From: a virus
Lineage: Duplodnaviria > Caudoviricetes
Direction: 5' to 3' (one strand)
Virus record (IMG/VR): IMGVR_UViG_3300033070_000552
Location: 1-64,000 of that record
Length of the DNA stretch: 64,000 nt
Translations under genes and position numbers: made by a program
In this document: positions 1 through 64,000 of the stretch, piece by piece
Numbering within the stretch: position 1 is the first letter of the stretch
Layout of the letters: each line of letters opens with the position of its first letter
Notes under the pieces: generated by a model
The model's input: the letters and a program-made list of their open reading frames with translations, nothing else
Databases searched by the model: none
What the model was told of the DNA's origin: nothing

Positions 1-414
1 CGGCCATCGGCGGCGCTGGTCGTGCGTGGGCCGCAGCACGGCGATGTCGTATTGGGCCGCGAGTTGATCGAGTGGAGAGAGATCGGCCCGCACGCCGATC
101 TCCGCGTCTGCATCGAGCCAGAGCATCGGCGAGGCGTGGTCGGCGAACCGCTCGCGGAGGTACTCGGGCTTGATCGCGCAGTTGGCGACCCATGAGCCGC
201 GAGAGGGCCGGGCCTCGACGCGGTAGTTGGTGTGGAAGGAGGGGAACCCAATTCGCAAGTGGAGCGATCGGAGAAGGTGCGCGTCCATCACTTCGCGGTA
301 CTGCGGGGTGTAGAACGAGACGACCTGGAATCGGTAGGGGCCGTGGTCGATGATCGAGACGGTGCCGTCGGGGTTGGGGTGTAGCGACGAGTGAACCGAT
401 TGGGGCATAGCCAT
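1..414 (-). CDS. GT-A fold glycosyltransferase / nucleotide-diphospho-sugar transferase-like (3' end runs off the window)
   Basis: Manual translation from ATG 414: MAMPQSVHS...VSFYTPQY...SRGSWVANCAIKPEYL...MLWLDADAEI, with a DxD motif. ATG lies 3 nt after a GGGAACGTCT motif. Not in the supplied ORF track. Confidence 0.65.
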   Translation of the reverse strand, partial: MAMPQSVHSSLHPNPDGTVSIIDHGPYRFQVVSFYTPQYREVMDAHLLRSLHLRIGFPSFHTNYRVEARPSRGSWVANCAIKPEYLRERFADHASPMLWLDADAEIGVRADLSPLDQLAAQYDIAVLRPTHDQRRRWP

Positions 415-440
415 GCGAGACGTTCCCGCCTGGGTGGCCG

Positions 441-1721
441 CTACTTGGCCCTGGCGAGCTTGGCCTTCGCGATCTTGGGTGCGGCGTGCGGGGTCGCCTT
501 CTCCAACACCGCCTTCTTGCCCGTAAAGGTTTCCCATCGCCTGATTCCCACGTCAACGAAGACCGGCTCCAGCTCCATCGCGAAGCAGCGCCGGCCCTGC
601 TGCTCGGCGGCAATCAACTGGGAGCCGCTACCCGAGAACGGTTCGAAGCAGATGTCCCCCGGCTTGGTGTGCTTCCGCATCGGCCGCGCGAAGATTTCCA
701 CGGGCTTTTGCGTCGGATGCTCGTTGCCGACGATGCGCGACTTGCCCTCCCAATCGATCTCCCACACGGAATTGAACTCGTGGTCGGAATCGTGGACCGG
801 CATCGATCCCTGTACCCACCCCATCATGCACGGCTCGTGGCGGAAGTGCCAGTAGACGCGACCAAAGACGGGCGATGGCTTGACCCAAATGATCTGCTGG
901 TGGTCGAGGATACCAAGGTCCCCCCAAACCTTCGCGATGAGGCCCTGGCGTTTGTGGGCGTGCCAACAGTAGATCGCGGCGTGCGGCGCAATGACCCGCA
1001 CAACGTTGGAGAAGAGTCCCCTGAAAAAACTGTCGGCGTCGGTGATCTCGACCTCTTTGTACGTGGCGCTCCAGTCCTTACCAGAGTCGTTGGGTCGGTC
1101 TCCGGTGTAGTCGACAAGGTACGGCGGATCGGTGGAAACGAGATCGGCCTTGCGGCCGTCCATCAGCCGGTCCACGTCGGCGGGACTCGTCGAGTCGCCG
1201 CACATCAGCCTGTGGGCGCCGAGAATCCAAACGTCTCCCCGCTTGGCCGTGGCCTTCTTTGGAACCTCGGGAACATCGTCGGACGACGCCGAGCCACCCG
1301 CCCGCCCTTTGGGGTACGCGATGTGCTCGATCTCCGCTGCCGTAAACCCCATCTCGACGTTCGAGAGATCGCCCAGCGACCGGATCTCCTGGCTGAGCAA
1401 ATCCATGTCCCACTCGGCAATCTCGTTGGTCTTGTTGTCGGCGATACGAAGAGCGGCGACCTTCTCGGGGGTGAGATCGCGGGCAACGTGAACGGGAGCC
1501 TCGGCGAGCCCGAGCTTGATCGCGGCCTTGAGCCTGGTATGGCCCACGATCACCACGCCGTGCGCGTCGACGACGATCGGCTGGCGAAACCCGTACTGCT
1601 CGATCGACCGAGCGACGGCATCGACGGCGTTGTCGTTCTTGCGAGGGTTCTTGTCGTAGGGCGTGATCTTGGCGAGCGGCCACGACTCGACGACCATGCG
1701 GGGAGGCTTGGCTTTGCTCAC
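441..1721 (-). CDS. ParB/Srx N-terminal domain fused to an N6A/N4C DNA methyltransferase
   Basis: PYDKNPRKND...GFRQPIVVD...GHTRLKAA (ParB-N); TDPPY catalytic motif; HPTQKP and EPFSGSGS (motif I). GTG 1721 overlaps the upstream stop (GTGA). Confidence 0.9.
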   Translation of the reverse strand: MSKAKPPRMVVESWPLAKITPYDKNPRKNDNAVDAVARSIEQYGFRQPIVVDAHGVVIVGHTRLKAAIKLGLAEAPVHVARDLTPEKVAALRIADNKTNEIAEWDMDLLSQEIRSLGDLSNVEMGFTAAEIEHIAYPKGRAGGSASSDDVPEVPKKATAKRGDVWILGAHRLMCGDSTSPADVDRLMDGRKADLVSTDPPYLVDYTGDRPNDSGKDWSATYKEVEITDADSFFRGLFSNVVRVIAPHAAIYCWHAHKRQGLIAKVWGDLGILDHQQIIWVKPSPVFGRVYWHFRHEPCMMGWVQGSMPVHDSDHEFNSVWEIDWEGKSRIVGNEHPTQKPVEIFARPMRKHTKPGDICFEPFSGSGSQLIAAEQQGRRCFAMELEPVFVDVGIRRWETFTGKKAVLEKATPHAAPKIAKAKLARAK

Positions 1722-2332
1722 GACTTCTCGCTCCACTTGTGGTTGCACGCCGGGCAGGTGATCTCCTTGCCGAACGTCGGCGTCACCGTCTTGGGCTCCG
1801 ACGGCGCGGGCGGGAGCAGCCCCTTCTCGATCTTCGCAAGCTCCTCGTCGGTGAACCCCGTCGCGAGGAAGGTGGCATCGGAGAGCGACCGGAGCGTCTC
1901 GGCCAACTTCACCTCGTCCCAATCGGCAAGCTCGGCGGTGCGGTTGGCGGCGATGCGAAACCCGGCGGCGGTCTTGGGGTCGTCGTCGACCGCGATCGCG
2001 GCGCAGTGGGTCCAGCCCAGCTCAAGCATCACCGTGTAGCGACCGTGGCCCGCCTCGATCTTGCCCGTGCGGGCGTTGACGACCAAGGGCTCGCGCTGGC
2101 CGAACTTGAGGAGCGAGCCCTTGACGGCTTCGAGGTTGGCCCTCGCGTGGGTCCGTTCGTTGGCGGGGTCGGGCTTGATATCGGCGATCGCGACGGCGAG
2201 GGGTAGCAACCCCGCGACGATCTGGTGGACGGCGGTTGGGGGCGGCGGCCCCTGGGCTATGACCGCCGGGGTCGGTTTATTTCGTGGTGAAATAACGGGC
2301 TTGGGTTTAGACAATTCGACGGATTTGGCCAT
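1718..2332 (-). CDS. Stand-alone ParB/Srx N-terminal domain protein with C-terminal CxxC
   Basis: DIKPDPANERTH...FGQREPLVV...IEAGHGR...ANRTAELADWD; ends CPACNHKW. ATG preceded by TATGAT-N6. Confidence 0.8.
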   Translation of the reverse strand: MAKSVELSKPKPVISPRNKPTPAVIAQGPPPPTAVHQIVAGLLPLAVAIADIKPDPANERTHARANLEAVKGSLLKFGQREPLVVNARTGKIEAGHGRYTVMLELGWTHCAAIAVDDDPKTAAGFRIAANRTAELADWDEVKLAETLRSLSDATFLATGFTDEELAKIEKGLLPPAPSEPKTVTPTFGKEITCPACNHKWSEKS

Positions 2333-2349
2333 GCGGGGATCATACCCGG

Positions 2350-3216
2350 CTACCAACCCGCTGGCACGTCGGTTTCGACCGACTTCCCGATCAGCGACCC
2401 GAGGTGCCGAAAGAACCGCGTGATTTGCGCGGCCTTGGCACGCATCCTCGGAAGTACCTTGGCGAGCCGACCGTCGCCGGGAGCGAGAATAAACTGGAAC
2501 TCTTTATCGAGGAACGGCAGGCTGATCGCAAACGCCTGGCCGTTCTCCCCGCCCCCGATCGTCGGGGATGAGTCGGAGACGTACACACCGGTCTGGGCCT
2601 TGACCGCCGGGATCGCGAGCCAGAACACCCCGTCGCCGATACACCCGGCGATCTCGTCCATGAATTTTTTGTTGAAGGCGACCCACACCACCGCGCGGTC
2701 ATCGGTGGGGTTGCGAAGCCGATCGACGACGAACCCGAGCATGCGATCAAAGTTGATCCGCCACGACTTGATCGCCTCGGGAATATCTGCCGTGGTGTAG
2801 GTGAACGATTCCTCCGTGCCGCTCTTTTTCTTGCGGGAGCCGACGCGGGTTCCGTCGTCCAAGGTCGCCATGTCGGTGAAGGTGCTCCCGGCCGGAACTG
2901 GCATCGTCAGCGTTTGAATATTCGCCTCGCTGATATCGCTGAGAATTTGCATCGGCGAGATCGCCAGTACGGCCCTGTTTGTCGCGACCGCCCACGTCGT
3001 TCCGTACATGCTATCCGGCCCCGGCGGAATCCCGACGATCAGCGAGCACGCGGGAAAGCCCTTGGAGACGTCGGGCTCGAACGACATATCGAGTTTGGGG
3101 ATACGCCCGTCGACCACGCGGATCGATCTCGGAACCTTGGCCGTCGGCTTAGACGGCAGGGCCGGGGTTGACGATATCGGTTTGCCCTGGGTCGACTTTG
3201 GTGCTGGCTTGGTCAT
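2350..3216 (-). CDS. hypothetical protein
   Basis: 289-codon ORF; ATG 4 nt after a GGGAACGTCT motif; no family recognised. Confidence 0.6.
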   Translation of the reverse strand: MTKPAPKSTQGKPISSTPALPSKPTAKVPRSIRVVDGRIPKLDMSFEPDVSKGFPACSLIVGIPPGPDSMYGTTWAVATNRAVLAISPMQILSDISEANIQTLTMPVPAGSTFTDMATLDDGTRVGSRKKKSGTEESFTYTTADIPEAIKSWRINFDRMLGFVVDRLRNPTDDRAVVWVAFNKKFMDEIAGCIGDGVFWLAIPAVKAQTGVYVSDSSPTIGGGENGQAFAISLPFLDKEFQFILAPGDGRLAKVLPRMRAKAAQITRFFRHLGSLIGKSVETDVPAGW

Positions 3217-3898
3217 TGGTAGACGTTCCCGTCGAAGCATCCACCGTCGATGTGGTCCCCGCGATCCTTCGGGACTTGGGCCTTGGCGCTTCGATCATGA
3301 TCTCGTCGATCGGGTTGCGATCGCTGGATCGATCGAGCCCGAGGTCGGCCCTGATCCCGGTGATGTTTTTGAGCGTGTCGGAAATATCCTTCACGATCGA
3401 CGAGTAGTGCTTCACGTCGTGCGACTTCGCGTCGATGTTTACGATCTCGTTGCCCTGCGGATCGATCTTCGCCATTCGAGCACGGGCGAAGATCGCGGCG
3501 GACTCGGAGAACACCGATATGTTTTCGAGAACCTGAACGAGCCGCTCGGACGCCACCTCGCTTTGAACGACGTTCCGCACGATCTGCTTTCTCATCATCT
3601 GCACGAAGAACCCGTTCTTGACGATCCCGAGCATTTGCTTCTTGTGGGCCGCCGACAGGTGCCCGCACTTGGAAAGGGCAACCGTCGGGATTTGGTACTT
3701 GATGGCGAACTCCGCAAGGGTCAGCGCCGGATCGACGAGCCAAAGCTCGCGGACGGCGGCCCAGTTGTACTTCACCCGCTTGCCGTCGTTGCGAATGATC
3801 GACGCGATCCCGATGCGAACGCACTCGCGATCCCTTGGGGGTATGTGACAGAACGACTCTGCGTCATTGTAACGGCGGGGGGCCGGCGGTTTATCCAT
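3149..3898 (-). CDS. putative terminase small subunit-like HTH protein
   Basis: KYNWAAVRELW...TLAEFAIKYQIP resembles the N-terminal HTH of phage TerS proteins; helical middle region; next to a ParB-MTase, a common TerS neighbour. Confidence 0.45.
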   Translation of the reverse strand: MDKPPAPRRYNDAESFCHIPPRDRECVRIGIASIIRNDGKRVKYNWAAVRELWLVDPALTLAEFAIKYQIPTVALSKCGHLSAAHKKQMLGIVKNGFFVQMMRKQIVRNVVQSEVASERLVQVLENISVFSESAAIFARARMAKIDPQGNEIVNIDAKSHDVKHYSSIVKDISDTLKNITGIRADLGLDRSSDRNPIDEIMIEAPRPKSRRIAGTTSTVDASTGTSTNDQASTKVDPGQTDIVNPGPAV

Positions 3899-3908
3899 AG
3901 GACAGATA

Positions 3909-4910
3909 CTACCCCACCTCGATCAACCGCACCGCCTCGTTGAGATGATCATCGGGGACCTGGAGTTCACGGGCGAGCCCGCGAAGCTCGGTGCGGGCGT
4001 CCATGCGGGTATCGTCGCCCTCGCCCCCGACAAGCTCGACGAACGTGTCGAGATCGGTGCTCGCGGGCGGAGCGTTGATCGCGGTCTGGTCGAATGCCTC
4101 GGCGATCGGAAGCGCTCCCGAGAACGGAATGATCGTGACCTTGGGGGCCTTGCCCTTCGTGAACGTGGCGAGAACGGCCGACGGCTGGTTGTTCTTCTCG
4201 GCGATCGAGGTGCGGGCGATCGACCCGAGGTTGATAATCGTCGAGTCGCCCGAGGTGACGATCTCGGTTGGCTCGTGAATATGGCCGTTGAGAACCAACG
4301 TCGGCACGCCCGTGACCTTGCGGATCGCGAGGAGATAGCCCTGCATGTTCAACCTGCCGATGATGTCGTGGTGGAGAACGACAACCGCCGCGTCCATCGC
4401 ACGGGCGTCGACGATCTTAGCGACGGTGGCGGCGATCGACGCGGGCGATGGACCGGGGGTGTAGTTGAGGCCGAACACGCCGACTCGAAGATCCGCCGAC
4501 CGAACGATCGCGATATCGGCGTCAACCAGCGAGACGGCCTTGGACTTGATCACGACCCCCAAGGGTTGCGACTCGTACACGCTGGCATGATTGTGCCCGA
4601 CCATGTCGTGGTTGCCCGCGATCGAGAGAAGTGGGGCGACCCTCTGGATCGCCTGGTACTTGCCGATCAGGGCCATCACGTCGGCGTGCGAGGTCCGGCC
4701 CTTGCGGTGGAAGTGGTCGCCCGCCTGGACGATCGCGTTCACCGCGAACCGTTTGGAGAACTCGGCAACCTCGTCGAGCATGGCGTCCAGCTCGTTGCGG
4801 TAGGTGGGGGTGCGCGACTCGGGCGGCTCGGTCGCGTAGTGGAGATCACCGAACGCGAGGATCGAGACGGACTGAGCGACGGCGGACTTGATGAGGGACT
4901 TGGTGGTCAC
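3909..4910 (-). CDS. sbcD: SbcD/Mre11-like metallophosphoesterase nuclease
   Basis: FGDLHY, QAGDHFH, IAGNHD and LNGHIH phosphoesterase motifs; GTG 4910 overlaps the SbcC-N stop. Confidence 0.9.
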   Translation of the reverse strand: MTTKSLIKSAVAQSVSILAFGDLHYATEPPESRTPTYRNELDAMLDEVAEFSKRFAVNAIVQAGDHFHRKGRTSHADVMALIGKYQAIQRVAPLLSIAGNHDMVGHNHASVYESQPLGVVIKSKAVSLVDADIAIVRSADLRVGVFGLNYTPGPSPASIAATVAKIVDARAMDAAVVVLHHDIIGRLNMQGYLLAIRKVTGVPTLVLNGHIHEPTEIVTSGDSTIINLGSIARTSIAEKNNQPSAVLATFTKGKAPKVTIIPFSGALPIAEAFDQTAINAPPASTDLDTFVELVGGEGDDTRMDARTELRGLARELQVPDDHLNEAVRLIEVG

Positions 4911-5941
4911 GGCTTTCCCTTCCGCCCACAGAGCGGACACTCGGCCCCGACGATCTTGTGAACGCGATCCTCGATCTCTTTGAGGGCCTCGGTCTTGGAT
5001 CGAAGTGTACCCTCGCACCCATTGACCGCGACCATCGCGGCGGCGATCCGGTTGGCCTGATCGGTAAGATCGCGGCATCGGGCTTGAGTCTCCTGCCGCT
5101 CCTTCCACTTCGCCTCGGCGGCGGCGACTAGCTTCAACGCCTCGGCCACGGGTCGGTCCATTCGCTCGACGTCGGCGAGGAGCTGCTCGCATTGCGTGGC
5201 CGCGAGGAATAGCTCCCTCGCCCGATCCGATGCGGCGATGTGATCCTTGGACGTCGCGACGATCGACTCGCGAAACCTCGCCGAGTCGGCCCGCGAGAAC
5301 GCGGCCTCGGCGGTCTTGAACTTCGCCACGGCGTCGTCGAAAGACGCCTTGGACCGATCGGCCTCAAGCTGCGCGGCCTTGCGATTGGACTCGGCCTGGG
5401 CGAGCCCACGATAGACGACGTCGAGCCCCGAGACGGCCCCGATCATCTTGGCTAGATCGCCGGGCTTGGCATCAACACCGAACGCCGGGCCTCGTTGGGC
5501 CGAGAAGTGCAGGTCGGCCTCGACCCCCGAAAGATCAACCGGGCCGAGCTTGAGCGCGTCGGCTACCGGGGGAGGACAATCGGCCCCGACCTGCTGGTAT
5601 CTCTGAATCGCAGTAGCGGGTTGGCCTATTTGGTCTATGACGTATTCGTTGCACGCCGACTTGCCGACGCCCTTTGAGATAGAAACGGCAAGCCCATCGG
5701 CGAACGAGAGAGTGACCGATCCCGACTGCGATCCGATCGTGAGAAGGTCCTTGGCGGGGCAGTTCTCGACCACGGCCCGCACGGCCCGGTAGACGTTGGT
5801 CTTGCCCGAGTCGGACGGACCGACGACGACATTGAGCCCGGGGTGGAGATCAACCTCGCCCGACCGCCAGCTCATGCAGTTGGTAAGGTTGATCTGCGAG
5901 AGCTTGGCGGGTTTATTTCGTGGTGAAATAACGTTCGTCAT
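4907..5941 (-). CDS. sbcC: SbcC/Rad50 ATPase N-terminal half (Walker A, coiled coil, zinc hook)
   Basis: LNVVVGPSDSGKTNVYRAV Walker A; Q-loop-like FSAQRGP; heptad coiled coil; terminal CPLCG zinc hook; no Walker B. Confidence 0.85.
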   Translation of the reverse strand: MTNVISPRNKPAKLSQINLTNCMSWRSGEVDLHPGLNVVVGPSDSGKTNVYRAVRAVVENCPAKDLLTIGSQSGSVTLSFADGLAVSISKGVGKSACNEYVIDQIGQPATAIQRYQQVGADCPPPVADALKLGPVDLSGVEADLHFSAQRGPAFGVDAKPGDLAKMIGAVSGLDVVYRGLAQAESNRKAAQLEADRSKASFDDAVAKFKTAEAAFSRADSARFRESIVATSKDHIAASDRARELFLAATQCEQLLADVERMDRPVAEALKLVAAAEAKWKERQETQARCRDLTDQANRIAAAMVAVNGCEGTLRSKTEALKEIEDRVHKIVGAECPLCGRKGKP

Positions 5942-7137
5942 TCGTCATCTCCCTCGGCCATGAACGCCCCCGCCGATCGCGAGGGCTTGTCGATCGGCCC
6001 CGCCGACTTGGCGAGCGTCGCCAGCTTGTCCCATTGGGTTTGGGTGCCGTTGCGGAGGAACCTCAGCCACTCGTCGCGGGTCTTGTACGTGCGGGCGTGG
6101 GCCTTACCCGGGAAGATCGTGACGGGCCGACCCGGGCCGGGGGTCTTGATGATCCCAGCCGCCTCCAGCCCGATCGTCAGCTCGACCTCGGGCGAGATCC
6201 CCCAGCCAGCCCCGACGTGGTACTGGCACACCCCGAGCTTGCCCGTGACCTTGTTCTTCATTGCCTTGATGTTGGCGATCTTCCCGCCCTCGGGGAACCA
6301 CGGCGAGCCCTTGGGCCCCGACACGTCGAGCTTGAGCGAGTCGTAATACTCGATCGCCTTTCCGCCCGGCCTTCGCCTGGGGTCGCCGAACATCGCGGAC
6401 ATGCCGATCTTGTCCCGCCACTGGTTGACCAGCACGACCGAGACGTTGTACCGAGCGGCCGTGCCGATCGTGCGTCGAAAGAGCTTCGCCATCGCGGCGG
6501 CGTGCTTGCCAACCGTCGACTCCTCCATCGACTTGTCTTTTTCCTCTTGCGGGAGCATCGCGGGAACCGAGTCGATCACGCACAAACCAAACTCGCCCGA
6601 GCCGATGAGCTGCACGGCGATCTCGCACCCCTCCTCCATCGTCGCGGGTTGATGGAGCCAAAGGTTCGCGTCCTTGGCGTTGCGAACGATCCCGTTGGTC
6701 CCGACCTCGGCCATGACCATGTTGCGGATCGCGCCCTGCATGTATCGGATATCCCACGCATACTCAAAGTCGAGGGCCAGCACCCGTCGGGGGGCGTCGA
6801 TCTCGACAATCTCGCCGGAGTCCAGACGGATCGGGTGCCGCGACCCCTCGGGCTGATTGATAACCGCGTCGATCATGGCGTACGCGAGGGTCGTCTTTCC
6901 CGAGTGGGCCTCGCCGAGAAGCTCGATGTACTTCCCGCACGGGAGCCCGGGGTTCGTCGGCCCGGCGAGCATCTGCCCGAGGGCGGCGTGCCGCATGGGG
7001 ATCGTGCGGGGCACGGGCGGTACAAAGAGAATCCGATCGGGGTTCTGCTTGCGGAGAACTTCGAGGGCCTGGGAGAGCCCGCGTACCGGGGCGGCCGAGA
7101 CCTTCTTGGGCTTGTCGAACTTGGACTTGGGTTTCAT
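5938..7137 (-). CDS. recA: RecA/UvsX-family recombinase
   Basis: GLPCGKYIELLGEAHSGKTTL, VIDSVPAM, VLVNQWRDKIG, PGGKAIEYY, MKNKV. Confidence 0.93.
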   Translation of the reverse strand: MKPKSKFDKPKKVSAAPVRGLSQALEVLRKQNPDRILFVPPVPRTIPMRHAALGQMLAGPTNPGLPCGKYIELLGEAHSGKTTLAYAMIDAVINQPEGSRHPIRLDSGEIVEIDAPRRVLALDFEYAWDIRYMQGAIRNMVMAEVGTNGIVRNAKDANLWLHQPATMEEGCEIAVQLIGSGEFGLCVIDSVPAMLPQEEKDKSMEESTVGKHAAAMAKLFRRTIGTAARYNVSVVLVNQWRDKIGMSAMFGDPRRRPGGKAIEYYDSLKLDVSGPKGSPWFPEGGKIANIKAMKNKVTGKLGVCQYHVGAGWGISPEVELTIGLEAAGIIKTPGPGRPVTIFPGKAHARTYKTRDEWLRFLRNGTQTQWDKLATLAKSAGPIDKPSRSAGAFMAEGDDE

Positions 7138-7158
7138 GTGCAAGACGTTCCCGTGGGA

Positions 7159-7794
7159 TCACTTCTTCGATCGGGAAAGCACCCTCGCATCGACGACTTT
7201 ATTTCGTGGTGAAATATTGATCGACGCCGCCCCGGCGAGAGCGACACAGACCGCATCCCCTTCGGCGTCGGTGGCAATCCTGAGACCGAACCGATCGAAC
7301 AGGCCGCGAAGTACGTCCTCCTTGCCCGGCGTCGATCGTTTCCATACCCCGGTCTTTCCCGCCGCCTTCCAGCACGCGATCGACCGCCCCGGCCAGTCGG
7401 GGCAGGCGGTGTACTTCGCCGTGATCGGGGCGATGTACCTCATCGCGAGCCCATGCTCCGACCACAATCGCTCGTGGATCACCCCGTGGACCTCGCCAAG
7501 GGTTTGCTGCGCGTGCTTTGACCCAAACGAGTAGCCCTCGGCGAAGATCGACGCGCCCTTGTTATAGACCCCGACCGGAACGTGGTTGCGAATGTGCTTG
7601 AGCGAGTGGCCAATCTCATCCCACAATCCCGCGAGCCGCTCCCCCTTGTCGGTCCTGGTACCGTCCGACCCGCATGCCGAGCAGACGAACGTCGAGACGA
7701 GTTTGGTCTTGCCCCCGTCGAATATTTCCAGAATCGCCACACCGGTAGCGGAGAGAGAAATATCGAGCCCGACGACACGATGGAGTGGAATCAT
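7159..7794 (-). CDS. ruvC: RuvC-like Holliday junction resolvase
   Basis: VVGLDISLSATG, FAEGYSF, LGEVHGVI, DAEGDAVCVAL acidic catalytic pattern. Confidence 0.8.
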   Translation of the reverse strand: MIPLHRVVGLDISLSATGVAILEIFDGGKTKLVSTFVCSACGSDGTRTDKGERLAGLWDEIGHSLKHIRNHVPVGVYNKGASIFAEGYSFGSKHAQQTLGEVHGVIHERLWSEHGLAMRYIAPITAKYTACPDWPGRSIACWKAAGKTGVWKRSTPGKEDVLRGLFDRFGLRIATDAEGDAVCVALAGAASINISPRNKVVDARVLSRSKK

Positions 7795-7879
7795 AAAACC
7801 CGGAGTCGCCTTTCGGAGACTCCGGGCCGAATAAACCCGCCGACCCTTCGGTCGGCGGATTGGGAAAAGAAGAAGCACG

Positions 7880-8935
7880 TTACGTCAGATCAAACTCGTC
7901 GGCCTCGACCGAGGCGTCGGGATCGCCGCCCCCATCGTTGCCGCCGAGATCTCCAAGGGCCTCGTCGATGGCGCGAGTGGTTTCCTCGTCGCCGTCGGGC
8001 TCCTGAGCCGGGGCCGCCGGTCGTCGCTGGCCCTGGGCGGGCCTCTCCGATGTGCGGGTCTGGGTCTGACGGCCACGAGGAACTTCGTCAACCTCCTCGA
8101 CCGCCTGGTTTTTGCCACGGCCCTCGGCGCGATCGAGCGACGCGATCATGTCGCGTCGGGAGTCGGGGGCAATGGTCTCCTCGATCAGATAGCACGGGGA
8201 ATCGGGGCTATCGCCCTCGAAGAACTGGCTGCACTCGGCCCACACCTCCGACGACTTCATCTTGATATCACGTGCGGACGTGATGGGGGTGATGTTGAAT
8301 TTCTGGAACCCGTCGTCGGTGCAGGTCATCTGCAACTCGACCTGTTGGATCTTGAGCCGGTCGCCGTTGGCCAGCGTCGGAAGCGCCTTCCCAATCGACG
8401 TGAGGTTCTGGTACCGCTCGCCCGCGAACGTCCACGGGTAGAACTTCTTGAGCATCGTCGCCCGGCCCTTGGAGTCGATCGTGCAGACGACCCAGAGCCC
8501 GACGCAGAATCTCGGCTTGACCTTGTACTCCCGCTCAAACAACGGGCATTCGAGCTTGGCCTGTGTCTCGGCATCCCGATCGCCGTCCATCGCCGCCTTG
8601 GCGATATCGAAGGGAGCCCGCGACGCCATGAAGAACGACTTGGACTTATCGCCGTGGTTCTCGACGTAGGCCCCGGCGAACATGATCGGCTTGGTGACGA
8701 TGCGGGCGATGTAGGTCATCCCCGTCTTGCCCCGGAAGCCCTCGGGACGCTCGCTGAACCCGCCCTTGATCGTTTCGTCGCCAAAGTCCTTGGCTTGGGC
8801 GTTCGAACTTTTCGTCAGAACGACCTCGGGGGGCATGGCCGTGCGCTTGGGGGGCGGCTGCACGGTGGTTCCAGTGCCAATCTTCGGTGGCGGCTTCGGT
8901 GATTCCTTCGGGGGGGTTGCGGCCTGCTTTGCCAT
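7880..8935 (-). CDS. single-stranded DNA-binding protein (gp32-like)
   Basis: Located in the recombination operon; aromatic-rich core (FYPWTFAGERY, DGFQKFNI); long acidic tail ending EADEFDLT. Confidence 0.6.
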   Translation of the reverse strand: MAKQAATPPKESPKPPPKIGTGTTVQPPPKRTAMPPEVVLTKSSNAQAKDFGDETIKGGFSERPEGFRGKTGMTYIARIVTKPIMFAGAYVENHGDKSKSFFMASRAPFDIAKAAMDGDRDAETQAKLECPLFEREYKVKPRFCVGLWVVCTIDSKGRATMLKKFYPWTFAGERYQNLTSIGKALPTLANGDRLKIQQVELQMTCTDDGFQKFNITPITSARDIKMKSSEVWAECSQFFEGDSPDSPCYLIEETIAPDSRRDMIASLDRAEGRGKNQAVEEVDEVPRGRQTQTRTSERPAQGQRRPAAPAQEPDGDEETTRAIDEALGDLGGNDGGGDPDASVEADEFDLT

Positions 8936-9010
8936 GATGCGAAACTCCAATGGGTGAGAAAAACGAGACGGTGATTTCTACGAACGGTTGCGAGACGTTC
9001 CCGCCAGCGA

Positions 9011-9499
9011 TCAACCACTCCGATGGCCCTGCATCTCGGCGATCGCTCCCCGGTGCATGGCGTTGAGGGTTTCCTTGGCGCGATCGAACGTCTCGATCGT
9101 CATCTTCACGGCGGATAGTGCCGCGTCTAGCTCGGCTACCTTGCCCGAAAGATCGGCGACCCGACCGGCCTCGTGCATGGTGAGCTGCTCGACGTACGCG
9201 GCGATCGATCCGGAGGTCTTGGCCTGCGAGCGGGTCTGTGGGTCGTAGGTGTACGTTGCCTTTGCGATCTGGAGGTTGTGCTTGGCGACGGCGAGTTGAC
9301 TCTTGGCGTTGCCGAGCCGCATAAGGATCTTCCGCCCGATCTCGTCGACCCGCTGGCGGTTGGCCTGAACCCGCCCGAGCAACTGTTCGAGAACCACGGG
9401 GGCGACAACCTCGCCGTCGCCGGGGACGGGAATCTTCACCGTGAGACGTTCGAGCCCGCCGTAGAACTTGGCCCAGTCGATTACGGATTTAGCGGTCAC
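9011..9499 (-). CDS. coiled-coil protein, possibly a UvsY-like recombination mediator
   Basis: All-helical 162 aa next to SSB and RecA; assignment is by position and composition only. Confidence 0.35.
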   Translation of the reverse strand: MTAKSVIDWAKFYGGLERLTVKIPVPGDGEVVAPVVLEQLLGRVQANRQRVDEIGRKILMRLGNAKSQLAVAKHNLQIAKATYTYDPQTRSQAKTSGSIAAYVEQLTMHEAGRVADLSGKVAELDAALSAVKMTIETFDRAKETLNAMHRGAIAEMQGHRSG

Positions 9500-10134
9500 G
9501 GATCAAGATCCTCCGAGACGACGGTAGACCCCCTGGCGGTACGGGAAACCCGATGCACCCGGTGGGCGCGGAGCGAGACGTCGGGCTCGTGCGAGACGAT
9601 GAGCATTTGCAACCCGCACTCGTCGCAGAGGCGACGGAGCATCTCGGCGGCGGCGGGGAGGTATTCGTCCGAGAGGTGCTTGAGTGGTTCGTCGGCGATG
9701 AGAATGGGTCGAAGTTGGGGTCGACGGGCAAGCAGCACCGAGACCCGCAGGGCGAGAGAGAGAACATCGACGACCCCGCCCGCCACGCGATCGACCCCAA
9801 TATACGCGAACGTGCCGTCGGGCTGGGCGAATCCGATCTCGGGCTTGATCGCCACGATCCCGCGAAGGACCGAGACGTCGAAGCGGAATGAGATACGCGG
9901 GCCGAACACGGCGCGGAGAGCGGCGACGACGATCCGCTCGACGCGAACCCTGACATCCTCGCGACGGCGGTCGGCGAGCTTGGTGAGCAGCGAATGAGCC
10001 CCCGACGATGTTTCGGCGATCTTTCGCGCCGCGAGAACCTTGGCCTTGGCATCGGTCGCGGTCTGGTGGAGCGACTGAACCCGTTGCTCGTGGCGAACGA
10101 GATCGAACACAAGCTGATCGATGGGGCCGGTCAT
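9496..10134 (-). CDS. sbcC: SbcC/Rad50 ATPase C-terminal half (coiled coil, signature, Walker B, H-loop)
   Basis: AGGVVDVLSLALR signature, ILIADEP Walker B/D-loop, LIVSHE H-loop; no Walker A. Confidence 0.85.
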   Translation of the reverse strand: MTGPIDQLVFDLVRHEQRVQSLHQTATDAKAKVLAARKIAETSSGAHSLLTKLADRRREDVRVRVERIVVAALRAVFGPRISFRFDVSVLRGIVAIKPEIGFAQPDGTFAYIGVDRVAGGVVDVLSLALRVSVLLARRPQLRPILIADEPLKHLSDEYLPAAAEMLRRLCDECGLQMLIVSHEPDVSLRAHRVHRVSRTARGSTVVSEDLDP

Positions 10135-10316
10135 TGGGTTTGTTCCTTGCCCGACATATCGAGAATCGCACTTACCATCCCGCACCCCATACAGACCGAG
10201 GTGACGCGACGGTTGCACACGATCGTCGTCATCGGCGAGCCGTTCAATATCCGCACCCGCTTGGGGTCGACAGCGTAGTCGTGGCGGAACATGAACGCGA
10301 GCAGTCGGCGGATCAT
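10131..10316 (-). CDS. small hypothetical protein (Cys-containing)
   Basis: 61 aa; start and stop overlap both neighbours. Confidence 0.5.
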   Translation of the reverse strand: MIRRLLAFMFRHDYAVDPKRVRILNGSPMTTIVCNRRVTSVCMGCGMVSAILDMSGKEQTQ

Positions 10317-10645
10317 TGAGGGGTCTCCGCTACCGGGGTCGCGTCGATCGGTACGTCTGCCGCAGCGACGATGTCCCGGGCCTGCGCCAAGCTCACTTGG
10401 TCGCGTTGCTCGTCCGTTTCTTCCGGGATGTTGAAAGCGCGAACCTCGTACCCGGCGTCAATCAGGGCGTGATACCGGGCATCGCGATCAGACCCCTCGT
10501 TGAACACCTCGGACCTCCACGGGCTGCGAATCGACGCGCCCGAATACACGAGCCCGAACAGTTGGGGGCACAGATACGCATCGGCCTTGACCGTGATGCC
10601 GGTTTCAACCTCAACCGGAAATAACGCGTTTCGCTTCTTGCTCAT
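10313..10645 (-). CDS. hypothetical protein
   Basis: 110 aa, translationally coupled to neighbours. Confidence 0.55.
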   Translation of the reverse strand: MSKKRNALFPVEVETGITVKADAYLCPQLFGLVYSGASIRSPWRSEVFNEGSDRDARYHALIDAGYEVRAFNIPEETDEQRDQVSLAQARDIVAAADVPIDATPVAETPQ

Positions 10646-10959
10646 TGGGTGATCGCTCCTTGGAGTTTGCGGCGGGCCTCGCGGGCGAGCCCGTCGACGG
10701 TGACCGCGAGCGAGTCGGCCTTGGTCGTCGCCTCCTGGGCGGCGGCCTTGATCGCCTCGATCGACGCGGCGGGGTTCTCGGGATCGACATCGACCCCAAG
10801 CTCGGCGGCCCGGGCGATCGCCTCGGATACCCGGGTCTTGGCCGACGTGAGGTCGTCGCGGGCCCCGTCGACTTCGAGCCGGGCGGTCTTGAGAAGCCCG
10901 AGCAGAACCGTGGGGTCGGGGGCGGCGGGCTTGGGGGTGGGTTTGGTGGGTGGGGGCAT
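10642..10959 (-). CDS. hypothetical coiled-coil protein
   Basis: ATG 10959 with GGGAG SD, downstream of a GGGAACGTCT motif and a GATATC-N5-GATATC site. Confidence 0.6.
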   Translation of the reverse strand: MPPPTKPTPKPAAPDPTVLLGLLKTARLEVDGARDDLTSAKTRVSEAIARAAELGVDVDPENPAASIEAIKAAAQEATTKADSLAVTVDGLAREARRKLQGAITQ

Positions 10960-11124
10960 GGTTGGTCTCCCTGTCGGGTTGATATCCCTGCGATATCGAG
11001 GTGGCGATCGTTCAGGAGACGTTCCCGCGAGGTCGATCCTCCAAAAACAAAACTCCCCGCGACAGGGAGTCACGGGGAGCCGGAGCCCGGTATGGACGAC
11101 GAATCACATCCCGAGCAGTAAACC

Positions 11125-12246
11125 TTAGGCCTCGAACCGCTGGCGTGCGACCTCCAGCTCCTTGCGGACCATCGTGCTATCCATCTTGGCGGCGGCCTTC
11201 TGGATCGCGGCCTCAAGGTCGTAGCGGGCGAAGGACTGGACGTTGGCGGTGATCTGGATCTCAAGGCAGATCAGCATCCCCTCCTCGGTCTTACGCAGCA
11301 TCCCGCGAATCCCACTCTCGGTGGCGTTGGTGGCCTCGGCGTCGAGCGGGGCCTTCTCGACCGGGCGTCCAGCCCGTGTGCGTCCCGGGGCTCGCTCGGA
11401 CCTGGACTGCTTGGGGAGAACCTCCTCGACATCCTCGGCGGCGATCTTCCCGGCCTTGCCAAGCTTGCCCTTGACCGCGTTGCGAACCTGCTCAAGGGCC
11501 GACGCCTGGGCGTCGTGGTCGGGGCACCGCTGGACGATCGCGACACCGGCGTCGAGGGAAAGCTCGCCCGAGGCGATCGCGTCGGAGACCGGGCTCGACG
11601 CCTTGTTGGCGATCGTCACCGACCGGTTGAGGATCGAGGTTGAGACGCCGATCCGGTTGGCGAGTTCCTTTTCCGATCCGGCGTGGCCGATCCTGATCGC
11701 CTCGATCGCCGCCTTGCCAAGCTCGACCGGCGTCATGTTCGTGCGAACGAGGTTCTCGGCGAGCCCGGCGATGGTCGCGGCGGCCTCGGCGGCGCTGATC
11801 GCGTTGCCCTTGGCATCGGTGGCGAAACGTGCGGGGATGGTCTTGCGGCCGAGCTTGCGGTAGGCGAGTACGCGGGTGTTGCCCGAGATCAGATTCATCT
11901 CGGCGTCGACGATCACGGCGTTCTGAAGGCCGATCTTGCTGATCGACTTCGCCATCTCGTCAACCGACTCCTCGGAAGGCATGCGGAGCGTGTTGAGTTT
12001 GATCTCGTCGACCGGGAACTCCCCGGCGGTGAACCCCTCGGAGGGCTCGATCGATCCGGCGGTGCTCGCGTCGGTCGCCTCGGCGTTGGCCGTCGCGGCG
12101 GCGGTGGCCTCGGCGTTGGCCGTCGCGGCGGCGGTGGCCTCGGGGTCGAGAATCGACTCGGCGGCCTCGGCGGGTCGATTGGTCGCGGCCTTCTTGGCGG
12201 ACTTGGGGGACGACCTCTTCGACGACTTCTTGGCGGACTTGGACAT
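11125..12246 (-). CDS. parB: ParB/Spo0J/KorB-family DNA-binding CTPase
   Basis: SISKIGLQNAVIVD...LISGNTRVLA (GxxR), AENLVRTNMTPVE, HTH SEKELANRIGVSTSILNR, GELSLDAG; basic/Ala-rich N-terminal arm. Confidence 0.88.
   Translation of the reverse strand: MSKSAKKSSKRSSPKSAKKAATNRPAEAAESILDPEATAAATANAEATAAATANAEATDASTAGSIEPSEGFTAGEFPVDEIKLNTLRMPSEESVDEMAKSISKIGLQNAVIVDAEMNLISGNTRVLAYRKLGRKTIPARFATDAKGNAISAAEAAATIAGLAENLVRTNMTPVELGKAAIEAIRIGHAGSEKELANRIGVSTSILNRSVTIANKASSPVSDAIASGELSLDAGVAIVQRCPDHDAQASALEQVRNAVKGKLGKAGKIAAEDVEEVLPKQSRSERAPGRTRAGRPVEKAPLDAEATNATESGIRGMLRKTEEGMLICLEIQITANVQSFARYDLEAAIQKAAAKMDSTMVRKELEVARQRFEA
12077..12143. repeat. 30-bp tandem repeat (2 copies plus partial) in the parB 5' region
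   Basis: GCCTCGGCGTTGGCCGTCGCGGCGGCGGTG x2, encoding EATAAATANA repeats. Confidence 0.9.
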
Positions 12247-12370
12247 GACAGGACTCCAGATGGTTGCCTAAGCGTTTCGCCGGGCGGCAACCGTTCCCGA
12301 CTCGGGGCTCAACATGAACCCCTCCCACCCGAATCGACTCGCGGGCGGTCAAGCCCGGGAGTCGGGAAGA

Positions 12371-12541
12371 TCAAGATTCGTGATCGTCAGCAAGTTCGCC
12401 GATGCACTTTTCGCAGTGATGGCCATCGGGGGGAATCCCGTCGATCGCGGGCTTCGTCGCCTTGATGCCGTGCTTGCACTCATAGACCGGGATATTCGTT
12501 CTGTTGGGCAATTTCTTGGCGGTGGGTTTCGTCGTCGTCAT
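12371..12541 (-). CDS. small early protein with Cys/His motifs
   Basis: AAGGAG SD; first ORF after the promoter at 12594-12621; CKHG...HHCEKC. Confidence 0.55.
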   Translation of the reverse strand: MTTTKPTAKKLPNRTNIPVYECKHGIKATKPAIDGIPPDGHHCEKCIGELADDHES

Positions 12542-12590
12542 CGTCGGGCTCCTTGGGGTCTCGGTGTCAGAGATCCATTTCCCTGACACC

Positions 12591-12694
12591 GATATGATAC
12601 AGTCTATCGGCCCGATGTCCAGCCCTTCGGCTAATTTCATGGTGAAATAAACGAGATTTCTTTGGTAGGGGTCGGGTAGGGATCTACCGACCCC
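12591..12694. repeat. ~105-bp promoter cassette, copy 1 (copy 2 at 18190-18295)
   Basis: Near-identical CCGATATGATACAGTCTATCGG...AATTTCATGGTGAAATAAACGAGATTTCTTTGGTAGGGG...GGATCTACCGACCC in both places; partial third copy at 16432-16465. Confidence 0.9.
12594..12621 (-). promoter_or_regulatory. sigma70-type early promoter
   Basis: TGGACA-N16-TATCAT; 17-bp palindrome 11 nt upstream of the -35. Confidence 0.7.
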
Positions 12695-12717
12695 CTCGCC
12701 CGGCCCTAGAACCCGCC

Positions 12718-13479
12718 CTAAGCCGTTCGCCGTCCCGAGGGCCTCCGAGCCCCGTCGTGGAACCCGATGAACCTGGCGGCCCTCCTGACGCCCGCCATGA
12801 GGGTCCTGGCGTATACCGGGTCGGTGCCAAGTGCGGCGGCGGCCTGATCGGCGTCAAACTTTCCGGTGCGAACCAAGAGGTCGAGAAGTCTCGCCTCCAT
12901 CGGCGTGAGCTTCGCGCGAATCGCCGCCATGCTCTCCGTCGATTGTTCCTGTTGGACAGCCGCATCGGCAAACGTTCCCACCGCGCGAGTGGGTTGCTTC
13001 GCGACGCCCTCCCGAAGGATTCGGTCGCGGCGGCCCCTCACCTCGATCTGCTTGCGGAACCACATGCGGGCGAAGCCGACGATGAACGAATCGACCGACG
13101 CGAGGGTCGGGTTGTATCGGAGGTGGGCCGCGACCTCGACGATGCGGGCGACGACATCAATCGCGATCTCGGTGGCGTCGACCGAGTGGGCGTCGGGGGT
13201 CGGTTGGCTGGTACGTTTACCGAGGCGGCCGTTGCCCATCGCCGGGACGTGGCCGCCCGACTGCCCGTGGCCGGTCTTGCCCATCGTGAGGTACCGCTTA
13301 TAGATCCTCGCGATCGTGCCACGCTGAACCAACGCCCGCTCGATGAGCATCTCGACGGTGAGCTTGGCGGGCCTCGGGTTGCGAGTGATGCGTTCTTCGA
13401 ACGATGTCACGCGGGCGTTGGGAAGGGTGTACCCAAAAGATCGAGGCGGTGCAATAGCTGTGGTGGTGGTCGTCGTCAT
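12718..13479 (-). CDS. sigma70/ECF-like transcription factor (divergent)
   Basis: Region-2-like ATEIAIDVVARIVEVAAHLRYNPTLASVDSFIVGFARMWFR; region-4-like KLTPMEARLLDLLVRTGKFDADQAAAALGTDPVYARTLM HTH; GGAG SD. Confidence 0.55.
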   Translation of the reverse strand: MTTTTTTAIAPPRSFGYTLPNARVTSFEERITRNPRPAKLTVEMLIERALVQRGTIARIYKRYLTMGKTGHGQSGGHVPAMGNGRLGKRTSQPTPDAHSVDATEIAIDVVARIVEVAAHLRYNPTLASVDSFIVGFARMWFRKQIEVRGRRDRILREGVAKQPTRAVGTFADAAVQQEQSTESMAAIRAKLTPMEARLLDLLVRTGKFDADQAAAALGTDPVYARTLMAGVRRAARFIGFHDGARRPSGRRTA

Positions 13480-13529
13480 TGTCGGGCTCCAGAGTGAAAC
13501 GTGAAAGGGTGAAACGGACGGACTTAAAT

Positions 13530-13799
13530 CTAGGCTCGCTTCTTGGGTGGGGGAACTATCCTCGTTGGTGCTTTGATGATCGGCGGCGGGCGCTTGATCT
13601 TGACGGGCGTTTCGGGCGTCGTGATCTTCGAAGTCTTGACCGTGGCGCGGATCGTCATCTCCCCCGAGTGCCTGGTTGGCGACCCGCCGATCTCGGCCAT
13701 CGTGGGGACCGGGCGGCCCCCGATCCACGCGATGATCTGTTGGACCTGTTGCGAGTTGCAGACAACCGGGGGAACGAACTGGTCATTAGGGATAGGCAC
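13530..13799 (-). CDS. hypothetical Pro-rich protein
   Basis: 89 aa in the early operon; GGAG SD. Confidence 0.45.
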   Translation of the reverse strand: MPIPNDQFVPPVVCNSQQVQQIIAWIGGRPVPTMAEIGGSPTRHSGEMTIRATVKTSKITTPETPVKIKRPPPIIKAPTRIVPPPKKRA

Positions 13800-14037
13800 G
13801 CTTGGGGCTCCTCTTTTTGCGAACGCGGAACTGCACGAGGTTCTTGAGCGACTTGGGGTTGGTGTTGCCCGGGCGAGGACCGCGACGGCCTTCGAGAGCG
13901 GCGATCGATGCCGGATTGATCTTGTGGCCGACGGCGTTGGTGTTGCCCTTCATCGCCTCGGAAAGTTTGCGGCGGTGGTCGTCGGGAAGTGGCCCCCTCT
14001 TCTTACGGGGCTTGCGGGGCGGAGGGGTCTTGCTCAT
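13786..14037 (-). CDS. small basic NUMOD3-motif DNA-binding protein
   Basis: DHRRKLSEAMKGNTNAVGHK matches the NUMOD3 pattern; no nuclease domain. Confidence 0.6.
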   Translation of the reverse strand: MSKTPPPRKPRKKRGPLPDDHRRKLSEAMKGNTNAVGHKINPASIAALEGRRGPRPGNTNPKSLKNLVQFRVRKKRSPKRAYP

Positions 14038-14240
14038 CGAATCGATCCCCTCCTCGCGTGGCCGATCACGCGAACGATTGCGGCGAGAAGAACCCCGCCA
14101 CCGATCAGCACGATCGTGGTCGCGTGAACGACGGCGGGGAGGTCGATCAACGACATCGCCAGTAGTGCGAGCAGCACGACGGCGAGGACGATATCGAGAA
14201 CGATGTGAGGAATGTACTGGATCAAGGTCGGGAGTCTCAT
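14034..14240 (-). CDS. small membrane protein (2 TM)
   Basis: Two hydrophobic stretches in 68 aa; 17-bp palindrome directly upstream. Confidence 0.55.
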   Translation of the reverse strand: MRLPTLIQYIPHIVLDIVLAVVLLALLAMSLIDLPAVVHATTIVLIGGGVLLAAIVRVIGHARRGSIR

Positions 14241-14273
14241 GGGTTTATTTCCTGGTGAAATAAGGGAAGGGAA

Positions 14274-14537
14274 TCAGAACAACAGAGTTTGCCGCCCGTC
14301 GTGGATACGGGCGGTGGGCATCGAGGCGAGTACCCGTCGGGCGGCCCCGATCGAGAACCCGTAGGCCATGTCGGGCGAGGTCGTCATCTCGGGTGAGGGC
14401 GTGCCGTCCTTGACCCAGTAGCCGTTCCCCTTGTACGAATACCCGATCGGTGAGGCGACGAATCTGATCTCGCGGCCCCGGCCCGAGATCACGATAAACG
14501 ATCCTTTCTCGGCTGGGTGCTTGGTGGCGTCTGGCAT
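14274..14537 (-). CDS. hypothetical protein
   Basis: 87 aa, GGAG SD. Confidence 0.55.
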   Translation of the reverse strand: MPDATKHPAEKGSFIVISGRGREIRFVASPIGYSYKGNGYWVKDGTPSPEMTTSPDMAYGFSIGAARRVLASMPTARIHDGRQTLLF

Positions 14538-14585
14538 GGCGATACTCCGTTGGTGTGCAAGATTCGGTGACTTGTCTAAGGGCGA

Positions 14586-16154
14586 TCAGATCATGTCCAT
14601 GAGTTGAGAAGCGGCCCCGCTCATCAGGGAGTCGCCTGAGAACACCCTATCGGCGAACCGCTCGAACACCGGCACGGCCGCTCGGGCGTCGGCAGATACC
14701 GCGAGGGCGTAGAAGGTAACGCCGTGGGCCTTGCGGATTCTTTCGACCCGGTCCTTGGTTGCGTCGGATACGGTGCTGAACCCGTCGGTAATCATCATCA
14801 CGTCGGCCCCGGGCATCCGGCCCTTCTCCAAGGTATCCATCGCCTCGTTGAGCGGCGCGTCGAAGAGGGTACCGCCGCCCAAACCCCGGGCGGCGATCTC
14901 GGCGAGCTTGGCCGTCGCCACCGGCATCCCGTTGACGCGGCGGGCGATGTCCTTGGGGCTGATCTCGACGCGGTGGGTGACTCTATCTTGGAAGAACAGC
15001 ACCTTGACCGACCGGCCCTCGCGGAGCATCGCGTGGGCGATCGCGATCGTCAGGCCCTTGGCCTCGGCCTCGCGGGTGAGGCCGTCGGGGGCGTTGCGGC
15101 CGACCTTGGCGGACATCGAGCCCGACTCGTCGAGCAGGATGATCACGTCGCCCCTGATCGCGGATTCTTTCTGGTCGACCTCGATCTGGTCCATCGAGTC
15201 GTCGGCGTAGCGGGCGAGACCGATCACGTCGTTGGCGTCGGCGAGGGCGGCGAGTTCTTCGTCGAGCAGCCGATCGATCTCCGAGCCCTGCCCGACCTCG
15301 GCGACCTCGCCCGAGTCGGTGCGGAACTTGCGGGCCTGCTTCTCGGCGCGGTCCTGGACCAGCTTCCCGATGATCTTGAGCAACTCCATAAACGCCGGGC
15401 CGGACTTCTGCGCGAGCTTGGCGAGCTGCATCCGGGCGGCGATGTCCATCGAGTCGGACGGGTCAAACGAGCCGATCCCGAAGGCGTTACCCGTCGACTT
15501 GGCGGCCGATGCGTCGGCGATCCCCGCCCCTACACCCTTGGCGACGGCGGTGGATATCTGCTGGCCCCGATCGCGGATCTCGTTCTGGAGGGCGACGTAC
15601 GCCGATCCCGCCTTGGCCTTGGCCTTATCGCGGGCGGCGCGGGCATCGGCGATCTCCTCGGCGGTTGAGCCGCCGTCATCGGCGAGCTGCTGGGCGTAGG
15701 TCGCCGCGTCCTCGGCCTCCTCGCGGGCCTTTCGTTCGGCCTCGGCCCTGGCTTTGAGTTCCTGGGGGAGCAGTTCGGCGATTGCGGTGGTGAGGGCGGT
15801 AGCGCCAAGGGCCGACGCAACCTCGTCGGAGACGGTGTACTCGCGAAGCTCGGGGAACCGATCGTCGGCCATCGCCCGGGCCATGACCTCCTTGGCGAGT
15901 GGGAGCCCCATCGTCGAGGGCCGGGGGTCGCGGCGGAACATGGAGGCGAACCCGTCGAACAGAAACGTCGCGGCGTCGGTTTGAGGCGTCGAGAGCGAGC
16001 GGGCTATGCGGCCCGCCGCCTCGATGAGAACCGGGGCGGCGTCGGCGGCGCGGCCGAACACCAGATCGTCGAGTCGGGTATACGTCATCGCCTGGCGGGT
16101 GGGGGTCGGGTGGAAGTCGGTGAGTGCGTGTCGGGGGGCGAGGGCGGTGGTCAC
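14586..16154 (-). CDS. VWA (von Willebrand A) domain protein, ViaA/CoxE-like
   Basis: ILLDESGSM MIDAS, GGGTLFDAPL, VMMITDG; helical N-terminus; two genes downstream of a MoxR ATPase. Start GTG 16154 or ATG 16088. Confidence 0.85.
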   Translation of the reverse strand: MTTALAPRHALTDFHPTPTRQAMTYTRLDDLVFGRAADAAPVLIEAAGRIARSLSTPQTDAATFLFDGFASMFRRDPRPSTMGLPLAKEVMARAMADDRFPELREYTVSDEVASALGATALTTAIAELLPQELKARAEAERKAREEAEDAATYAQQLADDGGSTAEEIADARAARDKAKAKAGSAYVALQNEIRDRGQQISTAVAKGVGAGIADASAAKSTGNAFGIGSFDPSDSMDIAARMQLAKLAQKSGPAFMELLKIIGKLVQDRAEKQARKFRTDSGEVAEVGQGSEIDRLLDEELAALADANDVIGLARYADDSMDQIEVDQKESAIRGDVIILLDESGSMSAKVGRNAPDGLTREAEAKGLTIAIAHAMLREGRSVKVLFFQDRVTHRVEISPKDIARRVNGMPVATAKLAEIAARGLGGGTLFDAPLNEAMDTLEKGRMPGADVMMITDGFSTVSDATKDRVERIRKAHGVTFYALAVSADARAAVPVFERFADRVFSGDSLMSGAASQLMDMI

Positions 16155-16396
16155 AGGGCACCTCCCGATACCGTCGAGGAGTGGCGAAGCCCGGCAAGCG
16201 ACTGCTCGTAGAGGTACAAACCGCGTTCGAGGCACTGCTTGTTGCTGATCGTCACGAGCCCGTCGCGGCCCGTGCGGACCTTGATGTCGTAGGTCGCGAG
16301 CGGTGTAAGGGTGAGGGAAACAACCTCGACCCGCTGAAATACGTTTCCGACGTGGTTCGTGTATCGCTTCCCGAGTCTGGCTTTCGTCGTCGTCAT
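16151..16396 (-). CDS. hypothetical early protein
   Basis: 81 aa; first ORF after the promoter at 16437-16465. Confidence 0.55.
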   Translation of the reverse strand: MTTTKARLGKRYTNHVGNVFQRVEVVSLTLTPLATYDIKVRTGRDGLVTISNKQCLERGLYLYEQSLAGLRHSSTVSGGAL

Positions 16397-16436
16397 TGGC
16401 GGGCTCCCTGTGGCGGGGTCCTATCCCCGTCCCGAT

Positions 16437-16465
16437 ATGATACGGTCTATTCGGGGCCAAGTCCA
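16437..16465 (-). promoter_or_regulatory. sigma70-type early promoter
   Basis: TGGACT-N17-TATCAT; GATATC-N5-GATATC site 12 nt upstream, inside a long inverted repeat. Confidence 0.65.
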
Positions 16466-16516
16466 GTCCCCGCCGTCGATATCCCTGCGATATCGACGGC
16501 GGGGCCGGAAGGGGGC

Positions 16517-17818
16517 TTATCCGACAACGGGGGCGTCAAGCTCGCGGACCTTGGCGATCGCGTCGGCCTTGCCGATGCACACCGCCCCGACCGCGTCCTT
16601 GAGCCGGGCGATCGCCGAGGAGGCAACGGCGAGCTGCTCGCGGTCGCTGTCGGTCTCGACCATCTTCGACTCGACGACCTGGAGCAGCCCCTCCTGCTGG
16701 TTGATTTGGGCGAGCGCCTTGGTCGCGGCGGCAGCGGCGGCAGTGGCGTCGTTGGCCGATCCCGCCGCGTCGAGAATCATCCGGCGGCCCGACCATGCCG
16801 CGTCGATCGCCTCGCGGAGTACCCGCTCGATGGGGTTGAGGAAGTTCACGATCTCGGAGCGGACCTGCCCGATCTCCTCGTGGGTCGACCACATCACCGG
16901 CTCGATCGCCTGGAGGTCGGTCCGGGCGGCGGTGGATCGGCCCGCGAGGGCGGCCGATGCGCGGATAATCCGAATGCACTGCGACCAGCGGCGGTCGCTG
17001 GGGCGGATGCCCTTGGCCCGCAGAACCCCGCGAAGCTCGGAGAGAACCTCGATCAGCCCCTCGGGGACCACGACGGCGGATACCAGCCGATCAAGCTCGG
17101 CGAAGTCGGCGTCGGTCATGGTCACGGGCGGCTTGCCGGGGGTGGGGCGATCTCGCACCAGCCGGAGCATGTCGGTAAAGGTCGTGTCGTCGAGCGAGTC
17201 GACCATCATCTTGAGCGGGAACCTGTCGTAGAACGCGGCGAGGGTCGCGGGGTCCTCGGGGAACTCGTTGGAGGCCCCGACGATCATCCGGGTCGGGCAG
17301 TCGATCCAGGTCGAGCCGTTGCGGAACTTCCTCTCGTTGGCGATGCGGAGGAGGGCGTTCAAGATCGCGCTGCTGGCCTTGAACACTTCGTCCAAGAACC
17401 CGACCTTGGCCTCGGGAAGAAACCCGCCGGTCGCGACCCGCATCTTCGCCTCGTCGCGGAGGGCGATCACGTCCGTCGGACCAAAGACCTCGGCGGGCTT
17501 TGAGAACTTGGTCATCAGGATATCGAAGAAGTCATCGGGGATCGGGCAGAACGCCCGCGACATGAGGTCGACCATCATCGTCTTGGCGGTGCCGGGCACC
17601 CCGAGGAGGAGCACGTTGCTCTTGGAGGCGAGGGCGAGGGTGAGGAGATTGATCTCCTTGGTGCGCCCGCACACCCGGGCGTTCGCCCAATCGCGGATCG
17701 CCGCGAGCTTGGCGATCGGCCCCGCGAGGGGTGGCGCGGCGGGGGCGGGCTTCTTGCCGGTGGGTGGGCCGATGCGGGCGGGTGGCTTGATCGAGGCTGT
17801 GGATCGGATCGTCGTCAT
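16517..17818 (-). CDS. MoxR-family AAA+ ATPase (RavA-like)
   Basis: VLLLGVPGTAKT Walker A, KPAEVFGP, FLDEVFKASSAILNALL, GASNE, AFYDRF. Confidence 0.92.
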   Translation of the reverse strand: MTTIRSTASIKPPARIGPPTGKKPAPAAPPLAGPIAKLAAIRDWANARVCGRTKEINLLTLALASKSNVLLLGVPGTAKTMMVDLMSRAFCPIPDDFFDILMTKFSKPAEVFGPTDVIALRDEAKMRVATGGFLPEAKVGFLDEVFKASSAILNALLRIANERKFRNGSTWIDCPTRMIVGASNEFPEDPATLAAFYDRFPLKMMVDSLDDTTFTDMLRLVRDRPTPGKPPVTMTDADFAELDRLVSAVVVPEGLIEVLSELRGVLRAKGIRPSDRRWSQCIRIIRASAALAGRSTAARTDLQAIEPVMWSTHEEIGQVRSEIVNFLNPIERVLREAIDAAWSGRRMILDAAGSANDATAAAAAATKALAQINQQEGLLQVVESKMVETDSDREQLAVASSAIARLKDAVGAVCIGKADAIAKVRELDAPVVG

Positions 17819-17902
17819 CGTGAGGCTCCTTGGGAATTGTGGGGCGACGCGCCCCGAGGGAATCGACCGGCGGGACTTTCGAGCCGCCGGGCGGGAGGTG
17901 GT

Positions 17903-18157
17903 TTAGTGGGCCGAGGCGACACCGGCTCGGAAGGCGAGGTCGAGGAGATCGCGAAGATTCTCGACACCGATACGAACCTCCTCGCCGGGGAATTGCTCCA
18001 TGATGTTCGTGCGGCCCCGACCCTCGGCGGCCCGGGCATAAACCGCGTTGCGGACATCCCGCTGATCGCGGCTCATGATCGAGAGCTTGATCACCCGGAT
18101 TCCATCGAGGGTGAGGTGCGTGCTGTTCGTCGTGTCGGCGGGGGTCGCGGTCGTCAT
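17903..18157 (-). CDS. hypothetical early protein
   Basis: AAGGAG SD; first ORF after the promoter at 18195-18222. Confidence 0.6.
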   Translation of the reverse strand: MTTATPADTTNSTHLTLDGIRVIKLSIMSRDQRDVRNAVYARAAEGRGRTNIMEQFPGEEVRIGVENLRDLLDLAFRAGVASAH

Positions 18158-18194
18158 GGTCGGGCTCCTTGGGTGGGACAATTCCCACGCCGAT

Positions 18195-18222
18195 ATGATA
18201 CAGTCTATCGGCGATATGTCCA
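18195..18222 (-). promoter_or_regulatory. sigma70-type early promoter
   Basis: TGGACA-N16-TATCAT; 17-bp palindrome 11 nt upstream of the -35. Confidence 0.7.
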
Positions 18223-18284
18223 GCCTCTAGTCTAATTTCATGGTGAAATAAACGAGATTTCTTTGGTAGGGGGTCGGTAGGGAT

Positions 18285-19682
18285 CTACCGACCCGACCGG
18301 AGCAACCGGGCCATCCATTCGGCCCCGGGGCCCTTCCGGGGGGCCTCCACGGGCCTACGAGCCGCCAGGGCGCGTCGGACGGCCCCGGGCGGGGCGTCGT
18401 CGGGGTCCATGCCCGGGGGCAGCGTGGCGACCGCTAGGCGGTACCGGGTGGACCGCAGAATATCGACCGCCCGATCGGCGGCGGCCTGCCCGGCGTCGTC
18501 GCCGTCCATGAGCAACACCACCTCGTCGGCGACGCGCGACAAGACCTCGGCGTGGTCGGTGGTGAGGGCCGTGCCCATCGCGGCAACCGTGATCTCCGAG
18601 CCCATACGGGCCATCGCCAGCACGTCGGCGTACCCCTCGGTCACGATCACCTTGCGGCGGCGAACGATCGAGGCGAGGTTCTCGGCAAGGCCGTAGAGCG
18701 TGAGGCGTTTGCGAAAGAGTGCGGTGTCGGAGGTGTTGAGATACTTCGGCTGGTGCTCGTCGGTGAGCGACCGACCGGCGAACGCGATCGTCCTGCCCGA
18801 GAGCGAGTGAATCGGAAAGACGACCCGGCCCTCCATCGTGTGGCGGTTGCCGCCTGTACGCCGGTCGTGGATCACGCCGTACTCGTTGAGCGTCTTGCGG
18901 TCCTGGTCGTTGGTGAGAGGATCGAACCCGACGGGGCAGTACCCGACCGAGAACCGCTCGCCGATGTCGGGCTGGGTCCATCGACGGTGAGCGATGTATT
19001 TATTGGCGATCGGGTTGGTGATTGCCCGCTCGTTGTAGTCGAGAGAGAGGTTTCGCATCGCGGTGGTGGCGTGCGACCCGAGAACCGTCGGCACCACTGG
19101 GGATTGAAGAAACACCGCGAGCCGCTCCCCTGCGAGCGAGTCGCCCTCCATCGCGCGAAGCTCGAAGTATTCGGTGAGGGCGAGCCTGTTGCAGAACTCG
19201 GCGGCGAAGAATCCCCGGTCGTCGTCGCGGTCGCAGATGTCCGTCGAGTTCCGCCACTTCCACCACGCGGCCCGCACGGCACGAAGGGCCGACACCCGCC
19301 GCCCGTCCTCGGCGACTGCCCGATGGAACACCCCCTTGATCTCGTCGGTCATAAACCCGATGATCGCGTCGTCGTCGACCACCACCCCGATCATCGCGGC
19401 GAGCTTGGTGATTGATTGATAAGGCTCGCAGTCGAGCCGGGCCGCGAGCCACGAGATGCAGTCGCCGCCGGTGTCGCACGAGAAGCAGTGCCACGCTTCG
19501 AGTCCGTTGTCGCCGTCGAACACCGAGACGGTCGCCTTCGAGTGCGAGGTCTCGTGGCAGATCGGGCAGGCGTACCGGGCCCGCTCCCCCTTGGCGGTGT
19601 AGTCGAAACCGAACCACTTGGCGACGGCGCGAACCGAGACGCGTCGCTTGATCCGCTCGGCGATAAGGCGAAGCTCGCTCAT
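18285..19682 (-). CDS. dnaG: DnaG-type DNA primase
   Basis: CHC2 zinc finger (CPICHE...WHCFSC), GRVVFPI, FAGR, PKYLNT, TOPRIM TEGYADV and MDGDDAG. Confidence 0.93.
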   Translation of the reverse strand: MSELRLIAERIKRRVSVRAVAKWFGFDYTAKGERARYACPICHETSHSKATVSVFDGDNGLEAWHCFSCDTGGDCISWLAARLDCEPYQSITKLAAMIGVVVDDDAIIGFMTDEIKGVFHRAVAEDGRRVSALRAVRAAWWKWRNSTDICDRDDDRGFFAAEFCNRLALTEYFELRAMEGDSLAGERLAVFLQSPVVPTVLGSHATTAMRNLSLDYNERAITNPIANKYIAHRRWTQPDIGERFSVGYCPVGFDPLTNDQDRKTLNEYGVIHDRRTGGNRHTMEGRVVFPIHSLSGRTIAFAGRSLTDEHQPKYLNTSDTALFRKRLTLYGLAENLASIVRRRKVIVTEGYADVLAMARMGSEITVAAMGTALTTDHAEVLSRVADEVVLLMDGDDAGQAAADRAVDILRSTRYRLAVATLPPGMDPDDAPPGAVRRALAARRPVEAPRKGPGAEWMARLLRSGR

Positions 19683-20080
19683 TTCCTGGCGGCCTCCTCC
19701 AACGATTGCATGAACCCGGCGAGTTTGTCGGCCTGAGCGGCGGCATCGATAGACTGCCGCTTGATCGCCGATTGAAGTTCGAGCATGAGGGCCGGGATGT
19801 GGGACGCGGCCTCGATCTTGGCGGCGACCGAGGCGTTGCAAACCTGCTTCCAGACCTTTCGCTCGTAGATCCAAAGCGTCCACCCGCCGGAGCCCTGCCG
19901 ATCGATAGCAACGGTAATCCCGTCATCCCCGACCCCGACCGTCGAAGGTTTGGGGGGCGTATAGGTGCATCTCGCGACGTGGCCGAACCGACGGGCGTTG
20001 AGCCCGTTCTCGAACTCGACCAGAGCGTCGCTTAATGCCGAGGCGGATGCACCGAACTGTTTTTGATCCTGCTCGTTCAT
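19679..20080 (-). CDS. hypothetical protein
   Basis: ATG 3 nt after a GGGAACGTCT motif; ATGA-coupled to the primase. Confidence 0.6.
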   Translation of the reverse strand: MNEQDQKQFGASASALSDALVEFENGLNARRFGHVARCTYTPPKPSTVGVGDDGITVAIDRQGSGGWTLWIYERKVWKQVCNASVAAKIEAASHIPALMLELQSAIKRQSIDAAAQADKLAGFMQSLEEAARK

Positions 20081-20138
20081 GCGAGACGTTCCCGCCGTGG
20101 GGGAGACCCGAACACCGTCCCGATATTTCATGGTGAAA

Positions 20139-20489
20139 TTAGACCGGAAGCTCCATCTCGTCGCTGGCCTTGCACTTCCTGAACCGCCGCATCCGGTTCT
20201 CCGCGTCGGTGATCGCCCGAAGGTTCTCGCGGCGGCAGTCGAGGCGGTTGGTGTTGTGGTGGTCGACCACCTTGTCCCACGGCACCGGCCCGTGCGCCCG
20301 CTCGTAGATCACACGGTGGAGATAGAGGGTCTTTCGCCTGCCCTTCACCCGAACGTCGCGGAAGGCGTACCCGTTGGTGTGCGGCCTCCACCGATGCGAG
20401 GCGAGAACGACGAGATCAACGTGGTCGATGATCACCGTGAACGACTGGGTCTTGGTTGTGATCTTGACTTCGCACACCAATGGAGTCAC
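20139..20489 (-). CDS. HNH endonuclease (HNH_3-like)
   Basis: LYLHRVI...VVDHHNTNRLDCRRENLRAITDAEN. Confidence 0.85.
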   Translation of the reverse strand: MTPLVCEVKITTKTQSFTVIIDHVDLVVLASHRWRPHTNGYAFRDVRVKGRRKTLYLHRVIYERAHGPVPWDKVVDHHNTNRLDCRRENLRAITDAENRMRRFRKCKASDEMELPV

Positions 20490-21916
20490 TCCAAATTCAA
20501 CAGGGCGGCGGAATACGTCGCCTTCGCCAACTGAAAACCTTTTCGATCGCCTTCACCCTGTCGGTCGAGGGCGACGCCCATCCTGATCTCGCCCGCGTCG
20601 TCGAGTTCCTGATCGAAGAACGTCCAGACCATCACGTCGCACGATCGCTCAAGCTCGGACGTGCCGCCCGCGTCGAAGGGCTCGTAGAACCCCGTCTTGA
20701 GCGCCCGCTCGTATCCCTCACGCTTGATCTGGTGGCACGCCAGCATCCACAGACCCCGGCCCCGGTCGTACGAGATCGCGATCTCGTGAAGCTCCTGGAG
20801 GAGCGCCGTCAACTCCGACGTACGGTCGTACTGCCGCGAGGCCGGGGCAAAGAGCATCGTGTGGTCGATCGTGCAAACGTCGACGCGGCGGGTCCGCGAG
20901 TGCTTCGCGATGATCGCCGAGATATCCCGCGTGGTAGTTCGGTTGGGGACCTGGGTGTACCGGATCGGGCCGTACGCCTTCGACGACTTGATGTCGGCGG
21001 CGGCGGCGACAAGAGCCCGCTCGTGCTCGGGCGAAAGCCTTCCGGCGGTGAGCCCGCGAAAGTCGATCCCTCCGGGAATGAACCGGTGGGTATGCCGCAC
21101 GAGCATCATGTTGCGGATATCGCGAACGCCCTGCTCGCTTGATATGACCAGCGACGCGAGCCCCTCGGCCGCCGTCTTGTCCCCGACCTGCCCGATCGAG
21201 GCGTGGTACACCAGATTGGCGGCGGTGATCGTCTTGCACTGCTTGGCGTAGGCGCAGATCGCCCACAACCTCCCGAGTACGCCGCCACCGACCGTCTTGT
21301 TGAGCTGCGGCCACGGGGTCGGGATGTAAATCCCGGCGGGGGCGTTCTTGGCGTCGCGGTACTCCGAGACCGCCGCGTCGACGTCGGACGAAAGCTCCCT
21401 CTCGATGATCGTCGATCTGGAAGCCCGGGCGTCGGCGGCGGTCGCGGCGAGCGACTCGGCGATCCGATCGGAGTCGGCCCCCTTGCGGAGCAGCTCGACG
21501 GCATCGAGCATCCCGCGACGGATCGAGAGATCGGTCGAGGCCCGCCGAACAAACTCGACGCGATCGAGGAACTCGTGCTCGCCCGGGTCGGGCCACGACC
21601 CCGCATCAACGAGAGCGCGGCGGAACGATTCAAGCACGCCCCGGTTGCGCCGATCCTTGTCCTTGTCGCCGGTCTTGCGGGAGAGCAACTTCTCGGCGTG
21701 GTGGGCGAGGGCGTCGGGCGGCGGGTACCGATCCCCGTCGGCCGTGCGAACCTTGCGGCGGTACTCCTGGGCGGCGAGGATCGCCACCCGAACCTCGGGC
21801 AGCGAGAACATCGCGGACGAACCGACGACCTCGGCAAACCGTGACGGGTTGGCCAGAAGCCCCGAGAGCACGATCATCTCGGCCCGCTTGAGTTCGTCGG
21901 TGCTGTAGTCGCTCAT
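20486..21916 (-). CDS. dnaB: DnaB-like replicative helicase
   Basis: E..VLSGLL N-terminus, IPTPWPQLNKTVGG, divergent Walker A AYAKQCKT, TIDH, ACHQIKR, SELERSCDVM. Confidence 0.8.
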   Translation of the reverse strand: MSDYSTDELKRAEMIVLSGLLANPSRFAEVVGSSAMFSLPEVRVAILAAQEYRRKVRTADGDRYPPPDALAHHAEKLLSRKTGDKDKDRRNRGVLESFRRALVDAGSWPDPGEHEFLDRVEFVRRASTDLSIRRGMLDAVELLRKGADSDRIAESLAATAADARASRSTIIERELSSDVDAAVSEYRDAKNAPAGIYIPTPWPQLNKTVGGGVLGRLWAICAYAKQCKTITAANLVYHASIGQVGDKTAAEGLASLVISSEQGVRDIRNMMLVRHTHRFIPGGIDFRGLTAGRLSPEHERALVAAAADIKSSKAYGPIRYTQVPNRTTTRDISAIIAKHSRTRRVDVCTIDHTMLFAPASRQYDRTSELTALLQELHEIAISYDRGRGLWMLACHQIKREGYERALKTGFYEPFDAGGTSELERSCDVMVWTFFDQELDDAGEIRMGVALDRQGEGDRKGFQLAKATYSAALLNLE

Positions 21917-22584
21917 GGCATCTGCCTCTCGCGGTGCGAAAGTGTGACCGCACCGCCCGCCCCGACCCTGAACTTCGTCTTGAACGACTCGAAGAACGAC
22001 GAGGCCCCCGAGCCATACCGCCCCGACGCCTTGGCGAGGTTGGCCTGCGAGAGGTAGAGCGTCGGAGAGATCGACCCCCTGCGGGCCGAGATCAGATCGT
22101 CCATCACCGACGGAATCTTCTTGTGGTCGCCCACGTCGTCAATGGTAAAGACCAGCACGGAGTTCTGGGAAACGATCGCGTCCACGAGGTCCCGATCGTC
22201 GCGATCAAACCGCGAGTCGATGAGCCGCGAGAGCTTGAGGCCAGACAGGGACGGCTCGCGAACCGCCGACGACAGACCGGCCTCGGCGAACGATCTGGCG
22301 ATGTACGCGGAGACGTACTCGCGGGTCTGATCCGTTGGGCTTCCGTGAATCCAAATGTCGTGGGTCTTTATTTCATGGAGAAATACCGCGACCTTCGACG
22401 GGATGTACTTCGCCAGCTTGGCGACCGGGATCGACGCATAGACCTCGGGGAATCCGGCGGCACACATCGCCGACTTTGAGAGAGCGACGACGACACATTG
22501 ACACCTGGTCACGCCCGTCGCGGTGGGGATATGCCCGCGACCGCGACAGAGTTTGCATTCGGGACTGGCGACTGACTTGCTGAT
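21913..22584 (-). CDS. DnaC/IstB-like helicase loader (degenerate AAA+) with N-terminal Zn knuckle; probable ATC start
   Basis: In-frame CKLCRGRG...RCQC lies upstream of the called GTG 22512; AAGGAG-N7-ATC at 22584; LVFTIDDVG Walker-B-like; directly upstream of DnaB. Confidence 0.55.
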   Translation of the reverse strand: MSKSVASPECKLCRGRGHIPTATGVTRCQCVVVALSKSAMCAAGFPEVYASIPVAKLAKYIPSKVAVFLHEIKTHDIWIHGSPTDQTREYVSAYIARSFAEAGLSSAVREPSLSGLKLSRLIDSRFDRDDRDLVDAIVSQNSVLVFTIDDVGDHKKIPSVMDDLISARRGSISPTLYLSQANLAKASGRYGSGASSFFESFKTKFRVGAGGAVTLSHRERQMP

Positions 22585-22647
22585 AACGGGGCTCCTTGGG
22601 CAACGATAGGGGAATCGTTCCCGGGGAGACGTTCCCGCATTGAGGAT

Positions 22648-23448
22648 CTAGGCGACCGATGCGATTCGACGGCGGGCCACGCGACACTGACTCTCTCGAA
22701 GATCGATGCCGACTGAGTTGCGGCCCCATCGCTTGGCGACGGCGAGGGTTGTCCCCGACCCGCAGAACGGATCGAGCACGCGACCGCCGGGCTTGCAGAA
22801 CGATCGGATAAACCACTCGGGGATCGTCTCGGGGAACGGGGCCTCGTTCTCGGCGCTGAGTTCGCTCCCCATATGACCACCGCCCGCCGGTCCGCAGTCG
22901 ATGATGTTGCCGGGGTTGGCGAGGGCCGGGGGCTTGTACCTCTTGCGAGGCTTGACCCTGCCGTCGCGCGAATGGTGCGAGGGCTGGCCCCCTGGAGGAA
23001 ACTTGGGCGGGTGGCCCATCGCGCAATTGTCGGACCACGGGAGCTTGGCCTGTACCTTGGTGGCACACACGATCGTCTCGTACTTCGACTTGAGCCAGTC
23101 AGGACCGCCCGAGCCCGGGATGCCGTCGCGAACATAGAGCGGAGGGTTGCGAAGGATCGCCCCACGCTTGACCAACTCGGCCATGAGAAGCACGGGCGCG
23201 GCCGACCATCGATAGTTCCGGGTGCGTCCTGCGACAACCCATGCGACGACGCCCGTGCAGTGATCGAGGCAGAGCATGAACCGATCGGCGGTCCATTGAA
23301 CCCAGGCGTCGCCCTTGAGGTTGAAACTCATACCGATCGCGCGGGCGTCCTCGTACGGCGGCGATCCGATCACCAGATCGAACGTGCCGAGCGCCGGGAG
23401 CACCTTCATCATGTCGCCGCAATGAACGTCGTGGGTGGTGGGGATCAA
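22648..23448 (-). CDS. N4C/N6A DNA methyltransferase (beta class)
   Basis: GSPPY, NEAPFP, VLDPFCGSGTT. Confidence 0.9.
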   Translation of the reverse strand: MIPTTHDVHCGDMMKVLPALGTFDLVIGSPPYEDARAIGMSFNLKGDAWVQWTADRFMLCLDHCTGVVAWVVAGRTRNYRWSAAPVLLMAELVKRGAILRNPPLYVRDGIPGSGGPDWLKSKYETIVCATKVQAKLPWSDNCAMGHPPKFPPGGQPSHHSRDGRVKPRKRYKPPALANPGNIIDCGPAGGGHMGSELSAENEAPFPETIPEWFIRSFCKPGGRVLDPFCGSGTTLAVAKRWGRNSVGIDLRESQCRVARRRIASVA

Positions 23449-23458
23449 TCTGGTGTCC

Positions 23459-26400
23459 TTAGAAGTCGATCAAATCCACGTCGCGGAACGGGCCGTGCGA
23501 GGTGCCGGATTTCTCGACCATGAAGTCGCCCTTCCTGCGATCGTACGAACCCGAGATGAGATAGACGCCGCCGACCTTGGGTTGATCATCCGGCCAAACC
23601 GAGGCGAAGCACACACCCTTGACCGACTCGCCCCCGGGCTCGGCGAGCGACAGAAACGCCATGATCTTTCCCTTGCGATCGGTGTGCAGGTGAACGCCCT
23701 GGAGCATGAACGGCCACCGCTTCCCATTGGACGATTTATCTAGCGGCCCCGGAAGTTTGCCAGCCGCCCGCATCCTCTCGATCTTTCCGATCCGATCGTT
23801 GATCGCCCAAGGCGACCTCCAGAAGTTAAACCCAAGGCCCGCCCGCTCGATCGACATCGCGATCTCGGGATCGTTCTTCGTGCGGAGTACCGACTGCCGG
23901 TCGTTCCTGAGAGCAAACTCAAGGTCGCGGAGCTTCGACTTCTTCTTCGACGACGCGAAGTACGTCGCGATATCCCTCGCCGCCGACGGGTTGACGGGGC
24001 GGCCCGGAAACGCCGTCCCCCACCCACCCACGCACGCGAGCCCGACGATCGCCTTCGCGTTTGCCGACTTGCGGTTGGTGTCGGCCCAACCGAGGAACGC
24101 CAGAACGTTTGGCCACTTCTCCCGAACCCATGCGTCGTGAAGTCGCTCGGCGGCCTCGTACCCGACCCCCGGAACGATCGAGAGCGGGGCGAGGAGTTTC
24201 TTCGGGGCGAGGATCGTCCAAAGACCGCCCGATCCGGCGAGCGTCGGCGGAACAAGCTCGATGCCCGCCTTGGACGCCGCCCGCATGATGACCTCGATCT
24301 TCCGCTCGGTCTGCTTTTTGTTTTTGTCGACGCCCTTGTTGTCCGTTCGGTTGAGAAGCGAGCACCAGAACTCGGTCGGGTAGACCGCCCTGAGGTACGC
24401 GGTGATCCACGAGAGGATCGCGTAGCTCACCCCGTGCGCTTTGTTGAATCCGTACCCGGCGAAGTTTTCGATATCGTCGAAGATACGAGCGGCCTCGACG
24501 GCATCGAGTTTGGATACCTTGGCCCCCGCGATGAACTCATCCCGCGCGGCCTTGATCTTGTCGAGTTTCTTCTTCGAGATGAACTTAATGATCTCGTACG
24601 CCTTGCGAAGAGGCATGCCGCCGATCCGGTTGATCAGGGTCATAACCTGTTCCTGGTAGACGGCAATCCCATATGTCTCTTTCAGAATCTCGTCGACGAT
24701 CGGGTGGATCGATGGGACGGGTTCCTTGCCCCGGGCCCGATCGATAAATGACTCGACGTGGGACATCGCCCCGGGGCGATAGAGGGAGACGGCGGCAGCG
24801 ATCACCTCGACGCCATAGGGTTTAAGCCTGGCGACGATTCTTGCGAGCGTGCGGTCCTGGGTGGCAAGCTGGTGGATGCCCACGCCGTCGCCCATGCCAT
24901 ACTCACCAAGCACACGAGAGTCGTAGAAGTCCATCGCAAGCCCGTTCACCTCGGCGATGACCGACTTGACCGTTCGCTTGGTCCGCGCGGCGATCAACTC
25001 GGCACACGACGCGATGATCGTGCATGCTTCGAGCCCCAGGAAGTCGACCTTAAGCAACCCCGTCTCGGCGATGTCCTGCGCGGCCTGGCCCTCGCCCCAC
25101 GCGGAGACGTACGCGGCCTTATCGCCCGAACCGATCTTGTCGATGGGGAGGTAGTCCACGAGCGGGCCGGGGGCGACGACGTATCCCGCCGCGTGCTGGG
25201 TGCGGCCCCTGACACGACCGACCATCGCGAGCGAGTCCATCGCGGCCTGGCGGTGCTTCCCGAAGAACGTCTCAACGTCATCGGGCTTGGCGATCTTGGC
25301 GATCTCCTCCTCGGCGTTCTTGAACGCAGCGAGCCGCTCGGACGGCGCGGCCTCGGCGAGCGAATGCTCGACCGACGGCGGGAGCGAGTCGGTAACCGAC
25401 GATATCCGAAACGCCGCCTGCATGTCGGCCCCGGACATCTCGCACACGTCGCGGATCGCCGACTTGAGCCCGAAGGTGGAGAGCGAAGAGATACGGGCGA
25501 TCCGCTCCCGGTCCTTTCCGCCGTACTTGCCGCTGAACCACTCGATCAACTCCTCGCGGCGGGTGGTGTCGATATCGAGATCGAAGTCCGGGGCGTTGGC
25601 GCGGGACGGATCGACGAACCGCTCGAAGAGAAGCCCGAAACGAACGGGGTCGACGCGGGTGATCCCGATCGCGGCGGCGACCAGAGACGCGCACCCCGAC
25701 CCGCGAGTCCAGAGAAATATCCCACGGTCCTCGGCCTCGCGGGCGATGTCGGCGGTGACCAGATAGAAGTCGCTCATCCCGCACTTCTTGATGACGGACA
25801 TCTCGTGCTTGAGACGCTCGGCGTAGATCGATCGCTGGTCCTTGGGGGCGTACGGGGCAACCCGCTTTGCGAACCCCTCGACGACAGACTTGCGGAGATC
25901 GCCGAACGGGTCCGACGACGTAACGCCCTGGGGGTTGATGTATCGCGGCGGGCGAAGCGCCCCGTCTCGCGGGTAGATATCGGCGGTGCAACGCGAGGCG
26001 AGCAGGACGGTATTCTCGGCGGCCTCGCGAATGAGCCGCTCGGGGACCCCGCACCTGGTGTCGCGGTTGAGCCGCACGGCGGCCTCGACGCCCGAGTAGT
26101 AGAGGTGCCGGGCCTCGACCTTGAACGCGTTGGGGTCGTCGACGGGAACCCGCCGCGAGACCGCGATCATCTCGTCCTGGAGCCTGGCGTCGCCCGCACA
26201 GGCGTAGTGAACGTCCGATGTCAGGATCATCGGGATCTTGAGCTGGGCGGCCTCGCGGAGCAGGATCGCGTTCACGCGGCGCTGCTGCTCAAGCTCGTTG
26301 ATATGGACCTCGCAGTAGAAGCGGTCCTTGAGAGCGTCCTTGTACTTGCCCAGCATGGCCCGGAGGGCGGGGATATTGCCCGCCGCCGCGTAGCGGCCGA

Positions 26401-26860
26401 ACTGCGAGCCCAAACACGCCGTCGTGACGATCAGGCCCTCGGAGTGGCGAAGCACAAAGTCGGTGTCGGTGCGGGCCTGGTAGTGATACCCGTTGATCAC
26501 CGAGTCGTGGTTGATGCGGAGGAGGTTCTTCCACCCCTCGTCGTCCATTGCGATCGTCACGAGGTGCGAGTCGATGAACGTCGGGTCCATCGCCACCTTT
26601 TCCTCTTTGGTCAACCGCTTGCCGGTGGAGTTCGCGCGATCGTCATTGACGTACTGCTCGCATCCGAAGATCGGTTTGATACCGACCTTCCTGCACGCCC
26701 GCCGATGCTCGGGGAGCCCATAGAGGTTGCCGTGGTCGGTGATCGCAAGGGCGGGGTGCCCGGCCTCGGCCGCAAGCTCGGCGTACTCGCTCGATCGACC
26801 CACGCCATCGAGAAACGAGCGGTCGGTGTGGAGGTGTAATTGACAAAACTTCTCCGCCAT
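23459..26860 (-). CDS. dnaE: DNA polymerase III alpha subunit (C-family, PHP domain)
   Basis: LHLHTDRS...AITDHGN...PIFGCE PHP; RGSGCASLV, APDFDLDID, LKVDFLGL, YQEQVM, YGFNKAH; C-terminal OB fold. Confidence 0.96.
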   Translation of the reverse strand: MAEKFCQLHLHTDRSFLDGVGRSSEYAELAAEAGHPALAITDHGNLYGLPEHRRACRKVGIKPIFGCEQYVNDDRANSTGKRLTKEEKVAMDPTFIDSHLVTIAMDDEGWKNLLRINHDSVINGYHYQARTDTDFVLRHSEGLIVTTACLGSQFGRYAAAGNIPALRAMLGKYKDALKDRFYCEVHINELEQQRRVNAILLREAAQLKIPMILTSDVHYACAGDARLQDEMIAVSRRVPVDDPNAFKVEARHLYYSGVEAAVRLNRDTRCGVPERLIREAAENTVLLASRCTADIYPRDGALRPPRYINPQGVTSSDPFGDLRKSVVEGFAKRVAPYAPKDQRSIYAERLKHEMSVIKKCGMSDFYLVTADIAREAEDRGIFLWTRGSGCASLVAAAIGITRVDPVRFGLLFERFVDPSRANAPDFDLDIDTTRREELIEWFSGKYGGKDRERIARISSLSTFGLKSAIRDVCEMSGADMQAAFRISSVTDSLPPSVEHSLAEAAPSERLAAFKNAEEEIAKIAKPDDVETFFGKHRQAAMDSLAMVGRVRGRTQHAAGYVVAPGPLVDYLPIDKIGSGDKAAYVSAWGEGQAAQDIAETGLLKVDFLGLEACTIIASCAELIAARTKRTVKSVIAEVNGLAMDFYDSRVLGEYGMGDGVGIHQLATQDRTLARIVARLKPYGVEVIAAAVSLYRPGAMSHVESFIDRARGKEPVPSIHPIVDEILKETYGIAVYQEQVMTLINRIGGMPLRKAYEIIKFISKKKLDKIKAARDEFIAGAKVSKLDAVEAARIFDDIENFAGYGFNKAHGVSYAILSWITAYLRAVYPTEFWCSLLNRTDNKGVDKNKKQTERKIEVIMRAASKAGIELVPPTLAGSGGLWTILAPKKLLAPLSIVPGVGYEAAERLHDAWVREKWPNVLAFLGWADTNRKSANAKAIVGLACVGGWGTAFPGRPVNPSAARDIATYFASSKKKSKLRDLEFALRNDRQSVLRTKNDPEIAMSIERAGLGFNFWRSPWAINDRIGKIERMRAAGKLPGPLDKSSNGKRWPFMLQGVHLHTDRKGKIMAFLSLAEPGGESVKGVCFASVWPDDQPKVGGVYLISGSYDRRKGDFMVEKSGTSHGPFRDVDLIDF

Positions 26861-27093
26861 TATTCGCCCCCGTTATTTCGCCGTGAAATATCGGTCCGCT
26901 GCCACGGGTAGACGACGGGCGGCACGTCGATGGTGGGGTCGAGCCGCTTGGCGAGCCCGGCGGCGATAAACCGGATCAGCTTCAATGTTCTGGTGTTCTT
27001 GGCCAACTGCTCGCCCTCGCATTCGAGGTATTGTCCGGCCTCTTCGGCAAGTTCCATTACCAAGAGAACACATTGGGCCGATCGGTCATTCAT
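26860..27093 (-). CDS. hypothetical protein
   Basis: 77 aa; ATG 3 nt after a GGGAACGTCT motif; coupled to dnaE. Confidence 0.55.
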   Translation of the reverse strand: MNDRSAQCVLLVMELAEEAGQYLECEGEQLAKNTRTLKLIRFIAAGLAKRLDPTIDVPPVVYPWQRTDISRRNNGGE

Positions 27094-27647
27094 GCTAGAC
27101 GTTCCCGCGAGAGATTAATCAAAGCCCCGGTGATCCGATCGCACGCGACGTAGACGTACCGCTCGCGAACGCGCCCAAACATAGCCATGCCCTTGATCAC
27201 GTCGCCGCATTTGATTCGCTCCCACCTGATCGTCAGCGTGAGTTTGAGCGTGTCGGCGTCGGGCACGACCTCCCACACGTTGTCGTGGCCGCCCACTGTG
27301 CCCGGGGGTAGCGGCCTAACAATCGCCCGCACGTCGCCGGACCTCTCGCCGTTTGCGGAGTAAATGTACGTCCCGGGCTTGGGCGGCTTGGACTTGAAGC
27401 TGGGGAGGTTGGACGATGGGTCGCGGTGGATCTCGTCGCTCGACTCGGGCGCGTCGAACTGCTTGCCGCACTTGTCGCAGACGTAGATCGGGAACTGCTC
27501 GCCCGGCACGCCCGAGGCGACAGCGACGATGTTCCCGGCGTAGACCTTGCCATCGCGGGATGGTTTCTTGTACGAGCCCCCGGCCATGTCGCACGGGTCG
27601 ATCTTGTGGTGCCCGTAAACGGTCGGCGACTTCGCGGGCTGGCTCAC
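27090..27647 (-). CDS. hypothetical protein with CxxC zinc ribbon
   Basis: YVCDKCGKQF; GTG 27647 overlaps the exonuclease stop. Confidence 0.5.
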   Translation of the reverse strand: MSQPAKSPTVYGHHKIDPCDMAGGSYKKPSRDGKVYAGNIVAVASGVPGEQFPIYVCDKCGKQFDAPESSDEIHRDPSSNLPSFKSKPPKPGTYIYSANGERSGDVRAIVRPLPPGTVGGHDNVWEVVPDADTLKLTLTIRWERIKCGDVIKGMAMFGRVRERYVYVACDRITGALINLSRERLA

Positions 27648-28699
27648 ACAAACCCCATCGGTCTGAGCACGGTCTCGCACGTCTCGGCGGCGAACCCGTA
27701 GGTGCCCCGAAGCACGCGGGTGGCGTTCGCGAACGAGATCCGACGCTGGCAGTTGGCGATAGTGCCGACGATCGTTCGAGCGGCGGCGCTGGCGGCGGTT
27801 CCGCCCGACCACGCGGCGAGATCCATCTGCGAACGGCAAATTCGCGAGAGCGTGAACGAGAGGTTCGCGGCCTCGACGTTATTGGCAAGAGCCACGTCGA
27901 CCGCGTAGGGCTTGGGCTTGGTGATCCGATCGCGGGCGTAGTCGATCGCGGCCATAAGCGAGCCGTGGGCCCCGATATAGGCCGACGCGGTTTTCTCGCC
28001 GAACTTGGGGACGCCGGGGATATTGTCGCCGGTGGCGGGCTCGCCCACCAACGCTTTCCAGTCGACGTACCGATCGGGCGTGAACGGGAATTGAGAGGCG
28101 AACTCCTCGGGGCCGACGAGCTTCTTAGAGACACCTCGCCACACCGAGACGTTGGGGCCGACGAGTTGATAGAAGTCCTTGTCGTCGGAGACGATGATCG
28201 TTCGCGATGTCATGTTCGCGAGGGCCGTGCCGATCAGATCGTCGGCCTCGAACTGGTTGTGATAGACCTCGGGGAGCCCCAGGTGTTTCACGCCCTTGAT
28301 CGCGACCTCCATCGCGGCCTTGGTGCGCAGGGCCTCGGCGATCTCGTCGTCGGTCTTGGCGGCGTCCTGCCTGAGCTTGTACCCGGGGTGGACCTTCCGC
28401 TTGTTCTCGACGCCGCCGTCCCAAAAGAGCACGAATCGGTTGGTCCGAAAGATCGAGCAGCACGTCGCGACGATCTCAAGGAACCCGTGCAGGCCCCGCG
28501 TGTCCTCGCCGGTGGGGGAGGTAAGGCCGTCGCGGGTGTGGATCGCCCGGTAGACCGCATGGCGGGCGTCGAAGAACAGGGTCGTCTCGTTGACCGGCCA
28601 CTCGGCGGTCTTGAGCTTGATCTCGCGGAAAGGGTCCTCGGCCTCGGGGAGGTGAACCTCGCCGAAGTCAACCTGGCGGGACGATGCGGTCTGGGTCAT
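27644..28699 (-). CDS. 5'-3' exonuclease / flap endonuclease (Pol I N-terminal, T5-like)
   Basis: LFFDAR, LFWDGG, PGYK, FEADDLIG, IVSDDKDFYQL, ALVGEPATGDNIPGVPKFGEKTA. Confidence 0.92.
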   Translation of the reverse strand: MTQTASSRQVDFGEVHLPEAEDPFREIKLKTAEWPVNETTLFFDARHAVYRAIHTRDGLTSPTGEDTRGLHGFLEIVATCCSIFRTNRFVLFWDGGVENKRKVHPGYKLRQDAAKTDDEIAEALRTKAAMEVAIKGVKHLGLPEVYHNQFEADDLIGTALANMTSRTIIVSDDKDFYQLVGPNVSVWRGVSKKLVGPEEFASQFPFTPDRYVDWKALVGEPATGDNIPGVPKFGEKTASAYIGAHGSLMAAIDYARDRITKPKPYAVDVALANNVEAANLSFTLSRICRSQMDLAAWSGGTAASAAARTIVGTIANCQRRISFANATRVLRGTYGFAAETCETVLRPMGFV

Positions 28700-28787
28700 G
28701 GGCTGGCCTCGCTGGATATTTCATGGTGAAATAAAGGGGATGGTTTCGGGCTCCGGTCGATATCGCAGGGGTGTCGGGGTGGACTTG

Positions 28788-29135
28788 AATGGAAGGCGGG
28801 CGGTGACGACCCGCCGTGGGTTGGTGCTCCTTCGATCCGGCATCCGGGAATCGAACCCTTCTTCCATCACGATATCTACGCGCCACACGGGTGGTAATTT
28901 CGATTCGGCCACCCGCCTTCAATGGTCCCCGATCACCCGTCGATGATCGAGCCCCAACAGTCCTCCGCGTCGGCGAACCGGCGCTACGTCTTGTTCCTGT
29001 CCCCGAAACTACGACCTCGGTTATCTATCACGGGCTCGCCTGATTGCTCGGTGAGCTTGCGCGACACTTGACGAGATCCAGACGTTTCACCCTCGGGGTT
29101 GGCGGGGTGGGGGCTTTGCGGACCCCTCTGGACTG
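28788..29135 (-). ncRNA. putative structured non-coding RNA(s) downstream of the tRNAs
   Basis: No credible ORF; closing helix CAGTCC(29135-29130)/GGACTG(28963-28958); GCAA and UUCG tetraloop hairpins; second domain closed by GAAGGCGGG/CCCGCCTTC; begins 4 nt after a GGGAACGTCT motif. Confidence 0.55.
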
Positions 29136-29164
29136 CGATAGACGTTCCCGCGAGCGGCGATCCC

Positions 29165-29200
29165 AAAAATGAAAGAATGCCCGGGGGAGGCCCTGGGCAT
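29165..29200 (-). terminator. intrinsic terminator after the tRNA pair
   Basis: ATGCCCAGGG-CCTC-CCCCGGGCAT hairpin followed by TCTTTCATTTTT. Confidence 0.7.
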
Positions 29201-29243
29201 TAAAGATCGGCTTTGAATCCGCCGACAGGAGTTGGTGCTGTAA

Positions 29244-29315
29244 TTGCGGGGCTTGGATTCGAACCAAGGACCATCGGATTATGAGACCGATATTCTGCCG
29301 CTGAACTACCCCGCA
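29244..29315 (-). tRNA. tRNA-Met (CAT), initiator-like body
   Basis: TGCGGGG acceptor stem, anticodon loop CTCATAA, T arm CTTGG-TTCGAAT-CCAAG, A discriminator; CCA not encoded. Confidence 0.88.
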
Positions 29316-29316
29316 A

Positions 29317-29390
29317 TGCGAAGGGGAGGACTCGAACTTCCGGCCTTCGGGCTTTTACACCCGACGCTCTACCAACTGAGCTACCTTCGC
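29317..29390 (-). tRNA. tRNA with atypical 8-nt anticodon loop (identity undetermined)
   Basis: GCGAAGG/CCTTCGC acceptor, GCTC-AGTTGGTA-GAGC D arm, TCGGG-TGTAAAAG-CCCGA anticodon arm, GGAAG-TTCGAGT-CCTCC T arm. Confidence 0.8.
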
Positions 29391-29472
29391 ACAAAGACCC
29401 GGATCGACAATGTGGTTTTCGAGACTTCAATAACCGTGTAGTCCCGCGAGGCATTCGATCCGAGACGCCAGA

Positions 29473-29500
29473 ATAATACCCGGGAATTCGGGCGAGTCTA
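29473..29500 (-). promoter_or_regulatory. sigma70-like promoter for the tRNA pair
   Basis: TAGACT-N16-TATTAT about 80 nt upstream of the first tRNA. Confidence 0.5.
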
Positions 29501-29511
29501 GTTTGGCTGAA

Positions 29512-31272
29512 TCACTTCGACCTCAGGAACGCCCGCACCGCCCCAAGATCCACCGGGGCCGAGTCGAGTTCGTCGACCGAATCCTCCCCGTAAACCTGAT
29601 CGGAGAGGTCCCGTTTCTTTTGCACGAGCCCCAAGAAATACCGATCGATCGGCGCGTACGCGAACCCCTCGGCGACGTACGAGATTACCAGCACCGACTT
29701 GGCCTTCTGGCCGATGCGGGCAACGCGACCCACCCGCTGCCTGAGCTTGGCGTGGTTCCACGGAAGGTCGAGGTTCACGACGACCGATGCGTCCTGGAGG
29801 TTGAGCCCACGAGCCATCGCCTCGGTGCCAATGAGGATTCGGCCAAGCCCGCCCGGGGAGCAGAACCTTCGACGGATGTCGTCCCGCTGGGCCATCGACA
29901 CGCCGCCGTGGATCATGTACGGCCGGAACTTCGAGAGGCGGATCGCCGCGAACACCGCACACTGGCGGTACTTGGTGAAGATCAAGACCCGCTGGCTCGA
30001 TATCTCGCCGTCGAGCAGCTCGATCAGATCGTCGAGTTTGGCCGACTCGGACTTAGGGTTGGTGAGATCGGCGGCAAGGGCCGCTCGCTCGACGGCGGCG
30101 AGCCGGGCGAGCCCGACGGCCCCGGTCTCGTCGTTGGTAACGAACCCGTCGGCGGAAGCCTTGTAGGCGATCCGCTGGGCCTTGCCCGCCGTGACGCTAC
30201 GAACCTCGGAGACGACCCGGGGTATCTCCGACCCTACGTCCTCGTGCCGACGCCCAAACCAGCTCCCGGCCAATCGTAGTCGAAGCTCGGGCATGTTCCG
30301 CGTACCTATCTCGGTTCCGAACTTGGGGTGGAGGTCGAGGTACCGGGTGGAGAAGCAGTCGAATGACCCTAGCACCGGCTCGTCGACGACCGACATCTGA
30401 CCGAAGGTATCCGAGAGCTTGTTCTCGATGGGGGTGGCGTTGGTGGCGATCACGAACGAGAGCCCGCGACAAAGAGCCCGAGCCCGGCGGGTGGTCATCG
30501 ATTCGTGGTTGGCGAACGCCGACGACTCGTCAAGGATCGCGCCGACGGAGCGGGCGAACAGTGCCTCGATCGGCTTGGCGTATTGGGGAAGTCTGAGCAT
30601 CTGATGGTGGATCACGTAGACCGTCGCGCCGGGCCTGAGGCGATAGAGGCGTTTATCCTTGTCGCCCGAGACGGCGGAAACTAATCCCGGAGCATCGAGG
30701 GCGAGCACGAAGCGTCGAAGCTCGTCGTACCACTGGCCGACGACCGACGGCGACGACGAAACGATAATCGGCTTGGAGGCCGAGCACAACCCCTCCTCGA
30801 TCATGCGGGCGATGATTCCGCAGGCTTGAGGCGTCTTGCCCAGACCCACGTCGTCCTTGAGAATCTGCCCGCGAGAGGTGCGGTTGGGGTCGATCACCCG
30901 AGACCAAAGCCGATCCATCCCCGCGAGCTGGTACTGACGTGGCTTGTACTCGGGCGAGAGCAGGGACGCCCACGGATAGTCGGTGGTCCGCTTGGTGATC
31001 GCGAGCTTGTCGGCGGTGAGCTTGGCCTCGGTAAGCCATCGACGAACGCGGGCCTTGGTTCGATCGTCGGCGAATCCCGCAAAGCCGGGGAACTGCATGA
31101 GGATCGGCACGGCGGTGATCGAGAACGCCGCGTCCTCTCCGGGCACGCACCACGCGTCGGTCCACGGGAGGTACGTCTCGTTGATCGCGTTTTGGGTATC
31201 GGGGGCGGAGTCTTTGAGCACGACCATATTGAGCCGTCGGGCGCGGGGGTCGGCGGGGAGGGCGATCTTCAC
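29512..31272 (-). CDS. SNF2/SWI2-family helicase
   Basis: YQLAG, LKDDVGLGKT, ILDESS, NATPIENKL, LIFTKY, GLNLQDAS, DLPWN...QRVGRVARIGQ. Confidence 0.92.
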   Translation of the reverse strand: MKIALPADPRARRLNMVVLKDSAPDTQNAINETYLPWTDAWCVPGEDAAFSITAVPILMQFPGFAGFADDRTKARVRRWLTEAKLTADKLAITKRTTDYPWASLLSPEYKPRQYQLAGMDRLWSRVIDPNRTSRGQILKDDVGLGKTPQACGIIARMIEEGLCSASKPIIVSSSPSVVGQWYDELRRFVLALDAPGLVSAVSGDKDKRLYRLRPGATVYVIHHQMLRLPQYAKPIEALFARSVGAILDESSAFANHESMTTRRARALCRGLSFVIATNATPIENKLSDTFGQMSVVDEPVLGSFDCFSTRYLDLHPKFGTEIGTRNMPELRLRLAGSWFGRRHEDVGSEIPRVVSEVRSVTAGKAQRIAYKASADGFVTNDETGAVGLARLAAVERAALAADLTNPKSESAKLDDLIELLDGEISSQRVLIFTKYRQCAVFAAIRLSKFRPYMIHGGVSMAQRDDIRRRFCSPGGLGRILIGTEAMARGLNLQDASVVVNLDLPWNHAKLRQRVGRVARIGQKAKSVLVISYVAEGFAYAPIDRYFLGLVQKKRDLSDQVYGEDSVDELDSAPVDLGAVRAFLRSK

Positions 31273-31463
31273 CCGATCCTGTCCGTATGGATCTGCCCGA
31301 CCTTGGCGATCTGCACGTCGGTCATCCGAAAGTCGGGGCCCATCGCCTCTAGCTTGCGGGCGAGCCCGTCGACGAACTTCACCTCCCAGTCGGTGAGCCC
31401 GTCCTCAAGGTCAATCAGTTCCTTGAGCATCTCGATCGCGGATTGGAGTTTGGGATCGGGCAT
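31269..31463 (-). CDS. hypothetical protein
   Basis: 64 aa (LTDWEVKFVDGL...MTDVQIAKV); directly follows a GATATC-N5-GATATC site. Confidence 0.6.
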   Translation of the reverse strand: MPDPKLQSAIEMLKELIDLEDGLTDWEVKFVDGLARKLEAMGPDFRMTDVQIAKVGQIHTDRIG

Positions 31464-31501
31464 GGGTGATATCCCTGCGATATCGGGGTGGGGGGTGGGG
31501 G

Positions 31502-31984
31502 TCACTCGATCGGAATCCGGCACGCCTTCTCGATCTCGGGCGGCAGAAGATAGTACCGGCACGGGAGGTTGTTGCGGTGGGCGTACACGAGCCGGTGGTT
31601 GCCGTCGATAATGATCCGGCTGCCGACCGACTCGGGGGCGGCACCGATGTCGGGCGGGATGTCGATCGCGTAGAGCGGGCGTGCGAGGTGGGCCGCGTCC
31701 ATGCACCGGGCGTACCCCTGGTCGACGTACCCGATCGTGACGGGGTTGGCGGCGACGTAGTGGCGAACGTCGGCGAGCGGCATGGGGTGAACGAGTTTGT
31801 TGAGCACCGACTCGGGGAGCTTGGCGAGGGCCTCACGGATCATGTCGATCGACCACCGAATATGGCCGCCGCCGGGGAGGCCAAAGTCGTAGACCTGGCC
31901 CGAGGTCTTGGCGATCACGCCCGCCTCGATAAGCGAGTTGGTGACGTGGTCGAGGTGGTCGAAGTTGGAGGGTCCCTGGGTCAT
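31502..31984 (-). CDS. ParB/Srx-fold protein (divergent)
   Basis: RPLYAI...IIIDGNHRLVYA motif; ATG 3 nt after GGGAACGTCT. Confidence 0.55.
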   Translation of the reverse strand: MTQGPSNFDHLDHVTNSLIEAGVIAKTSGQVYDFGLPGGGHIRWSIDMIREALAKLPESVLNKLVHPMPLADVRHYVAANPVTIGYVDQGYARCMDAAHLARPLYAIDIPPDIGAAPESVGSRIIIDGNHRLVYAHRNNLPCRYYLLPPEIEKACRIPIE

Positions 31985-31999
31985 GCGAGACGTTCCCGC

Positions 32000-32239
32000 C
32001 TACGCCCTGTGCCGCATGCGGTTCGGCTCGATCGCGGGAGCGGGCTCGCTTTCGGTAGCCCACACCTCGACGGTCGATGCCCGGTTGCCGCAGGCGATAC
32101 ACGAGCGGCGTCGACGGATCGTCCGCCCCGACTTTGAGGGTCTGGAGTTGACGACGGTCGTGATCCCGCCGCACTGTGGACATGGCATCGATTGCGGGTT
32201 CTTCCGCATCCTGGGGGTTGTGATAATGGTGTCGCTCAT
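32000..32239 (-). CDS. NrdR-like zinc-ribbon protein (no ATP-cone)
   Basis: CPQCGGITTVVNSRP...IRRRRSCIACGNRASTVE matches the NrdR N-terminal ribbon. Confidence 0.75.
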   Translation of the reverse strand: MSDTIITTPRMRKNPQSMPCPQCGGITTVVNSRPSKSGRTIRRRRSCIACGNRASTVEVWATESEPAPAIEPNRMRHRA

Positions 32240-32796
32240 GATGTCATTGCGTCGAGGTAAACGTGCAGCGCGTCGCGGATCATCTCGTCCCGCCCGTCCA
32301 AGAGGGCGGCGATCCCGACCTTGGCAAGCTCGCTGAACCTCGCGCCCTGGAGCTTGCCGTCGGATGTCATTACCCGGGCGGCCGAGACCGCACCAGACGG
32401 ATCGACGACCGAGTTAATCGCGGTGCGGAGAAACCCCTCCATGAACAACCGGAGCCGCAGCGCCCGATAGTCCGCGAGAAGCTCGTCGGGAGGGTTGATC
32501 GAAACGATCGACTCAAGCTCGTCCCGAAGTGATGTCATGTGCGCGGTCACGAGGTTCTCGGTTGGGTCGAGAACGACCGCCCCGCCCGATACCTTCCCGA
32601 GCGACGACGACGGCCGCTTGCCGTCGAGGTACGTCATCATCCTGCCCACGATCGGGACCATGAGCCGTCCCGACGACTTAAGCGTGTACGCCCGCTCGTA
32701 CGCCGGGTGCTTGACCCGTGGTCCGGGTCCGCAGTCGGTGGCGGTCTTAAGCGGGAGGGGGAATACCGGGGGATGATTTGCGGTGCTTGGAATCAT
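32236..32796 (-). CDS. hypothetical protein
   Basis: 186 aa; ATG 3 nt after GGGAACGTCT. Confidence 0.6.
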   Translation of the reverse strand: MIPSTANHPPVFPLPLKTATDCGPGPRVKHPAYERAYTLKSSGRLMVPIVGRMMTYLDGKRPSSSLGKVSGGAVVLDPTENLVTAHMTSLRDELESIVSINPPDELLADYRALRLRLFMEGFLRTAINSVVDPSGAVSAARVMTSDGKLQGARFSELAKVGIAALLDGRDEMIRDALHVYLDAMTS

Positions 32797-33118
32797 GCGA
32801 GACGTTCCCGGGAGGGAGTTCCTTGCGTGGTCGCGGATCGGGGATCTGCTCGTCGGGCCCGAGGAGGATATTCCGGGTGAGGTAGAACGGAGTCGAGATC
32901 AGGGCCTTGACCACAACGACCGCCTCGGACCCAAACCTCCGCTCGATCGCTTGATATGTCGACTCGCGGGTCTTGGGCCTGATGAACTCGTCCGAGAACC
33001 GGCAGGCGTCGAAGCCGAGGGTGGAGGAGAGGTACTTCCGCACGTCGATCTTGAAAGCGTCCTGAAACCGAGCCGCGAGGCTCTGGTGGTGGAATGGGCA
33101 TCGGGCGATGTTGGTCAT
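32747..33118 (-). CDS. hypothetical protein
   Basis: 123-aa ORF within a run of coupled small genes. Confidence 0.5.
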   Translation of the reverse strand: MTNIARCPFHHQSLAARFQDAFKIDVRKYLSSTLGFDACRFSDEFIRPKTRESTYQAIERRFGSEAVVVVKALISTPFYLTRNILLGPDEQIPDPRPRKELPPGNVSHDSKHRKSSPGIPPPA

Positions 33119-33121
33119 GGG

Positions 33122-33406
33122 TCACCACCTCGCCCATGAACGGAAGGTGTCGGCCATCCGTTGCATCCACCGGATCTCGGCCTGGGGCGAGAGAACCTTC
33201 GAGGCCCCAAGGCTCGTCGCGATGTAGGCCCGCCGATCGGGTCGACCACCGCAGTCCTGAACGAGCCCGAGTTTCTCCGCTCGATAGAGCGTGTCGCGGA
33301 ACCGCTTGCCGACCGTCCATCGATACTCGTTGATCTCGATGTACCCCTTCTGGAGAAGGATGCGGACCACGTCCTCGACGGCGAGTTCTTTCCGCTTGGT
33401 GTTCAT
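33122..33406 (-). CDS. hypothetical protein (winged-helix-like)
   Basis: LYRAEKLGLV...AYIATSLG pattern; TTGGAG SD; coupled to the upstream ORF. Confidence 0.45.
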   Translation of the reverse strand: MNTKRKELAVEDVVRILLQKGYIEINEYRWTVGKRFRDTLYRAEKLGLVQDCGGRPDRRAYIATSLGASKVLSPQAEIRWMQRMADTFRSWARW

Positions 33407-33681
33407 ACTCCAAGCTCCTTCCGTTTGGCGTCCCACGCCTCGTCGGTCGGTACGTCGATGAACCCCATCGAGGCGAACACACGAAGCTGAATATCGCGAG
33501 CCCCTCGACACAACCGCTTGCCCTCGGGCCATCCCGATGAGTGGCACATCTGCGAGGCATCGGAGAGAATCCGCTTGGTGACCGACGCGGCGACATCCTG
33601 GCACCCGCCGTCGGCGAACGGGCACGTCTTGCACTTGGTTGGCATGACTGGGGTCTTGGATATGTCGTACCGCTTGGACAT
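33403..33681 (-). CDS. Cys-rich hypothetical protein
   Basis: CKTCPF...MCH...LCRG; ATG 4 nt after GGGAACGTCT. Confidence 0.6.
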   Translation of the reverse strand: MSKRYDISKTPVMPTKCKTCPFADGGCQDVAASVTKRILSDASQMCHSSGWPEGKRLCRGARDIQLRVFASMGFIDVPTDEAWDAKRKELGV

Positions 33682-33726
33682 CGACAGACGTTCCCGTGAT
33701 CGGACCTCCGATATTTCATGGTGAAA

Positions 33727-34788
33727 TTAGGCCGACCGATCGCTCTGGAGCGAAAGCGGTAGCGACGCCTTGTGGATCTCGCACCACTTGACGATCTTCG
33801 CCGTCTGGGGCTTGGAGAGGTGCGAGCCGAACACGCAAAAGACCATCGCCACCTCGTCGGTGGTGTGTGCGAGCTTCACCCACCCGGCGGTTTCGAGATA
33901 TCGCTCGGGGTCCTTGCCCGCCGCCCTTGATCGAAGATCGTCCGACCCCTCGACCAGCTTGAACGCGAGCCAGCCGTGCCCCATGTAAATGCACGGATAG
34001 AACCGCCCGTCGGGCGAGAGCCACCCGGCCTTGGGCTTCATCGACGGATCGGGTTCCGGGATCGGCCACTTGTCCATCGCGATCTGGAGGGCGATCGCGC
34101 CGTCGACGTTGCCCCTGAGTTCCCGCATCGCGTAGAAGGGGGTGTTGTCGGGGGTGAGTTCGGCGGCCTTGGGTTGGGCTCGCTCTAATCGCCGCCCCTC
34201 GCGGTCGGCCTGCCGGGCCTCGTGCCTGTCCTTCATCGCGTCGCGAATCTTCGGGCCCCACGTATTCCAGAACACCGACCACTCCTCCTTGGTCGGGCGA
34301 GGCATCATGCGGGCGAGCATGAGCGTCACAATCTCATGCCCGACGTACCCGACCGGCGAGGCATGGGTCACGAGCCCCTCGGCTATAGCCGCACTCCCGT
34401 TGATCGGGGCGCACGGCAAGCCCTGCGCACAGTGCGCGAGAGGCCCGAGCGACTTGATCACCTCGAAGTGCTTGGAGAACTTCTCATACTCCGCGAGCCG
34501 GTCGAGCATGAACCGCATCGACGGGGCCGGGTAGTTGACCCCCTTGCCGTACCGGGCGATCGGGTCCCACGAGTCGCCCGCGATTTGCACAAGCCCTTTA
34601 GGGATCGATCGGAGAGTCAGCGATCCGCCGATGATCGCGAACACCGAGTCGTCGTCGATCCCCGGCAGACCCTCCGAGAGCAATCGGTACGACTGAACGT
34701 ACTTGCCATCGACCCAGAGCGAGCGGGCGATGTCGACAAGACCGGTGGCGTCGATACCCATTGAGAGCGATTCGGTGTGCGTTGTCAT
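33727..34788 (-). CDS. hypothetical phage protein
   Basis: 353 aa, C-terminal GWLSPDGRFYPC...GH...GWVKL; ATG 3 nt after GGGAACGTCT. Confidence 0.65.
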   Translation of the reverse strand: MTTHTESLSMGIDATGLVDIARSLWVDGKYVQSYRLLSEGLPGIDDDSVFAIIGGSLTLRSIPKGLVQIAGDSWDPIARYGKGVNYPAPSMRFMLDRLAEYEKFSKHFEVIKSLGPLAHCAQGLPCAPINGSAAIAEGLVTHASPVGYVGHEIVTLMLARMMPRPTKEEWSVFWNTWGPKIRDAMKDRHEARQADREGRRLERAQPKAAELTPDNTPFYAMRELRGNVDGAIALQIAMDKWPIPEPDPSMKPKAGWLSPDGRFYPCIYMGHGWLAFKLVEGSDDLRSRAAGKDPERYLETAGWVKLAHTTDEVAMVFCVFGSHLSKPQTAKIVKWCEIHKASLPLSLQSDRSA

Positions 34789-35011
34789 ACGAGACGTTCC
34801 CGATCGCGAGGCTCCACCGATATTTCATGGTGAAATATCCGACCCCGACTTCCCCTCTCTCAATACCCATATCCCGCGCGGCGTGCGCCTTAAGATTCCC
34901 GCGAAACCGATTCTCAAATCGCCGATTCGGGAAATCTGGTGAAAATAGATCAGATTTTTGAAGATTCTTGGGGTTTATTTCGCCATGAAATAAAACGACC
35001 CCCTGTTCGGG

Positions 35012-35665
35012 CTAGACCAGACCCCGCTCGATCAGCGATCGAATCTTGCCCTCCAGCCCGTTGCTCATGAACGTGTGGATCGCCGTCGCGGTCGGGTGGC
35101 CCGAAAGATCGGCCGCCTGAAACTGCGCCACCGAATAGGGATGGAAGGCGTTCCACGGCAGCTTGACGACGTGCCCCTGGTGCTTGGCGAACGTCCTCGC
35201 GAAGAACCCCACGCCCGACTGATCGACCCTCCCCCCGAGCCCCTCCTCGCGAAGGTACGACTCGGGGAGATCGCCCACGAGGTCCCACGCGAACGGGCTC
35301 GACCTGCAGACCCCGTATATCCCGTTGTTGATCGTGCCCCTGTGGTTCTCCCTTGCCACAAAGTCGCGCGAGAGATCGACAAGTTCCTCAAGTGGGCGAA
35401 GCCAGATCAGATCGAAGTCGGCGTACACCCCGCCGTACCTCGCCATGATCTCGTACCGCACGATGTCCGACTTGAACGAGAGCCCCTTGACCGAAAGGTA
35501 CTCCTTGCGGTTGTAGAGGCCCATCGCGTCGATCTCGCGGTCGGTCCAGAGCCTGACCTCCCACCCCGGGTTGACGCGGAGCATCCGGGCACGAAGGTGC
35601 ATAGCCCAATCGGGAATCGGTGAGCCGATCCAGACCTGATGAAAGACGCGGGGGATGTTCGTCAT
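35012..35665 (-). CDS. GT32-like glycosyltransferase (DXD sugar-binding region)
   Basis: IPRVFHQVWIG, KSDIVRYEIMARYGGVYADFD. Confidence 0.9.
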   Translation of the reverse strand: MTNIPRVFHQVWIGSPIPDWAMHLRARMLRVNPGWEVRLWTDREIDAMGLYNRKEYLSVKGLSFKSDIVRYEIMARYGGVYADFDLIWLRPLEELVDLSRDFVARENHRGTINNGIYGVCRSSPFAWDLVGDLPESYLREEGLGGRVDQSGVGFFARTFAKHQGHVVKLPWNAFHPYSVAQFQAADLSGHPTATAIHTFMSNGLEGKIRSLIERGLV

Positions 35666-35674
35666 GTGGAAACC

Positions 35675-37828
35675 TTATGGGGGGACGCCCGAGCCCGACC
35701 CGGACCCGTCGGTCTCGGCGTCGCTGCCCGAGGTGTTGCAGCAGTCGAGCCAGCTTCCGTTGTAGCCGTCGCCCCCGCCGCCCCCCGAGTTTCCGCCCGT
35801 GTTGCCGTTGCTTCCGTTGCCGCCGCCCCCGGTGTTGCCGCCCCACCCGCTGCCGGTCGATCCGGTGTTGCCCGTGATCCCCGAGGTCCCGTACACCTGG
35901 TTGGCCTCGAAGTACTGCCGGAACTGCGTCGTGATGTCGAGCGAGTGGAAGGTGTCCGACGAATCGAACCCCACCGAGAGCCGGTAGGCGTCGCGGAGGT
36001 CGGTGAGCCTGAGCGACTGCACGATGACCGGAAGATCGTATGTGGCCCCGTCCGAGCCCCAGTTTCGCATCCGAACGATCGACCCCATCGGGTGGGCCGT
36101 GAACCCCTCGGAGGGCTGTGCGATGACCGTGATCGATCCGTAGACCCGCTTGCGGGAGACGAGGGCGAACAGGGCGTTGGCGTACGCCGTGAGCATCGTG
36201 GTATCGTCCCGGATCACCGTCCCGGCAATGTTGGTGTACTTGAAGAATCGCTGGTCCCAAAGCTCAAGGTGCTTCGAGTACCCGAGCGACGAGTCCGACA
36301 CCTCGATGGTCAGGTCGTCCCCGGCGGTGTAGAGCAGGTAGAGGTCCGAATGGTGGCCCGGATCGCCGTAGCCCCAGTAGCAATAGCACAGGGTGTCGGC
36401 GATGTTGGTCCATTTGGTGTAGTCGTCGGCGCTGGGCGACACGCCGTCAAAGTAGTAGCTCGTCTTGATGACAAGCGGGTTCTGGAGCGTGAAGTAGTTC
36501 TCCTCGAACGCCGCCGGGGTTCCCATCTCAAAGAGCGGAAGCGGGGCCGACGGGTAGTTGGGGTAGAGCCCCGGCTCGGGACGAACGTACCCGAAGTCGT
36601 CCTTGATCCCGTTGGTGAACAGAACGTTCTTCACGCCGTTGTTGAGCGACCCGAGGTAGTAGCCGCCGTCGATCGCGAACCCGATCGGCCCGACATCCCA
36701 CCCGTACTGGAGCCGGTACACCCACATCGACCGCTCGGCCGAAACGTATCGCGGGGGCGATACCGAGTCGTCGCGGGTCAGGCGAAGATTGATGATCGGG
36801 TGGGAGACCTTGTACTTGCGATAGGCGTCGCGGTTGACCTGCCGGGTCGAAAGGGCGAAGTAGGGATTTGACGACGACGAGTCGGCGGCAAGAGCCCACG
36901 CCCCGCCCGACACGCTCGCCGAGAACTGCTCGACCCGGCCCGGGTACGACGCCGAGTCCCGCAGGATGACGGGGTTGCGGTGCGAGGTGAACGTGCCGTC
37001 GCGTGTGTAGTCCCACGCGGGGGTCGCCTGCTCCTGAATCTCGGTCATGTTGCCCCACCCGTGCAGGGTAATCTTGTCGTAGCTTTGCGAGATATCGATC
37101 GACACCTCGACCGACTCGACGGTCGGCGGGTGCCCGTCGCTTACCCCGTCGCGGCGGGCGATCGTCGCCTCGGCGGTCGTCCCGGTTGTCTTGGAGAGGT
37201 CGTAGAACCGCAGCGTGCCGCCGTCCACGTCCGAGCCCGACGTAGTGGAGGGGTCGTACCACCACCCGAGGGTCGGGACCTCCCCGGCGATCGATTCGAG
37301 AAGCCCAAGCCACGTCTTGCCCCGCGTCTGGAAGTTGTAGATCACAAGGGCCTGGGTCGCGGCGGGGACGCTCGTCCAATCGAACGCGCCGATCGTCTTG
37401 CCGGTTCCAACGATCGAAACAAACTCGGTCTCGATGATCGATCGAATCCCCACGTCGGTCGGGTAGGGATAGATATTGGCGTCGCGGGGCCGGTTGTACC
37501 ACTCGTTCTCCTCGACGATCGGGTTGGTCGCGAGGTACTCCAGCACGTCACCCGCGAGGTACTCGATCTCATCCCGCGAGGCGTCGATCCGCCGGGTCGC
37601 GGGGAGTGTTCGCCCCGCGAAGAGGATCACGCCCCCGAGGGTGAACTTGACTGGCTGGCGATTGGTCATCGCCGACGTATCCCCGAGCCCCGCCGATACC
37701 GAGAAACGGATCGTCGACGCCCGCTTCATCGAGTGCTGAATCTCGGACACGATATACCCATCGGCGTTGAGTTCGATGATCGTCGGATCGGCGGCGGGCC
37801 GCTTGGTTCGAAGCAGTGTCGTCAGCAT
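35675..37828 (-). CDS. minor tail / tail-tip hub protein with Gly/Ser/Asn-rich C-terminus
   Basis: 717 aa, third gene after the tape measure; beta-rich; ends GSTGSGWGGNTGGGGNGSNG... Confidence 0.6.
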   Translation of the reverse strand: MLTTLLRTKRPAADPTIIELNADGYIVSEIQHSMKRASTIRFSVSAGLGDTSAMTNRQPVKFTLGGVILFAGRTLPATRRIDASRDEIEYLAGDVLEYLATNPIVEENEWYNRPRDANIYPYPTDVGIRSIIETEFVSIVGTGKTIGAFDWTSVPAATQALVIYNFQTRGKTWLGLLESIAGEVPTLGWWYDPSTTSGSDVDGGTLRFYDLSKTTGTTAEATIARRDGVSDGHPPTVESVEVSIDISQSYDKITLHGWGNMTEIQEQATPAWDYTRDGTFTSHRNPVILRDSASYPGRVEQFSASVSGGAWALAADSSSSNPYFALSTRQVNRDAYRKYKVSHPIINLRLTRDDSVSPPRYVSAERSMWVYRLQYGWDVGPIGFAIDGGYYLGSLNNGVKNVLFTNGIKDDFGYVRPEPGLYPNYPSAPLPLFEMGTPAAFEENYFTLQNPLVIKTSYYFDGVSPSADDYTKWTNIADTLCYCYWGYGDPGHHSDLYLLYTAGDDLTIEVSDSSLGYSKHLELWDQRFFKYTNIAGTVIRDDTTMLTAYANALFALVSRKRVYGSITVIAQPSEGFTAHPMGSIVRMRNWGSDGATYDLPVIVQSLRLTDLRDAYRLSVGFDSSDTFHSLDITTQFRQYFEANQVYGTSGITGNTGSTGSGWGGNTGGGGNGSNGNTGGNSGGGGGDGYNGSWLDCCNTSGSDAETDGSGSGSGVPP

Positions 37829-37847
37829 GGGTGTCTCGAACGATCGA

Positions 37848-38369
37848 TCAGGCGGTTAGCTCGACGTAGGTCATGAATCCGCGAACGTTCACGGCCCCAC
37901 CAAGGGTGAGCTTGATCGGCCTGTTGGTGGCGGCCCCCTCGCAGATGTACCCGACCGGCGGATTGAAACTGAGGTTCGACAGAACCGTCATGGGCTGGAT
38001 TAGCGTCGACGTGCCGTCGTCGACCTGAACCGTGACGGACGAGTCGGCAAAAAGGTTCATCGAAAGAATCCGGTATCGTTTGCCCGAGACCGCCGCGATA
38101 ATGATGTTCGCCCCCGACGCCGTGGCGTTGACCGCGACGGTCTTGACCGTGTACGCGGTCCCGGCGATCGTCACCGAGTCCTGTGCGATCGGAAGGGCCG
38201 GGACCCGCGTCAGATCGGCCTTGATCCCGTACGTCGCGTCAACCGAAAGGGGGACCGCCTTGCCGCCCGCCGAGTCGACGATCGCGACGGCCTGGATGTG
38301 CTGCGACGAAACCTCGAAGGTGGCGACCACCTTGGCCGAGCCCTCGTCAACTGTGATATTCGCGGCCAT
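37848..38369 (-). CDS. virion structural protein (tail-associated)
   Basis: 173 aa, beta-rich, within the tail operon. Confidence 0.55.
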   Translation of the reverse strand: MAANITVDEGSAKVVATFEVSSQHIQAVAIVDSAGGKAVPLSVDATYGIKADLTRVPALPIAQDSVTIAGTAYTVKTVAVNATASGANIIIAAVSGKRYRILSMNLFADSSVTVQVDDGTSTLIQPMTVLSNLSFNPPVGYICEGAATNRPIKLTLGGAVNVRGFMTYVELTA

Positions 38370-38389
38370 GATTCAATCTCCGTGGAGTT

Positions 38390-38863
38390 TCAGATTGCCA
38401 TTGCGTCGCACACGCGGGCGAACGTGAGTTTGAGAACGATGCCCTCGACCATTGCCTGATCGTCGTCGATCGTGGCCTCGAACAGGGTGCAGTTGTCGAG
38501 CAGGAGCGAGTCGCCGGTCGTGGAGGTCGCGACCAGATCGCCGAAGTTGTTGTACACGTTGGGCATGTACGCCTTGCCCCGTCCGAGCGGGCGAACGATC
38601 GGCTGGCCCCGCCATACGAGATTCACCTTGAGCGAGTCGAGCCGCTCGACGACGAGCCTGCGGGCCTCGCGGGCGATATCGGGGTTTGAAAGATCGAGCG
38701 GGCTGAAATAGTGGGCGATGACCGCGTACTTGGTCAGCACCGGGTCGGGCTCCTGGCGATAGCTCGAAGGGATCGCGGTCGACCCATCGAGCGAAAGCGA
38801 AAGGGTGGACAGCAACGCCCCCGTCCCCCCCGACCTTCGCTTGAATTTGATCTCGCCAGCCAT
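38390..38863 (-). CDS. putative distal tail protein
   Basis: First gene after the tape measure; positional assignment. Confidence 0.45.
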   Translation of the reverse strand: MAGEIKFKRRSGGTGALLSTLSLSLDGSTAIPSSYRQEPDPVLTKYAVIAHYFSPLDLSNPDIAREARRLVVERLDSLKVNLVWRGQPIVRPLGRGKAYMPNVYNNFGDLVATSTTGDSLLLDNCTLFEATIDDDQAMVEGIVLKLTFARVCDAMAI

Positions 38864-38891
38864 GTCTACCGCCCTTTATTTCATGGTGAAA

Positions 38892-41800
38892 TTACGGACC
38901 CGCGTTGATCGTGATGATACGGGTTCTCTGAACCTCCGCGTCGATCTCGTTGACCCGCACCGTGACCTCGTTCAGGACCGCCACCGCCTCCTTGAGCTTG
39001 TTCGCGGTGCTGGCGATAGCCCCCAGAGACGCCTTGGCCGAGGCGGTTGTCGCCCCGCTCAAAGAGGCCGCCGAGTTGGAGAGGCTGTTAATCGCGTCAG
39101 GAAGCCCCGAGAGCGATCCGTCGTCCGGGGTAGACCCCGAGCCCCCGTAGGGGGCCGGACCGCCCGTAGGGGCCTCATCGCCCCCGTAAATAGGGCTGGT
39201 GGAAAGGTCGGGAAGATTGTCGCCCCCATAGAGCGGGCTGGTGGGGTAGCTCTTGCCCGATTTGGGCTTGCGGACGACCGTACCGGCCTGGGATGCGGGC
39301 GGGGCGGGCTTGCGAAGCTCCGACTCGCGGCGGGCGATCTCATCGAGCAGAATCTTGAACCGGGTCGCGACCTCTTTTTGTTCCTGGGCGATCTTTCTGG
39401 CGGTTTCGAGATCGCCCTTGTTGATCGCCTCGCGGCGCTGCCGCTCCAGAGCGTCGTACTCGGTTTTCTGGGTTTGTGAAACGACATCGCCGAAGCGGCG
39501 GGCCTCGCCCCCGGAGTTGAACTCCGAGAGCTTGCCGCGAACCGCTCCTCGGAACGTGCCCACGTCGCTCGATCCGGCGATCCCCGATTCGGCGGACCTC
39601 GCCGCGTCGAGCACGCCCGCCGAGCCCTGCCCGGCGCGAACCCGGTCGGCGATTTCCTCCTGGAGCAGCTTGAGCCGGTTGGCGGCGAGACGGTTGGCCT
39701 CCTGCTCGCGAACAAGCTGGGCCTTCTCGTACGCGCCCGCCTCTTCGAGCTTGGCGATGTACTTCTTGATCAGGTCGTCGCGGACGGCGAGGTTGTGGTT
39801 CTTCTCGGCGTCGCGGGCGAGCGACCGAAGCTCCTCGGCCTCCTTGAGCTGCGCGATCTTCCGGTTCTCGACCTTATCGGCCTCCCGCTCGGTTTGCTTG
39901 CGAACGGCCTCGGTGATCTTCGACTGGCGAATCGTTTCCGCCGACTGCAACTCCGCCCGGGTCTGATCCTCGATGTTCCTGATCTCGATCTGCCGCTCGT
40001 CGTCCGAAAGACCGATCGCCTCCCGGATCGCCTTGATCCTCGCGTCCCGCTCGTCGTCGATCCGTCGCATGGCCTTGTTGTGGTCGATCTCGATGCGTAC
40101 CCGATCGGCTCCGAGCAGATCGCCCTTGGCCTTGAGCGCCTCGGCCTCGCCCTCGCGGATTTCATCGCTCGCCTTGGACGAGGCGTCCCGCCGCTTGCGA
40201 ACCTCGTCATTGTAGAGTTCGGTGTACTGACGCTGGTTATCTTCGAGCACCTGTCTGATCTTCGCAGCCTGGGCGTCGATAACCGCGATCGAGTTGGCGG
40301 CCTCGGGGGAGCTAGCCCCGCCGTCCTTGTCGATCGTTGCCTTGCGGCGAAGTTCGAGGTTCTTGAGCTGTGCTTCGAGCAATACCCGCTCGTCGGCGAG
40401 TTCCTTGGCCTTGGCCTGCGCGGGCGACTGTCCCGACGTTTGGCGGTCCTTGGCGATCTTGTTGAGTTCGGTATCGAAAGCGGCGACGACCTTGGTCGTC
40501 TCGTTGATGATGTCGCGGAGCTTGACGTTGCCGCTGCGAAGGTCGAGTGTGGCGTTGGCGTACTTGTTCGACGCGGTGACGACCGAGTTCATCTGGGATT
40601 CGATCTCGGCCAGACGGTCCGCGATCTTGAGCCCCTCCGACTCCCCGTACGTTGCGCGAAGCACGGCCCGAAGGTTCGCCGACGTAGCGACAACCTTTCC
40701 GGTGGCCTCGTCGATACGCACATACCCATCGACGTTGTTCCCGGCTTTGGCCTGCTCGACGGTCGCCTCGCGAACCTTGTTGGCGAGCTGCTCGTACTCC
40801 CCGGCCAGCGTATCGACGATAGACGCGGCGGCGTTCTTGCCGTAGGTCCTTTCGAACTCGGCGTTGAGTTCCCTGAGCTTGGCCGCCGCCTCGGCGTTGC
40901 CCGCGTTGGCCGACCTTGCGAGGTCGGCGAGGTTCTGGAGCTTCTCCGCAACGTTGGTCGCGAGTTTGGCGTTCTCGGCCATGCGCTGCTGGAACTTCTC
41001 GTCGTTGGCCTCGGCGTACGACTTCTTCTGGGCCTCGGCGAACTTGAGGAGCTTGTCAGAGGCGACGTCCTGGCCCGACCTGGACTCGATCAGCCCGAAG
41101 AACTCAAGGGCCTTCTCGATCGCCTTGCCGATCGCGTATCCGATCCCGAGGAACACCGCCGCGACGGCCGTCGCGGCCACTACGGCCGTCGCGATGGTCG
41201 CGATCAAAGCACCGATCGATGCAACGGCCGCCCCGATCGCCGCGCCCATCGCGGTAAAGGTGCCCGTCGCAACAACCGCCGTACCGGCGGCCGCGCCGGT
41301 GGCGGTTGCAAGGGCGGCCTCTGCCGCCGCCGCTGATCCCGTTGCCGCCGTGAGCCGAACCATCGCCGCCGACTCGGCCTCGGCCGCGATCGTCGCGGCG
41401 GTGGTTGCCGTCGCGACCTCGGCCTGGGCAACGGTGGTAAGCGACGCGGCGGCGGTGAGGTCCCGCGACGCCGTCGTCGCGATCGTGGTTGTACTCGCGG
41501 CCTTGGCGACGACGGCCTCCCGAGCGGCCGTGGCGCTGGCAAGGGCGGTCTCGGCCGCCGCAAGTTCGTTGTTGGCCGAGACCAGATCGCGTACCGCCGA
41601 CGGGATCAGGTTCGCGGCCCCTGGGGTCACGGCCTTGAGCCGACCGTTGGCCCCGCGATTCGACGCGGCGAGGTTGAGACCCGCGACGCGGTTCTCGGCG
41701 ACCTCCTGCCGCAGCACGGCGGCGGTGAGGGCGTCCTCGGCGACCCGCTCGGCGATCCGGGCGTCGGTCATGGCCCGCGACGCGGCGGTGGCCGTGGTGC

Positions 41801-43358
41801 TGGCGGCGGTCGACGCTTCGAGGGCCGAGTTGAACGCCGCCGTCGCGAGCCGCGAGTTCTCATGGGCCTGGGCGAGTGCGTTGGTGGCGACCGTTGCCGC
41901 CTGGCGTGCCGCCGACGCCTGGGTGAGCACGGTGTTAAACGTGCCCTGCACCCCGACCAATTGGCCCACGCGGGTGGCGAGCAGTCCCATGCGGTCGGCG
42001 AAGGTCGTCACCGAGGCAATGGCCTCGCCGTTGAAGAATGTACGGACGATCCCGAGCGAGCCCGACAACACCGACAGGCCGATGGAGAGTCCGCCCGCTG
42101 CGAGCTTGACCACGCCGATCGCGACGGCGAGTGCCGAGAGAGCGATCGCGGCCTGGGCGAGCCCGCCCAGGAAGTTGGGGTTGTCCTTGATGAACTTGTT
42201 GATCGCGTCGGTGTAGGAAATAAACGACGTGCGGTTCTTCTCAAAGAACTCGATCAGGGAGTTTTGCGCCGTCGCCTTGAGCTGGGCGACGAGGTTCCCG
42301 AACGACTTGGTCTGGACGTCAAGGGCACGGTTGAGCGTGCCCACGCCGGTCGTGCCGAGCGTCTCCACGTCGTGGGCGAACCGCTCGAACCCCTCGCCGG
42401 TGAGCTTGACCAGGCCCGAGAGGGCCCGCACGTTGGGAAAGAGTTTACCGAGGGCCTCGCTCGATCCGTTGGCCGACGTGATGAGCCTGTAGAGCACCTT
42501 CGAGAACCCCTCGGCCTTGAGGGTCATCTCGATCGTGCCGCCAAGGATCGCCTCGATCTCCGACCGGATCTTGGGCGTGGGTTCGAGCAGGTGCGTGAGA
42601 ATCGATCGGATCTGGGTCGCGATCTCGTCAAGGTTCGACTGCTTGCGGGCGAGGGCGGTAAACAGACCAAGCGTCTCGTCGAGGGTGACGTTCATGGCCG
42701 CCGCGAGGGGCGCGATCTCGCCGATGTTGTGGGCAAGCTCCGAGAACTTGAACGTGGACAAATCGACCGACCGCACCATCTTTCCGATCACGGTCTCGGA
42801 CTCACCCGCCTTGAGCGCGAACGAGTTGAGGGTCTGGACGAGGGCCTTGGCCGTGATGGCGGCGGTGGTCATGCCCGCCCGGGCTCCCTCGATCGACGCC
42901 TTGAGAACCTTCAGCGCGTCGCCCGCCTCGAACCCCGACTTCACGATCTCGTTGAATCCCTCGGCGGTATCGACGGCCGAGACCTGGAGCGACTGGGCGA
43001 GGGCGAGAACCGCCAGCCGCGTCGCCTTGAACTCCTCGGTCGTCTGGCGGGTGATGAGCCGAACGTTTTCGAGCGAGACGTCGTACTTGCCGATCTCCTC
43101 CAGGAACGTGTGGAGCGAGAACGCCCCGATGGCGGTCGTCACCAGCGAGAACGACTCGGCGAAGTGGTGGAGCTTGTCGGCGGCCTTATCGAACGCCCCA
43201 CCGATGTTCGTCGAGATCGCCGTCGCGAACTGGTTCGATCGCTGCACGGCGGTCTGCACCGTCTGATCGAGCTTGGACGCGACGTTCGACATCCCCGCGA
43301 CCGCCTTGGTCACGTCGGCCTCGAATACGACGTTGATGGTTCCGAGTGTTGTAGCCAT
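38892..43358 (-). CDS. tape measure protein (TP901-like core)
   Basis: 1488 aa; TTLGTINVVFEAD N-terminus, Ala-rich helical repeats, follows the tail chaperone genes. Confidence 0.93.
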   Translation of the reverse strand: MATTLGTINVVFEADVTKAVAGMSNVASKLDQTVQTAVQRSNQFATAISTNIGGAFDKAADKLHHFAESFSLVTTAIGAFSLHTFLEEIGKYDVSLENVRLITRQTTEEFKATRLAVLALAQSLQVSAVDTAEGFNEIVKSGFEAGDALKVLKASIEGARAGMTTAAITAKALVQTLNSFALKAGESETVIGKMVRSVDLSTFKFSELAHNIGEIAPLAAAMNVTLDETLGLFTALARKQSNLDEIATQIRSILTHLLEPTPKIRSEIEAILGGTIEMTLKAEGFSKVLYRLITSANGSSEALGKLFPNVRALSGLVKLTGEGFERFAHDVETLGTTGVGTLNRALDVQTKSFGNLVAQLKATAQNSLIEFFEKNRTSFISYTDAINKFIKDNPNFLGGLAQAAIALSALAVAIGVVKLAAGGLSIGLSVLSGSLGIVRTFFNGEAIASVTTFADRMGLLATRVGQLVGVQGTFNTVLTQASAARQAATVATNALAQAHENSRLATAAFNSALEASTAASTTATAASRAMTDARIAERVAEDALTAAVLRQEVAENRVAGLNLAASNRGANGRLKAVTPGAANLIPSAVRDLVSANNELAAAETALASATAAREAVVAKAASTTTIATTASRDLTAAASLTTVAQAEVATATTAATIAAEAESAAMVRLTAATGSAAAAEAALATATGAAAGTAVVATGTFTAMGAAIGAAVASIGALIATIATAVVAATAVAAVFLGIGYAIGKAIEKALEFFGLIESRSGQDVASDKLLKFAEAQKKSYAEANDEKFQQRMAENAKLATNVAEKLQNLADLARSANAGNAEAAAKLRELNAEFERTYGKNAAASIVDTLAGEYEQLANKVREATVEQAKAGNNVDGYVRIDEATGKVVATSANLRAVLRATYGESEGLKIADRLAEIESQMNSVVTASNKYANATLDLRSGNVKLRDIINETTKVVAAFDTELNKIAKDRQTSGQSPAQAKAKELADERVLLEAQLKNLELRRKATIDKDGGASSPEAANSIAVIDAQAAKIRQVLEDNQRQYTELYNDEVRKRRDASSKASDEIREGEAEALKAKGDLLGADRVRIEIDHNKAMRRIDDERDARIKAIREAIGLSDDERQIEIRNIEDQTRAELQSAETIRQSKITEAVRKQTEREADKVENRKIAQLKEAEELRSLARDAEKNHNLAVRDDLIKKYIAKLEEAGAYEKAQLVREQEANRLAANRLKLLQEEIADRVRAGQGSAGVLDAARSAESGIAGSSDVGTFRGAVRGKLSEFNSGGEARRFGDVVSQTQKTEYDALERQRREAINKGDLETARKIAQEQKEVATRFKILLDEIARRESELRKPAPPASQAGTVVRKPKSGKSYPTSPLYGGDNLPDLSTSPIYGGDEAPTGGPAPYGGSGSTPDDGSLSGLPDAINSLSNSAASLSGATTASAKASLGAIASTANKLKEAVAVLNEVTVRVNEIDAEVQRTRIITINAGP

Positions 43359-43390
43359 ACGCGGGGTTTATTTCATGGTGAAATATCGAC

Positions 43391-43657
43391 TCACTTCTTG
43401 ACGACCGCGACCTGCTTGATCTGCCCGAGCTTGCGGGCGAGACTCTCCGTTGTCTCGCTGTCCGCGTCGATCGTGTTGGGGCCGTGGCCCCCTTTAGCCG
43501 CGATCTCCGCCTCGCGATGGGCGAGCACGCCCTCCTCCATCAGGATCGTCGCCCACTTGACCGGAACCCGCATGAAATCCTCGGGGTTTGTGATCCCGAG
43601 TTCCTTGCGGACGAAGTAGATCAGCCTGGACCAGTTGGGAGGCTCGCGATTGCCCCC
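43391..43657 (-). CDS. tail assembly chaperone C-terminal extension (probable -1 frameshift product)
   Basis: The -1 frame is open from the GGGGG run at 43657-43653 (...GNREPPNWSRLIYFVRKELG...) to the stop at 43391, just before the tape measure. Confidence 0.55.
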   Translation of the reverse strand, partial: GGNREPPNWSRLIYFVRKELGITNPEDFMRVPVKWATILMEEGVLAHREAEIAAKGGHGPNTIDADSETTESLARKLGQIKQVAVVKK

Positions 43658-44148
43658 GGACGACGTGTCGCGGAGGCGAGCGTAGGGCGGATTGCCGACA
43701 CCACGGCGCGGATCACCGACTCCATGTTTTCGGCGTTGATGACCCGCCCCACGTCGTCCTCGGATTTCTCGTCTTTGGTCTTGAGGTCCTGGTTCACCAA
43801 GATCGTGAGCATCTTGACAAGCTCGCGGATCGACCCCCGGAGCTTGTCCTCGCCGGGGATGTCCTGGAGCGATCCGTACTCTTTCTCCATCGTCCCGAGG
43901 CCCTTGAAGTTGATCGGCTTGACGACCACCGTCTGGCCGTCCTCAAGGTTCTCCAGAACCGAATCGCCGAACAGGATGTCGGCGAGCGAGAGCTTGATAT
44001 CGACCTCGCCCGAGGCGGCGGACTTCTTCCTCTTGAACTCGGACGCGGTGAGGCGGGGAAGCCGCTCGCCCTCCCACACCTCGGTTGGGTCGTTCTCGAT
44101 TCTCGTGGCGGCGGAAGTTTCGACGGTTGACATAAACGGGTTCTCCAA
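43621..44148 (-). CDS. tail assembly chaperone
   Basis: Lies between the major tail and tape measure genes; 175 aa. Confidence 0.7.
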   Translation of the reverse strand: MENPFMSTVETSAATRIENDPTEVWEGERLPRLTASEFKRKKSAASGEVDIKLSLADILFGDSVLENLEDGQTVVVKPINFKGLGTMEKEYGSLQDIPGEDKLRGSIRELVKMLTILVNQDLKTKDEKSEDDVGRVINAENMESVIRAVVSAIRPTLASATRRPGAIASLPTGPG

Positions 44149-44184
44149 ATAAAAGGGCCGCCGGGATGGATGACCCGGCGGCCC
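44147..44184 (-). terminator. intrinsic terminator after the major tail gene
   Basis: GGGCCGCCGGG-N8-CCCGGCGGCCC followed by TTTTATTT. Confidence 0.8.
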
Positions 44185-44216
44185 GGCGGACCTAGCCCTG
44201 GGTCGCTTACCGGCGA

Positions 44217-44744
44217 TTACGCGCCGATCTGAATCTTGCCGTACTGCTGGCCCGAGGTGCGCGTGGTGTCGGTCTCGGCAACGAAGTTGACGGGGTACTG
44301 AAGGAACGAGTCCTCCTTGAAGTCGAGCTGAAAAGCACCGCCGGGGGTCGTCTTGAACATGTCGATCTGGATGACCTGGTTGTCCTCGCGGGTGTTCTCG
44401 AACCGCACCGCGTACCGCGTGATGTTCTTGTGACCGCCGAACATGAACTTCGAGGAGCTGATCTGGCCCGCCGTGGTGGGCTGGAACACCTTCACCATGT
44501 TGGCCATCGAGGTTTCGGCGAACTGGGCGTCAAGCTCGAAGCGGTCGGTGTAGACGAGCCGCTTCACGAACACGCCCGAGGCGATGAACTCCTTGAGGTC
44601 CCGTTGGTACTTGAAGGTCGCACCCTTCAAGTAGCCAACGTCGGTGTACGTGGTGGGCGAGACGGCGTACGCGGCCATCGCGAGTACGCCGAGACCAAAC
44701 GCGACGGACGACGAGTCCTTGACCTCAGTGAGTGTTGCGGGCAT
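44217..44744 (-). CDS. major tail (tube) protein
   Basis: 175 aa, beta-rich (DVGYLKGATFKY...FELDAQFAETS...YPVNFVAETD); own promoter and terminator. Confidence 0.8.
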   Translation of the reverse strand: MPATLTEVKDSSSVAFGLGVLAMAAYAVSPTTYTDVGYLKGATFKYQRDLKEFIASGVFVKRLVYTDRFELDAQFAETSMANMVKVFQPTTAGQISSSKFMFGGHKNITRYAVRFENTREDNQVIQIDMFKTTPGGAFQLDFKEDSFLQYPVNFVAETDTTRTSGQQYGKIQIGA

Positions 44745-44794
44745 GGGGGAAACTCCGGGAACGACGGAAGATCGAGAGCGGTTTGTCGGTACCT

Positions 44795-44822
44795 ATTCTC
44801 GCATGCCTTCCGTTTTTGTCAA
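44795..44822 (-). promoter_or_regulatory. promoter upstream of the major tail gene
   Basis: TTGACA-N13-TGC-GAGAAT; same geometry as the capsid promoter. Confidence 0.55.
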
Positions 44823-44841
44823 ACGCCTGGCGGTCCGTCGG

Positions 44842-45282
44842 CTAGAGCGGCCTGTTGCGATCCCTTCCGATGACCTCGAATTGCAGAACCCCGCTGTACG
44901 AGTTGTCGTCTCCGATTTTTTCCGGGGCGATCGTCATCACGGGTTCGGTCGTTGCCTTCACTACGAGCGATACCGTCGACGGCAGCACTCCCCACACTCC
45001 GGGCGATCCCGGGGGCTTATAGACCGTATCGAAAACCGCCGACAGAACGTCGTAGCACTGCTGCTCGCCCACGCGAACTCCGTAAATGCGAACGGTCGTC
45101 TTGTTGAATCCCCGAAACTCGGCGGGCAACTCTGAAATGATATGAACGTACACGCCCTCGTCGGACGGGTACGACTGCCCGGCGGCGAGAACGGACTTGC
45201 TCCCCTTCGTGAACAGGGACGTGATCGCGCTCTCCGCCGACAGCATGGCAATAAGCCACGCCTTGGTTCGATCGCCCATCAT
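44842..45282 (-). CDS. tail terminator-like protein
   Basis: 146 aa between the gp10-like and major tail genes. Confidence 0.6.
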   Translation of the reverse strand: MMGDRTKAWLIAMLSAESAITSLFTKGSKSVLAAGQSYPSDEGVYVHIISELPAEFRGFNKTTVRIYGVRVGEQQCYDVLSAVFDTVYKPPGSPGVWGVLPSTVSLVVKATTEPVMTIAPEKIGDDNSYSGVLQFEVIGRDRNRPL

Positions 45283-45872
45283 GGGTTGGTGCTCCTGAAC
45301 GCATTGGCGAGACGCTGGTACGCCGCGTCGTAGACCATCTGCGGAAACCTCGCGGAAATCCTCGCGAACGACGGCACGAGCCACGGGCGGGGGGCGATAC
45401 CGAACCGGGCGATCTTGCGACCGATGAGAAACGTGAGCGACCGGAGATCGCTTTCCTCGGGCCTGCGAGCCCGCCCGCTCTTGGTACGTCCCGACGGGGC
45501 GAGCTGCTTGTAGTGCCGCTTGACCCACTCGTAGATCACGGAGACGGGTGGCCACGCGGCGGTTGCCCCGAGTGTCTTGTTCGATCGCGGGTCCCGCTCG
45601 GAGCCAGCACGCCCGAACTCGACCCATTGGGCGTGGATCGCCCCCGAGTAGACAACCCCCTGTGCGCCGCCGGTGGTCTTGGTTACCTCCTGGGAGACCG
45701 ACGCGCGGAGCAATCCCTGGTCGACGGCGTGGAGGTCGGTCAGGGTTTTCTGTGCGAGCGCGGCGGTTGCGAGCGTGGCCGCCCGACAGGCGTCGTACGC
45801 GGCCTCGCGGAGAGCGGGCTGCATGAGAACGATCCTCGATCGCGGGTCGCCATTTGGAAACGATACCGGCAT
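45279..45872 (-). CDS. HK97 gp10-like tail completion protein
   Basis: AVDQGLLRASV, HAQWVEFG, IAPRPWLVPSF. Confidence 0.8.
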   Translation of the reverse strand: MPVSFPNGDPRSRIVLMQPALREAAYDACRAATLATAALAQKTLTDLHAVDQGLLRASVSQEVTKTTGGAQGVVYSGAIHAQWVEFGRAGSERDPRSNKTLGATAAWPPVSVIYEWVKRHYKQLAPSGRTKSGRARRPEESDLRSLTFLIGRKIARFGIAPRPWLVPSFARISARFPQMVYDAAYQRLANAFRSTNP

Positions 45873-45879
45873 GGCACCA

Positions 45880-46290
45880 TCATACCCGAGGGTTGATTTC
45901 GGTGTCGCCCTCGTTGTACTTAGTGGTGTTGCCGAGTTCCTTGCGGGCGAGGCTGTACTCGAAGTGGGAGATGCCAACCTCCTGCCGGTTGTCGTCGACC
46001 CCGAGCACGAGGTAGCTCGCCCCACGAAAGGTCACGTAGTCGCCGATACGTCCGCCCCCGTACTCGGAGAAGAACACCGAGTCACGCTTGGTTCGCAGGC
46101 CCTCGGGATCGCGGGCGGCGAGCCTCGACGACCGGAACCCCGCCCCGCGAGACGCGGACGACTCAAAGAGCCCCGTCGTCGTGACCGGCCACCCCGAGAC
46201 CTCGGTGGTCGATGTCATATTGCCGAGGGCGTCCTTGGTCCCGGCCTGGTATCGGTGAAAGGCGACGGTGTGCGATTCGAGAAGTCCCAT
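45880..46290 (-). CDS. head closure / head-tail joining protein
   Basis: 136 aa, RIGDYVTFRGASYLVLGVDD pattern, neck-module position. Confidence 0.65.
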   Translation of the reverse strand: MGLLESHTVAFHRYQAGTKDALGNMTSTTEVSGWPVTTTGLFESSASRGAGFRSSRLAARDPEGLRTKRDSVFFSEYGGGRIGDYVTFRGASYLVLGVDDNRQEVGISHFEYSLARKELGNTTKYNEGDTEINPRV

Positions 46291-46305
46291 GCGGGGATTG
46301 TACCG

Positions 46306-47286
46306 CTATCCGCCAAACCCGAGCGACTTGGCGATATCGCCCTTGGGGGGCTCGCCGTAGACGTGGCCGAGCAGGGCGGGGTTCTCGATGATCCCGCCGA
46401 GCCGACGGATCAGCGCGTCGCAATCGCGACCGACAAGACGCCTTGGGTCGATGAGCTTCTCGATGTTGTCCATGTCGTCGAGCATGGAGAGACGCCAGAT
46501 ATCGAGCGCCTCGAACATGTGCAACGGACGCGGGTAGTCGCGGGGGCGAACCTTGGCCATGCCCGGGACCCGATCCTGCGGACCCTGCCTCGTGGGGATT
46601 GTCGGCTCGCCCTCGATAAACGAGTACCCCTCCATCATTCGCTCGGCGACGAACCCGGCGGTCACCCCGACGACGCGGCGGTCGCGGTTGAGCATGCGAA
46701 CGAACCGGGCCCCCTGCACGTCCTCGGTCTCCTCGGAGATCGGCGGGCGGGTCTCGGTTCGCTTTGAAAGAGCGGCGACGCGGGTCTGGGGTTTGGGATC
46801 GGGCTTTGGCTGCTCGTCCTCGTCGTCCTTCGGACGCGGCGCACGCTTGACGCGGCGATAGGGCCGCTCGTCCTCGTCGATCCCCTCGATCTTGATTTTG
46901 GTGGGGGTGGGCTCGGAGTCGTCCTCCTCGGGCTCGATCGGGCGAACGGTGATCCGGCCCACGCGGGTCATGGGCGGGGGGCTCCTCGGGGCGGGCTCGG
47001 TAAAGCCCTCGTCCTCCGCGACGCTCCCGGGGCCGGGTTTATTTCGTGGTGAAATAACGGGCCTGGGCTTGGACGCCTTGGGGGGATTGACCGGATTGGG
47101 CGGCTCGACGATCGCGTCCGGGGCGAGGATGAGCGGCCTCTTGGGGGCGACACGGACGGCGGGGGCCGACACCTCCGGTTTATTTCGTGGTGAAATAACG
47201 GAATCCTTGCGTCGTTCCGGGGGCTTGATCTTCGCGGTTGTCGGTTTGGTGATTCGAACGGACTCGATGCGGGTCTGCTTGGCCAT
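46306..47286 (-). CDS. Pro/charge-rich, largely disordered protein in the head module
   Basis: GAGGAG SD; low-complexity N-terminal two thirds containing two palindrome-encoded VISPRNK motifs; folded-looking C-terminus. Confidence 0.6.
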   Translation of the reverse strand: MAKQTRIESVRITKPTTAKIKPPERRKDSVISPRNKPEVSAPAVRVAPKRPLILAPDAIVEPPNPVNPPKASKPRPVISPRNKPGPGSVAEDEGFTEPAPRSPPPMTRVGRITVRPIEPEEDDSEPTPTKIKIEGIDEDERPYRRVKRAPRPKDDEDEQPKPDPKPQTRVAALSKRTETRPPISEETEDVQGARFVRMLNRDRRVVGVTAGFVAERMMEGYSFIEGEPTIPTRQGPQDRVPGMAKVRPRDYPRPLHMFEALDIWRLSMLDDMDNIEKLIDPRRLVGRDCDALIRRLGGIIENPALLGHVYGEPPKGDIAKSLGFGG

Positions 47287-47304
47287 CGGCGAAATACTCC
47301 TCGG

Positions 47305-48111
47305 CTATTGCTTCCTGAGTGGCAACGGCCGGACGGGGAAGTACGACAGGGCCGAGCATGGCGAAAGGTTCACCACCTCGACCCCGATCTTGGCGGCATG
47401 ATACGCGATTGTTTCGTAGCCCGCGAACATATTGACCCGCTGCGGGTAGTTCTTTGACCTCTCCCCGGCCTCGCGCGTCCCGAACCCGTGGGTCTTGTCG
47501 CCGACACACTGGAGGTCGTGCCCGAGCAGATAGATCGGGCCGCACCCCATCCACATCGCGACTTGGATCGCCGCGACCCCCGACGACCACCCGTGGAAAA
47601 GCTGTCCGACGACATACTCGATGTTTCGAGGGCCAAGCTGGTTGGGGTCCTGCATCGCCCCCGTCGGGGTATAGATGTAATCAACATCCTCCTGGCACTC
47701 GAACCCCGCGATCAGGAGCGATCCGGGGTTGGCGGCAAGCAGCGCCCGGAGCTGGTGGTAGCGGTCGTCCCAAAGCCCCCCGTCGATAATCATCAGGTAG
47801 TCGAGCCGGGGCACGGGATGGCCGCCCATCGAGCGGTCGGCGTCGTTGGTCGCGAACACGACCGGGTTTGCTTCGTCTAGGAGCCCCCGTACGGCGTTTG
47901 GATCGACAAGACCGCTAGACGGCCCCGAGGCGATCACGAGGGCGGGGCGACCCTTGTGGAGCCCGGGCATGGCCCCGTAGAGCGACCCCCGACGGTCGGG
48001 GTAGGGGTCGGGCTTCCACCCGTCCCTGAGTCGCTCCCTGGCGAGCCACGGGGGCATATCGACCTTGCGTTTTCCATCGGGGGAGATCAGACGGACGGCG
48101 GGCTCGCTCAT
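47305..48111 (-). CDS. MAF/DUF115 (MptE-like, GT29-related) transferase
   Basis: HKGRPALVIASGPS, VFATND, DYLMIID, SSGVAAIQVAMWMGCGPIYLLGHDL. Confidence 0.8.
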   Translation of the reverse strand: MSEPAVRLISPDGKRKVDMPPWLARERLRDGWKPDPYPDRRGSLYGAMPGLHKGRPALVIASGPSSGLVDPNAVRGLLDEANPVVFATNDADRSMGGHPVPRLDYLMIIDGGLWDDRYHQLRALLAANPGSLLIAGFECQEDVDYIYTPTGAMQDPNQLGPRNIEYVVGQLFHGWSSGVAAIQVAMWMGCGPIYLLGHDLQCVGDKTHGFGTREAGERSKNYPQRVNMFAGYETIAYHAAKIGVEVVNLSPCSALSYFPVRPLPLRKQ

Positions 48112-48138
48112 AGCCGAAAGATTAGCCACCGGCGCACG

Positions 48139-48174
48139 AAAAAACCCGGCGTGGTTCCGTCAACCACGCCGGGC
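48139..48174 (-). terminator. intrinsic terminator after the major capsid gene
   Basis: CCCGGCGTGGTT-GACGG-AACCACGCCGGG followed by TTTTTT. Confidence 0.85.
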
Positions 48175-48213
48175 CTCTGGAGAACCCGAGCGACGCGCTC
48201 GGCAAACCGCAAC

Positions 48214-49149
48214 TTAGAACGAGGCCTTCATCGAGACGAGCAACTGCGAGTCGAGCGTCTTGACGCCGTAGAGAAGATCGACCGAGATCATCGTGGCGAA
48301 GAAAAGGTGCTGGTAGGAGATCGTCACCCGCAGCGAGAGGCCCGCGTCGGGATCGGTCGCGACCTGCTGCTCAGCGCCCGCCGTGCGGCCCGTCGCCGTG
48401 CCGAGCACGCGGGTGACGAGGGCCATCGCGTCGCGGTGCATCGCGAGGTTGTGGCGAACGTTGGGCGAGCCCGCGTTGATCACGTTGCTCGAACGATACA
48501 CGTCGAACCCGCGAAGCCGACGGATGTACCCATCGCGAAGGGCGGCGTCGCTGCCCGACTCGTTGGTCTTGGTGATCGTGTCGAGGTTCAAGATCGCTTC
48601 CTCGTCGTCGTCGCTGACGATGAGAACGCGGTTGGGCTCAGGGGACTTGTTCTTGTTGAGGCGGGTGCGGGCCTTGACCACCTTCAAACGCCAGTCGTTG
48701 GCCGAGGTGAGGTCGACGCCGTACGAGGCGTCGGGGTAGAGCGCAAGCAGCGACTTGTCGAGCTGGTTGGCGACGGCGAGCATGGCGGGCTCCATGTACT
48801 CGTTCATGAGGTTCGCGACCGACCGGCTCGCTTCGCGGTCCTTGATCTTGAACGTCGCGTGCTTGTGGTTGTTCAGGGTCACGGCAACGTTGGTCGCCGA
48901 GAGGTTCTGAACACCGAGGCCGCCGTTGATGTCAGCGCCCGAGACGGCGGCGGTGTTGCCCGCGTCGGTATCAACGTCCGAGATCGTCATCGTGCCCGGC
49001 TTGCGGGTGTTGACGACATCGCCCATCTGGGCCAGATCATTCTGGAAATCGAGACGAACGAGCTTGGGGAGGGCGATCTTCTCGTGCAGGATCGCGATGC
49101 CCTGCTTGGACCAGATCGTGGGGTCGTACGCGGTGATGCTATTGGCCAT
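48214..49149 (-). CDS. major capsid protein (HK97 fold, P22-coat-like)
   Basis: MANSITAYDPTIWS...GDVVNTRKPG...TLNNHKHATF...GYIRRLRGFDVYRS...VDLLYGVKTLD. Confidence 0.9.
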   Translation of the reverse strand: MANSITAYDPTIWSKQGIAILHEKIALPKLVRLDFQNDLAQMGDVVNTRKPGTMTISDVDTDAGNTAAVSGADINGGLGVQNLSATNVAVTLNNHKHATFKIKDREASRSVANLMNEYMEPAMLAVANQLDKSLLALYPDASYGVDLTSANDWRLKVVKARTRLNKNKSPEPNRVLIVSDDDEEAILNLDTITKTNESGSDAALRDGYIRRLRGFDVYRSSNVINAGSPNVRHNLAMHRDAMALVTRVLGTATGRTAGAEQQVATDPDAGLSLRVTISYQHLFFATMISVDLLYGVKTLDSQLLVSMKASF

Positions 49150-49221
49150 GTGAGACACTCCTGGGTCGGGATCCGTGCGTCGGAACACCCGACGCTCCCG
49201 GCCCGATTGATGACTCGACCC

Positions 49222-49257
49222 ATTTTCTCACAAACCCAAATTCTGTCAACCTGTCAA
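49222..49257 (-). promoter_or_regulatory. promoter upstream of the major capsid gene
   Basis: Tandem TTGACA; proximal TTGACA-N13-TGA-GAAAAT. Confidence 0.55.
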
Positions 49258-49266
49258 GCCGCCCGG

Positions 49267-49303
49267 AAAACAACACGCCCCGGGTGTGTGACCCCGGGGC
49301 GTG
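49267..49303 (-). terminator. intrinsic terminator after the scaffold gene
   Basis: CACGCCCCGGG-N8-CCCGGGGCGTG followed by TTGTTTT. Confidence 0.75.
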
Positions 49304-49341
49304 CTCCACTCAACTCCACGGCACCTTGTGTGGGGTTGGCG

Positions 49342-50178
49342 TTATGCGGTCTCGGCGGCCTTGGGGAGCGGGTTGATATGCCGCGTGTTGGAGTCGGCCT
49401 GGGCGAAAATCTTGCTCTTGTTCTTGTTGAACTCCGCGACGGACATGTTGGCGATATCGTCGCTGGAGAACTGGCCGTTGACGCCGGTCCCCGCCCCGGT
49501 CTGCGACTGCGATCCCGATCCGCCCTTGGGCTTGACCGCCGCCGCCCACGCGGTCTTGGCGATCTTGTCGGCGACGAACTCCTCGGGCGTCATGGGGTTA
49601 CCCTTCGCGTTGCGGGGCGAGGTCTTGGTGATCGGGTCCTGGATCATAAATGCGCCGGGCACGGCGGGGTTGTCGACGAACCAGTCGGCGAGCCGCAGGG
49701 CCGCGATGATCTGGTCGGCGGGGACCTCGGTGTGCTTGGGGCACTCGTTGGTGAGGAAGTTGGTGAGCCGCATGTCGCGGATGCGGGCGTCGGCCTCCGC
49801 CTTGGCCTTGGAGGCCTCCTGCTGGGCGCTGGCGAGATCGTTCTGGGCCTGGTCGAGAAGTTTCTTCAGCTCGCCCTGTTCGAGCAGTCGCTTGTTCTCT
49901 GCCTCGGCCTTCTCCCTCTTGAGCTTGTCGAGTTCCTTTTTGTCCGCGTCGCTCACGGTGTTCTTCGAGAGGTCCGCGATCTTGGCGTTGAGTTCGGCAA
50001 GCTGGGCGTCGCGGGCGACAAGTTCGTCCCGCAGCCGCTTCTCGTTATCGCTCGGGCCTCCGGGGCCGGGAGCGGGGGGATCGCCTTCGGGGCGATCAAA
50101 TCGGGAGGTGATCGATCCCGCCACCAGAAGCATGGCGAGAGCGGAATCGGGGAAGCGACGGCGACGACGGTTTTTCAT
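49342..50178 (-). CDS. capsid scaffolding protein
   Basis: Charged coiled coil, PKGGSGSQ and DIANMSVAEFNKNK C-terminus, directly upstream of the capsid gene. Confidence 0.8.
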   Translation of the reverse strand: MKNRRRRRFPDSALAMLLVAGSITSRFDRPEGDPPAPGPGGPSDNEKRLRDELVARDAQLAELNAKIADLSKNTVSDADKKELDKLKREKAEAENKRLLEQGELKKLLDQAQNDLASAQQEASKAKAEADARIRDMRLTNFLTNECPKHTEVPADQIIAALRLADWFVDNPAVPGAFMIQDPITKTSPRNAKGNPMTPEEFVADKIAKTAWAAAVKPKGGSGSQSQTGAGTGVNGQFSSDDIANMSVAEFNKNKSKIFAQADSNTRHINPLPKAAETA

Positions 50179-50214
50179 GGACGGGGTTCCTTGAGGCGTT
50201 GATCGATCCGGGGT

Positions 50215-50742
50215 TTATCCACGGCCCGTGTACAGGGACGTAACGGCCGAGCGGATCAACCCGGCGCGCTGGAGAATGGTGAGGGTGGCGATCGACACGT
50301 TCTTGTTGGCGGCGTTGGCCCGCTGGGGGTCGATGCGGTACGAGACCGATCCGACGGACGACTCGACGATGCCCCGCTTGATGTCCTTGGCGATCGCGTC
50401 GATCGCGTTGAAGTACGAGCACGCCTCGGCGACCTGGGCGAGCTTGATCGGGTCGTTGATGACGTTCTCGTTCTCGGGGCGGTCGGTCCCGAGCCTAGGG
50501 CATGCGCGGGACTGGTTCTCATAGGTTTTCTCGCCCTTGAACTGGAGCGAGTCCATCCCGACCGCCGCGTCGATGAGGGCCTGGGTTTGCAGGTCGCTCG
50601 GCGCGGCGACGAACCCCGACGTATCGACCCCGTAGACCTTGTAGGCCGCGAGCCTGGTCGCGTAGGTCAGGGCCTCGGTGAGATCGGCCACGTACGAGTT
50701 GGTGGTGGTGCCGGACCTGGTTGCGTCGAGTGTTGCGGTCAT
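50215..50742 (-). CDS. DnaT-like head-tail adaptor protein
   Basis: NSYVADLTEA...QALIDAA...FKGEKTYENQSRACPR...IKLAQVAEA...ESSVGSVSY. Confidence 0.7.
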   Translation of the reverse strand: MTATLDATRSGTTTNSYVADLTEALTYATRLAAYKVYGVDTSGFVAAPSDLQTQALIDAAVGMDSLQFKGEKTYENQSRACPRLGTDRPENENVINDPIKLAQVAEACSYFNAIDAIAKDIKRGIVESSVGSVSYRIDPQRANAANKNVSIATLTILQRAGLIRSAVTSLYTGRG

Positions 50743-50807
50743 GGTGCGGTTGATAATACCGCATTTGGGAGTCCGCGTCACCTTCGGGGTACGGCTGGGA
50801 GTTTATT

Positions 50808-51542
50808 TCATGGTGAAATAACCCGGAATGGCCGACCCGGCATCCTTCGGCCCGAGGGCTTGTACCCGGGGGAGGCGGCCCCCGAAACGACCGCGATCTC
50901 CCTGAACAGCCCCTCGATCTTCACGAGCCTCTGCCGGATGTACTCCCGCGTGAACCCGAGCGAGTTGCCGACTTGTTCGAGCGTCCGTCCGCTCAACCTT
51001 CCGACGACGATGAGATACTCGATATCGTCCAGCGAGTCCATGATCGCGTGAACCGCCTGCCGCTCGATCGGCGAAAGAGGCTCAGGCGTTTCCGATCGGT
51101 CTACGAGCTGCGAGGCCCGGTCCCACTTGGCGATTTTGCCGTACGGATCGCTCAGCGATTGAACGTACCCGGTCCTTCGCATGATCTCCGCCGTTTGCTC
51201 GGGCATCTGGTGGAAGTCGACGACCCCGCGAATCAGCCTGTCGTTTCGTCTCCGCATACGAACGAGCCAGTGGGGCAGGAAGTTGAACGCGGCGGTCTTT
51301 GGGTCGCACGAGCCGTCGTACTTCGAGAGGCGGTCGCCGACGTACTCGAATGCATAAGACACGTACTCGTCGGCCCGGTCCCCGCAGCACTTCCCGCAGT
51401 GGAACCGGATCAGGCCGATATGTCGCTCGATGAATGCGTTGCGGGCCTGGGTGTCGCCCCTGGAGGCGGCCTCGGCAAGATCGCGATCGGTGCGGGGATC
51501 GGCGGATCGCTTGGGGTCCTGAACGTAACGGATATTTGACAT
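50808..51542 (-). CDS. phage RNA polymerase sigma70-family factor
   Basis: RGDTQARNAFIERHIGLI (regions 1.2/2.1), LSKYDG, region 4 RTLEQVGNSLGFTREYIRQR. Confidence 0.85.
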   Translation of the reverse strand: MSNIRYVQDPKRSADPRTDRDLAEAASRGDTQARNAFIERHIGLIRFHCGKCCGDRADEYVSYAFEYVGDRLSKYDGSCDPKTAAFNFLPHWLVRMRRRNDRLIRGVVDFHQMPEQTAEIMRRTGYVQSLSDPYGKIAKWDRASQLVDRSETPEPLSPIERQAVHAIMDSLDDIEYLIVVGRLSGRTLEQVGNSLGFTREYIRQRLVKIEGLFREIAVVSGAASPGYKPSGRRMPGRPFRVISP

Positions 51543-51575
51543 TCTGGAGACGTTCCCGTTGATAGATCGGCAAGG

Positions 51576-52649
51576 CTAGGGGGTTTTGAGCAGTCGTCGA
51601 ATCTGATCGTCGGTCTTGATCGATCCGTCGCGGTTGATCATGTCGGGGAGCGAGAGCTTGCGCGACTCGAACGCCTCCCGCTTGAGGTTCGATGGAAAGA
51701 AGTCGGCCCGGAAGTCTGGTGTCTCATTTCGCAAGAACTTCTCGAACGATCGGTCGGCGTTGCGGAAATACGTCCCGCCGGTGGGGGTCTGGTACGCGGC
51801 GACGTTGTAGGTCTCGTATCCGAGCCTCTTGTCGATCAGGACCGGCAAAAGTATGCACCGACAAAGTTGGTGCTGGGGAACGGGTGGCGCATCATCGACC
51901 GGGTACTCGCGGCCGTGCAGCGATGAACAACGTAAACAGGTTCTACGGTCGAATGTCGCCTCATAGCGAACCCCATCGATCAAGTCGGAGTTCTTGCGAT
52001 AGGTGTCGAGGTGGGCGGCGTTCGAGGCCGCCATCATCGACGTGCGGGCGAGCGATCGGATCTCGCCGACGACCCTCCCGGCGCCCGCCCGGGCTTTCCA
52101 CTTCGAGACCAGATCGCTCAGGAGGTATCCATCGGCGACCGCCGACGCGAGATCGGCCCGCATGAGTGACTCGACCCGGGCGGGGATATTGGCGAGCGAC
52201 TTCATTTCCGATCGGCCCGGCAGATCGGTCATGGCGAGCGACGTCCGCACCGCCGGGATATCCACCTTCGAGAACGAGACCCCGCTGGTCGAGATCGACG
52301 CGGGGGCGTTGTGGGCGATCCCGGAGGCCACGCGGTAAATCTCCGAACGGTAGACCGCCTCGGCCTCGGCCCCGACGACGGCCTTGATCCTGGCGGCCTC
52401 CGCGGCGGTGATCCGGCGAAGCCCCTGCAAGATCGCCGCGCGGCGGGCGATGATGTCCTTGACCTCTTTCGAGAACGCCCCGCCACCCAAGATCGATCGA
52501 AGCTCGGCATCCCATTGGTCGTAAAGCCGGGAGAGCATCGAGGCCACGCGGGCGTCTAACGCCGCCTCCCGCTGGATCAACCTCGCCCGGAGGTCCAAGA
52601 GGTCGCGTAGGAGGCCCTCGGGGGCGTTCTGTGGGGAGGGGGGTGGCAT
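51576..52649 (-). CDS. head morphogenesis / minor capsid protein (SPP1 gp7, Mu gpF family)
   Basis: RSLARTSM, YEATFDRRTCLRCSSLHGREY, PVPQHQLCRCILLP. Confidence 0.9.
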   Translation of the reverse strand: MPPPSPQNAPEGLLRDLLDLRARLIQREAALDARVASMLSRLYDQWDAELRSILGGGAFSKEVKDIIARRAAILQGLRRITAAEAARIKAVVGAEAEAVYRSEIYRVASGIAHNAPASISTSGVSFSKVDIPAVRTSLAMTDLPGRSEMKSLANIPARVESLMRADLASAVADGYLLSDLVSKWKARAGAGRVVGEIRSLARTSMMAASNAAHLDTYRKNSDLIDGVRYEATFDRRTCLRCSSLHGREYPVDDAPPVPQHQLCRCILLPVLIDKRLGYETYNVAAYQTPTGGTYFRNADRSFEKFLRNETPDFRADFFPSNLKREAFESRKLSLPDMINRDGSIKTDDQIRRLLKTP

Positions 52650-52947
52650 TAGGCGGGGTTGGAGGGCGATGCGTCCTGGGGGATCGTAGGGGAAACGGCG
52701 GCGTTATTTCGTGGTGAAATATCGGAGCCCCGAAGGGCCATCCTGGCGAGCTGCGCCCGCTGAACCCCTAGAAGCCCTTTGGAGTATCTCGCCGTGGGGT
52801 TTGCCGCGTCAAACACCGCCAGCCTTACCTCGGCCTCGCTTGGTTCTGCCCGAGGTGGCCCCTGCGGTGGTTGGCTGTCCGCTTGCCCCGTCGGTCTGGG
52901 GGGCTGTTCCACTCCCAGAATTTTTCCCAGAGTTTGGAGTAGTCCCA
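52649..52947 (-). CDS. possible small protein overlapping the portal 3' end
   Basis: AGGA SD, ATG 52947 (MGLLQTLGKILG...); its stop abuts the head morphogenesis start. Confidence 0.4.
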
Positions 52948-54749
52948 TTGGTCTTTTCCTTGGTGGCCGGTCCCGAACCGATCCCGGTGTCGCTGGCGGT
53001 CGGGATATCTCCGCTCTCGCCTCCATCCTCCATCGGCTGGCCCGTGAGAGGATCGATCGGCCCCGTCGGCTCGGGGTGGGTATCCATCGCGTCGCAAAGC
53101 TCGCCCGCAAGCTCCTCGGGGATGCCAAGGGCGGCGATGAGCATGTCGGGCGTGAGCGACGACTCCCGCTTCATGCCCATGAGCGACTCGGTGATCGTCG
53201 GCGACGTATCGAACATCGCGTCCACGTCGTCCACGTACTCCTTGTGCGGGCCGAACGGGTCGATCTTCTGCGAGAGGGCGATCGCTAAACGCCGCTTGAG
53301 CCGTGGGGGAATGAACGAGGCCGATGAAAGCTCGGAGTTCTGCGCGATCAGATCGTCGATCGTGAACACGTCGAACTGCCGGTTGTAGTGGGTCCGCTTG
53401 TGCGTGTCGTCCCCGGGGTAAATCTCCATCGCCACGAGCAGCTTGTTCTCGACGACCTCGACGGTCTCGGCGATCTTGGTGAGCAGCGTGTAGAGGGCTT
53501 CGAGGTCCCGCTTCTTCTTCTCGGCGCTCTCGGCGACGTTCTTCCCCATCGGCGACATCGAGACAAGCTCGAAGATCGCATTCTTGATCTCGTCGCGGCG
53601 GGACATGAGCGACGCGGCCTGCGACGGATCGCCCGCAATGATCCCGACCTTCGAGTTGGGGTTGGGCAGCACCATCGTGTTTCCAGCACCCTTGTCCGAG
53701 CCCGTGATGTTCTCGGCGGTCTCGCCGGTGATGTACCGCTGCGAGAAGGTGTTCTGGTAAAGTTCCTCGTCGAGTACCGACCCGAGGTTGAAGTGCTGGC
53801 GGTTGAGGTCGGCGATGTCCTTGGACGGGAACGGGAAGATCACGCGGAAGAACGGGCATTGCCCGAATAGATGATCGCCCCGCCCGACCTCGATAAGCCT
53901 CTGCTCGTTCTTCTCGGTCACGATCAGCCGGTAGAGCACCCAGTTCGTTTGTGTCCACTCGCGGTAGTAGATTTGGGTGATCGGCGGCGAGGTGATCGAT
54001 CCCTTGGTGACGACGGTTTCCTCGATCACGACCCGGACGATCTCGCCGCCCGACTCCTCAAAGTCGGCGACGCACCTTGGATCGATCCTCACGATGTACG
54101 GCCTGCCCTTGTGCTTGGGGTCGACCTTGTTGATCTGCGCGGCCGTCATCTTGGTCTTGCCGTCGGTCGCGAGAATGTTCGCGGCGTCGTACCCAATCCA
54201 CGCCTCGGTGTACTTGAGCCCGTCGAGGGTCATCTCGTCGATGTTTTTGTCGAGTTCGATCCGCTCGATCTCGGCGACGATCGCTTCGTCCTCGGGCCGC
54301 ACGGGATCGACCCCGAGCACGTAGCTCCAGAACTTGTCGATGATCGGCTTGACGAAATTGACATAGCTCGCCATGCGAAGACGGCGGGAATACTTCTCGG
54401 TCTTGAGCGTGGACTCGGACTTGTTGACGATCTGCGACGCGGTGGGAACGGCCTTGGCGGCGAGGAACGGATCGGCCCGCTCGTTCTCGTGCTCGATGAG
54501 GATCATCTGGCCCTTGTAGTCGGCGGCGAGTCGGTACATGGGGCCGCCGACGTACGAGGCGTCGAGGAAGTTGAACATGAGCTTGCGATCCCGGAGGTTC
54601 TCAAGCGGGAACATCGGGTAGCCGATATCGGTAAAGACCGGGGTCGGCGACGATGGGGCCGCGTCGGGCTTGGAGTTGCCTGGCGATGGGGACATCGCGG
54701 GATTGAACGGGGGCGAGAAGCTCGTGAGGTTCGCGGTGCGAGTTGCCAT
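52809..54749 (-). CDS. portal protein
   Basis: 646 aa between terminase and head morphogenesis; RRLRMASYVNFVKPII, PYIVRIDPRCVADF, AESAEKKKRD; disordered C-tail. Confidence 0.85.
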   Translation of the reverse strand: MATRTANLTSFSPPFNPAMSPSPGNSKPDAAPSSPTPVFTDIGYPMFPLENLRDRKLMFNFLDASYVGGPMYRLAADYKGQMILIEHENERADPFLAAKAVPTASQIVNKSESTLKTEKYSRRLRMASYVNFVKPIIDKFWSYVLGVDPVRPEDEAIVAEIERIELDKNIDEMTLDGLKYTEAWIGYDAANILATDGKTKMTAAQINKVDPKHKGRPYIVRIDPRCVADFEESGGEIVRVVIEETVVTKGSITSPPITQIYYREWTQTNWVLYRLIVTEKNEQRLIEVGRGDHLFGQCPFFRVIFPFPSKDIADLNRQHFNLGSVLDEELYQNTFSQRYITGETAENITGSDKGAGNTMVLPNPNSKVGIIAGDPSQAASLMSRRDEIKNAIFELVSMSPMGKNVAESAEKKKRDLEALYTLLTKIAETVEVVENKLLVAMEIYPGDDTHKRTHYNRQFDVFTIDDLIAQNSELSSASFIPPRLKRRLAIALSQKIDPFGPHKEYVDDVDAMFDTSPTITESLMGMKRESSLTPDMLIAALGIPEELAGELCDAMDTHPEPTGPIDPLTGQPMEDGGESGDIPTASDTGIGSGPATKEKTNGTTPNSGKNSGSGTAPQTDGASGQPTTAGATSGRTKRGRGKAGGV

Positions 54750-54779
54750 GCGATCATCATAGCAACCGGCGAGATTCCG

Positions 54780-55337
54780 TCATCGATTGAAGAGTCGCCC
54801 GCAGTCCTGGCACAGATATCGTCCGCTCGAAACGCCCTGATTGGCGACCTCGGTGGCGTGAACATGAAGGCACGGAGGATGGTCTACCTCCTTGGCGATT
54901 TCCCGCGCGGACTCAACGTCGTTCTTTGGCTTGCCCTGGATGAAGTCGGGAATCGGCCCTTGGACCAACACACCCTTCGGTTCGGTGATCGGATTGCGAT
55001 GCTCGTTCATCGCCGTAACGGCGTGGGCGAGGCAGTTGCGAAGGTTGTTGGCGGTGAACCGGCGTTCCTCCCAATTCGTCCAGCTTCCCGTAACGATGAT
55101 CGACTCGTTGTTCTTTCCGTTGCCCTCGGGATTCTGGCACAGGAAAGTGATCGACGATCCATCTTCCTCGCGAAGCATATCGATCGCCATAGCGATATGG
55201 GCCATACGGAGAAGCGGCTGGAGGACCTCGGCCGCTTCGAGATGCAAAAGCGATCCGGGCTTGTCGCCGTGTGCCTTGAGGTCGTTGATGAGTTGTTGGA
55301 AGTTGTTCGAGATGTCGGCGAACGATGGATATGGCAC
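54780..55337 (-). CDS. hypothetical protein with C-terminal zinc finger
   Basis: CLH...GRYLCQDCGRLF. Confidence 0.55.
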   Translation of the reverse strand: MPYPSFADISNNFQQLINDLKAHGDKPGSLLHLEAAEVLQPLLRMAHIAMAIDMLREEDGSSITFLCQNPEGNGKNNESIIVTGSWTNWEERRFTANNLRNCLAHAVTAMNEHRNPITEPKGVLVQGPIPDFIQGKPKNDVESAREIAKEVDHPPCLHVHATEVANQGVSSGRYLCQDCGRLFNR

Positions 55338-55396
55338 TGGGTGGTTCTCCGTACGTGGGGGCGGCGATATTTCACCGTGAAATAAACCGGGTTCGG

Positions 55397-55600
55397 TCAT
55401 ATCTGAAAGAGCGTCTCGCACTCCGGGCAGTAGAATCGCCCGGTCGACAGCGACGGGTTGTTCTGCTCGGGGATGCGGCTACGGTGCTCGCACGATCGCT
55501 CGACCTTGAACGGATGGGCGAGGGCCTGCCGGTCCTTCCCGAGATCGGCCTCGATCTTCGTTTCGTACCCCGGTACCGCGATTGTCGGTTGATTGATCAT
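55397..55600 (-). CDS. small zinc-finger protein
   Basis: CEH...GRFYCPECETLF; start uncertain. Confidence 0.5.
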   Translation of the reverse strand: MINQPTIAVPGYETKIEADLGKDRQALAHPFKVERSCEHRSRIPEQNNPSLSTGRFYCPECETLFQI

Positions 55601-55706
55601 GGAGGTGTATCTCAAAAGTCGATCGGCCGTTCGCGAGTCGCTCGCACCGATCGATGGTTCCACCGAGCCACCAAGCTCGTTGACGGGAGACGTTCCCGCC
55701 ACTGGA

Positions 55707-56447
55707 TCAACCCTTGACGGTCTCCCTCGGCACGCACCCGTATTCCTCGCTGCCTACGAGCGGGGCGAGTGCCCCGTGCATCTTCACCACGTCTTGCGGC
55801 TCGCGGAGGTAGTGAATCGCCAGCGAGCACGCGGCCCCGAACGTGTTGCCGCTATGCCCGTCGTCCATCGCGGGCACCCTGATCCGCTGCTCGTTGTAGG
55901 GGAGCTTGTAGAACGCCTCGACGGCCTCGGGCGTCTTGAGGGCGTCAGCGAACGCGACCGCCTGGGTGCAGCAGAACATCTCGTAACCCTCGTACTCCTG
56001 TCGAAACTCGGGGTTGTTCGCGCGGAACTTGTCGATCCGCCGCTTGAAGTGGTCGGGGAGGGAGTTGTATTGGGCGTCGAGCTTCGCCCGACCCGTCGTC
56101 TCGAACTCCTCCAACCGCTTTTGCTTGGTCTCGGCCAGATCGGCCTTGAACTGGGCCTCGTGCTCGGCGGCGGTCTGATACCGGGCCGTGCGCCAATTGA
56201 TGAGCCCGAGGCCCTCGCCGCCCGGATGATCCTCGCCGATCAATATGCCCCGCACCGGATAGCCCATGCCCCGCCCGTAAAGACGAACGGTGTTGCCAAT
56301 CTTCGGGGGTGGATCGAGTGGCGGACAATGGATCGAGGTTGATCCATCGAAGGTGAGGTAGGTTCCGCCCCCCGTCGCGGGCTCGACCTTCTCGATCGCG
56401 TGCTCTTGAAACTCCATGTCGTCCGACCATTGCTGTGCCATTTGCAT
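55707..56447 (-). CDS. hypothetical phage protein
   Basis: 246 aa, GGAG SD, downstream of a GGGAACGTCT motif. Confidence 0.65.
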   Translation of the reverse strand: MQMAQQWSDDMEFQEHAIEKVEPATGGGTYLTFDGSTSIHCPPLDPPPKIGNTVRLYGRGMGYPVRGILIGEDHPGGEGLGLINWRTARYQTAAEHEAQFKADLAETKQKRLEEFETTGRAKLDAQYNSLPDHFKRRIDKFRANNPEFRQEYEGYEMFCCTQAVAFADALKTPEAVEAFYKLPYNEQRIRVPAMDDGHSGNTFGAACSLAIHYLREPQDVVKMHGALAPLVGSEEYGCVPRETVKG

Positions 56448-56489
56448 TTCTCCGTGCCCACGACCGCCGGGAGACGTTCCCCCACCGCC

Positions 56490-58004
56490 CTACGTCCAAA
56501 TCATACGAACTCGCGGCGGGACGCGGATCGGGAACAATTCGCCGATCAGATATCGAATCCCGTCCGAGGTATGCGTGAGCGACTTGTCGGTCGTCTTGTC
56601 CATGTCGGAGGTGCCCTTCTTCCACGCGACCATCTCGAAATCGCGGATCGACTGCTCGCACCTGGGATGGATCGCGAACGCCGTCGGGCGGGCCATCAGA
56701 GCGTTGGTCGCGTTGACCGTCTCGATCACCGAGTAGGTCTCCCGCTGGTATTTCTTGGCCATGCTCGCGACGAGCGGGGGAAGGTCCCGCTCGATCACGT
56801 CGTAGTCCGACTGGAGGTTGCTCGCGGTGCGGCGCTGGTTGCCCGCCGGATCGCCGTAGACAATCACGGCGGGCTTCTCGCCCGGCGGCATCCCCGAGAT
56901 TTGCTTGATCCGCTCGACGACCTTTGTACACATCTCGGTGGTGCCGATATCGACCTCGACCACCTCGTCGATCACGACGAGCCGCTGGCCGCCGTACCCG
57001 CCGAGCGTTGATTGGAGCTGCGCGATCTCGACGCAGAACGGGTTGCGGTTGAAGTCCCACGTCACATGGAAGGGGAGCCGGGGGTCGGCGGTGATCGTCG
57101 GATCGACGTGCCGCTGGCGGTTGAAGGCGTGGTAGACCGCCCCCTCGGTGACCGCCACGAACATCCCCTTGAGTTCTTGTTGGGCGTACTTGCCCGTGAA
57201 CGACGCCGCGAGCATCTCGGTGTAGTCGGCGGGCAGATCGGGGTTGCACTCGGTGGGCATGTGGATCACGCGGCGGGCCGCCGACGGTGGCATCTTCGCG
57301 GCGTTGATGATGAGTTCCTTGTAAATCCAGTCGAAGCCGTTGGGCGATGTCGCGATGCGGATCAGCCGCTGGCGTGCCTTCCTGCACCGAATACGACCGA
57401 GCAGCACGAGGAACGCCTTGTGCTTGGCGTCGCGAAGCTCGTCGACGGCCGCCCACCCGAGCGTCATGCCTCGGATCGAGTCGTAGTTTTCGAGCGAGCG
57501 GACGACGGCCTGCCCCCAGTCACGAACCGAGAGCACGCCGTTGTGCTTGCGGAACCGCGACCTGAACCTCGTCACCTCGCCGGTCTTTGAGTCGGTCTCG
57601 GTCCACGTCTTGGGGGGCTCGCGGTTGTACACGAAGTCCTCGCCGTGGCTCATGCCCATCGCTTCGAGCTGCTCCCAGAGCGCCGGGAGGGTGGACTGCT
57701 CAAGCTGCTTGTAGGTGTTGGCGAAGATACCGCCGATCGTTCCGGTACCCGCCTCGGCGAACATGTGCGAGGTGATGAAGAACCCGAGCCCGAACGTCTT
57801 GCCCGAACCGATCCCCCCGACGGCGGCGACGAGAAACGTCGAGAGGTCGGACACGAAGTCGTATTGGGGTTTCGAGTTTGGCGTGATCGTGTAGACGTTG
57901 GGCTCGCGATCGGCCTTGGACGATTCCTCCTCGGGCGTGGTGATTACCGCCCCGGGGTTGGCGATGGCGAGAAGGTCGCGGGGGGATTGAAAGAGAAGGC
58001 TCAT
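56490..58004 (-). CDS. terminase large subunit
   Basis: GGIGSGKT Walker A, AAVDE Walker B, ATSPNGFDWIYKE, TWDFN, YGDPAG, HTSDGIRY nuclease motifs. Confidence 0.93.
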   Translation of the reverse strand: MSLLFQSPRDLLAIANPGAVITTPEEESSKADREPNVYTITPNSKPQYDFVSDLSTFLVAAVGGIGSGKTFGLGFFITSHMFAEAGTGTIGGIFANTYKQLEQSTLPALWEQLEAMGMSHGEDFVYNREPPKTWTETDSKTGEVTRFRSRFRKHNGVLSVRDWGQAVVRSLENYDSIRGMTLGWAAVDELRDAKHKAFLVLLGRIRCRKARQRLIRIATSPNGFDWIYKELIINAAKMPPSAARRVIHMPTECNPDLPADYTEMLAASFTGKYAQQELKGMFVAVTEGAVYHAFNRQRHVDPTITADPRLPFHVTWDFNRNPFCVEIAQLQSTLGGYGGQRLVVIDEVVEVDIGTTEMCTKVVERIKQISGMPPGEKPAVIVYGDPAGNQRRTASNLQSDYDVIERDLPPLVASMAKKYQRETYSVIETVNATNALMARPTAFAIHPRCEQSIRDFEMVAWKKGTSDMDKTTDKSLTHTSDGIRYLIGELFPIRVPPRVRMIWT

Positions 58005-58885
58005 GGGGCGGGGGTGGGAGTCGATATCCCTGCGATATCGACCCGGAGACGTTTACCGTCGATGGGGGATTCCTTGTAGAGCCGGTCCTTGGCGATCTCG
58101 ACGTACTCGGGCGAGATTTCGATGCCCGTGAAGTACCGCCCGTGCTTGGCCGCGATCACGGCGGTGGTGCCCGAGCCGAGAAACGGGTCGAGCACCATGT
58201 CGCCGGGTCTGGAGAACGTCTGAACGAGATCCTGGCAGAGCCGGTCGGGGAAGGTCGCGGGGTGGCGGAACTTGGTGGGGTTGGCCTCGGTGACGGTGCC
58301 GCGATAGTCCCACACCGTGCCTCGACACATCGTCGCGGGATTGATCAGTACCTTCCCCGGTTTGTTTTTGACCCATCCGTCCTTACCGAGATGTCCGGTG
58401 CTTCCGCTGCTACGAGTTTTCCCCGGTCGCGATGTCGGGATAAACGTTGTCGACTTATCGAACGCCCGCAACTTCTCGCCGTTGCAGAACACAAAGACGT
58501 GCTCGTGGTCTCCGCGGAAGCACGTCGGGAAAATGCCCGGGATTCCCCCGCGTCGATAGACCAGATCATCGAACAACCGCCACCCCATCTCCATCCACGC
58601 GGCCGCCATGCGGATCGACGTGCCCGACCTCAGCCCGTTCTTGCGGGCGTCCTGAATGACCACGATCGCCGCCCCCCCGACAACCGTGGCCCGTTTGATC
58701 TGCTCGCCGAGCCGCTTGAGATCGACCGACCACTTGCCCTTGTAGTTGCGCAGGTCGTCGTACGGCGGGCTCGTGACCGTGCAATGGATCGACCCGGGGG
58801 CGATCTTCCCCAGTACGTCGTGGCACGAGCCGATGAGGATGCGCGAGCCGTCGGTGAGCTGACGCGGCGTGAGGATGTCACCCAT
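58001..58885 (-). CDS. N4C/N6A DNA methyltransferase (beta class)
   Basis: TSPPY, HPATFP, VLDPFLGSGTT. Confidence 0.92.
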   Translation of the reverse strand: MGDILTPRQLTDGSRILIGSCHDVLGKIAPGSIHCTVTSPPYDDLRNYKGKWSVDLKRLGEQIKRATVVGGAAIVVIQDARKNGLRSGTSIRMAAAWMEMGWRLFDDLVYRRGGIPGIFPTCFRGDHEHVFVFCNGEKLRAFDKSTTFIPTSRPGKTRSSGSTGHLGKDGWVKNKPGKVLINPATMCRGTVWDYRGTVTEANPTKFRHPATFPDRLCQDLVQTFSRPGDMVLDPFLGSGTTAVIAAKHGRYFTGIEISPEYVEIAKDRLYKESPIDGKRLRVDIAGISTPTPAP

Positions 58886-59186
58886 TGCGCACACCCCCGA
58901 GCAACTCCCCCTCCCGCAGAATGATGTGCTTGGCCCCGCTGATCTCGACCTCGGTCCCGGCGTCCTTGCCGTACACCACCTCGTCGCCGACCTTGACGGC
59001 CATCCTGAGCCGCTCGCCGATCGATCCCCGCTTGCCCTCGGCGAGCTTGCCCGGCCCCGCAGCGACGATCGTGCCGCGCACCTGCTTCTCCTTGGCGACC
59101 TCGGGAAGGTGAAGCCCGCCCGCCGTGATCGACGACGTATCGAGCGGGCGAATGAGAACGCGATCTTGGGTGGGCGTGATCTTCAT
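58878..59186 (-). CDS. groES: co-chaperonin GroES
   Basis: PTQDRVLIR...TAGGLHLPEVAKEK...AAGPG...VKVGDEVVY...LREGELLG. Confidence 0.95.
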   Translation of the reverse strand: MKITPTQDRVLIRPLDTSSITAGGLHLPEVAKEKQVRGTIVAAGPGKLAEGKRGSIGERLRMAVKVGDEVVYGKDAGTEVEISGAKHIILREGELLGGVRNG

Positions 59187-59212
59187 GGAATGAATCTCCT
59201 TGGCGTGGTCTG

Positions 59213-59806
59213 CTAGACGGCAATCGGTATCGGTTCGTTGAACACCGGACGGGTCATTCTAAAACCACTGGAGGCCGCGCGTCGCACGACCCTCGCGTCG
59301 TAGGCGTCGGACTGCCCGCTGGCGCTGGCGTACCGCATGACCTTGTACCCGGCCTGGTCGATCTTCTTGCCCAGAGCGACAAGCTCGGCAGCGTTGGTCG
59401 GGGCGGGGACGACCACCGACGAGAACAGAAGCCCGCCCGAGATCGGAACCTTGGCGTGGCGAAGCCGAACCGCCGCGTGGTCCCACCTGGGGAACATATC
59501 GAAGCGGTCGTGCATCGGCCTCTCCCCGCAGTATTCCGCGTAGCACGGGAGCGAGAGCTTGAGCCGGATCAGCGTGAGAAGCTGGTCGTCGAAGTACCGC
59601 TCGTCCCCGAGGAACGCGATCATGCGGGGCCTGTCGTCCCCTCGTGGCATCTCGGCGGCGATGCGGTCGAAAAGATCGTGGAGCTTGTAGCTCTTGCACT
59701 GCCGCTCGTTGAACACGACCGCCATGACCGGGAGCCCGGCGATGTACCCGTCGCCCCCGAGCCACGACGGGATCAGCGTGTAGAGCGGGTAGAGAGACTT
59801 GCTCAT
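59213..59806 (-). CDS. degenerate QueE/NrdG-like radical-SAM-fold protein lacking CxxxCxxC
   Basis: SWLGGDGYIAGLPVMAVVF, IAFLGDE and CYAEYCG align by eye with QueE motifs SIQGEG..AG.P.VF, VVITGGEP and IETNG. Confidence 0.4.
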   Translation of the reverse strand: MSKSLYPLYTLIPSWLGGDGYIAGLPVMAVVFNERQCKSYKLHDLFDRIAAEMPRGDDRPRMIAFLGDERYFDDQLLTLIRLKLSLPCYAEYCGERPMHDRFDMFPRWDHAAVRLRHAKVPISGGLLFSSVVVPAPTNAAELVALGKKIDQAGYKVMRYASASGQSDAYDARVVRRAASSGFRMTRPVFNEPIPIAV

Positions 59807-60324
59807 GGCGCGGCCTCGGCTTCCCTGCCCTTGGGCCGCATCGCGTCGCGGAGCTTCTGCGAGGCGAGGGCCGAGTCGGCGATCCGCTGGTTGTCGTCGG
59901 CGGCGTTGGCGTCGAGCCTCCGCTCGATCGCCCGGAGAACATACGAGACGACCGACCCGTCGGGGAGGATCAGCCCCGCCCCCGAGAGCATCTTGAAGTG
60001 GGAGACCACGCACGAGGACGGCATCGACGTACGCTGGTCGATCGCGAAGAGAACCGCGTTGGCGTGATCGGCGACGCGGGACCAGCACCACGAAAGCACC
60101 GCCTCATCCCCGACGGCGAGTATCTCGCGAGGGATCGGGTCGCTCGCGGCCACCGATCGAAGCGTGTGCGACGCCGAGGCCCACCCCGAGACGAACTCGA
60201 TCCAATACGGGATACCAAAGCACACGCCCATCCTCCACCGCTCGCTCTCGTGGCGAGTAGCGATGGCGGCGACCTCCTGGGCGAACGTCCTCGCCGGTTC
60301 TTGCGATGGCCCTTTGGACTTCAC
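59803..60324 (-). CDS. hypothetical protein
   Basis: GTGA/ATGA-coupled to both neighbours. Confidence 0.55.
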   Translation of the reverse strand: MKSKGPSQEPARTFAQEVAAIATRHESERWRMGVCFGIPYWIEFVSGWASASHTLRSVAASDPIPREILAVGDEAVLSWCWSRVADHANAVLFAIDQRTSMPSSCVVSHFKMLSGAGLILPDGSVVSYVLRAIERRLDANAADDNQRIADSALASQKLRDAMRPKGREAEAAP

Positions 60325-60698
60325 CCTTTGAGTTTCTCCAGACCCTCGATGCCGATCGCGGGGCCGAGCGTCGGGTCCTCGGAGTAAAGCCACCGCTTCT
60401 CGTCGGCGCTGAGCGTCGTGAAGAACATCTCGCGGCACCTGTCGCACCCCCGCTCGGTGACGTGCCAGATCGACGAGATGATCTCGCACCGGCGGGCGAG
60501 CTGCGAGGCCGACTGCTGCTCCTGGGGCGATACCTCAAGGTCGGCGTCGTCCTTCCCGCAGAGCGTGCGGGTCTTGACCGCGTACTCGACCCCCGGCGTT
60601 ACAAGGGCGTCGCCGGGGATCACGATCGGGCCACGGCGGACCGTGTAGGGGGCGCGCGGTTTATTCCAGACGATCGGAAGTTGGTGGGGATGCGGCAT
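60321..60698 (-). CDS. hypothetical protein with Cys motifs
   Basis: GGAGG SD; C..., CDRC. Confidence 0.55.
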   Translation of the reverse strand: MPHPHQLPIVWNKPRAPYTVRRGPIVIPGDALVTPGVEYAVKTRTLCGKDDADLEVSPQEQQSASQLARRCEIISSIWHVTERGCDRCREMFFTTLSADEKRWLYSEDPTLGPAIGIEGLEKLKG

Positions 60699-60795
60699 GA
60701 CGGAAAGCCTCCATTGGCGATCAGTGTAGACGATCGGGGATTGTTCCGCACAATCGGTGGAGGGGTCGGTTTATTTCACCATGAAATAAAACGGG

Positions 60796-61446
60796 TCAGC
60801 AATCGCGAAGAACCCCGTTCTGGAGCATCGCGTGGTACGAGCCCTTGAGAATCGATCCGCCCCCGGCCCCGCACGTCAGCCCGTTCTTGTCGACGGTGAT
60901 GTTCGGGGCCTCGCCGTGACGCACCCAGCACTTGTGCTCGTGGTCGCCCTTCCTGTCGCAGTTCGAGCATTGCCCGTCGATCATCCAGTCGCCGCCAGGG
61001 GTCCGCACCACGAGGCACCGACCGTCGGGTCCGCGATTGCGTCGATCCTTGTCGCTCTGGTACTGGAGATGACCGTCGACCATCCAGTCGGCGAACCACA
61101 TCGCGCCGGGCGGTGCGTTTCGCATCTCGATAATCTCGCCGGTATCGGTGCGCTTCCAGAAGTTCTTCCACGACGCGACCCGGTAGTCCTTGTCAGTGAA
61201 CTCGTACCCGCAGGCGCACCTTCTCGGCCATCGCGGGTCATTGTCGCCCGGGGTCCAGCTATACGACCGCTCGATCTCGCTGGAGGGGTCAACGACGAGA
61301 TCGACCTCGGCGTGGCAGTATCCGAGCTTGGGATTTGCCGGGCAGGCGACCCGCCCATCGAACCCACGGAAATAGCTCAGCGTCTTGGGGTGCGGAAGCG
61401 GGGTATCGTGAACCGGATCGATCATAAAGCACTTGATCTCTGCCAT
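60796..61446 (-). CDS. Cys/His-rich protein with DUF6527-like C-terminus
   Basis: GPDGRCLVVRTPGGDWMID...CSNC...HKCWVRHG...TCGAGGGSI...YHAMLQNGVL. Confidence 0.5.
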   Translation of the reverse strand: MAEIKCFMIDPVHDTPLPHPKTLSYFRGFDGRVACPANPKLGYCHAEVDLVVDPSSEIERSYSWTPGDNDPRWPRRCACGYEFTDKDYRVASWKNFWKRTDTGEIIEMRNAPPGAMWFADWMVDGHLQYQSDKDRRNRGPDGRCLVVRTPGGDWMIDGQCSNCDRKGDHEHKCWVRHGEAPNITVDKNGLTCGAGGGSILKGSYHAMLQNGVLRDC

Positions 61447-61451
61447 TGGGT

Positions 61452-61763
61452 TTATCCCGGTTTCGATGTGATGAGTTCGCCGCTGGTGATGTTGCCGTGC
61501 CAGTGGCCCGTCTTTTCCGCGTTGACCGATGGTTCCAAGGTGATCGTCTCGAACGTGTCGCCGGTTCGATTCCAGACCAGACCCTCGACGTGGGGATGCG
61601 GCCACGGAACCCCAAGCCTGGACAACATCGCGTCGTCGAACGAGGGCTTGAACAAAACCGTAATCCGCGTGGCCCGGCAGTGGGGGCACTCGAACGAAAG
61701 CCCGGTTACGGGTCCGTCTGAGAACGCCCTTGTCCATCGCGGATTAAAGTCCGTCAATCGCAT
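61452..61763 (-). CDS. DUF6527-like zinc-binding protein
   Basis: FECPHC...WNRTGDTFETITLEPSV...HWHGNITSG. Confidence 0.6.
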   Translation of the reverse strand: MRLTDFNPRWTRAFSDGPVTGLSFECPHCRATRITVLFKPSFDDAMLSRLGVPWPHPHVEGLVWNRTGDTFETITLEPSVNAEKTGHWHGNITSGELITSKPG

Positions 61764-61772
61764 GGCTTTATC

Positions 61773-62597
61773 CTATCGCCCCACGATCGGCCTCGCCCCC
61801 GCGTCGAAGATTCGTATCTCGCTCTTAATATCGATCGACCCCCGGAGGATCACGGCCCGGGTCGACGGCACCGACAACGCCCCCGCGACCTGGACCTTCC
61901 AGAACTGGTCCTTGGTGCAGAGCCGGTACCCGCGACCCTCGACGAACCACCCTACGCATGGCGAGAGGGGCTTGCCCGGGGCGATGTACTTTGACCACGC
62001 CTCCATCGTGCGGTGCTGCTTGTACATCGACGGCGACGGAACCCTCCCGGGCATCGCCGTCGATGGCGTGAAGTCGTCGTCCTCGTGGTAGTAGAGCGAT
62101 GGAGAGATTTCGTCCCACCCCTTGGCGAACTCTTCGAGCATCGCGATACGCGACGGCATGAGCGGGGAGTTCTCGCCGTGGATGAGGTACGCCTGGTCGA
62201 CGTACGCCGAGAGCGTGAGGTGGGGGTACGCCGCCCTGATCTCGTCCCTCGCGAGCTTCATCTCGCGGAACGGCCACCCCGCCCACTCGTCCCGTTCCTC
62301 GTGGAAGTGAACAACGATTCGGTAGGGGCCCTGCGCCGGGATCAGTATCTTTCGCTTCGACACCGCGACGAAGGGATCGATCGTTAGCGCCTCGGCGAAC
62401 GAGGGGAAGACGGCCCGGTGCCAGTTGGTCATGAACGCCGTCGTCTGGTGGTTGGCCCCCCACGGGGCCGGGGGATGGCCTAGGAAGCCCCCGGAGCGAT
62501 TCGAGATCGCGGTCGCGTATTCGACGGACCTCCCCGTCGAAACGGCAGGGAAAGGCTTGTAGGGGAAGGAAGCGAGGTCGGACGGGTGGTCGGTCAC
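61773..62597 (-). CDS. putative glycoside-hydrolase-like (TIM-barrel) protein
   Basis: GTG 62597 with GGGGA SD; alternating alpha/beta pattern, DEISPSLYY, aromatic-rich; follows the holin-like gene. Function not established. Confidence 0.35.
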   Translation of the reverse strand: MTDHPSDLASFPYKPFPAVSTGRSVEYATAISNRSGGFLGHPPAPWGANHQTTAFMTNWHRAVFPSFAEALTIDPFVAVSKRKILIPAQGPYRIVVHFHEERDEWAGWPFREMKLARDEIRAAYPHLTLSAYVDQAYLIHGENSPLMPSRIAMLEEFAKGWDEISPSLYYHEDDDFTPSTAMPGRVPSPSMYKQHRTMEAWSKYIAPGKPLSPCVGWFVEGRGYRLCTKDQFWKVQVAGALSVPSTRAVILRGSIDIKSEIRIFDAGARPIVGR

Positions 62598-62616
62598 AAC
62601 AAATCCCCGTGGGAGG

Positions 62617-63276
62617 TCAAGTCTTGAGGAAGATCGATCCAAGGAACCCGATGATATTGCCGCTGGGGTCACGCAAGACCCTCGCCTCGGCCCGCACCTT
62701 GATGAACCCCTGCGGTGAAACGAGCCGGTACTCCATCTCGAAGTTGCGGTTCTGGGCCGCCGACGCCTGCCACTCCTCGAACACCGCCGGGCGATCCTCG
62801 GGGTGGATGAACGTGAGCCAGCCGTTGCCCCGTGCGTCCTCGATTGTTTTATCGACCATGCGGAGATACGCGCGGTTGGCCCACTCGCACTTGCCGAAAC
62901 GGTCCGAGCGAAAGAGTGGGTCATCGTGCGTGTCGAGCAGGGCCTCGTACGAGCGGTCCTGGAGCACCTGCGAACGTCGGAGCCCGTCGACCGCATCGCG
63001 GAGCGAGGTGCCCCCGTTGGGAAGAAGCTCCTTCTCGATACGCGAGAGGCGGCCGTTGACGGTTTCTTCCATCCGGTCCATGCGGTCGTTGAACGATGCT
63101 GCGAACTTGATCACGGCAATAGCTCCTTGAACGATCTCGGTCGCGTGCTTTGCGAGAGCGACAATCCGCCCGCCGAACTTCCAGACCGCGACGATGGCGG
63201 TCATCGCCGAGCCCGCGAACACGACGACGATATCGAGGTTGTCCTGAGCCCATCGAAGCGAGGCGAGTAGTGACAT
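62617..63276 (-). CDS. membrane-anchored PAS-domain protein with holin-like N-terminus
   Basis: One TM segment (IVVVFAGSAMTAIVAVW), LPNGGTSLRDAVD linker, then PAS/PAC: ANRAYLRMV...GNGWLTFIHPEDR...EYRL...VLRDPSGNIIGFLGS. Confidence 0.85.
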   Translation of the reverse strand: MSLLASLRWAQDNLDIVVVFAGSAMTAIVAVWKFGGRIVALAKHATEIVQGAIAVIKFAASFNDRMDRMEETVNGRLSRIEKELLPNGGTSLRDAVDGLRRSQVLQDRSYEALLDTHDDPLFRSDRFGKCEWANRAYLRMVDKTIEDARGNGWLTFIHPEDRPAVFEEWQASAAQNRNFEMEYRLVSPQGFIKVRAEARVLRDPSGNIIGFLGSIFLKT

Positions 63277-63312
63277 ACTGACTCCCGTGTAGGTGCGGTA
63301 GCGAAACTCCGA

Positions 63313-63999
63313 TCAGGGGCGGGCAGCGACCCACGCCGAGCCGTTGTAGTACACGACCTTGTTGGTGAGCGTCGACCAATTGGTCGAGGGCGAGCCACCC
63401 GATCCCGCCGACGAGGTGTTGTAGAAGGTGTCTCCCGTGGTCGGGGTCGTCGCGTTGGTCTTGTCGCCCGCCATCTGCAGGTCCTGATGGTTGACGGTGT
63501 AGTAGTCGGTCGACGCCCCGTTGACGATGAGCTGGTTGGTCGTCGTCACGAAACGAAGCCCAGCCCCGCCCGCGATGCGGAAGTTGGGCGAGCCCGCCGA
63601 TCCGCCGCAGCGAATGAAGAACGGAATCTGCGCCGCCGAGAACAGCGTGTCGGAGATCAGCAGCGAACCCTTGCCCGCCGCGTCGATGGCGTACGTCGCG
63701 TAGCCGTTCGAGGTCGCGTAGAACGTGCAACCCGACACGTTGAGGTGGCTCGCGGTAGTCGTGTTGCCCCACCGCACGCCCGTCCCCGTGGACATCGTTG
63801 AGCTAAGCGTGCAGTTGCGGATCGTTCCCGAGGTGACGACCCCGCTCCCGCCGATCTGAAAGAGCTTCCCGAGGTTCCCCGTCCTGGCGTAACAGTTGGA
63901 GACGTTGAGCCAGTTCACGGTCCCGAGGATATTGATCAGCGCCGTCTTGAGCGTCGCGTCGTTCGAGGTCTTGAGGTTCTCGATCACGAGCGAGTCCAT
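63313..63999 (-). CDS. tail spike / fibre with right-handed beta-helix (C-terminal part; 5' end outside the window)
   Basis: Repeated I/V-x-N-C-T/Y beta-helix rungs (IENLKT, VSNCYA, IRNCTL, VSGCTF, ISDTLF); ends VVYYNGSAWV. Confidence 0.7.
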   Translation of the reverse strand: MDSLVIENLKTSNDATLKTALINILGTVNWLNVSNCYARTGNLGKLFQIGGSGVVTSGTIRNCTLSSTMSTGTGVRWGNTTTASHLNVSGCTFYATSNGYATYAIDAAGKGSLLISDTLFSAAQIPFFIRCGGSAGSPNFRIAGGAGLRFVTTTNQLIVNGASTDYYTVNHQDLQMAGDKTNATTPTTGDTFYNTSSAGSGGSPSTNWSTLTNKVVYYNGSAWVAARP

Positions 64000-64000
64000 C

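Follow-up and report, generated by a model that had tools for sequence, protein, structure and literature searches.

What reads a 17-bp palindrome that recurs throughout a phage genome is the question raised by this locus. The palindrome, TATTTC-N5-GAAATA, is present in 21 copies (16 exact and five with one mismatch) in the window, i.e., the whole 64-kb stretch of DNA that was analysed, for which dinucleotide-preserving shuffles give an expectation of 0.00; both the number and the coordinates of the copies are as originally predicted. The complete genome of this uncultured phage (88,798 bp, rated 100% complete by CheckV; hereafter G000) holds 31 copies against approx. 0 expected, and the motif is better described as a 7-3-7 palindrome (TATTTCA-CCA-TGAAATA, 17 bp). 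Sites occur at a density of approx. one per 2.9 kb across the genome, the largest gap being 5433 bp and the CV of the gaps between the 31 sites 0.44. This spacing is far more even than chance, relative both to uniform placement (P 1e-5) and to 31 random draws from the 113 gene junctions (P 5e-5). The centre of the palindrome is asymmetric: 17 of the 21 sites in the window share one orientation (NTGG[T/A] on the + strand), in line with the predicted figure of approx. 17, and across the genome the centre runs along the direction of transcription in approx. 27 of 31 sites.

Judging from the sequence, it appears fairly likely that these palindromes are docking sites for the phage's own orphan protein of the ParB/Noc/KorB fold, P0001 (373 aa; 11125..12246, minus strand), which is recognised by profile, PDB and Foldseek matches. 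The surplus of sites over expectation and their even spacing argue for this, as do the fold with its GNTR, ENLVR and HTH elements, arms equal to those of NBS and parS, and the co-occurrence of protein and palindrome in eight lineages. P0001 comprises a basic disordered N-terminus, a ParB N domain, an HTH and a family-specific C-terminal domain; its motifs are G122-N-T-R125 (GNTR) and E164-N-L-V-R168 (ENLVR), and the recognition helix lies around S202-K215, including Asn207. The best match among the PHROG ParB families is at 5e-18 and the best PDB sequence match is Noc 7NG0 (3e-5), whereas the structure model, which is of moderate confidence (pLDDT 68), matches Noc, ParB and KorB in Foldseek at 1e-8 to 1e-6 over approx. 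210 columns. The earlier call of a full ParB-family protein (GxxR, ENLxR, HTH) thus holds, although the protein is divergent. Counting against docking are the match to Pfam ParB_N (17.7 bits), which is under the cut-off, the model confidence and the length of the site (17 bp vs. 16 in parS/NBS). Moreover, the base-contact residues of Noc/ParB are only partly kept: the equivalents of Q162 and K171 are Glu and Val (PMC7383237), and position 173 is Thr or Ala in the P0001 family vs. Gln or Arg in Noc/ParB. Therefore, the half-site match to parS/NBS could be a coincidence. It should be noted that CTP dependence is not predictable from sequence (PMC12704722). We infer that P0001 is the binder, and likewise its dimeric state, its nucleotide binding and the effect of its binding.

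Besides a sigma region 4 protein and an NrdR-like zinc ribbon (32000-32239), P0001 is the sole HTH-type regulator recognised by Pfam among the approx. 106 ORFs, and the complete 88.8-kb genome contains no integrase and, as was claimed from the window, no ParA. Nonetheless, a different dimeric DNA-binding protein might read the TATTTC palindromes, which is unlikely; it could be a small uncharacterised protein, the NrdR-like protein or a host factor, and P0001 would then bind, e.g., GATATC-type sites or act without sequence-specific sites. Such a reader gains from the poor conservation of the canonical ParB/Noc contact residues in P0001 and from the fact that approx. 85% of the ORFs have no Pfam family, which makes unrecognised DNA-binding proteins likely. 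NrdR-type proteins bind AT-rich palindromes, and the genome encodes an NrdR-like protein; no NrdR-like gene was seen in those regions of relatives that were compared. By contrast, no recognised HTH regulator other than the ParB-like protein is conserved across all eight lineages examined.

The P0001 family, approx. 29 cluster representatives in all, extends to proteins with as little as 30% identity and is found in uncultured, syntenic phages. Each of eight lineages has a dispersed palindrome of its own, 17 bp long and fitting NNTTNN-N5-NNAANN, with TATTTC, TGTTTC, AATTGC, ATTTGC, GATTCG and CTTTCA among the arm types, and the top palindrome families beat all shuffles in G000, L047, L051, L069 and L070. 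The arms are TATTTC, as in the Noc NBS, in G000 and L051, and TGTTTC, as in parS, in L047, L057 and L058; the symmetric change between the two falls on the base discriminated by ParB vs. Noc (PMC7383237). This identity with known arms speaks against another reader, as does the presence of a site at the promoter of the ParB-like operon itself in most lineages (within approx. 550 nt upstream of the ParB-like gene in six of eight). The recognition helix appears to follow the arm: Asn207 is found with A2 (TATTTC), Ser with G2 (TGTTTC), and AxEVSR helices with xxTTGC. However, this apparent covariation is confounded by phylogeny, with few independent events (Asn-to-Ser only once), and the correlation of arm distance with distance between helices (rho 0.51) barely exceeds that with whole-protein distance (rho 0.44). 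All core genes of these syntenic phages are found together with the palindromes just as consistently as the ParB-like gene is; covariation does not separate it from the others, which leaves room for a different reader.

Some sites stand in a set position relative to promoters. A SigA-like promoter, TGGACA-N16-TATCAT, is repeated, and sites 12633..12649 and 18234..18250 (the 21 sites of the window are all listed on the minus strand) are each placed 11 nt ahead of its -35. The first belongs to the promoter module of the ParB-like operon (12371..12649, minus strand), in which the site is followed after 11 nt by the -35 TGGACA, N16 and the -10 TATCAT, flanked by CCGATA..TATCGG, and then by a hairpin, an SD, a small ORF (12371-12541) and the ParB-like gene; the same module stands upstream of the ParB-like operons of L051, L047 and L058. 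The second follows the primase gene and precedes a small gene and MoxR, and L047 has a site (4911) in the equivalent junction. Three further sites are located 16-30 nt upstream of the start-associated motif GGGAACGTCT: 20124..20140, which directly adjoins the TAA that ends 20139-20489 (30 nt ahead of GGGAACGTCT-cgc-ATG); 33712..33728, which abuts the TAA stop of 33727-34788 (16 nt); and the intergenic 34821..34837 (19 nt upstream of the GGGAACGTCT-cgt-ATG of 33727-34788). Promoter adjacency had been predicted for exactly these five sites, including the one at the promoter of the operon encoding the ParB-like protein itself, and is confirmed.

A second palindrome class complicates this picture. 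At the MoxR-VWA junction, GATATC-GCAGG-GATATC (16478..16494, minus strand) takes the slot ahead of a SigA-like promoter; L047 has a TGTTTC-type site (6381) at this junction. The class numbers six copies, with others in the window at 10981, 31468 and 58023, and is probably read by a different binder. Since it fills promoter slots equivalent to those of the main class, at least one other, dimeric binder exists; the common architecture of the two classes implies at least two binders, as an alternative reader would require, and the GATATC-class binder might itself read the main class in place of P0001.

Most sites are not deep in genes: approx. 22 of 31 (approx. 70%) are at gene junctions, over stop codons or adjoining promoters, which corrects the claim of many copies inside genes. 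Several junction sites precede start codons: 14246..14262 (intergenic, 5 nt ahead of the ATG of 14034-14240, with no SD), 26874..26890 (the final 10 codons of small ORF 26860-27093, 13 nt ahead of the DnaE ATG), 28717..28733 (17 nt ahead of the ATG of 27644-28699), 38877..38893 (adjoining the TAA that ends the tape-measure gene 38892-43358, with the next ATG 13 nt further on) and 43369..43385 (intergenic, 10 nt ahead of the tape-measure ATG). Site 50804..50820 provides the TGA stop of the gene for the sigma-70 region 4 protein (50808-51542). The remaining intergenic copies are 34976..34992 and 60772..60788, both with the centre in reverse orientation, and 55368..55384 (centre ACGGT).

With such positions, the palindrome might instead be an RNA-level element that adjusts translation, coupling or mRNA processing, in the form of a sense-oriented intercistronic hairpin often directly before the SD or start codon; this is quite improbable. 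The model would be the start-associated sequences (SAS) of Cluster K mycobacteriophages, which are asymmetric 13-mers linked to the starts of translation (as cited in PMC4351075); the two share a repeated motif a few nucleotides upstream of many start codons, but the motif studied here is a palindrome and also occurs in coding sequence and upstream of promoters. The orientation of the centre along transcription in approx. 27 of 31 sites suits an RNA element and is not explained by a symmetric dimer on duplex DNA, and thus counts against docking. Many copies lie 5-20 nt ahead of a start codon, several without an SD (GAAATAaacccATG at 14246 and 78996), in intergenic copies two or three frames are closed by stops and there is a mini-ORF, ATG AAA TAA, and a symmetric arm change would also preserve base pairing. 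However, closeness to starts follows from intergenic gaps of only 30-50 nt, the hairpin is weak (-3.6 to -4 kcal/mol), and no Rfam family matches the palindrome. Furthermore, the centres, which would form the loops, vary freely in relatives and are found either way round in L047; the one-mismatch copies have A-A or T-T at the outer pair with no bias to G-U; and several copies precede promoters, set at a constant distance from the -35.

As predicted, the peptide ISPRNK is encoded in different genes: at 2278..2294 (VISPRNK, in the 5' part of ORF 1718-2356), 5914..5930 (codons 4-9 of 4907-5941, the gene for the N-half of SbcC/Rad50, and 7 nt past the RecA stop), 7200..7216 (NISPRNK, in the 3' tail of the RuvC-like gene 7159-7878), and 47040..47056 and 47181..47197 (both VISPRNK, in 46306-47286). 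Variants are DISPRNN at 52705..52721 (ORF 52649-53128, 24 codons from the stop) and VISPRNI at 81031, whereas 22369..22385, in the middle of gene 21913-22512, is read in a different frame (FLHEI). The coding copies all have the centre ACCAC because ACCAT would create a TGA stop in that frame. Site 2278 had been assigned to a ParB-N gene, which is incorrect: ORF 1718-2356 has no ParB_N match, and the ParB_N-methylase is 441-1922. In L047, the counterpart of this site (19139) immediately precedes the homologous gene. A check for conservation of intragenic sites in relatives found one, in the RuvC-like tail, kept at the homologous position in G000, L051 (TATTTC arms, peptide ISSRNT) and L057 (TGTTTC arms, another frame, peptide FLLETT). 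Since the site is kept through the arm change while the peptide differs, selection acts on DNA and not on protein.

Another possible role is in DNA transactions unrelated to protein coating, with the palindromes as targets of one of the phage's four N6/N4 methyltransferases or as signals for recombination or replication, or they might be functionless selfish repeats. The genome does have four N6_N4 methylase genes, one of them fused to a ParB_N domain (441-1922), and is rich in recombination genes (RecA, RuvC-like, split SbcC, SbcD). Nonetheless, this is the least probable account: methylase targets are usually 4-6 bp rather than a 17-bp palindrome with a free centre, the genome lacks a TET/JBP dioxygenase, and even spacing, a position kept through an arm switch and fixed promoter geometry point to a selected protein-binding site.

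Phage-encoded ParB-family proteins with palindromic sites include N15 SopB and P1 ParB, the N15 sites being scattered in the genome; these systems rely on a ParA/SopA partner for plasmid-prophage segregation, whereas this phage lacks ParA and integrase and shows no sign of a plasmid lifestyle. KorB of the IncP plasmid RK2 has a ParB fold and an HTH that reads palindromes dispersed over the whole replicon (12 OB operators), some immediately upstream of the -35 (class I) and others far from promoters, and it serves global regulation, not segregation alone (PMC11790492). P0001 matches KorB structurally (8QA9, 1.6e-6). However, KorB is plasmid-borne, with IncC as its ParA partner and KorA as the partner that locks the clamp (PMC11790492), whereas the phage has no ParA, known KorA or integrase, has 31 evenly spaced 17-bp sites with a free 3-5-bp centre, and encodes a protein with GNTR as its P motif and a family-specific C-terminal domain. 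Noc of Bacillus subtilis, with approx. 70 NBS sites (PMC7383237, PMC8429893), is the best match of P0001 by sequence and structure (7NG0, 7NFU); it is likewise an orphan ParB paralogue without ParA that has many dispersed sites, and G000 shares its arms (TATTTC/GAAATA), some relatives having parS arms. Nonetheless, the Noc specificity residues Q173, K179, K184 and R201 are absent from P0001, no N-terminal amphipathic membrane helix is seen in its Lys/Ser-rich, disordered N-terminus, and the site is 17 bp rather than 16 and viral rather than chromosomal.

A published precedent is found in Cluster O mycobacteriophages, high-GC siphophages without integrase or parA that have over 30 dispersed copies of a 17-bp 7-3-7 palindrome, TGTTCGG-N3-CCGAACA, in intergenic regions, near gene starts and within genes (PMC4351075). 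Its arms conform to NNTTNN-N5-NNAANN, 27 copies were confirmed in the right arm, and the N domain and HTH of the ParB-like gp90 of Corndog align with the P0001 family (hhalign 92.6%, E 4.5e-7). The authors assigned no binder and thought a role of gp90 in genome stability unlikely (PMC4351075). The arms differ, the Cluster O sites are concentrated in the right arm rather than evenly spread, and gp90 (502 aa) lacks the C-terminal domain of the P0001 family. In view of this precedent, the word 'undescribed' in the original prediction calls for caution.

If P0001 is the docking protein, a dimer would sit on double-stranded DNA with each HTH reading one 6-7-bp arm. The sites would form an evenly spaced grid over the whole genome, never more than 5.4 kb apart. 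Presumably they are placed where an AT-rich 17-mer is compatible with high-GC coding sequence, i.e., at gene junctions, at stop codons and in protein tails of low conservation; at some promoters, including that of the operon of P0001, their position is fixed just upstream of the -35. P0001 would nucleate at each site and, if its NTP switch is intact, might spread or slide over the neighbouring kilobases. By analogy with KorB or Noc, its most likely role would be genome-wide marking or regulation of phage DNA. If this is true, a chromosome-segregation protein would have been put to a different use across a whole viral genome.

The palindrome TATTTC-N5-GAAATA is present in the window as 16 exact copies, or 21 when up to one mismatch is allowed, as the original prediction had counted them, against an expectation of 0.00 copies in dinucleotide-preserving shuffles of the window. 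The whole 88,798-bp IMG/VR record, of which the window is the first 64 kb (completeness 100% by CheckV), contains 31 copies; its GC content is 63-66%, and practically all of its genes lie on the minus strand. Read along the direction of transcription, the site consensus is cgt-TATTTCACCA[T/C]GAAATA-aaccc, i.e., a 7-3-7 palindrome, TATTTCA-CCA-TGAAATA. The centre has the same orientation in approx. 27 of the 31 copies, which bears out the bias noticed earlier. The sites are spaced very evenly (maximum gap 5433 bp, gap CV 0.44), both in comparison with uniform placement (P = 1e-5) and with 31 random draws from the 113 gene junctions (P = 5e-5). On balance, we consider it likely that these palindromes are docking sites of an orphan ParB/Noc-like protein and that they form a genome-wide grid. 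Binding of a symmetric dimer to duplex DNA leaves the strong orientation bias of the centres unexplained.

Approximately 14-16 of the 31 sites are intergenic, and a further 6-8 share bases with the stop codon of the preceding gene. This stop is a TAA where the site is an AATTTC variant (one mismatch) preceded by a T, and the internal TGA in other copies. Nine sites are fully coding, five of them within approx. 25 codons of the gene end, and all nine have the centre ACCAC (Arg), as ACCAT would introduce a stop in the frame used. The peptide ISPRNK is indeed forced into proteins by intragenic sites, as originally proposed. The copy in the tail of a RuvC-like gene occupies the same aligned position in this phage and in the related contigs L051 and L057, where the peptides are ISPRNK, ISSRNT, and FLLETT, respectively; since the position is kept while the peptide changes, selection acts on the DNA. 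The expectation that intragenic copies would be conserved in relatives thus holds in part: the RuvC-tail site is missing from L047 and L049.

Three sites (12633, 18234, and 86271) are followed, 11 nt downstream, by the -35 element of a SigA-like promoter, TGGACA-N16-TATCAT, and one of these promoters drives the operon of a small ORF and the ParB-like gene; the same 11-nt geometry is found in L051. This is the arrangement of a KorB-type network, with dispersed palindromic operators, some immediately before a -35 element and the protein's own promoter among them. The promoters belong to a module of approx. 100 bp, which occurs in five copies on the sense strand (plus-strand coordinates 12621, 16465, and 18222 in the window, 73994 and 86259 in the genome) and comprises, in order, -35 TGGAC[AT], 16-17 nt, -10 TATCAT, a hairpin, a SD, and a small ORF (MTT.. 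or MNA..). Its -10 element is bracketed by the inverted repeat CCGATA-N10-TATCGG, and its core is kept in L047, L051, L058, and L060. No candidate for a KorA-like clamp-locking partner emerged, and no family could be assigned to the small ORF at 12371-12541, between the promoter and the ParB-like gene. At another three sites (20124, 33712, and 34821), a GGGAACGTCT motif follows after 16-30 nt, itself ahead of an ATG. This motif has 22 sense-strand and no antisense copies genome-wide (for example, at 418-427, 7143-7152, 20084-20093, 31988-31997, 32800-32809, and 34792-34801), usually lies 3 nt ahead of the ATG, as GGGAACGTCTcgcATG, and resembles a signal specific to the phage, either a promoter or a start element, for leaderless or near-leaderless genes. 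A sigma-70 region 4 protein is encoded at 50808-51542.

The sense orientation of the sites and their closeness to start codons suggest that the element could act at the RNA level. Against this, the hairpin is weak (-4 kcal/mol), the loop sequence varies among relatives and can be inverted, no G-U bias is seen among mismatches, some copies lie upstream of promoters, and no Rfam family is found at the sites. The known Cluster K start-associated sequences are also different: they are asymmetric and strictly placed 3-8 nt before starts, whereas the TATTTC motif is a palindrome, with nine copies in coding sequence and several upstream of promoters. Methylase targets, recombination signals, or selfish repeats likewise fit these sites poorly. 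The genome encodes four N6_N4 DNA methyltransferases, one of which (441-1922, minus strand) is fused to ParB_N, and two adjacent tRNA genes (29244-29390, minus strand; Rfam 66 and 60 bits). A search for tyrosine integrases found none in the genome.

The candidate for the docking protein, P0001 (373 aa; 11125-12246, minus strand), scores 17.7 bits with Pfam ParB_N, which is under the 26.3-bit cut-off, and PHROG ParB families match its residues 38-297 at 5e-18. The closest solved structures by sequence are Noc (7NG0, 3e-5) and H. pylori ParB. With the AlphaFold2 model (pLDDT 68 overall and 70-86 over residues 72-260), Foldseek retrieves Noc, CTP/CDP-bound ParBs, and KorB at 1e-8 to 1e-6 over approx. 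210 columns that include the DNA-binding domain; for CTP/CDP-bound ParB and Noc alone, the range is 1e-8 to 1e-7. Box II, the P motif (GxxR; canonically GERR), is present as G122-N-T-R125, and among 34 family members, its G and R are invariant and GNTR itself occurs in 19. Box III is present as E164-N-L-V-R168, aligned to ENLQR of Noc, with N165 and R168 nearly invariant across the family, and residues 172-230 align with the central HTH of Noc and H. pylori ParB. The N-terminus is basic, Lys/Ser-rich, and predicted to be disordered. The C-terminal module (residues 296-373) is conserved and family specific, with two strands and two helices predicted (pLDDT 62-76), and gave no match to known ParB C-terminal domains. 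The nucleotide preference of ParB folds is not predictable from sequence or AlphaFold3 (PMC12704722). The original prediction, that a sliding-clamp ParB is loaded at 21 palindromes, is supported in part, as regards the docking-site grid of a ParB/Noc-like protein; its clamp behaviour and biological role at the sites are what we infer.

Canonical ParABS systems combine an adjacent ParA with an N-terminal ParA-binding motif, and this phage has neither: no ParA/CbiA match was obtained at E <= 1 in the complete genome, and the motif (L/F/I)G(K/R)G(L/F/I) is absent from all 34 family members. An "ATPase" encoded two genes downstream of the ParB-like gene was considered as ParA and rejected, as it is an ABC/Rad50 C-terminal half without Walker A. 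This product (9496-10218, minus strand; 212 aa) carries the signature, Walker B, and H-loop and probably supplies the half that the short SbcC-like protein at 4907-5941 (minus strand) lacks; the latter contains the Walker A half with an AAA_23/SMC_N N-terminus and adjoins SbcD (3909-5192). Both halves of this apparent split Rad50/SbcC are conserved in all relatives, and because one of them lies near the ParB-like gene, a link of SMC type may deserve consideration. Next to the primase gene is a pair formed by a MoxR AAA+ ATPase and a VWA-domain protein (14586-17818, minus strand), which no relative lacks, even where the ParB-like protein is only 30% identical. A ParB-dependent T-dioxygenase system (PMC13229309) was ruled out, given that no TET/JBP dioxygenase (Tet_JBP) gene is found in the genome and that P0001 has a DNA-binding domain.

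No match to the region or to the ParB-like protein was found by megablast/tblastn among 50,697 phage records, and no isolated phage is close (DnaE is just 27% identical to Streptomyces phage homologues). The exact 17-mer gave only single chance copies throughout IMG/VR, and related-locus searches of viral contigs and genome contigs returned no relatives, hence no prophage relatives. Large protein databases do contain relatives of P0001, at 57-80% identity and one (P0013) at 38%, the most distant of the close relatives. The family is bounded: in a profile search, 29 cluster representatives match over their full length at E <= 1e-43, and generic ParBs drop to 1e-18. The contigs of the relatives are syntenic even at 30% identity (DnaB, primase, MoxR, VWA, ParB-like, RecA, and SbcCD).

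Each lineage has its own dispersed 17-bp 6-5-6 palindrome, and T3 and T4 are kept in all arms. The arm TATTTC, with 31 copies in this phage, recurs in L051 (homologue P0011; four copies), and TGTTTC is found in L047 (P0008; five exact and two near copies) and in L057 (P0009) and L058 (P0007), with one copy each. Other arms are [A/T]GTTTC in L049 (P0006; three copies), AATTGC in L069 (P0020; three), ATTTGC in L068 (P0021; two), GATTCG in L070 (P0022; three), and CTTTCA in L055/L056 (P0013; at least five, each beside a TATATAT box). In this phage, L047, L051, L069, and L070, no Markov shuffle equals the top palindrome family. The CTTTCA-N5-TGAAAG copies (L055 174, 1673, 5252, and 9143; L056 1438) lie 6-8 nt upstream of TATATAT each time and so overlap the -35 region of AT-rich promoters. 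Between one of them and the ParB-like gene lies another palindrome, TTCCGAAAATTCGGAA.

The arms appear to vary with the recognition helix. Helices of the form ..LN[RK].. (Asn207) pair with TATTTC, ..[LI]SK.. (Ser) with TGTTTC, and A[AS]EVSR.. with xxTTGC arms; by sequence alignment, Asn207 corresponds to ParB N178 or to position 177, ambiguously by one residue. TATTTC and TGTTTC differ by a symmetric change, A2/T16 to G2/C16, at the very base by which the Noc site and parS differ (PMC7383237). As P0011 is nearer to the TGTTTC group (69% identity) than to P0001 (59%), Asn/TATTTC is probably ancestral, and Ser/TGTTTC probably arose once. Six of eight lineages have a site no more than approx. 550 nt upstream of the ParB-like gene. 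For arm distance, the correlation is rho 0.51 with helix distance vs. 0.44 with whole-protein distance; this covariation is not decisive, as it comprises few independent events and barely exceeds the phylogenetic signal.

The main rival to P0001 docking is that a different protein binds the TATTTC sites. Indeed, the palindromes co-occur equally well with any core gene of these syntenic phages, and a second 6-5-6 class, GATATC-GCAGG-GATATC, is present in six copies, all in one orientation (10981-10997, 16478-16494, 31468-31484, and 58023-58039 in the window; 73998 and 83795 in the genome), at gene junctions and, ahead of two further promoter modules, in the slot that TATTTC sites occupy elsewhere. 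At the MoxR-VWA junction, this phage has a GATATC-type and L047 a TGTTTC-type site. This use of equivalent slots means that at least one more binder exists. The 10981 copy is exactly conserved in L060 (position 2005), and GATATT-N6-AATATC occurs inside promoter modules of L047 and L058. Among approx. 106 ORFs, the only other regulators recognised by Pfam are the sigma-70 region 4 protein and an NrdR-like zinc ribbon (32000-32239, minus strand; 79 aa, Pfam 2e-13, without ATP-cone), possibly a small DNA-binding regulator.

As a proposed docking system of P0001, the grid is functionally closest to the KorB/OB operator system of RK2 or to Noc with its NBS sites. It differs in that it resides in a phage, lacks ParA, and has a 17-bp site, a GNTR P motif, its own C-terminal domain, and evenly spaced sites. 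The canonical ParB/Noc base-contact residues are only partly kept: the set that confers NBS specificity on Noc (Q173, K179, K184, and R201; PMC7383237) is not found in P0001, where position 173 is Thr/Ala (GVST/GVSA), and neither is the N-terminal membrane-targeting amphipathic helix of Noc.

In the literature we searched, genome-wide arrays of ParB sites are not described for non-temperate phages. The nearest published parallel comes from Cluster O mycobacteriophages, which carry more than 30 copies of TGTTCGG-N3-CCGAACA (PMC4351075); we confirmed 27 in the right arm of Corndog (L077). Corndog gp90 (12425-13933, minus strand) has a ParB N domain (GQRR, ENxxR) and an HTH, over which it aligns to the P0001 family (92.6% probability, E 4.5e-7). 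Repeats flank its gene at 12274 and 14294. The Corndog arms fit NNTTNN-N5-NNAANN and, written as 6-5-6 (TGTTCG-N5-CGAACA), are one base from TGTTTC arms. Pairing gp90 with this repeat, described in 2015, offers a concrete candidate explanation that is testable in Mycobacterium smegmatis with cultivable mycobacteriophages, so that the uncultured phage is not needed.

ParB-type CTP switches are known for segregation (ParB), nucleoid occlusion (Noc), and plasmid gene silencing (KorB), and a recent survey reported many orphan ParB folds in phages, for which neither DNA sites nor roles were given (PMC12704722). In the present family, a protein comes together with its probable site, with naturally occurring variants in specificity (TATTTC, TGTTTC, AATTGC, GATTCG, and others), and with an even grid. 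The predictions that follow can be tested directly; they concern binding (of P0001 and P0008 to duplexes such as TATTTCACCATGAAATA and TGTTTCTACCGGAAACA), the exchange of specificity by N207S, dependence on a nucleotide, and the ChIP-seq profile. More speculatively, and with considerable doubt, in this non-temperate-looking family a partner-less ParB-fold nucleotide switch might load at co-evolving palindromes arranged in an even grid and coat or mark the whole chromosome, not for segregation but possibly for transcription timing, for telling phage DNA apart from that of the host, or for protection; through gp90, the 17-bp Cluster O repeats might then be explained in the same way.

Follow-up and report, generated by a model that had tools for sequence, protein, structure and literature searches.

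The gap ahead of the FEN-type exonuclease gene of this phage holds a candidate orphan structured RNA, which probably forms the 5' portion of the FEN message. Tentatively, we take it to be a discrete non-coding module of ~180 nt that acts in cis as a structured 5' leader of that message; an earlier proposal that it resembles RNase P was not borne out. The window that we analysed is the first 64 kb of an IMG/VR virus record of 88,798 nt, which is rated complete by CheckV and has 62-67% G+C. Nearly all genes of the phage are carried by the minus strand. We observed the candidate RNA within an 810-nt gap without coding signal inside a replication block, in which a DnaB-like helicase and a DNA methyltransferase lie beyond the DnaE-type polymerase; a sigma-70 region 4 protein is encoded by the phage at 51542-50808. 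Read along the minus strand, the first half of the gap contains a sigma-70-like promoter match, a tRNA with an 8-nt anticodon loop, tRNA-Met, a terminator-like hairpin and the motif GGGAACGTCT, and the second half the candidate RNA, a segment termed 'domain 2', a palindrome (28733-28715) and the FEN start at 28699. Coordinates are collected in Table 1, where the RNA position equals 29136 minus the coordinate (minus strand).

Table 1. Features in and around the gap ahead of the FEN gene; "relative" is the activated-sludge relative.
Feature	Coordinates	RNA positions	Strand	Basis and remarks
SNF2-type helicase	31272-29512		minus	upstream neighbour of the gap
sigma-70-like promoter match TAGACT-16-TATTAT	29473..29500		minus	consensus scan; consensus match only; upstream of both tRNA genes
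tRNA gene, 8-nt anticodon loop UGUAAAAG	29317..29390		minus	ARAGORN; Rfam tRNA 60.1 bits
tRNA-Met (CAT)	29244..29315		minus	ARAGORN; Rfam 66.1 bits
terminator-like hairpin AAUGCCCAGGG/CCCGGGCAUU then CUUUCAUUUUU	29165..29201		minus	inverted repeat I6; sequence reading
promoter-like motif RC-GGGAACGTCT	29140..29151		minus	core GGGAACGTCT at 29149-29140; candidate begins 4 nt later
candidate RNA ('domain 1')	28958..29136		minus	~179 nt; four-way junction shut by terminal helix; ViennaRNA
closing helix CAGUCC/GGACUG	29130..29135 with 28958-28963	1-6/173-178	minus
hairpin A GGGGU-CCGCAAA-GCCCC	29110..29126	10-26	minus	fold prediction
hairpin B CACCCCG-CCAACCC-CGAGGGUG	29088..29109	27-48	minus	fold prediction
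long-range helix ACGUCU/AGACGU ('P4' of the first-pass annotation)	29080..29085 with 28986-28991	51-56/145-150	minus
GAUCUCG/CGAGGUC helix		58-64/117-123	minus	with inner hairpin; enclosed by ACGUCU/AGACGU helix
variable hairpin	29034..29056	80-102	minus
hairpin		127-143	minus	fold prediction
UUCG-capped hairpin GCGCCGG-UUCG-CCGACGC	28967..28984	152-169	minus	invariant in relative
5' 76 nt with motif and terminator	29060-29238 (179 nt)		minus	13 substitutions in relative, counted without positions
middle		77-118 (42 nt)	minus	17 substitutions and indels in relative
3' part		119-175 (57 nt)	minus	2 substitutions in relative
'domain 2'	28788..28957		minus	T-loop-like GGGUUCGAUUCCC, GAGCACCA, GGCGGG..CCGCCC hairpin
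palindrome TATTTCACCATGAAATA, second genome-wide motif	28715..28733		.	15 nt ahead of FEN start
FEN-type 5'-3' exonuclease	27644..28699		minus	Pfam 5_3_exonuc_N and 5_3_exonuc; relatives found; next gene downstream of candidate
DnaE-type polymerase	26860-23459		minus	same replication block

The candidate stretch is non-coding. No coding signal was seen in any frame across 28700-29500, and none of the ten open reading frames overlapping the candidate is on record (0/10). Two word searches found no relatives, and HMMER against 1.84 billion representatives returned one low-complexity hit and nothing else. A small protein gene is very improbable in our view, whether one takes the 60-codon frame 29166-28984 or one that is internal and shorter. 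The 60-codon frame does stay open over most of the element, and its GC3 climbs to 0.77-0.79 near 29060-28881, but over its whole length GC3 is 0.66 against 0.75-0.9 in genes, its start would be a TTG that lies ahead of the promoter motif, in the tail of the terminator, and its low-complexity product has no relatives. Besides, the indels of the activated-sludge relative in this frame sum to +2 and its substitutions show no 3-nt periodicity.

According to ViennaRNA all parts of the candidate nest into one secondary structure, and the same fold is kept in a 360-nt context. The minimum free energy (MFE) was -70.7 kcal/mol with z = -2.68 and 2 of 200 shuffles as good, values that, like the other fold statistics, are flattered by fold-window ends picked by eye to take in the closing helix. 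The plus strand reached -71.8 kcal/mol at z = -1.38 and an MFE frequency of 0.05. Because 3 of 142 arbitrary 178-nt windows from the same genome strand have z <= -2.68, energy alone is weak evidence. Stronger evidence comes from how well the fold is defined: the MFE structure equals the centroid, has a frequency of 0.176 (17.6% of the ensemble) and goes with an ensemble diversity of 9.4. Shuffled sequences had medians of 0.006 and 38, and the candidate's values were reached by none of 150 shuffles; among 150 random genome windows none reached the MFE frequency and one reached the diversity.

One diverged homologue, with two variants (activated-sludge contigs, runs X4 and X5), was available for comparison. 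Its FEN is 88% identical (94% in DNA), and it aligns over exactly 28961-29238 (278 nt), taking in the terminator, the motif and the candidate. Outside this block, 71 other letters stand in place of 28684-28960 (domain 2, palindrome and FEN start) and 161 in place of 29239-29300 (most of tRNA-Met); further upstream 29301-29469 aligns, and the tRNA with the 8-nt anticodon loop is conserved. Since the block has been retained while its flanks were replaced, the candidate is a conserved unit whose 3' boundary is the point at which conservation ends; the last aligned position falls within the closing helix, 3 nt in. As the block also takes in the terminator and the promoter, part of its conservation is at the DNA level. 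FEN third codon positions differ at 16 of 128 in the relative (~13%, manual count), and the neutral expectation for the 57-nt 3' part is ~7 changes, against the two observed.

Pairing was checked for 19 of the 32 substitutions, those at RNA positions 77-175; the other 13 are in the 5' 76 nt and the promoter region, where hairpins A and B lie together with the 5' strand of the closing helix and those of the long-range helices. The variable hairpin (80-86/96-102) diverges heavily, and a script rebuild of both variants showed that its pairing and its 9-nt loop are kept: C83-G99 becomes U-A, the A84.C98 mismatch becomes G-C, and C81-G101 becomes G-C via a 2-nt insertion. The 3' strand AGACGU of the long-range helix is unchanged. 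Three substitutions of the relative weaken predicted pairs; A142C breaks U128-A142, and G118C breaks C63-G118 of the MFE structure, or G118-C131 of the model in the first-pass annotation, unless the partner carries one of the changes counted without positions.

A more distant relative is without the element. In L009/L123 (54% identity) helicase and FEN are adjacent, without tRNAs between them and without the element, and the whole 55-kb record G001 to which they belong holds no copy of it; its absence from this relative confines the element to a narrow lineage. L009/L123 was the one useful relative given by the searches with the FEN alignment and the SNF2 helicase. FEN relatives P0002-P0008 (Logan) are 56-90% identical. 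Viral contigs searched with FEN alone gave no match, metagenome contigs only relatives at <=32% identity, and genome contigs only ~30% matches, in Planctomycetota MAGs. The pieces in sequencing runs X2 and X3 are all near-identical, and the parts uncovered there carry no meaning; no RNA run is among those listed for the sequence. Exact patterns from the conserved 3' part are absent from viral contigs and genome contigs, a 16-base 5' pattern had 7 chance hits with no further similarity around them, and blastn against GenBank phages returned tRNA matches only.

It has been suggested, in a first-pass annotation, that this RNA resembles an RNase P catalytic domain from which the specificity domain has been removed. 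The elements on which that suggestion was built are all present on the minus strand at the coordinates given for them: the motif 4 nt ahead of the candidate, the closing helix, GAAACGUCUGG at RNA positions 48-58, CAAGACGU within ACAGGAACAAGACGUA at 136-151, CUCG (61-64), CGAG (86-89) followed by CAA, UAGAUAA (109-115), a CCGAGG..UUUCGG hairpin and the UUCG hairpin (152-169). The hairpin said to be capped by GCAA does have this tetraloop at 76-79, but with only 2-3 pairs beneath it. What had been read as a long-range pseudoknot is an ordinary helix, ACGUCU(51-56)/AGACGU(145-150), which is nested in the closing helix and itself encloses other helices; there is no P2, so the 'P4'-like helix is nested. 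Two caveats entered at the time, the missing bulged U and the missing P2, were sound: the helix is a continuous 6 bp and no P2 exists.

The candidate is not an RNase P RNA, and we see no reason to expect that it works like one; a minimal RNase P-like ribozyme or decoy of this kind deserves hardly any credence. The likeness to the RNase P families (RF00010, RF00011, RF00373, RF02357) is one of superficial order, with GAAA before the long-range helix, the ACAG-A-rich strand ACAGGAAC before its partner strand and UAGAUAA, joined by a terminal helix, a size near that of type T (208 model positions) and tRNA genes close by. Unlike those families, the candidate has no covariance-model similarity, no P2/P4 pseudoknot and no bulged U. 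With all 4227 Rfam families, scans of 1401 nt and of 216 nt gave no RNase P match at the locus at the relaxed threshold of E<=10. Over the whole phage, RNaseP-T (RF02357, which lacks the S-domain) missed the locus and had a 6.7-bit hit elsewhere only, and RNaseP_bact_a (RF00010) found nothing; the RF02357 search was not blind, since 8 of the 14 control genomes gave a positive. The look-alike regions also vary in the close relative while their surroundings are invariant. There two substitutions, the only ones in an otherwise unchanged 3' stretch of 57 nt, turn the 'CR-V-like' ACAGGAAC into GCAGGACC, UAGAUAA is changed as well, and neither CAA nor GCAA is retained, so that the CR-IV- and CR-V-like landmarks are not invariant among homologues. 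An RnpA gene (PF00825) is absent from the 88.8-kb phage, with the control positive in 10 of 14 genomes. The host might still supply the protein, and a phage-encoded RnpA supports but does not define an RNase P RNA. Our literature search turned up no RNase P RNA encoded by a phage.

The broader fallback of the first-pass annotation, a new RNA class encoded right behind tRNA genes, fared better: the element is non-coding, folds autonomously, lies behind a promoter-like motif and has been kept in a relative. It does lie downstream of the tRNAs, but a terminator-like hairpin and a promoter-like motif of its own intervene. All of Rfam 15 matched the candidate at chance level only (PyrR208 15.3 bits, CRISPR-DR10 11.8, KCNQ1OT1 10), and hairpin B as a CRISPR repeat of the DR10 type was dismissed at E 7.8. 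The 6S, riboswitch and ribozyme models had no match in the Rfam scans, the GOLLD and ROOL models none at E<=10 over 28300-29700, and tmRNA was found neither by ARAGORN nor by any tmRNA family at E<=10. A Y RNA-like (YrlA) search had its sole hit at 21.5 bits (cut-off 69) on true tRNAs, and a TROVE-domain/Rsr gene is absent from the phage.

The conserved unit has neighbours of a different kind on either side. As judged from the sequence, the terminator-like hairpin upstream appears to close the tRNA unit; the same arrangement of terminator then motif recurs at 11026. Downstream, 'domain 2' lies outside the conserved element and is probably, on sequence likeness, a decayed tRNA duplicate comprising the 3' half and trailer, its own 3' part being ~53% identical to the 3' half plus trailer of tRNA-Met. 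Its ends, GGGGCUC... and ...GAGCACCA, cannot make a 7-bp acceptor stem, its fold is not significant (z = -0.74), and neither ARAGORN nor Rfam at E<=10 gave a tRNA or tmRNA model match. We also considered a tmRNA or tRNA mimic for this segment and rejected it, as the fold is insignificant, the segment is absent from the relative and a decayed tRNA 3' half with trailer is simpler. The candidate's 3' end is complementary at 12 of 14 positions (repeat I3) to the T-arm of the tRNA with the 8-nt loop, which we judged to be chance level for an 870-nt region. Sequence reading, scan and fold revealed no terminator directly 3' of the module; a weak U-tailed terminator-like hairpin lies between candidate and FEN at 28812-28790.

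The motif ahead of the candidate is probably a phage promoter. Exact copies of GGGAACGTCT number 22 across the genome, every one of them on the minus strand and most with RC before them, and with up to one mismatch it has 21 matches in the window against 7.4 expected. An ATG follows 3-5 nt downstream in 14 of the 22 copies, and other copies, e.g. at 11026, precede leaders of 25-60 nt with a Shine-Dalgarno sequence. From this pattern we infer that GGGAACGTCT acts as a promoter that would often give leaderless messages. By analogy with the cgcATG copies of the motif, the transcript of the candidate is predicted to start at G29136, ~4 nt past the motif, here at a start that lacks an ATG. The closing helix opens with this very nucleotide in the larger fold, in which it reaches G29136, and the long-range helix carries 8 of the 10 bases of GGGAACGTCT. 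The second genome-wide motif, the palindrome, has ~35 sites in the genome, mostly right upstream of gene starts.

If the module is a leader, transcription would begin at the phage-specific promoter RC-GGGAACGTCT, which elsewhere appears to drive mRNAs with a short leader or none. The 5' end predicted at G29136 would pair with the 3' end of the module and shut a four-way junction with two C-rich hairpins, a long arm bearing the variable hairpin, and the UUCG hairpin as its arms. The module would then be the 5' part of the transcript carrying the FEN exonuclease of the replication block. A fully paired 5' end would shield the FEN message, and the conserved 3' half might be bound by a factor, from phage or host, through which translation or stability of FEN is set. 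Such a mode would be similar to that of the gene 32 pseudoknot and the gene 43 operator of T4, autoregulatory 5' leaders of ~20-40 nt whose binding proteins are known. Like them, the candidate would be a structured RNA 5' of a replication-gene message, for which this mode is plausible; unlike them, it has 180 nt, a four-way junction and no known ligand.

Between cis action and a separate stable RNA, we place the leader slightly ahead. The cis reading draws on the distant relative L009, where GGGAACGTCT stands 37 nt ahead of the FEN start with no RNA element between and the orthologous promoter would serve FEN directly, on the activated-sludge relative, where by our own arithmetic the module ends ~60 nt ahead of the FEN start, and on the lack of a terminator directly behind the module. 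In the present phage 260 nt (domain 2, weak terminator-like hairpin and palindrome) lie between module and FEN, so that FEN may be controlled separately and the RNA may form a unit by itself. A somewhat unlikely alternative is thus a small stable RNA that belongs to the tRNA island and acts in trans: its own promoter would produce it, trimming would leave a helix-closed core of 180 nt, and this core would bind protein or RNA, e.g. as a decoy in anti-defence or host takeover. A place between tRNA genes and a probable tRNA remnant would suit such an RNA, as would a promoter-like motif of its own behind a terminator-like hairpin, paired ends with an exceptionally well-defined fold as in stable RNAs, and the separation from FEN by the U-tailed hairpin and the regulatory palindrome; on the other hand the module is followed by no terminator or known processing signal, both relatives tie promoter or module closely to FEN, and no partner is known, the phage having neither an Rsr/TROVE nor an RnpA gene. 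There are precedents for RNAs of phage tRNA regions. T4 species 1 and 2 (rnaC/rnaD) are small stable non-tRNA RNAs of a tRNA cluster with unknown function, which share a transcript with the tRNAs and are cut out of their common precursor. The candidate resembles them as a small non-tRNA RNA of a phage tRNA region; it differs in following a terminator-like hairpin and having its own promoter-like motif. ROOL and GOLLD, large RNAs of phages and prophages, lie 'often near tRNA islands', one GOLLD being downstream of a Met-tRNA, which gives a trans-acting RNA near tRNAs a precedent (bioRxiv 10.1101/2024.12.08.627333). The candidate shares with them that it is phage-encoded, non-coding, of complex fold, without known partner and beside tRNA genes, here just downstream of tRNA-Met, but it measures ~180 nt against roughly 600-800 nt, its conserved block of 278 nt compares with a length criterion of >500 nt, and it is seen in one narrow phage lineage.

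Doubtful to a greater degree is the idea that the candidate founds a new trans-acting class of phage structured RNA, a promoter-motif decoy or an anti-defence decoy travelling with tRNAs. In the former version the long-range helix would display 8 of the 10 GGGAACGTCT bases as double-stranded RNA, and the RNA would draw off the sigma-like factor of the phage, or some other protein that binds the motif, in a sequence-specific 6S-like manner, timing a switch between gene classes. Length (~180 nt), paired termini and a paired copy of promoter-motif bases do recall 6S RNA, but 6S is a rod with a central bubble and the candidate a multi-branched junction. Less improbable than this, though still unlikely, is that the RNA has no function at all and that conservation acts on DNA (terminator, promoter, a possible second promoter-like AAACGTCT, protein sites) or reflects a recently shared spacer, the neat fold being a by-product of GC-rich inverted repeats and eye-picked window ends. 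The conserved block does take in the terminator and the promoter motif, the plus strand folds fairly well too, ~2% of arbitrary genome windows reach an equal energy z-score, the 54%-identity relative does without the element, and some substitutions break predicted pairs. However, the best-conserved 3' 57 nt lie at a distance from the promoter and vary less than third codon positions of FEN do, and pairing in the hypervariable hairpin is kept via compensatory changes. Neither shuffles nor genome windows match the definition of the fold, in which the minus strand also surpasses the plus strand, and it is at the predicted start that the closing helix begins.

In conclusion, the candidate is an orphan without family but of a known general kind, the structured RNAs and leaders that phages carry beside tRNA genes. 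Its practical value is modest, being limited to one narrow lineage, and the failure of the idea of a phage-borne minimal RNase P is a useful negative. If real, it would add one more orphan structured RNA to the few tRNA-adjacent phage non-coding RNAs of unknown role, in a lineage of uncultured high-GC phages whose transcription seems to be built around two striking genome-wide motifs.

The promoter-like motif that directly precedes the candidate RNA, RC-GGGAACGTCT, occurs in 22 copies genome-wide, in every case on the minus strand, and it is also in use in L109 and in L009, a relative with 54% identity. An ATG lies 3-5 nt downstream in 14 of the 22 copies, and Shine-Dalgarno leaders follow others. 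The motif is probably a phage-specific promoter class giving many leaderless mRNAs. A 7-3-7 palindrome, TATTTCA-CCA-TGAAATA(AA/TC), is found at ~35 sites across the genome. Most of these sites are immediately upstream of gene starts, some in tandem with GGGAACGTCT, and the palindrome has the look of an operator or of another class of promoter. Each of the three copies of a longer repeat that follows the palindrome carries TGGACAT-N16-TGTATCAT, a good sigma-70-like -35/-10 pair, together with a CCGATA..TATCGG hairpin; these copies are candidate early promoters for the host polymerase.

Positions of motifs, folded windows and the tRNA gene
Feature	Position	Strand	Score or remark
RC-GGGAACGTCT, example sites	window 427, 3230, 7152, 20093, 27106, 31997, 32809, 34801, 51557	-	
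Palindrome, example sites	window 14260, 20138, 28731, 33726, 34835, 38891, 43383		
Longer repeat after palindrome, three copies	window 12647, 18248; genome 86285	-	
Strongly folding 178-nt windows (L118)	genome 87909-88086, 88443-88620		beyond 64-kb window
tRNA gene, 8-nt anticodon loop	window 29317-29390	-	60 bits

Among the 178-nt windows sampled, the two of L118 gave the strongest folds (z -6.0 and -4.9, respectively). They contain perfect GC-rich hairpins, for example GGGGTTCGCGAGGTGTCGTCC/GGACGACACCTCGCGAA and CCGAGGGTTGATG/CATCAACCCTCGG, which apparently lie within an ORF close to the end of the record; neither window has an Rfam match.

The 5'-3' exonuclease (FEN, window 27644-28699) has a close relative, P0004 (81% identical, 385 aa), with a 34-residue internal insertion. 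The insertion holds two CxxC pairs (CPVCKGG...CGTCGD) and looks like a zinc ribbon placed within the exonuclease. The best cellular matches to the FEN clade among genome contigs, L119 and L120, come from Planctomycetota MAGs at ~30% identity, which is at most a faint clue to the host.

Near the candidate RNA, one tRNA is canonical except for its 8-nt anticodon loop, UGUAAAAG, and ARAGORN could assign it no anticodon. This tRNA is kept in the activated-sludge relative (contigs of runs X4/X5), where 29301-29469 can be aligned with 21 changes. In that relative replacements of 461 nt and 161 nt lie around the tRNAs, and domain 2 (28788-28957, minus strand) is missing; in L009 the junction between the SNF2-type helicase and FEN genes (3940-4000) holds the promoter motif alone. 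The site between helicase and FEN is a gene-content hot spot.

Follow-up and report, generated by a model that had tools for sequence, protein, structure and literature searches.

The phage gene described here encodes a membrane-anchored protein that, by profile match, belongs to the phage protein family PHROG 9869 and ends in a PAS domain. By analogy with LysF1b and LysA2b of mycobacteriophages, we put at about even the chance that this protein is a lysis regulator with one transmembrane domain (TMD), oriented N-out/C-in and fitted with a PAS input, and is not itself the holin. The PAS domain is confirmed as a member of the PAS superfamily, and the link to lysis is strong at the level of the family, where it is not universal among the PAS fusions. 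For the phage at hand we infer the lysis role, the partner and any sensing.

Throughout, the window is the whole stretch of DNA that was analysed, 64,000 nucleotides corresponding to bases 1-64000 of IMG/VR record IMGVR_UViG_3300033070_000552 (88,798 bp). The record is a complete phage genome of 88.8 kb (CheckV 100% complete) with a GC content of 63.7%, and its minus strand carries nearly all of the genes. The features referred to below are as follows, in coordinates of the window unless the record is named.

61773..62600, minus strand: downstream gene for a 275-aa protein without signal peptide, a candidate lysis enzyme from position only.
62617..63276 (stop codon included), minus strand: TM-neck-PAS gene, encoding protein P0001; from the ORF list and translation, with a GC3 of 0.81 and homologues 30-72% identical.
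62620..62949, minus strand: PAS domain, residues about 110-219, of the PAS_3 type with a GxGW...HPED...W signature; from Pfam, AlphaFold2 (AF2), Foldseek and PDB profiles.
62986..63030, minus strand: invariant neck ELLPNGGTSLRDAVD, residues 83-97; from conservation, the PHROG 9869 match and a helix-loop-helix break in the AF2 model.
63181..63237, minus strand: sole transmembrane (TM) helix, residues 14-32; Kyte-Doolittle hydropathy 2.07-2.3.
63282..63286, minus strand: Shine-Dalgarno-like GGGAG, five nt 5' of the ATG; read directly from the sequence.
63313..64000, minus strand: 3' part, within the window, of the upstream beta-helix gene (whole gene at 63313-65622 of the record); from PHROG, Pfam and its N-terminus.
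66995-67690 of the record: gene for a 231-aa lipoprotein with a ...FFGC lipobox-like signal, second in transcription order.
67730-68119 of the record: gene for a 129-aa protein with two hydrophobic helices (candidate 2-TM gene), first in transcription order.

The TM-PAS protein is 219 aa long from its ATG start, and its gene is separated from the stop of the beta-helix gene by 36 nt, a gap that makes co-transcription of the two genes likely. Read from the N-terminus, the protein consists of four parts, namely a short acidic tail, one hydrophobic helix, a basic helical stretch ending in ELLPNGGTSLRDAVD, and lastly a PAS domain reaching the C-terminus. An earlier note on this DNA, made from the sequence alone, had described a single N-terminal TM helix, a coiled linker containing LPNGGTSLRDAVD and then a complete PAS fold followed by a stop, with no kinase or DNA-binding domain, and this outline was borne out. 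Hydropathy places the helix at residues 14-32, and LPNGGTSLRDAVD occupies residues 85-97, in a neck whose consensus is ELxPNGGxSLRD. The AF2 model has a loop at residues 84-91 between helices, with the linker helices modelled at low confidence (pLDDT 41-48). Neither a kinase nor a DNA-binding domain, nor a cyclase, was found in the translation or by Pfam. From hydropathy and the positive-inside count, the acidic N-tail is predicted to lie outside and the remainder of the protein inside the cell.

The C-terminal half is a genuine PAS domain. Against Pfam it scored well above the gathering cut-offs for PAS_3 (E 1.9e-13, 50.9 bits against a cut-off of 25.6) and PAS (E 3.7e-11, 43.5 bits against 22.6), and also exceeded that for PAS_4 (28.8 bits against 23.1). 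In the structure prediction, which the earlier note had proposed as a check, this half of the protein is confident (pLDDT >90 over about residues 120-219) and shows the usual five-strand antiparallel sheet with flanking helices. Foldseek searches of the PDB with the model returned at least 500 PAS/LOV/DosP matches at E <= 0.001, and matches to DosP, LOV, HIF/ARNT and other PAS domains reached E values of about 1e-7. Profile matches in the PDB were to PAS domains from GGDEF and kinase proteins.

As to what such a domain might sense, it is of the generic PAS_3 type, without a cofactor signature. On inspection of the sequence, the GxNCRFLQ cysteine motif of LOV domains was not found, the equivalent stretch being the Cys-free GNGWLTFIHPED, and no obvious haem ligand was seen, the sole conserved His being part of the generic PAS_3 HP(D/E)D motif. 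The domain may simply drive dimerisation. Its closest cellular matches are 36-41% identical and scattered over many phyla, and a clear donor or host look-alike was not found among them. Short stand-alone PAS/LOV proteins without an effector, such as DsLOV, are among the Foldseek matches; they likewise consist of a lone PAS core and signal via flanking helices. In contrast to the TM-PAS protein, proteins of the DsLOV type are soluble flavin photoreceptors, whereas the protein described here has no LOV cysteine and its N-terminal flanking helix enters a membrane module.

That membrane module places the protein in a wider family. The anchor and neck (residues 21-101) match the PHROG 9869 profile at E 1.8e-5, and the same profile matches other PAS fusions (E 4.5e-5 and 7.3e-6) as well as a 104-aa short form, L013 (E 1.2e-17). 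The members of PHROG 9869 are phage membrane proteins annotated without function. Ten close homologues of the TM-PAS protein keep its whole architecture, and in these E83, P86, N87, G88, G89, S91, L92, R93 and D94 are invariant. When 27 divergent PAS fusions were aligned, the PNGGxS(L)(R/K)D core was 85-100% conserved, with P86, N87, G88, G89, S91 and D94 at 100%, above almost every position of the PAS domain. The PAS domains of these 27 proteins share only about 30% identity and keep few structural positions (G128, W153, W169). The TM helix is poorly conserved across the family, in contrast to the neck, and the helix joining neck to PAS domain is of fairly constant length across the fusions.

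Pattern scans covering viral, metagenome and genome collections together with cultured phages yielded 115 motif-bearing ORFs, which at 60% identity form 42 clusters (19 of short forms and 23 of PAS fusions) with GC contents of 25-72%. The PAS fusions are mostly 185-250 aa long, a few being truncated at a contig end, and lie on contigs of 25-68% GC; the phage's own cluster is a 24th. Short forms have 77-184 aa, the neck being followed by a short helical or coiled tail. By the positive-inside count, 39 of the 43 family representatives are N-out/C-in, with more K/R after the helix, so that the neck and the PAS domain are predicted to be cytoplasmic; the two representatives whose count is reversed have no hydrophobic helix within the ORF as called, which suggests truncation or a wrong start. 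An HMM built from the 43 representatives recognises four proteins of cultured phages, mu1/6 gp52, P1312_040, TurkishDelight gp37 and Laroye gp72, at E values from 5e-12 to 1e-22. These PHROG 9869 members share a homologous anchor and an ELxPN(G/S/A/H)GxS(L/I)(R/K)D neck with the TM-PAS protein; at 77-184 aa they finish with a short tail, helical or coiled, where the TM-PAS protein has its PAS domain. A second motif, DDWxG...RPGVPxRPGVM, is present in the actinophage members and absent from the TM-PAS protein.

The PAS fusion was not found by tblastn in 50,697 cultured-phage records, and among 185,579 species genomes motif and PAS domain occurred together on only one 2.9-kb MAG contig. This near-absence makes the fusion look like a trait of uncultured, mostly non-integrated phages. 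Relatives were not easily retrieved from a single sequence: P0001 alone gave no match against viral contigs, whereas an alignment used as the query did retrieve relatives, and a word index returned no short relatives. Queried with the 105-aa N-terminus, phmmer picked out only five of 1.8 billion representatives, two of which were coiled-coil noise. The relatives on viral contigs number 252. Of the sampled words of the stretch, 24-27% occur in two runs of one river-metagenome study, which is a hint of habitat only; no RNA run was among the public sequencing runs listed. The large terminase subunit (TerL) is at most 27% identical to that of any cultured phage, too distant to point to a host.

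According to the earlier note, small membrane proteins encoded near phage lysis genes can have PNGGxSxRD linkers, and the annotated cultured phages agree with this statement. The order in Streptomyces phage mu1/6 is endolysin gp50, holin gp51 and short form gp52, and in Streptomyces phage TurkishDelight it is tailspike, endolysin gp35, holin gp36 and short form gp37. The short form of Thermobifida phage P1312 (040, mis-named as a CreC kinase) immediately precedes amidase 041, and that of Arthrobacter phage Laroye and its relatives (gp72, 'holin' in RefSeq) adjoins gp73, which by eye is CHAP-like.

For an unbiased view, 23 whole IMG/VR records, one per cluster, were scanned for peptidoglycan-hydrolase families of Pfam, eight families being used on all 23 and three more on the records still without a match. 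A hydrolase was detectable in 12 of the 23 records and lay within 1.1 kb of the motif gene in seven of these 12, as against 0.88 expected (Poisson-binomial P about 3e-6, under a null of uniform placement although phage genomes are modular). Two of the seven hydrolase-proximal records, L202 and L218, carry PAS fusions. In L202 a Peptidase_M15_4 gene follows about 1.0 kb downstream and small 2-TM genes flank the fusion on both sides; in L218 a Peptidase_M15_3 gene lies about 1.0 kb downstream. L101, which belongs to the L218 cluster, has the order PAS fusion, 107-aa 3-TM protein, 67-aa protein, holin (PHROG 3427) and endolysin (PHROG 894). Small multi-TM genes were only about twofold denser near the target gene (9 near, 11 far), a count to which we give no weight because the detector missed known holins. 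With cultured-phage neighbours and proximity in whole records pointing the same way, homologues of the protein are linked to lysis genes, the opposite of what the earlier note had named as refuting its idea, and the genomic-context survey that the note had called for thus supports a connection to lysis. On this genomic linkage, the PHROG 9869 family is read as one of lysis-cassette accessory proteins.

The PAS fusions are nonetheless found in other settings as well, and this counts against the lysis-regulator reading: several PAS lineages lie beside replication or other genes, as in L102 (SSB and UvsX), L115 (clamp loader) and L144 (before a methyltransferase). L012 has its PAS fusion between tail-fibre-like genes and the terminase, and in the low-GC phages L005, L007 and L008 the fusion is accompanied by a conserved 319-aa partner without assigned function. 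An all-against-all BLAST of neighbours across lineages found none conserved beyond close relatives.

Around the TM-PAS gene itself, the order of transcription is the 129-aa 2-TM protein, the 231-aa lipoprotein, three small proteins without known function, the 769-aa beta-helix protein, the TM-PAS protein and the 275-aa protein, after which come a DUF6527 gene, further genes and then GroES, a DNA methylase and TerL. The candidate 2-TM and lipoprotein genes lie 4 kb upstream of the TM-PAS gene. According to the earlier note, the gene sat between a tail-spike gene and a putative hydrolase in a typical lysis-cassette position. The tail-spike side of this claim stands, the beta-helix protein having a PHROG tail-spike match at E 7e-15 along with a weak pectate-lyase Pfam match and a Sec-like N-terminus. 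The hydrolase side is unverified: searches of Pfam (seven homologues included), PHROGs and the PDB (by sequence and by profile) gave the 275-aa protein no hydrolase signature or family. A single-sequence AF2 model of this protein reached a pLDDT of only 36, and Atlas gave a weak GH56-like lead (rank 10, score 0.91). Six homologues of it were found, and one of these, P0021, has as its longest contig one of 8673 bp, as does the TM-PAS homologue P0004, which suggests that the two are on one contig. From its position, the 275-aa protein may be a novel endolysin. The immediate neighbours of the TM-PAS gene are without known function, which counts against the lysis-regulator reading.

The lysis-cassette position likewise holds in part. 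In a relative, L259, the homologue of the 275-aa protein (279 aa, 52% identical) is separated from the beta-helix gene by genes for an 80-aa 1-TM protein, a 77-aa 2-TM protein and a 222-aa lipoprotein (LLGGC lipobox), and the same gene run continues onward to TerL and portal. This set, which from its position looks like a Gram-negative lysis cassette, falls exactly into the slot that in our phage holds the TM-PAS gene, and the slot is by this positional evidence lysis-cassette-like. None of the three L259 genes has sequence similarity to any gene of our phage, as is usual for lysis membrane proteins. On the other side, the whole of the 88.8-kb record contained nothing recognisable as a family of endolysins, holins or spanins. 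Seven hydrolase families of Pfam (PF00959, PF01464, PF01510, PF01471, PF05838, PF05257 and PF08924) gave no match in it, tblastn with five endolysins, three holins and one peptidase found nothing, and this result for hydrolase families and endolysin queries weighs against the lysis-regulator reading. PHROGs and Pfam searches on 15 neighbouring genes gave almost no matches. The lysis link of the TM-PAS gene in this phage is therefore positional.

Proteins of comparable build are known from mycobacteriophage lysis. LysF1b of the cluster F1 phages (Girr gp35 and NormanBulbieJr gp33) has 124 aa and one TMD, is oriented N-out/C-in and is needed for efficient lysis; when it is deleted, suppressors arise in its 2-TMD partner LysF1a (PMC13056207). 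Deletion of LysF1b or of LysA2b causes severe lysis defects (PMC13056207; bioRxiv 10.64898/2026.08.27.747656). LysA2b of phage D29 (gp30), a LysF1b homologue, sits among tail genes, outside the cassette, and when LysF1b is supplied in its place lysis is restored with a shifted triggering time; the model put forward by the authors has the cognate one-TMD regulator release the 2-TMD protein from an inactive state, with a lipoprotein as accessory (bioRxiv 10.64898/2026.08.27.747656). Ms6 Gp5 also has one TM and N-out/C-in topology, interacts with the 2-TMD protein Gp4 and tunes lysis timing (PMC6116114, PMC9671378).

The TM-PAS protein resembles LysF1b and LysA2b (DUF2746, PF10874) in having one N-terminal TMD behind a short tail outside the cell, then basic residues and a helical body in the cytoplasm, the helices of the TM-PAS protein being modelled at low confidence. 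Those proteins are linked to endolysin and 2-TMD genes yet may sit among tail genes, as D29 gp30 does; for the TM-PAS protein, association with an endolysin and a multi-TMD gene is seen at family level and in this phage is positional. In contrast, LysF1b and LysA2b have neither a PAS domain nor a PNGG loop and serve phages of Gram-positive hosts. Membership of the DUF2746 family was not supported, no homology being detectable by PF10874, hhalign or hmmsearch. PF10874 matched neither the TM-PAS protein (Pfam, E <= 1) nor a short form (E <= 0.01), and it found nothing in this phage's record or in four short-form records at E <= 1. Against D29 gp30, hhalign gave probabilities of 0.3-0.9% and hmmsearch with the family HMM an E value of 0.11; the only stretch aligned was NLRDEITR of gp30 with SLRDAVNR of the TM-PAS family. 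The mechanism is consequently borrowed by analogy. Ms6 Gp5 and the one-TM cassette proteins of Gordonia phages have the same build with a cytoplasmic bulk and are without a PAS domain; when family members were used as tblastn queries on cultured phage genomes, neither mycobacteriophages nor Gordonia phages were among the matches. The T4 antiholins RI and RIII are accessory modulators of holin triggering, RI sensing in the periplasm via a SAR anchor and RIII being soluble; they are likewise sensor-type accessory proteins, with no known homology to the TM-PAS protein and no PAS domain. The canonical holin classes I-III were considered as well and set aside, the protein having one TMD where two or more, or else the class III topology, would be expected, and a predicted cytoplasmic C-terminus.

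This bears on the proposal of the earlier note that the protein is a sensor-gated holin or antiholin. Its lysis-gene linkage stands at family level, while the holin identity is not favoured, since a separate holin in annotated cassettes and the N-out/C-in topology make the protein look like a one-TMD lysis regulator and not a holin. That the TM-PAS protein is itself a single-TMD hole-former, with the PAS domain controlling its oligomerisation, we regard as very unlikely. RefSeq does call the Arthrobacter phage homologues 'holin', the L013 short form weakly matches holin PHROG 15431 (E 1.9e-4), and no other holin family was recognised in this phage. Where cassettes could be read, a separate holin adjoins the motif gene (mu1/6 gp51, TurkishDelight gp36 and PHROG 3427 in L101), the topology is opposite to that of the class III holin T of T4 (N-in, with a large periplasmic C-terminal domain), and the analogous one-TMD protein Ms6 Gp5 fails to complement lambda S (PMC6116114). 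A poorly conserved TM helix beside an invariant cytoplasmic neck also fits a regulator better than a pore former.

It is quite unlikely, too, that the tethered PAS domain serves to heterodimerise with host PAS kinases, cyclases or chemoreceptors, the lysis ancestry of the anchor being incidental to such manipulation of host signalling. The decoy for host PAS kinases suggested in the earlier note gained no support from the analysis. Conservation peaks in the neck, away from the PAS surface, the cellular matches revealed neither a clear donor nor a look-alike in a host, and two PAS lineages (L202 and L218) keep their endolysin linkage, even though kinases and GGDEF proteins carry PAS domains of this generic type, several PAS lineages are distant from any detected lysis gene, and the L005 gene adjoins an ankyrin protein with an adenylate/guanylate-cyclase-like domain. 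Some other role in the envelope, such as control of the exported beta-helix glycanase or of the phage's glycan toolkit, superinfection exclusion or tail assembly, is unlikely in our judgement and would fit the probable co-transcription of the TM-PAS gene with that of the signal-peptide beta-helix protein, as well as the position of the motif gene after tail-fibre-like genes in L012 and several actinophages. Lysis cassettes, though, commonly follow tail genes, so that this position does not discriminate between the readings; the statistical linkage is to peptidoglycan hydrolases, and other lineages do not share the beta-helix neighbour.

Under the one-TMD lysis-regulator reading, the TM-PAS protein would be a one-pass inner-membrane protein with a short N-tail outside and a cytoplasmic body, in which the PAS domain stands, in this lineage, in place of the usual short helical tail of the family. 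The neck (ELxPNGGxSLRD) and anchor would form the output, activating a separate multi-TMD holin-like protein and setting its triggering time. Through the fairly constant-length helix to the neck, the PAS domain would subject this activation to a cue in the cytoplasm or to dimerisation via the PAS domain itself. The earlier note had regarded the protein as a sensor with no output domain; given the conserved neck in the N-terminal module, it is better read as having its output there. More tentatively, the PNGGxSLRD neck could switch on the multi-TMD partner with the PAS domain tying the switch to the host's redox, energy or metabolite state, a sensor-gated lysis clock that would then span at least 24 lineages (25-68% GC) of uncultured phages from many host groups; we consider this a doubtful possibility. 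More speculative still, the strictly conserved Asn-Gly might take part in timing as a chemical or processing site. Literature searches on PAS domains in phage lysis found nothing, and a counterpart of the PAS fusion was found neither in cultured phages by tblastn nor in the literature searched.

Lysis timing sets the burst size and fitness of a phage and is usually described as an internal holin clock, T4 lysis inhibition apart. To our knowledge, the genetic characterisation of one-TMD activators of 2-TMD holin-like proteins dates only from 2026 and is confined to mycobacteriophages. What the survey delineates is a large, hitherto uncharacterised family whose nine-residue motif is almost invariant and lends itself to mutagenesis in Streptomyces and Arthrobacter phages that are in culture. 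If the regulator reading is true, the fusion would be a compact, testable switch of about 200 aa and the first sign of phages making the decision to burst hang on a signal sensed inside the cell; by analogy with the mycobacteriophage regulators, the PAS fusion may tie the bursting of the host to the internal state of the cell.

Two actinophage genes carry GenBank labels that are probably mis-annotations:

L015:5851-6294, P1312_040, gene 040 of Thermobifida phage P1312
L258:4202-4654, gp73 of Arthrobacter phage Laroye

P1312_040, labeled "sensory protein kinase CreC", is actually a short protein with the transmembrane (TM) helix and neck. Laroye gp73 is labeled "membrane associated protein"; Cys and His motifs can be seen in it by eye, and these residues suggest a peptidase of the CHAP or NlpC type. 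An alignment of the actinophage short forms, i.e., the proteins having the TM helix and PNGG neck without a PAS domain (alignment A3), revealed a second conserved motif, approximately F-x-DDW-x-G...RPGVP-x-RPGVM-x-RL, between the TM helix and the neck. This DDW/RPGVP motif is confined to the high-GC actinophage members.

In the low-GC phages with the PAS fusion (L005, L007, and L008), the following genes were found upstream of it:

L005:8204-9970, + strand, 588-aa ankyrin-repeat protein, just upstream
L005:6777-7736, L007:8932-9888, and L008:8839-9798, 319-aa protein, close upstream

In its C-terminal part, the ankyrin-repeat protein has a match to the catalytic domain of adenylate/guanylate cyclases (PF00211, E 1.5e-5); the sister contig L008 lacks its gene. 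The 319-aa protein gene adjoins the PAS fusion directly in L007 and L008 and is two genes away in L005, and in L007 the flanking genes lie on the opposite strand.

The surroundings of the TM-PAS gene in the window, and two relevant membrane gene sets, are as follows:

window 63313-64000, continuing to 65622, - strand, beta-helix "tail spike", upstream
window 61773-62600, - strand, 275-aa protein, downstream
window 61452-61763, - strand, DUF6527 protein (Pfam E 3.9e-6; PHROG 34484 and 15183), two genes downstream
window 60796-61737, 313-aa ORF, next after the DUF6527 gene
whole record G000 66995-68119 (L002:4995-6119), - strand, beyond the window's end, adjacent genes, one for a 129-aa protein that has two hydrophobic helices, the other for a 231-aa lipoprotein (...FFGC signal)
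L259:1739-2924 (IMGVR_UViG_3300033067_001029, a relative of this phage), 80-aa 1-TM, 77-aa 2-TM, and 222-aa lipoprotein (LLGGC) genes in a row

Since the 313-aa ORF overlaps the DUF6527 gene, its true start is probably later than listed. The N-terminus of the beta-helix protein is a Sec-like signal peptide instead of the virion-binding type, and a repeated TKTGAF...VLATSPG segment is common to this protein and its L259 relative.

The three-gene row of L259 resembles a compact lysis cassette, and no family is recognizable in it; the row is preceded by the beta-helix gene and followed by the gene for a 279-aa homologue of the 275-aa protein. Neither the 129-aa nor the 231-aa protein matches PHROG or Pfam; the former is a candidate holin-like protein, the latter a candidate spanin-like or accessory lipoprotein.

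The whole 88.8-kb record (the window plus 64001-88798; CheckV completeness 100%) yielded no matches to seven common peptidoglycan-hydrolase or peptidoglycan-binding Pfam families, nor to five endolysins used as tblastn queries. The 275-aa protein has no match in Pfam, PHROG, or the PDB; its six homologues are all phage-like, with about 66 positions invariant. Because the longest contig is 8673 bp for both its homologue P0021 and the TM-PAS homologue P0004, these two seem to share one contig. The lysis enzyme of this phage is probably of an undescribed type, and the 275-aa protein may be a new endolysin or glycanase.
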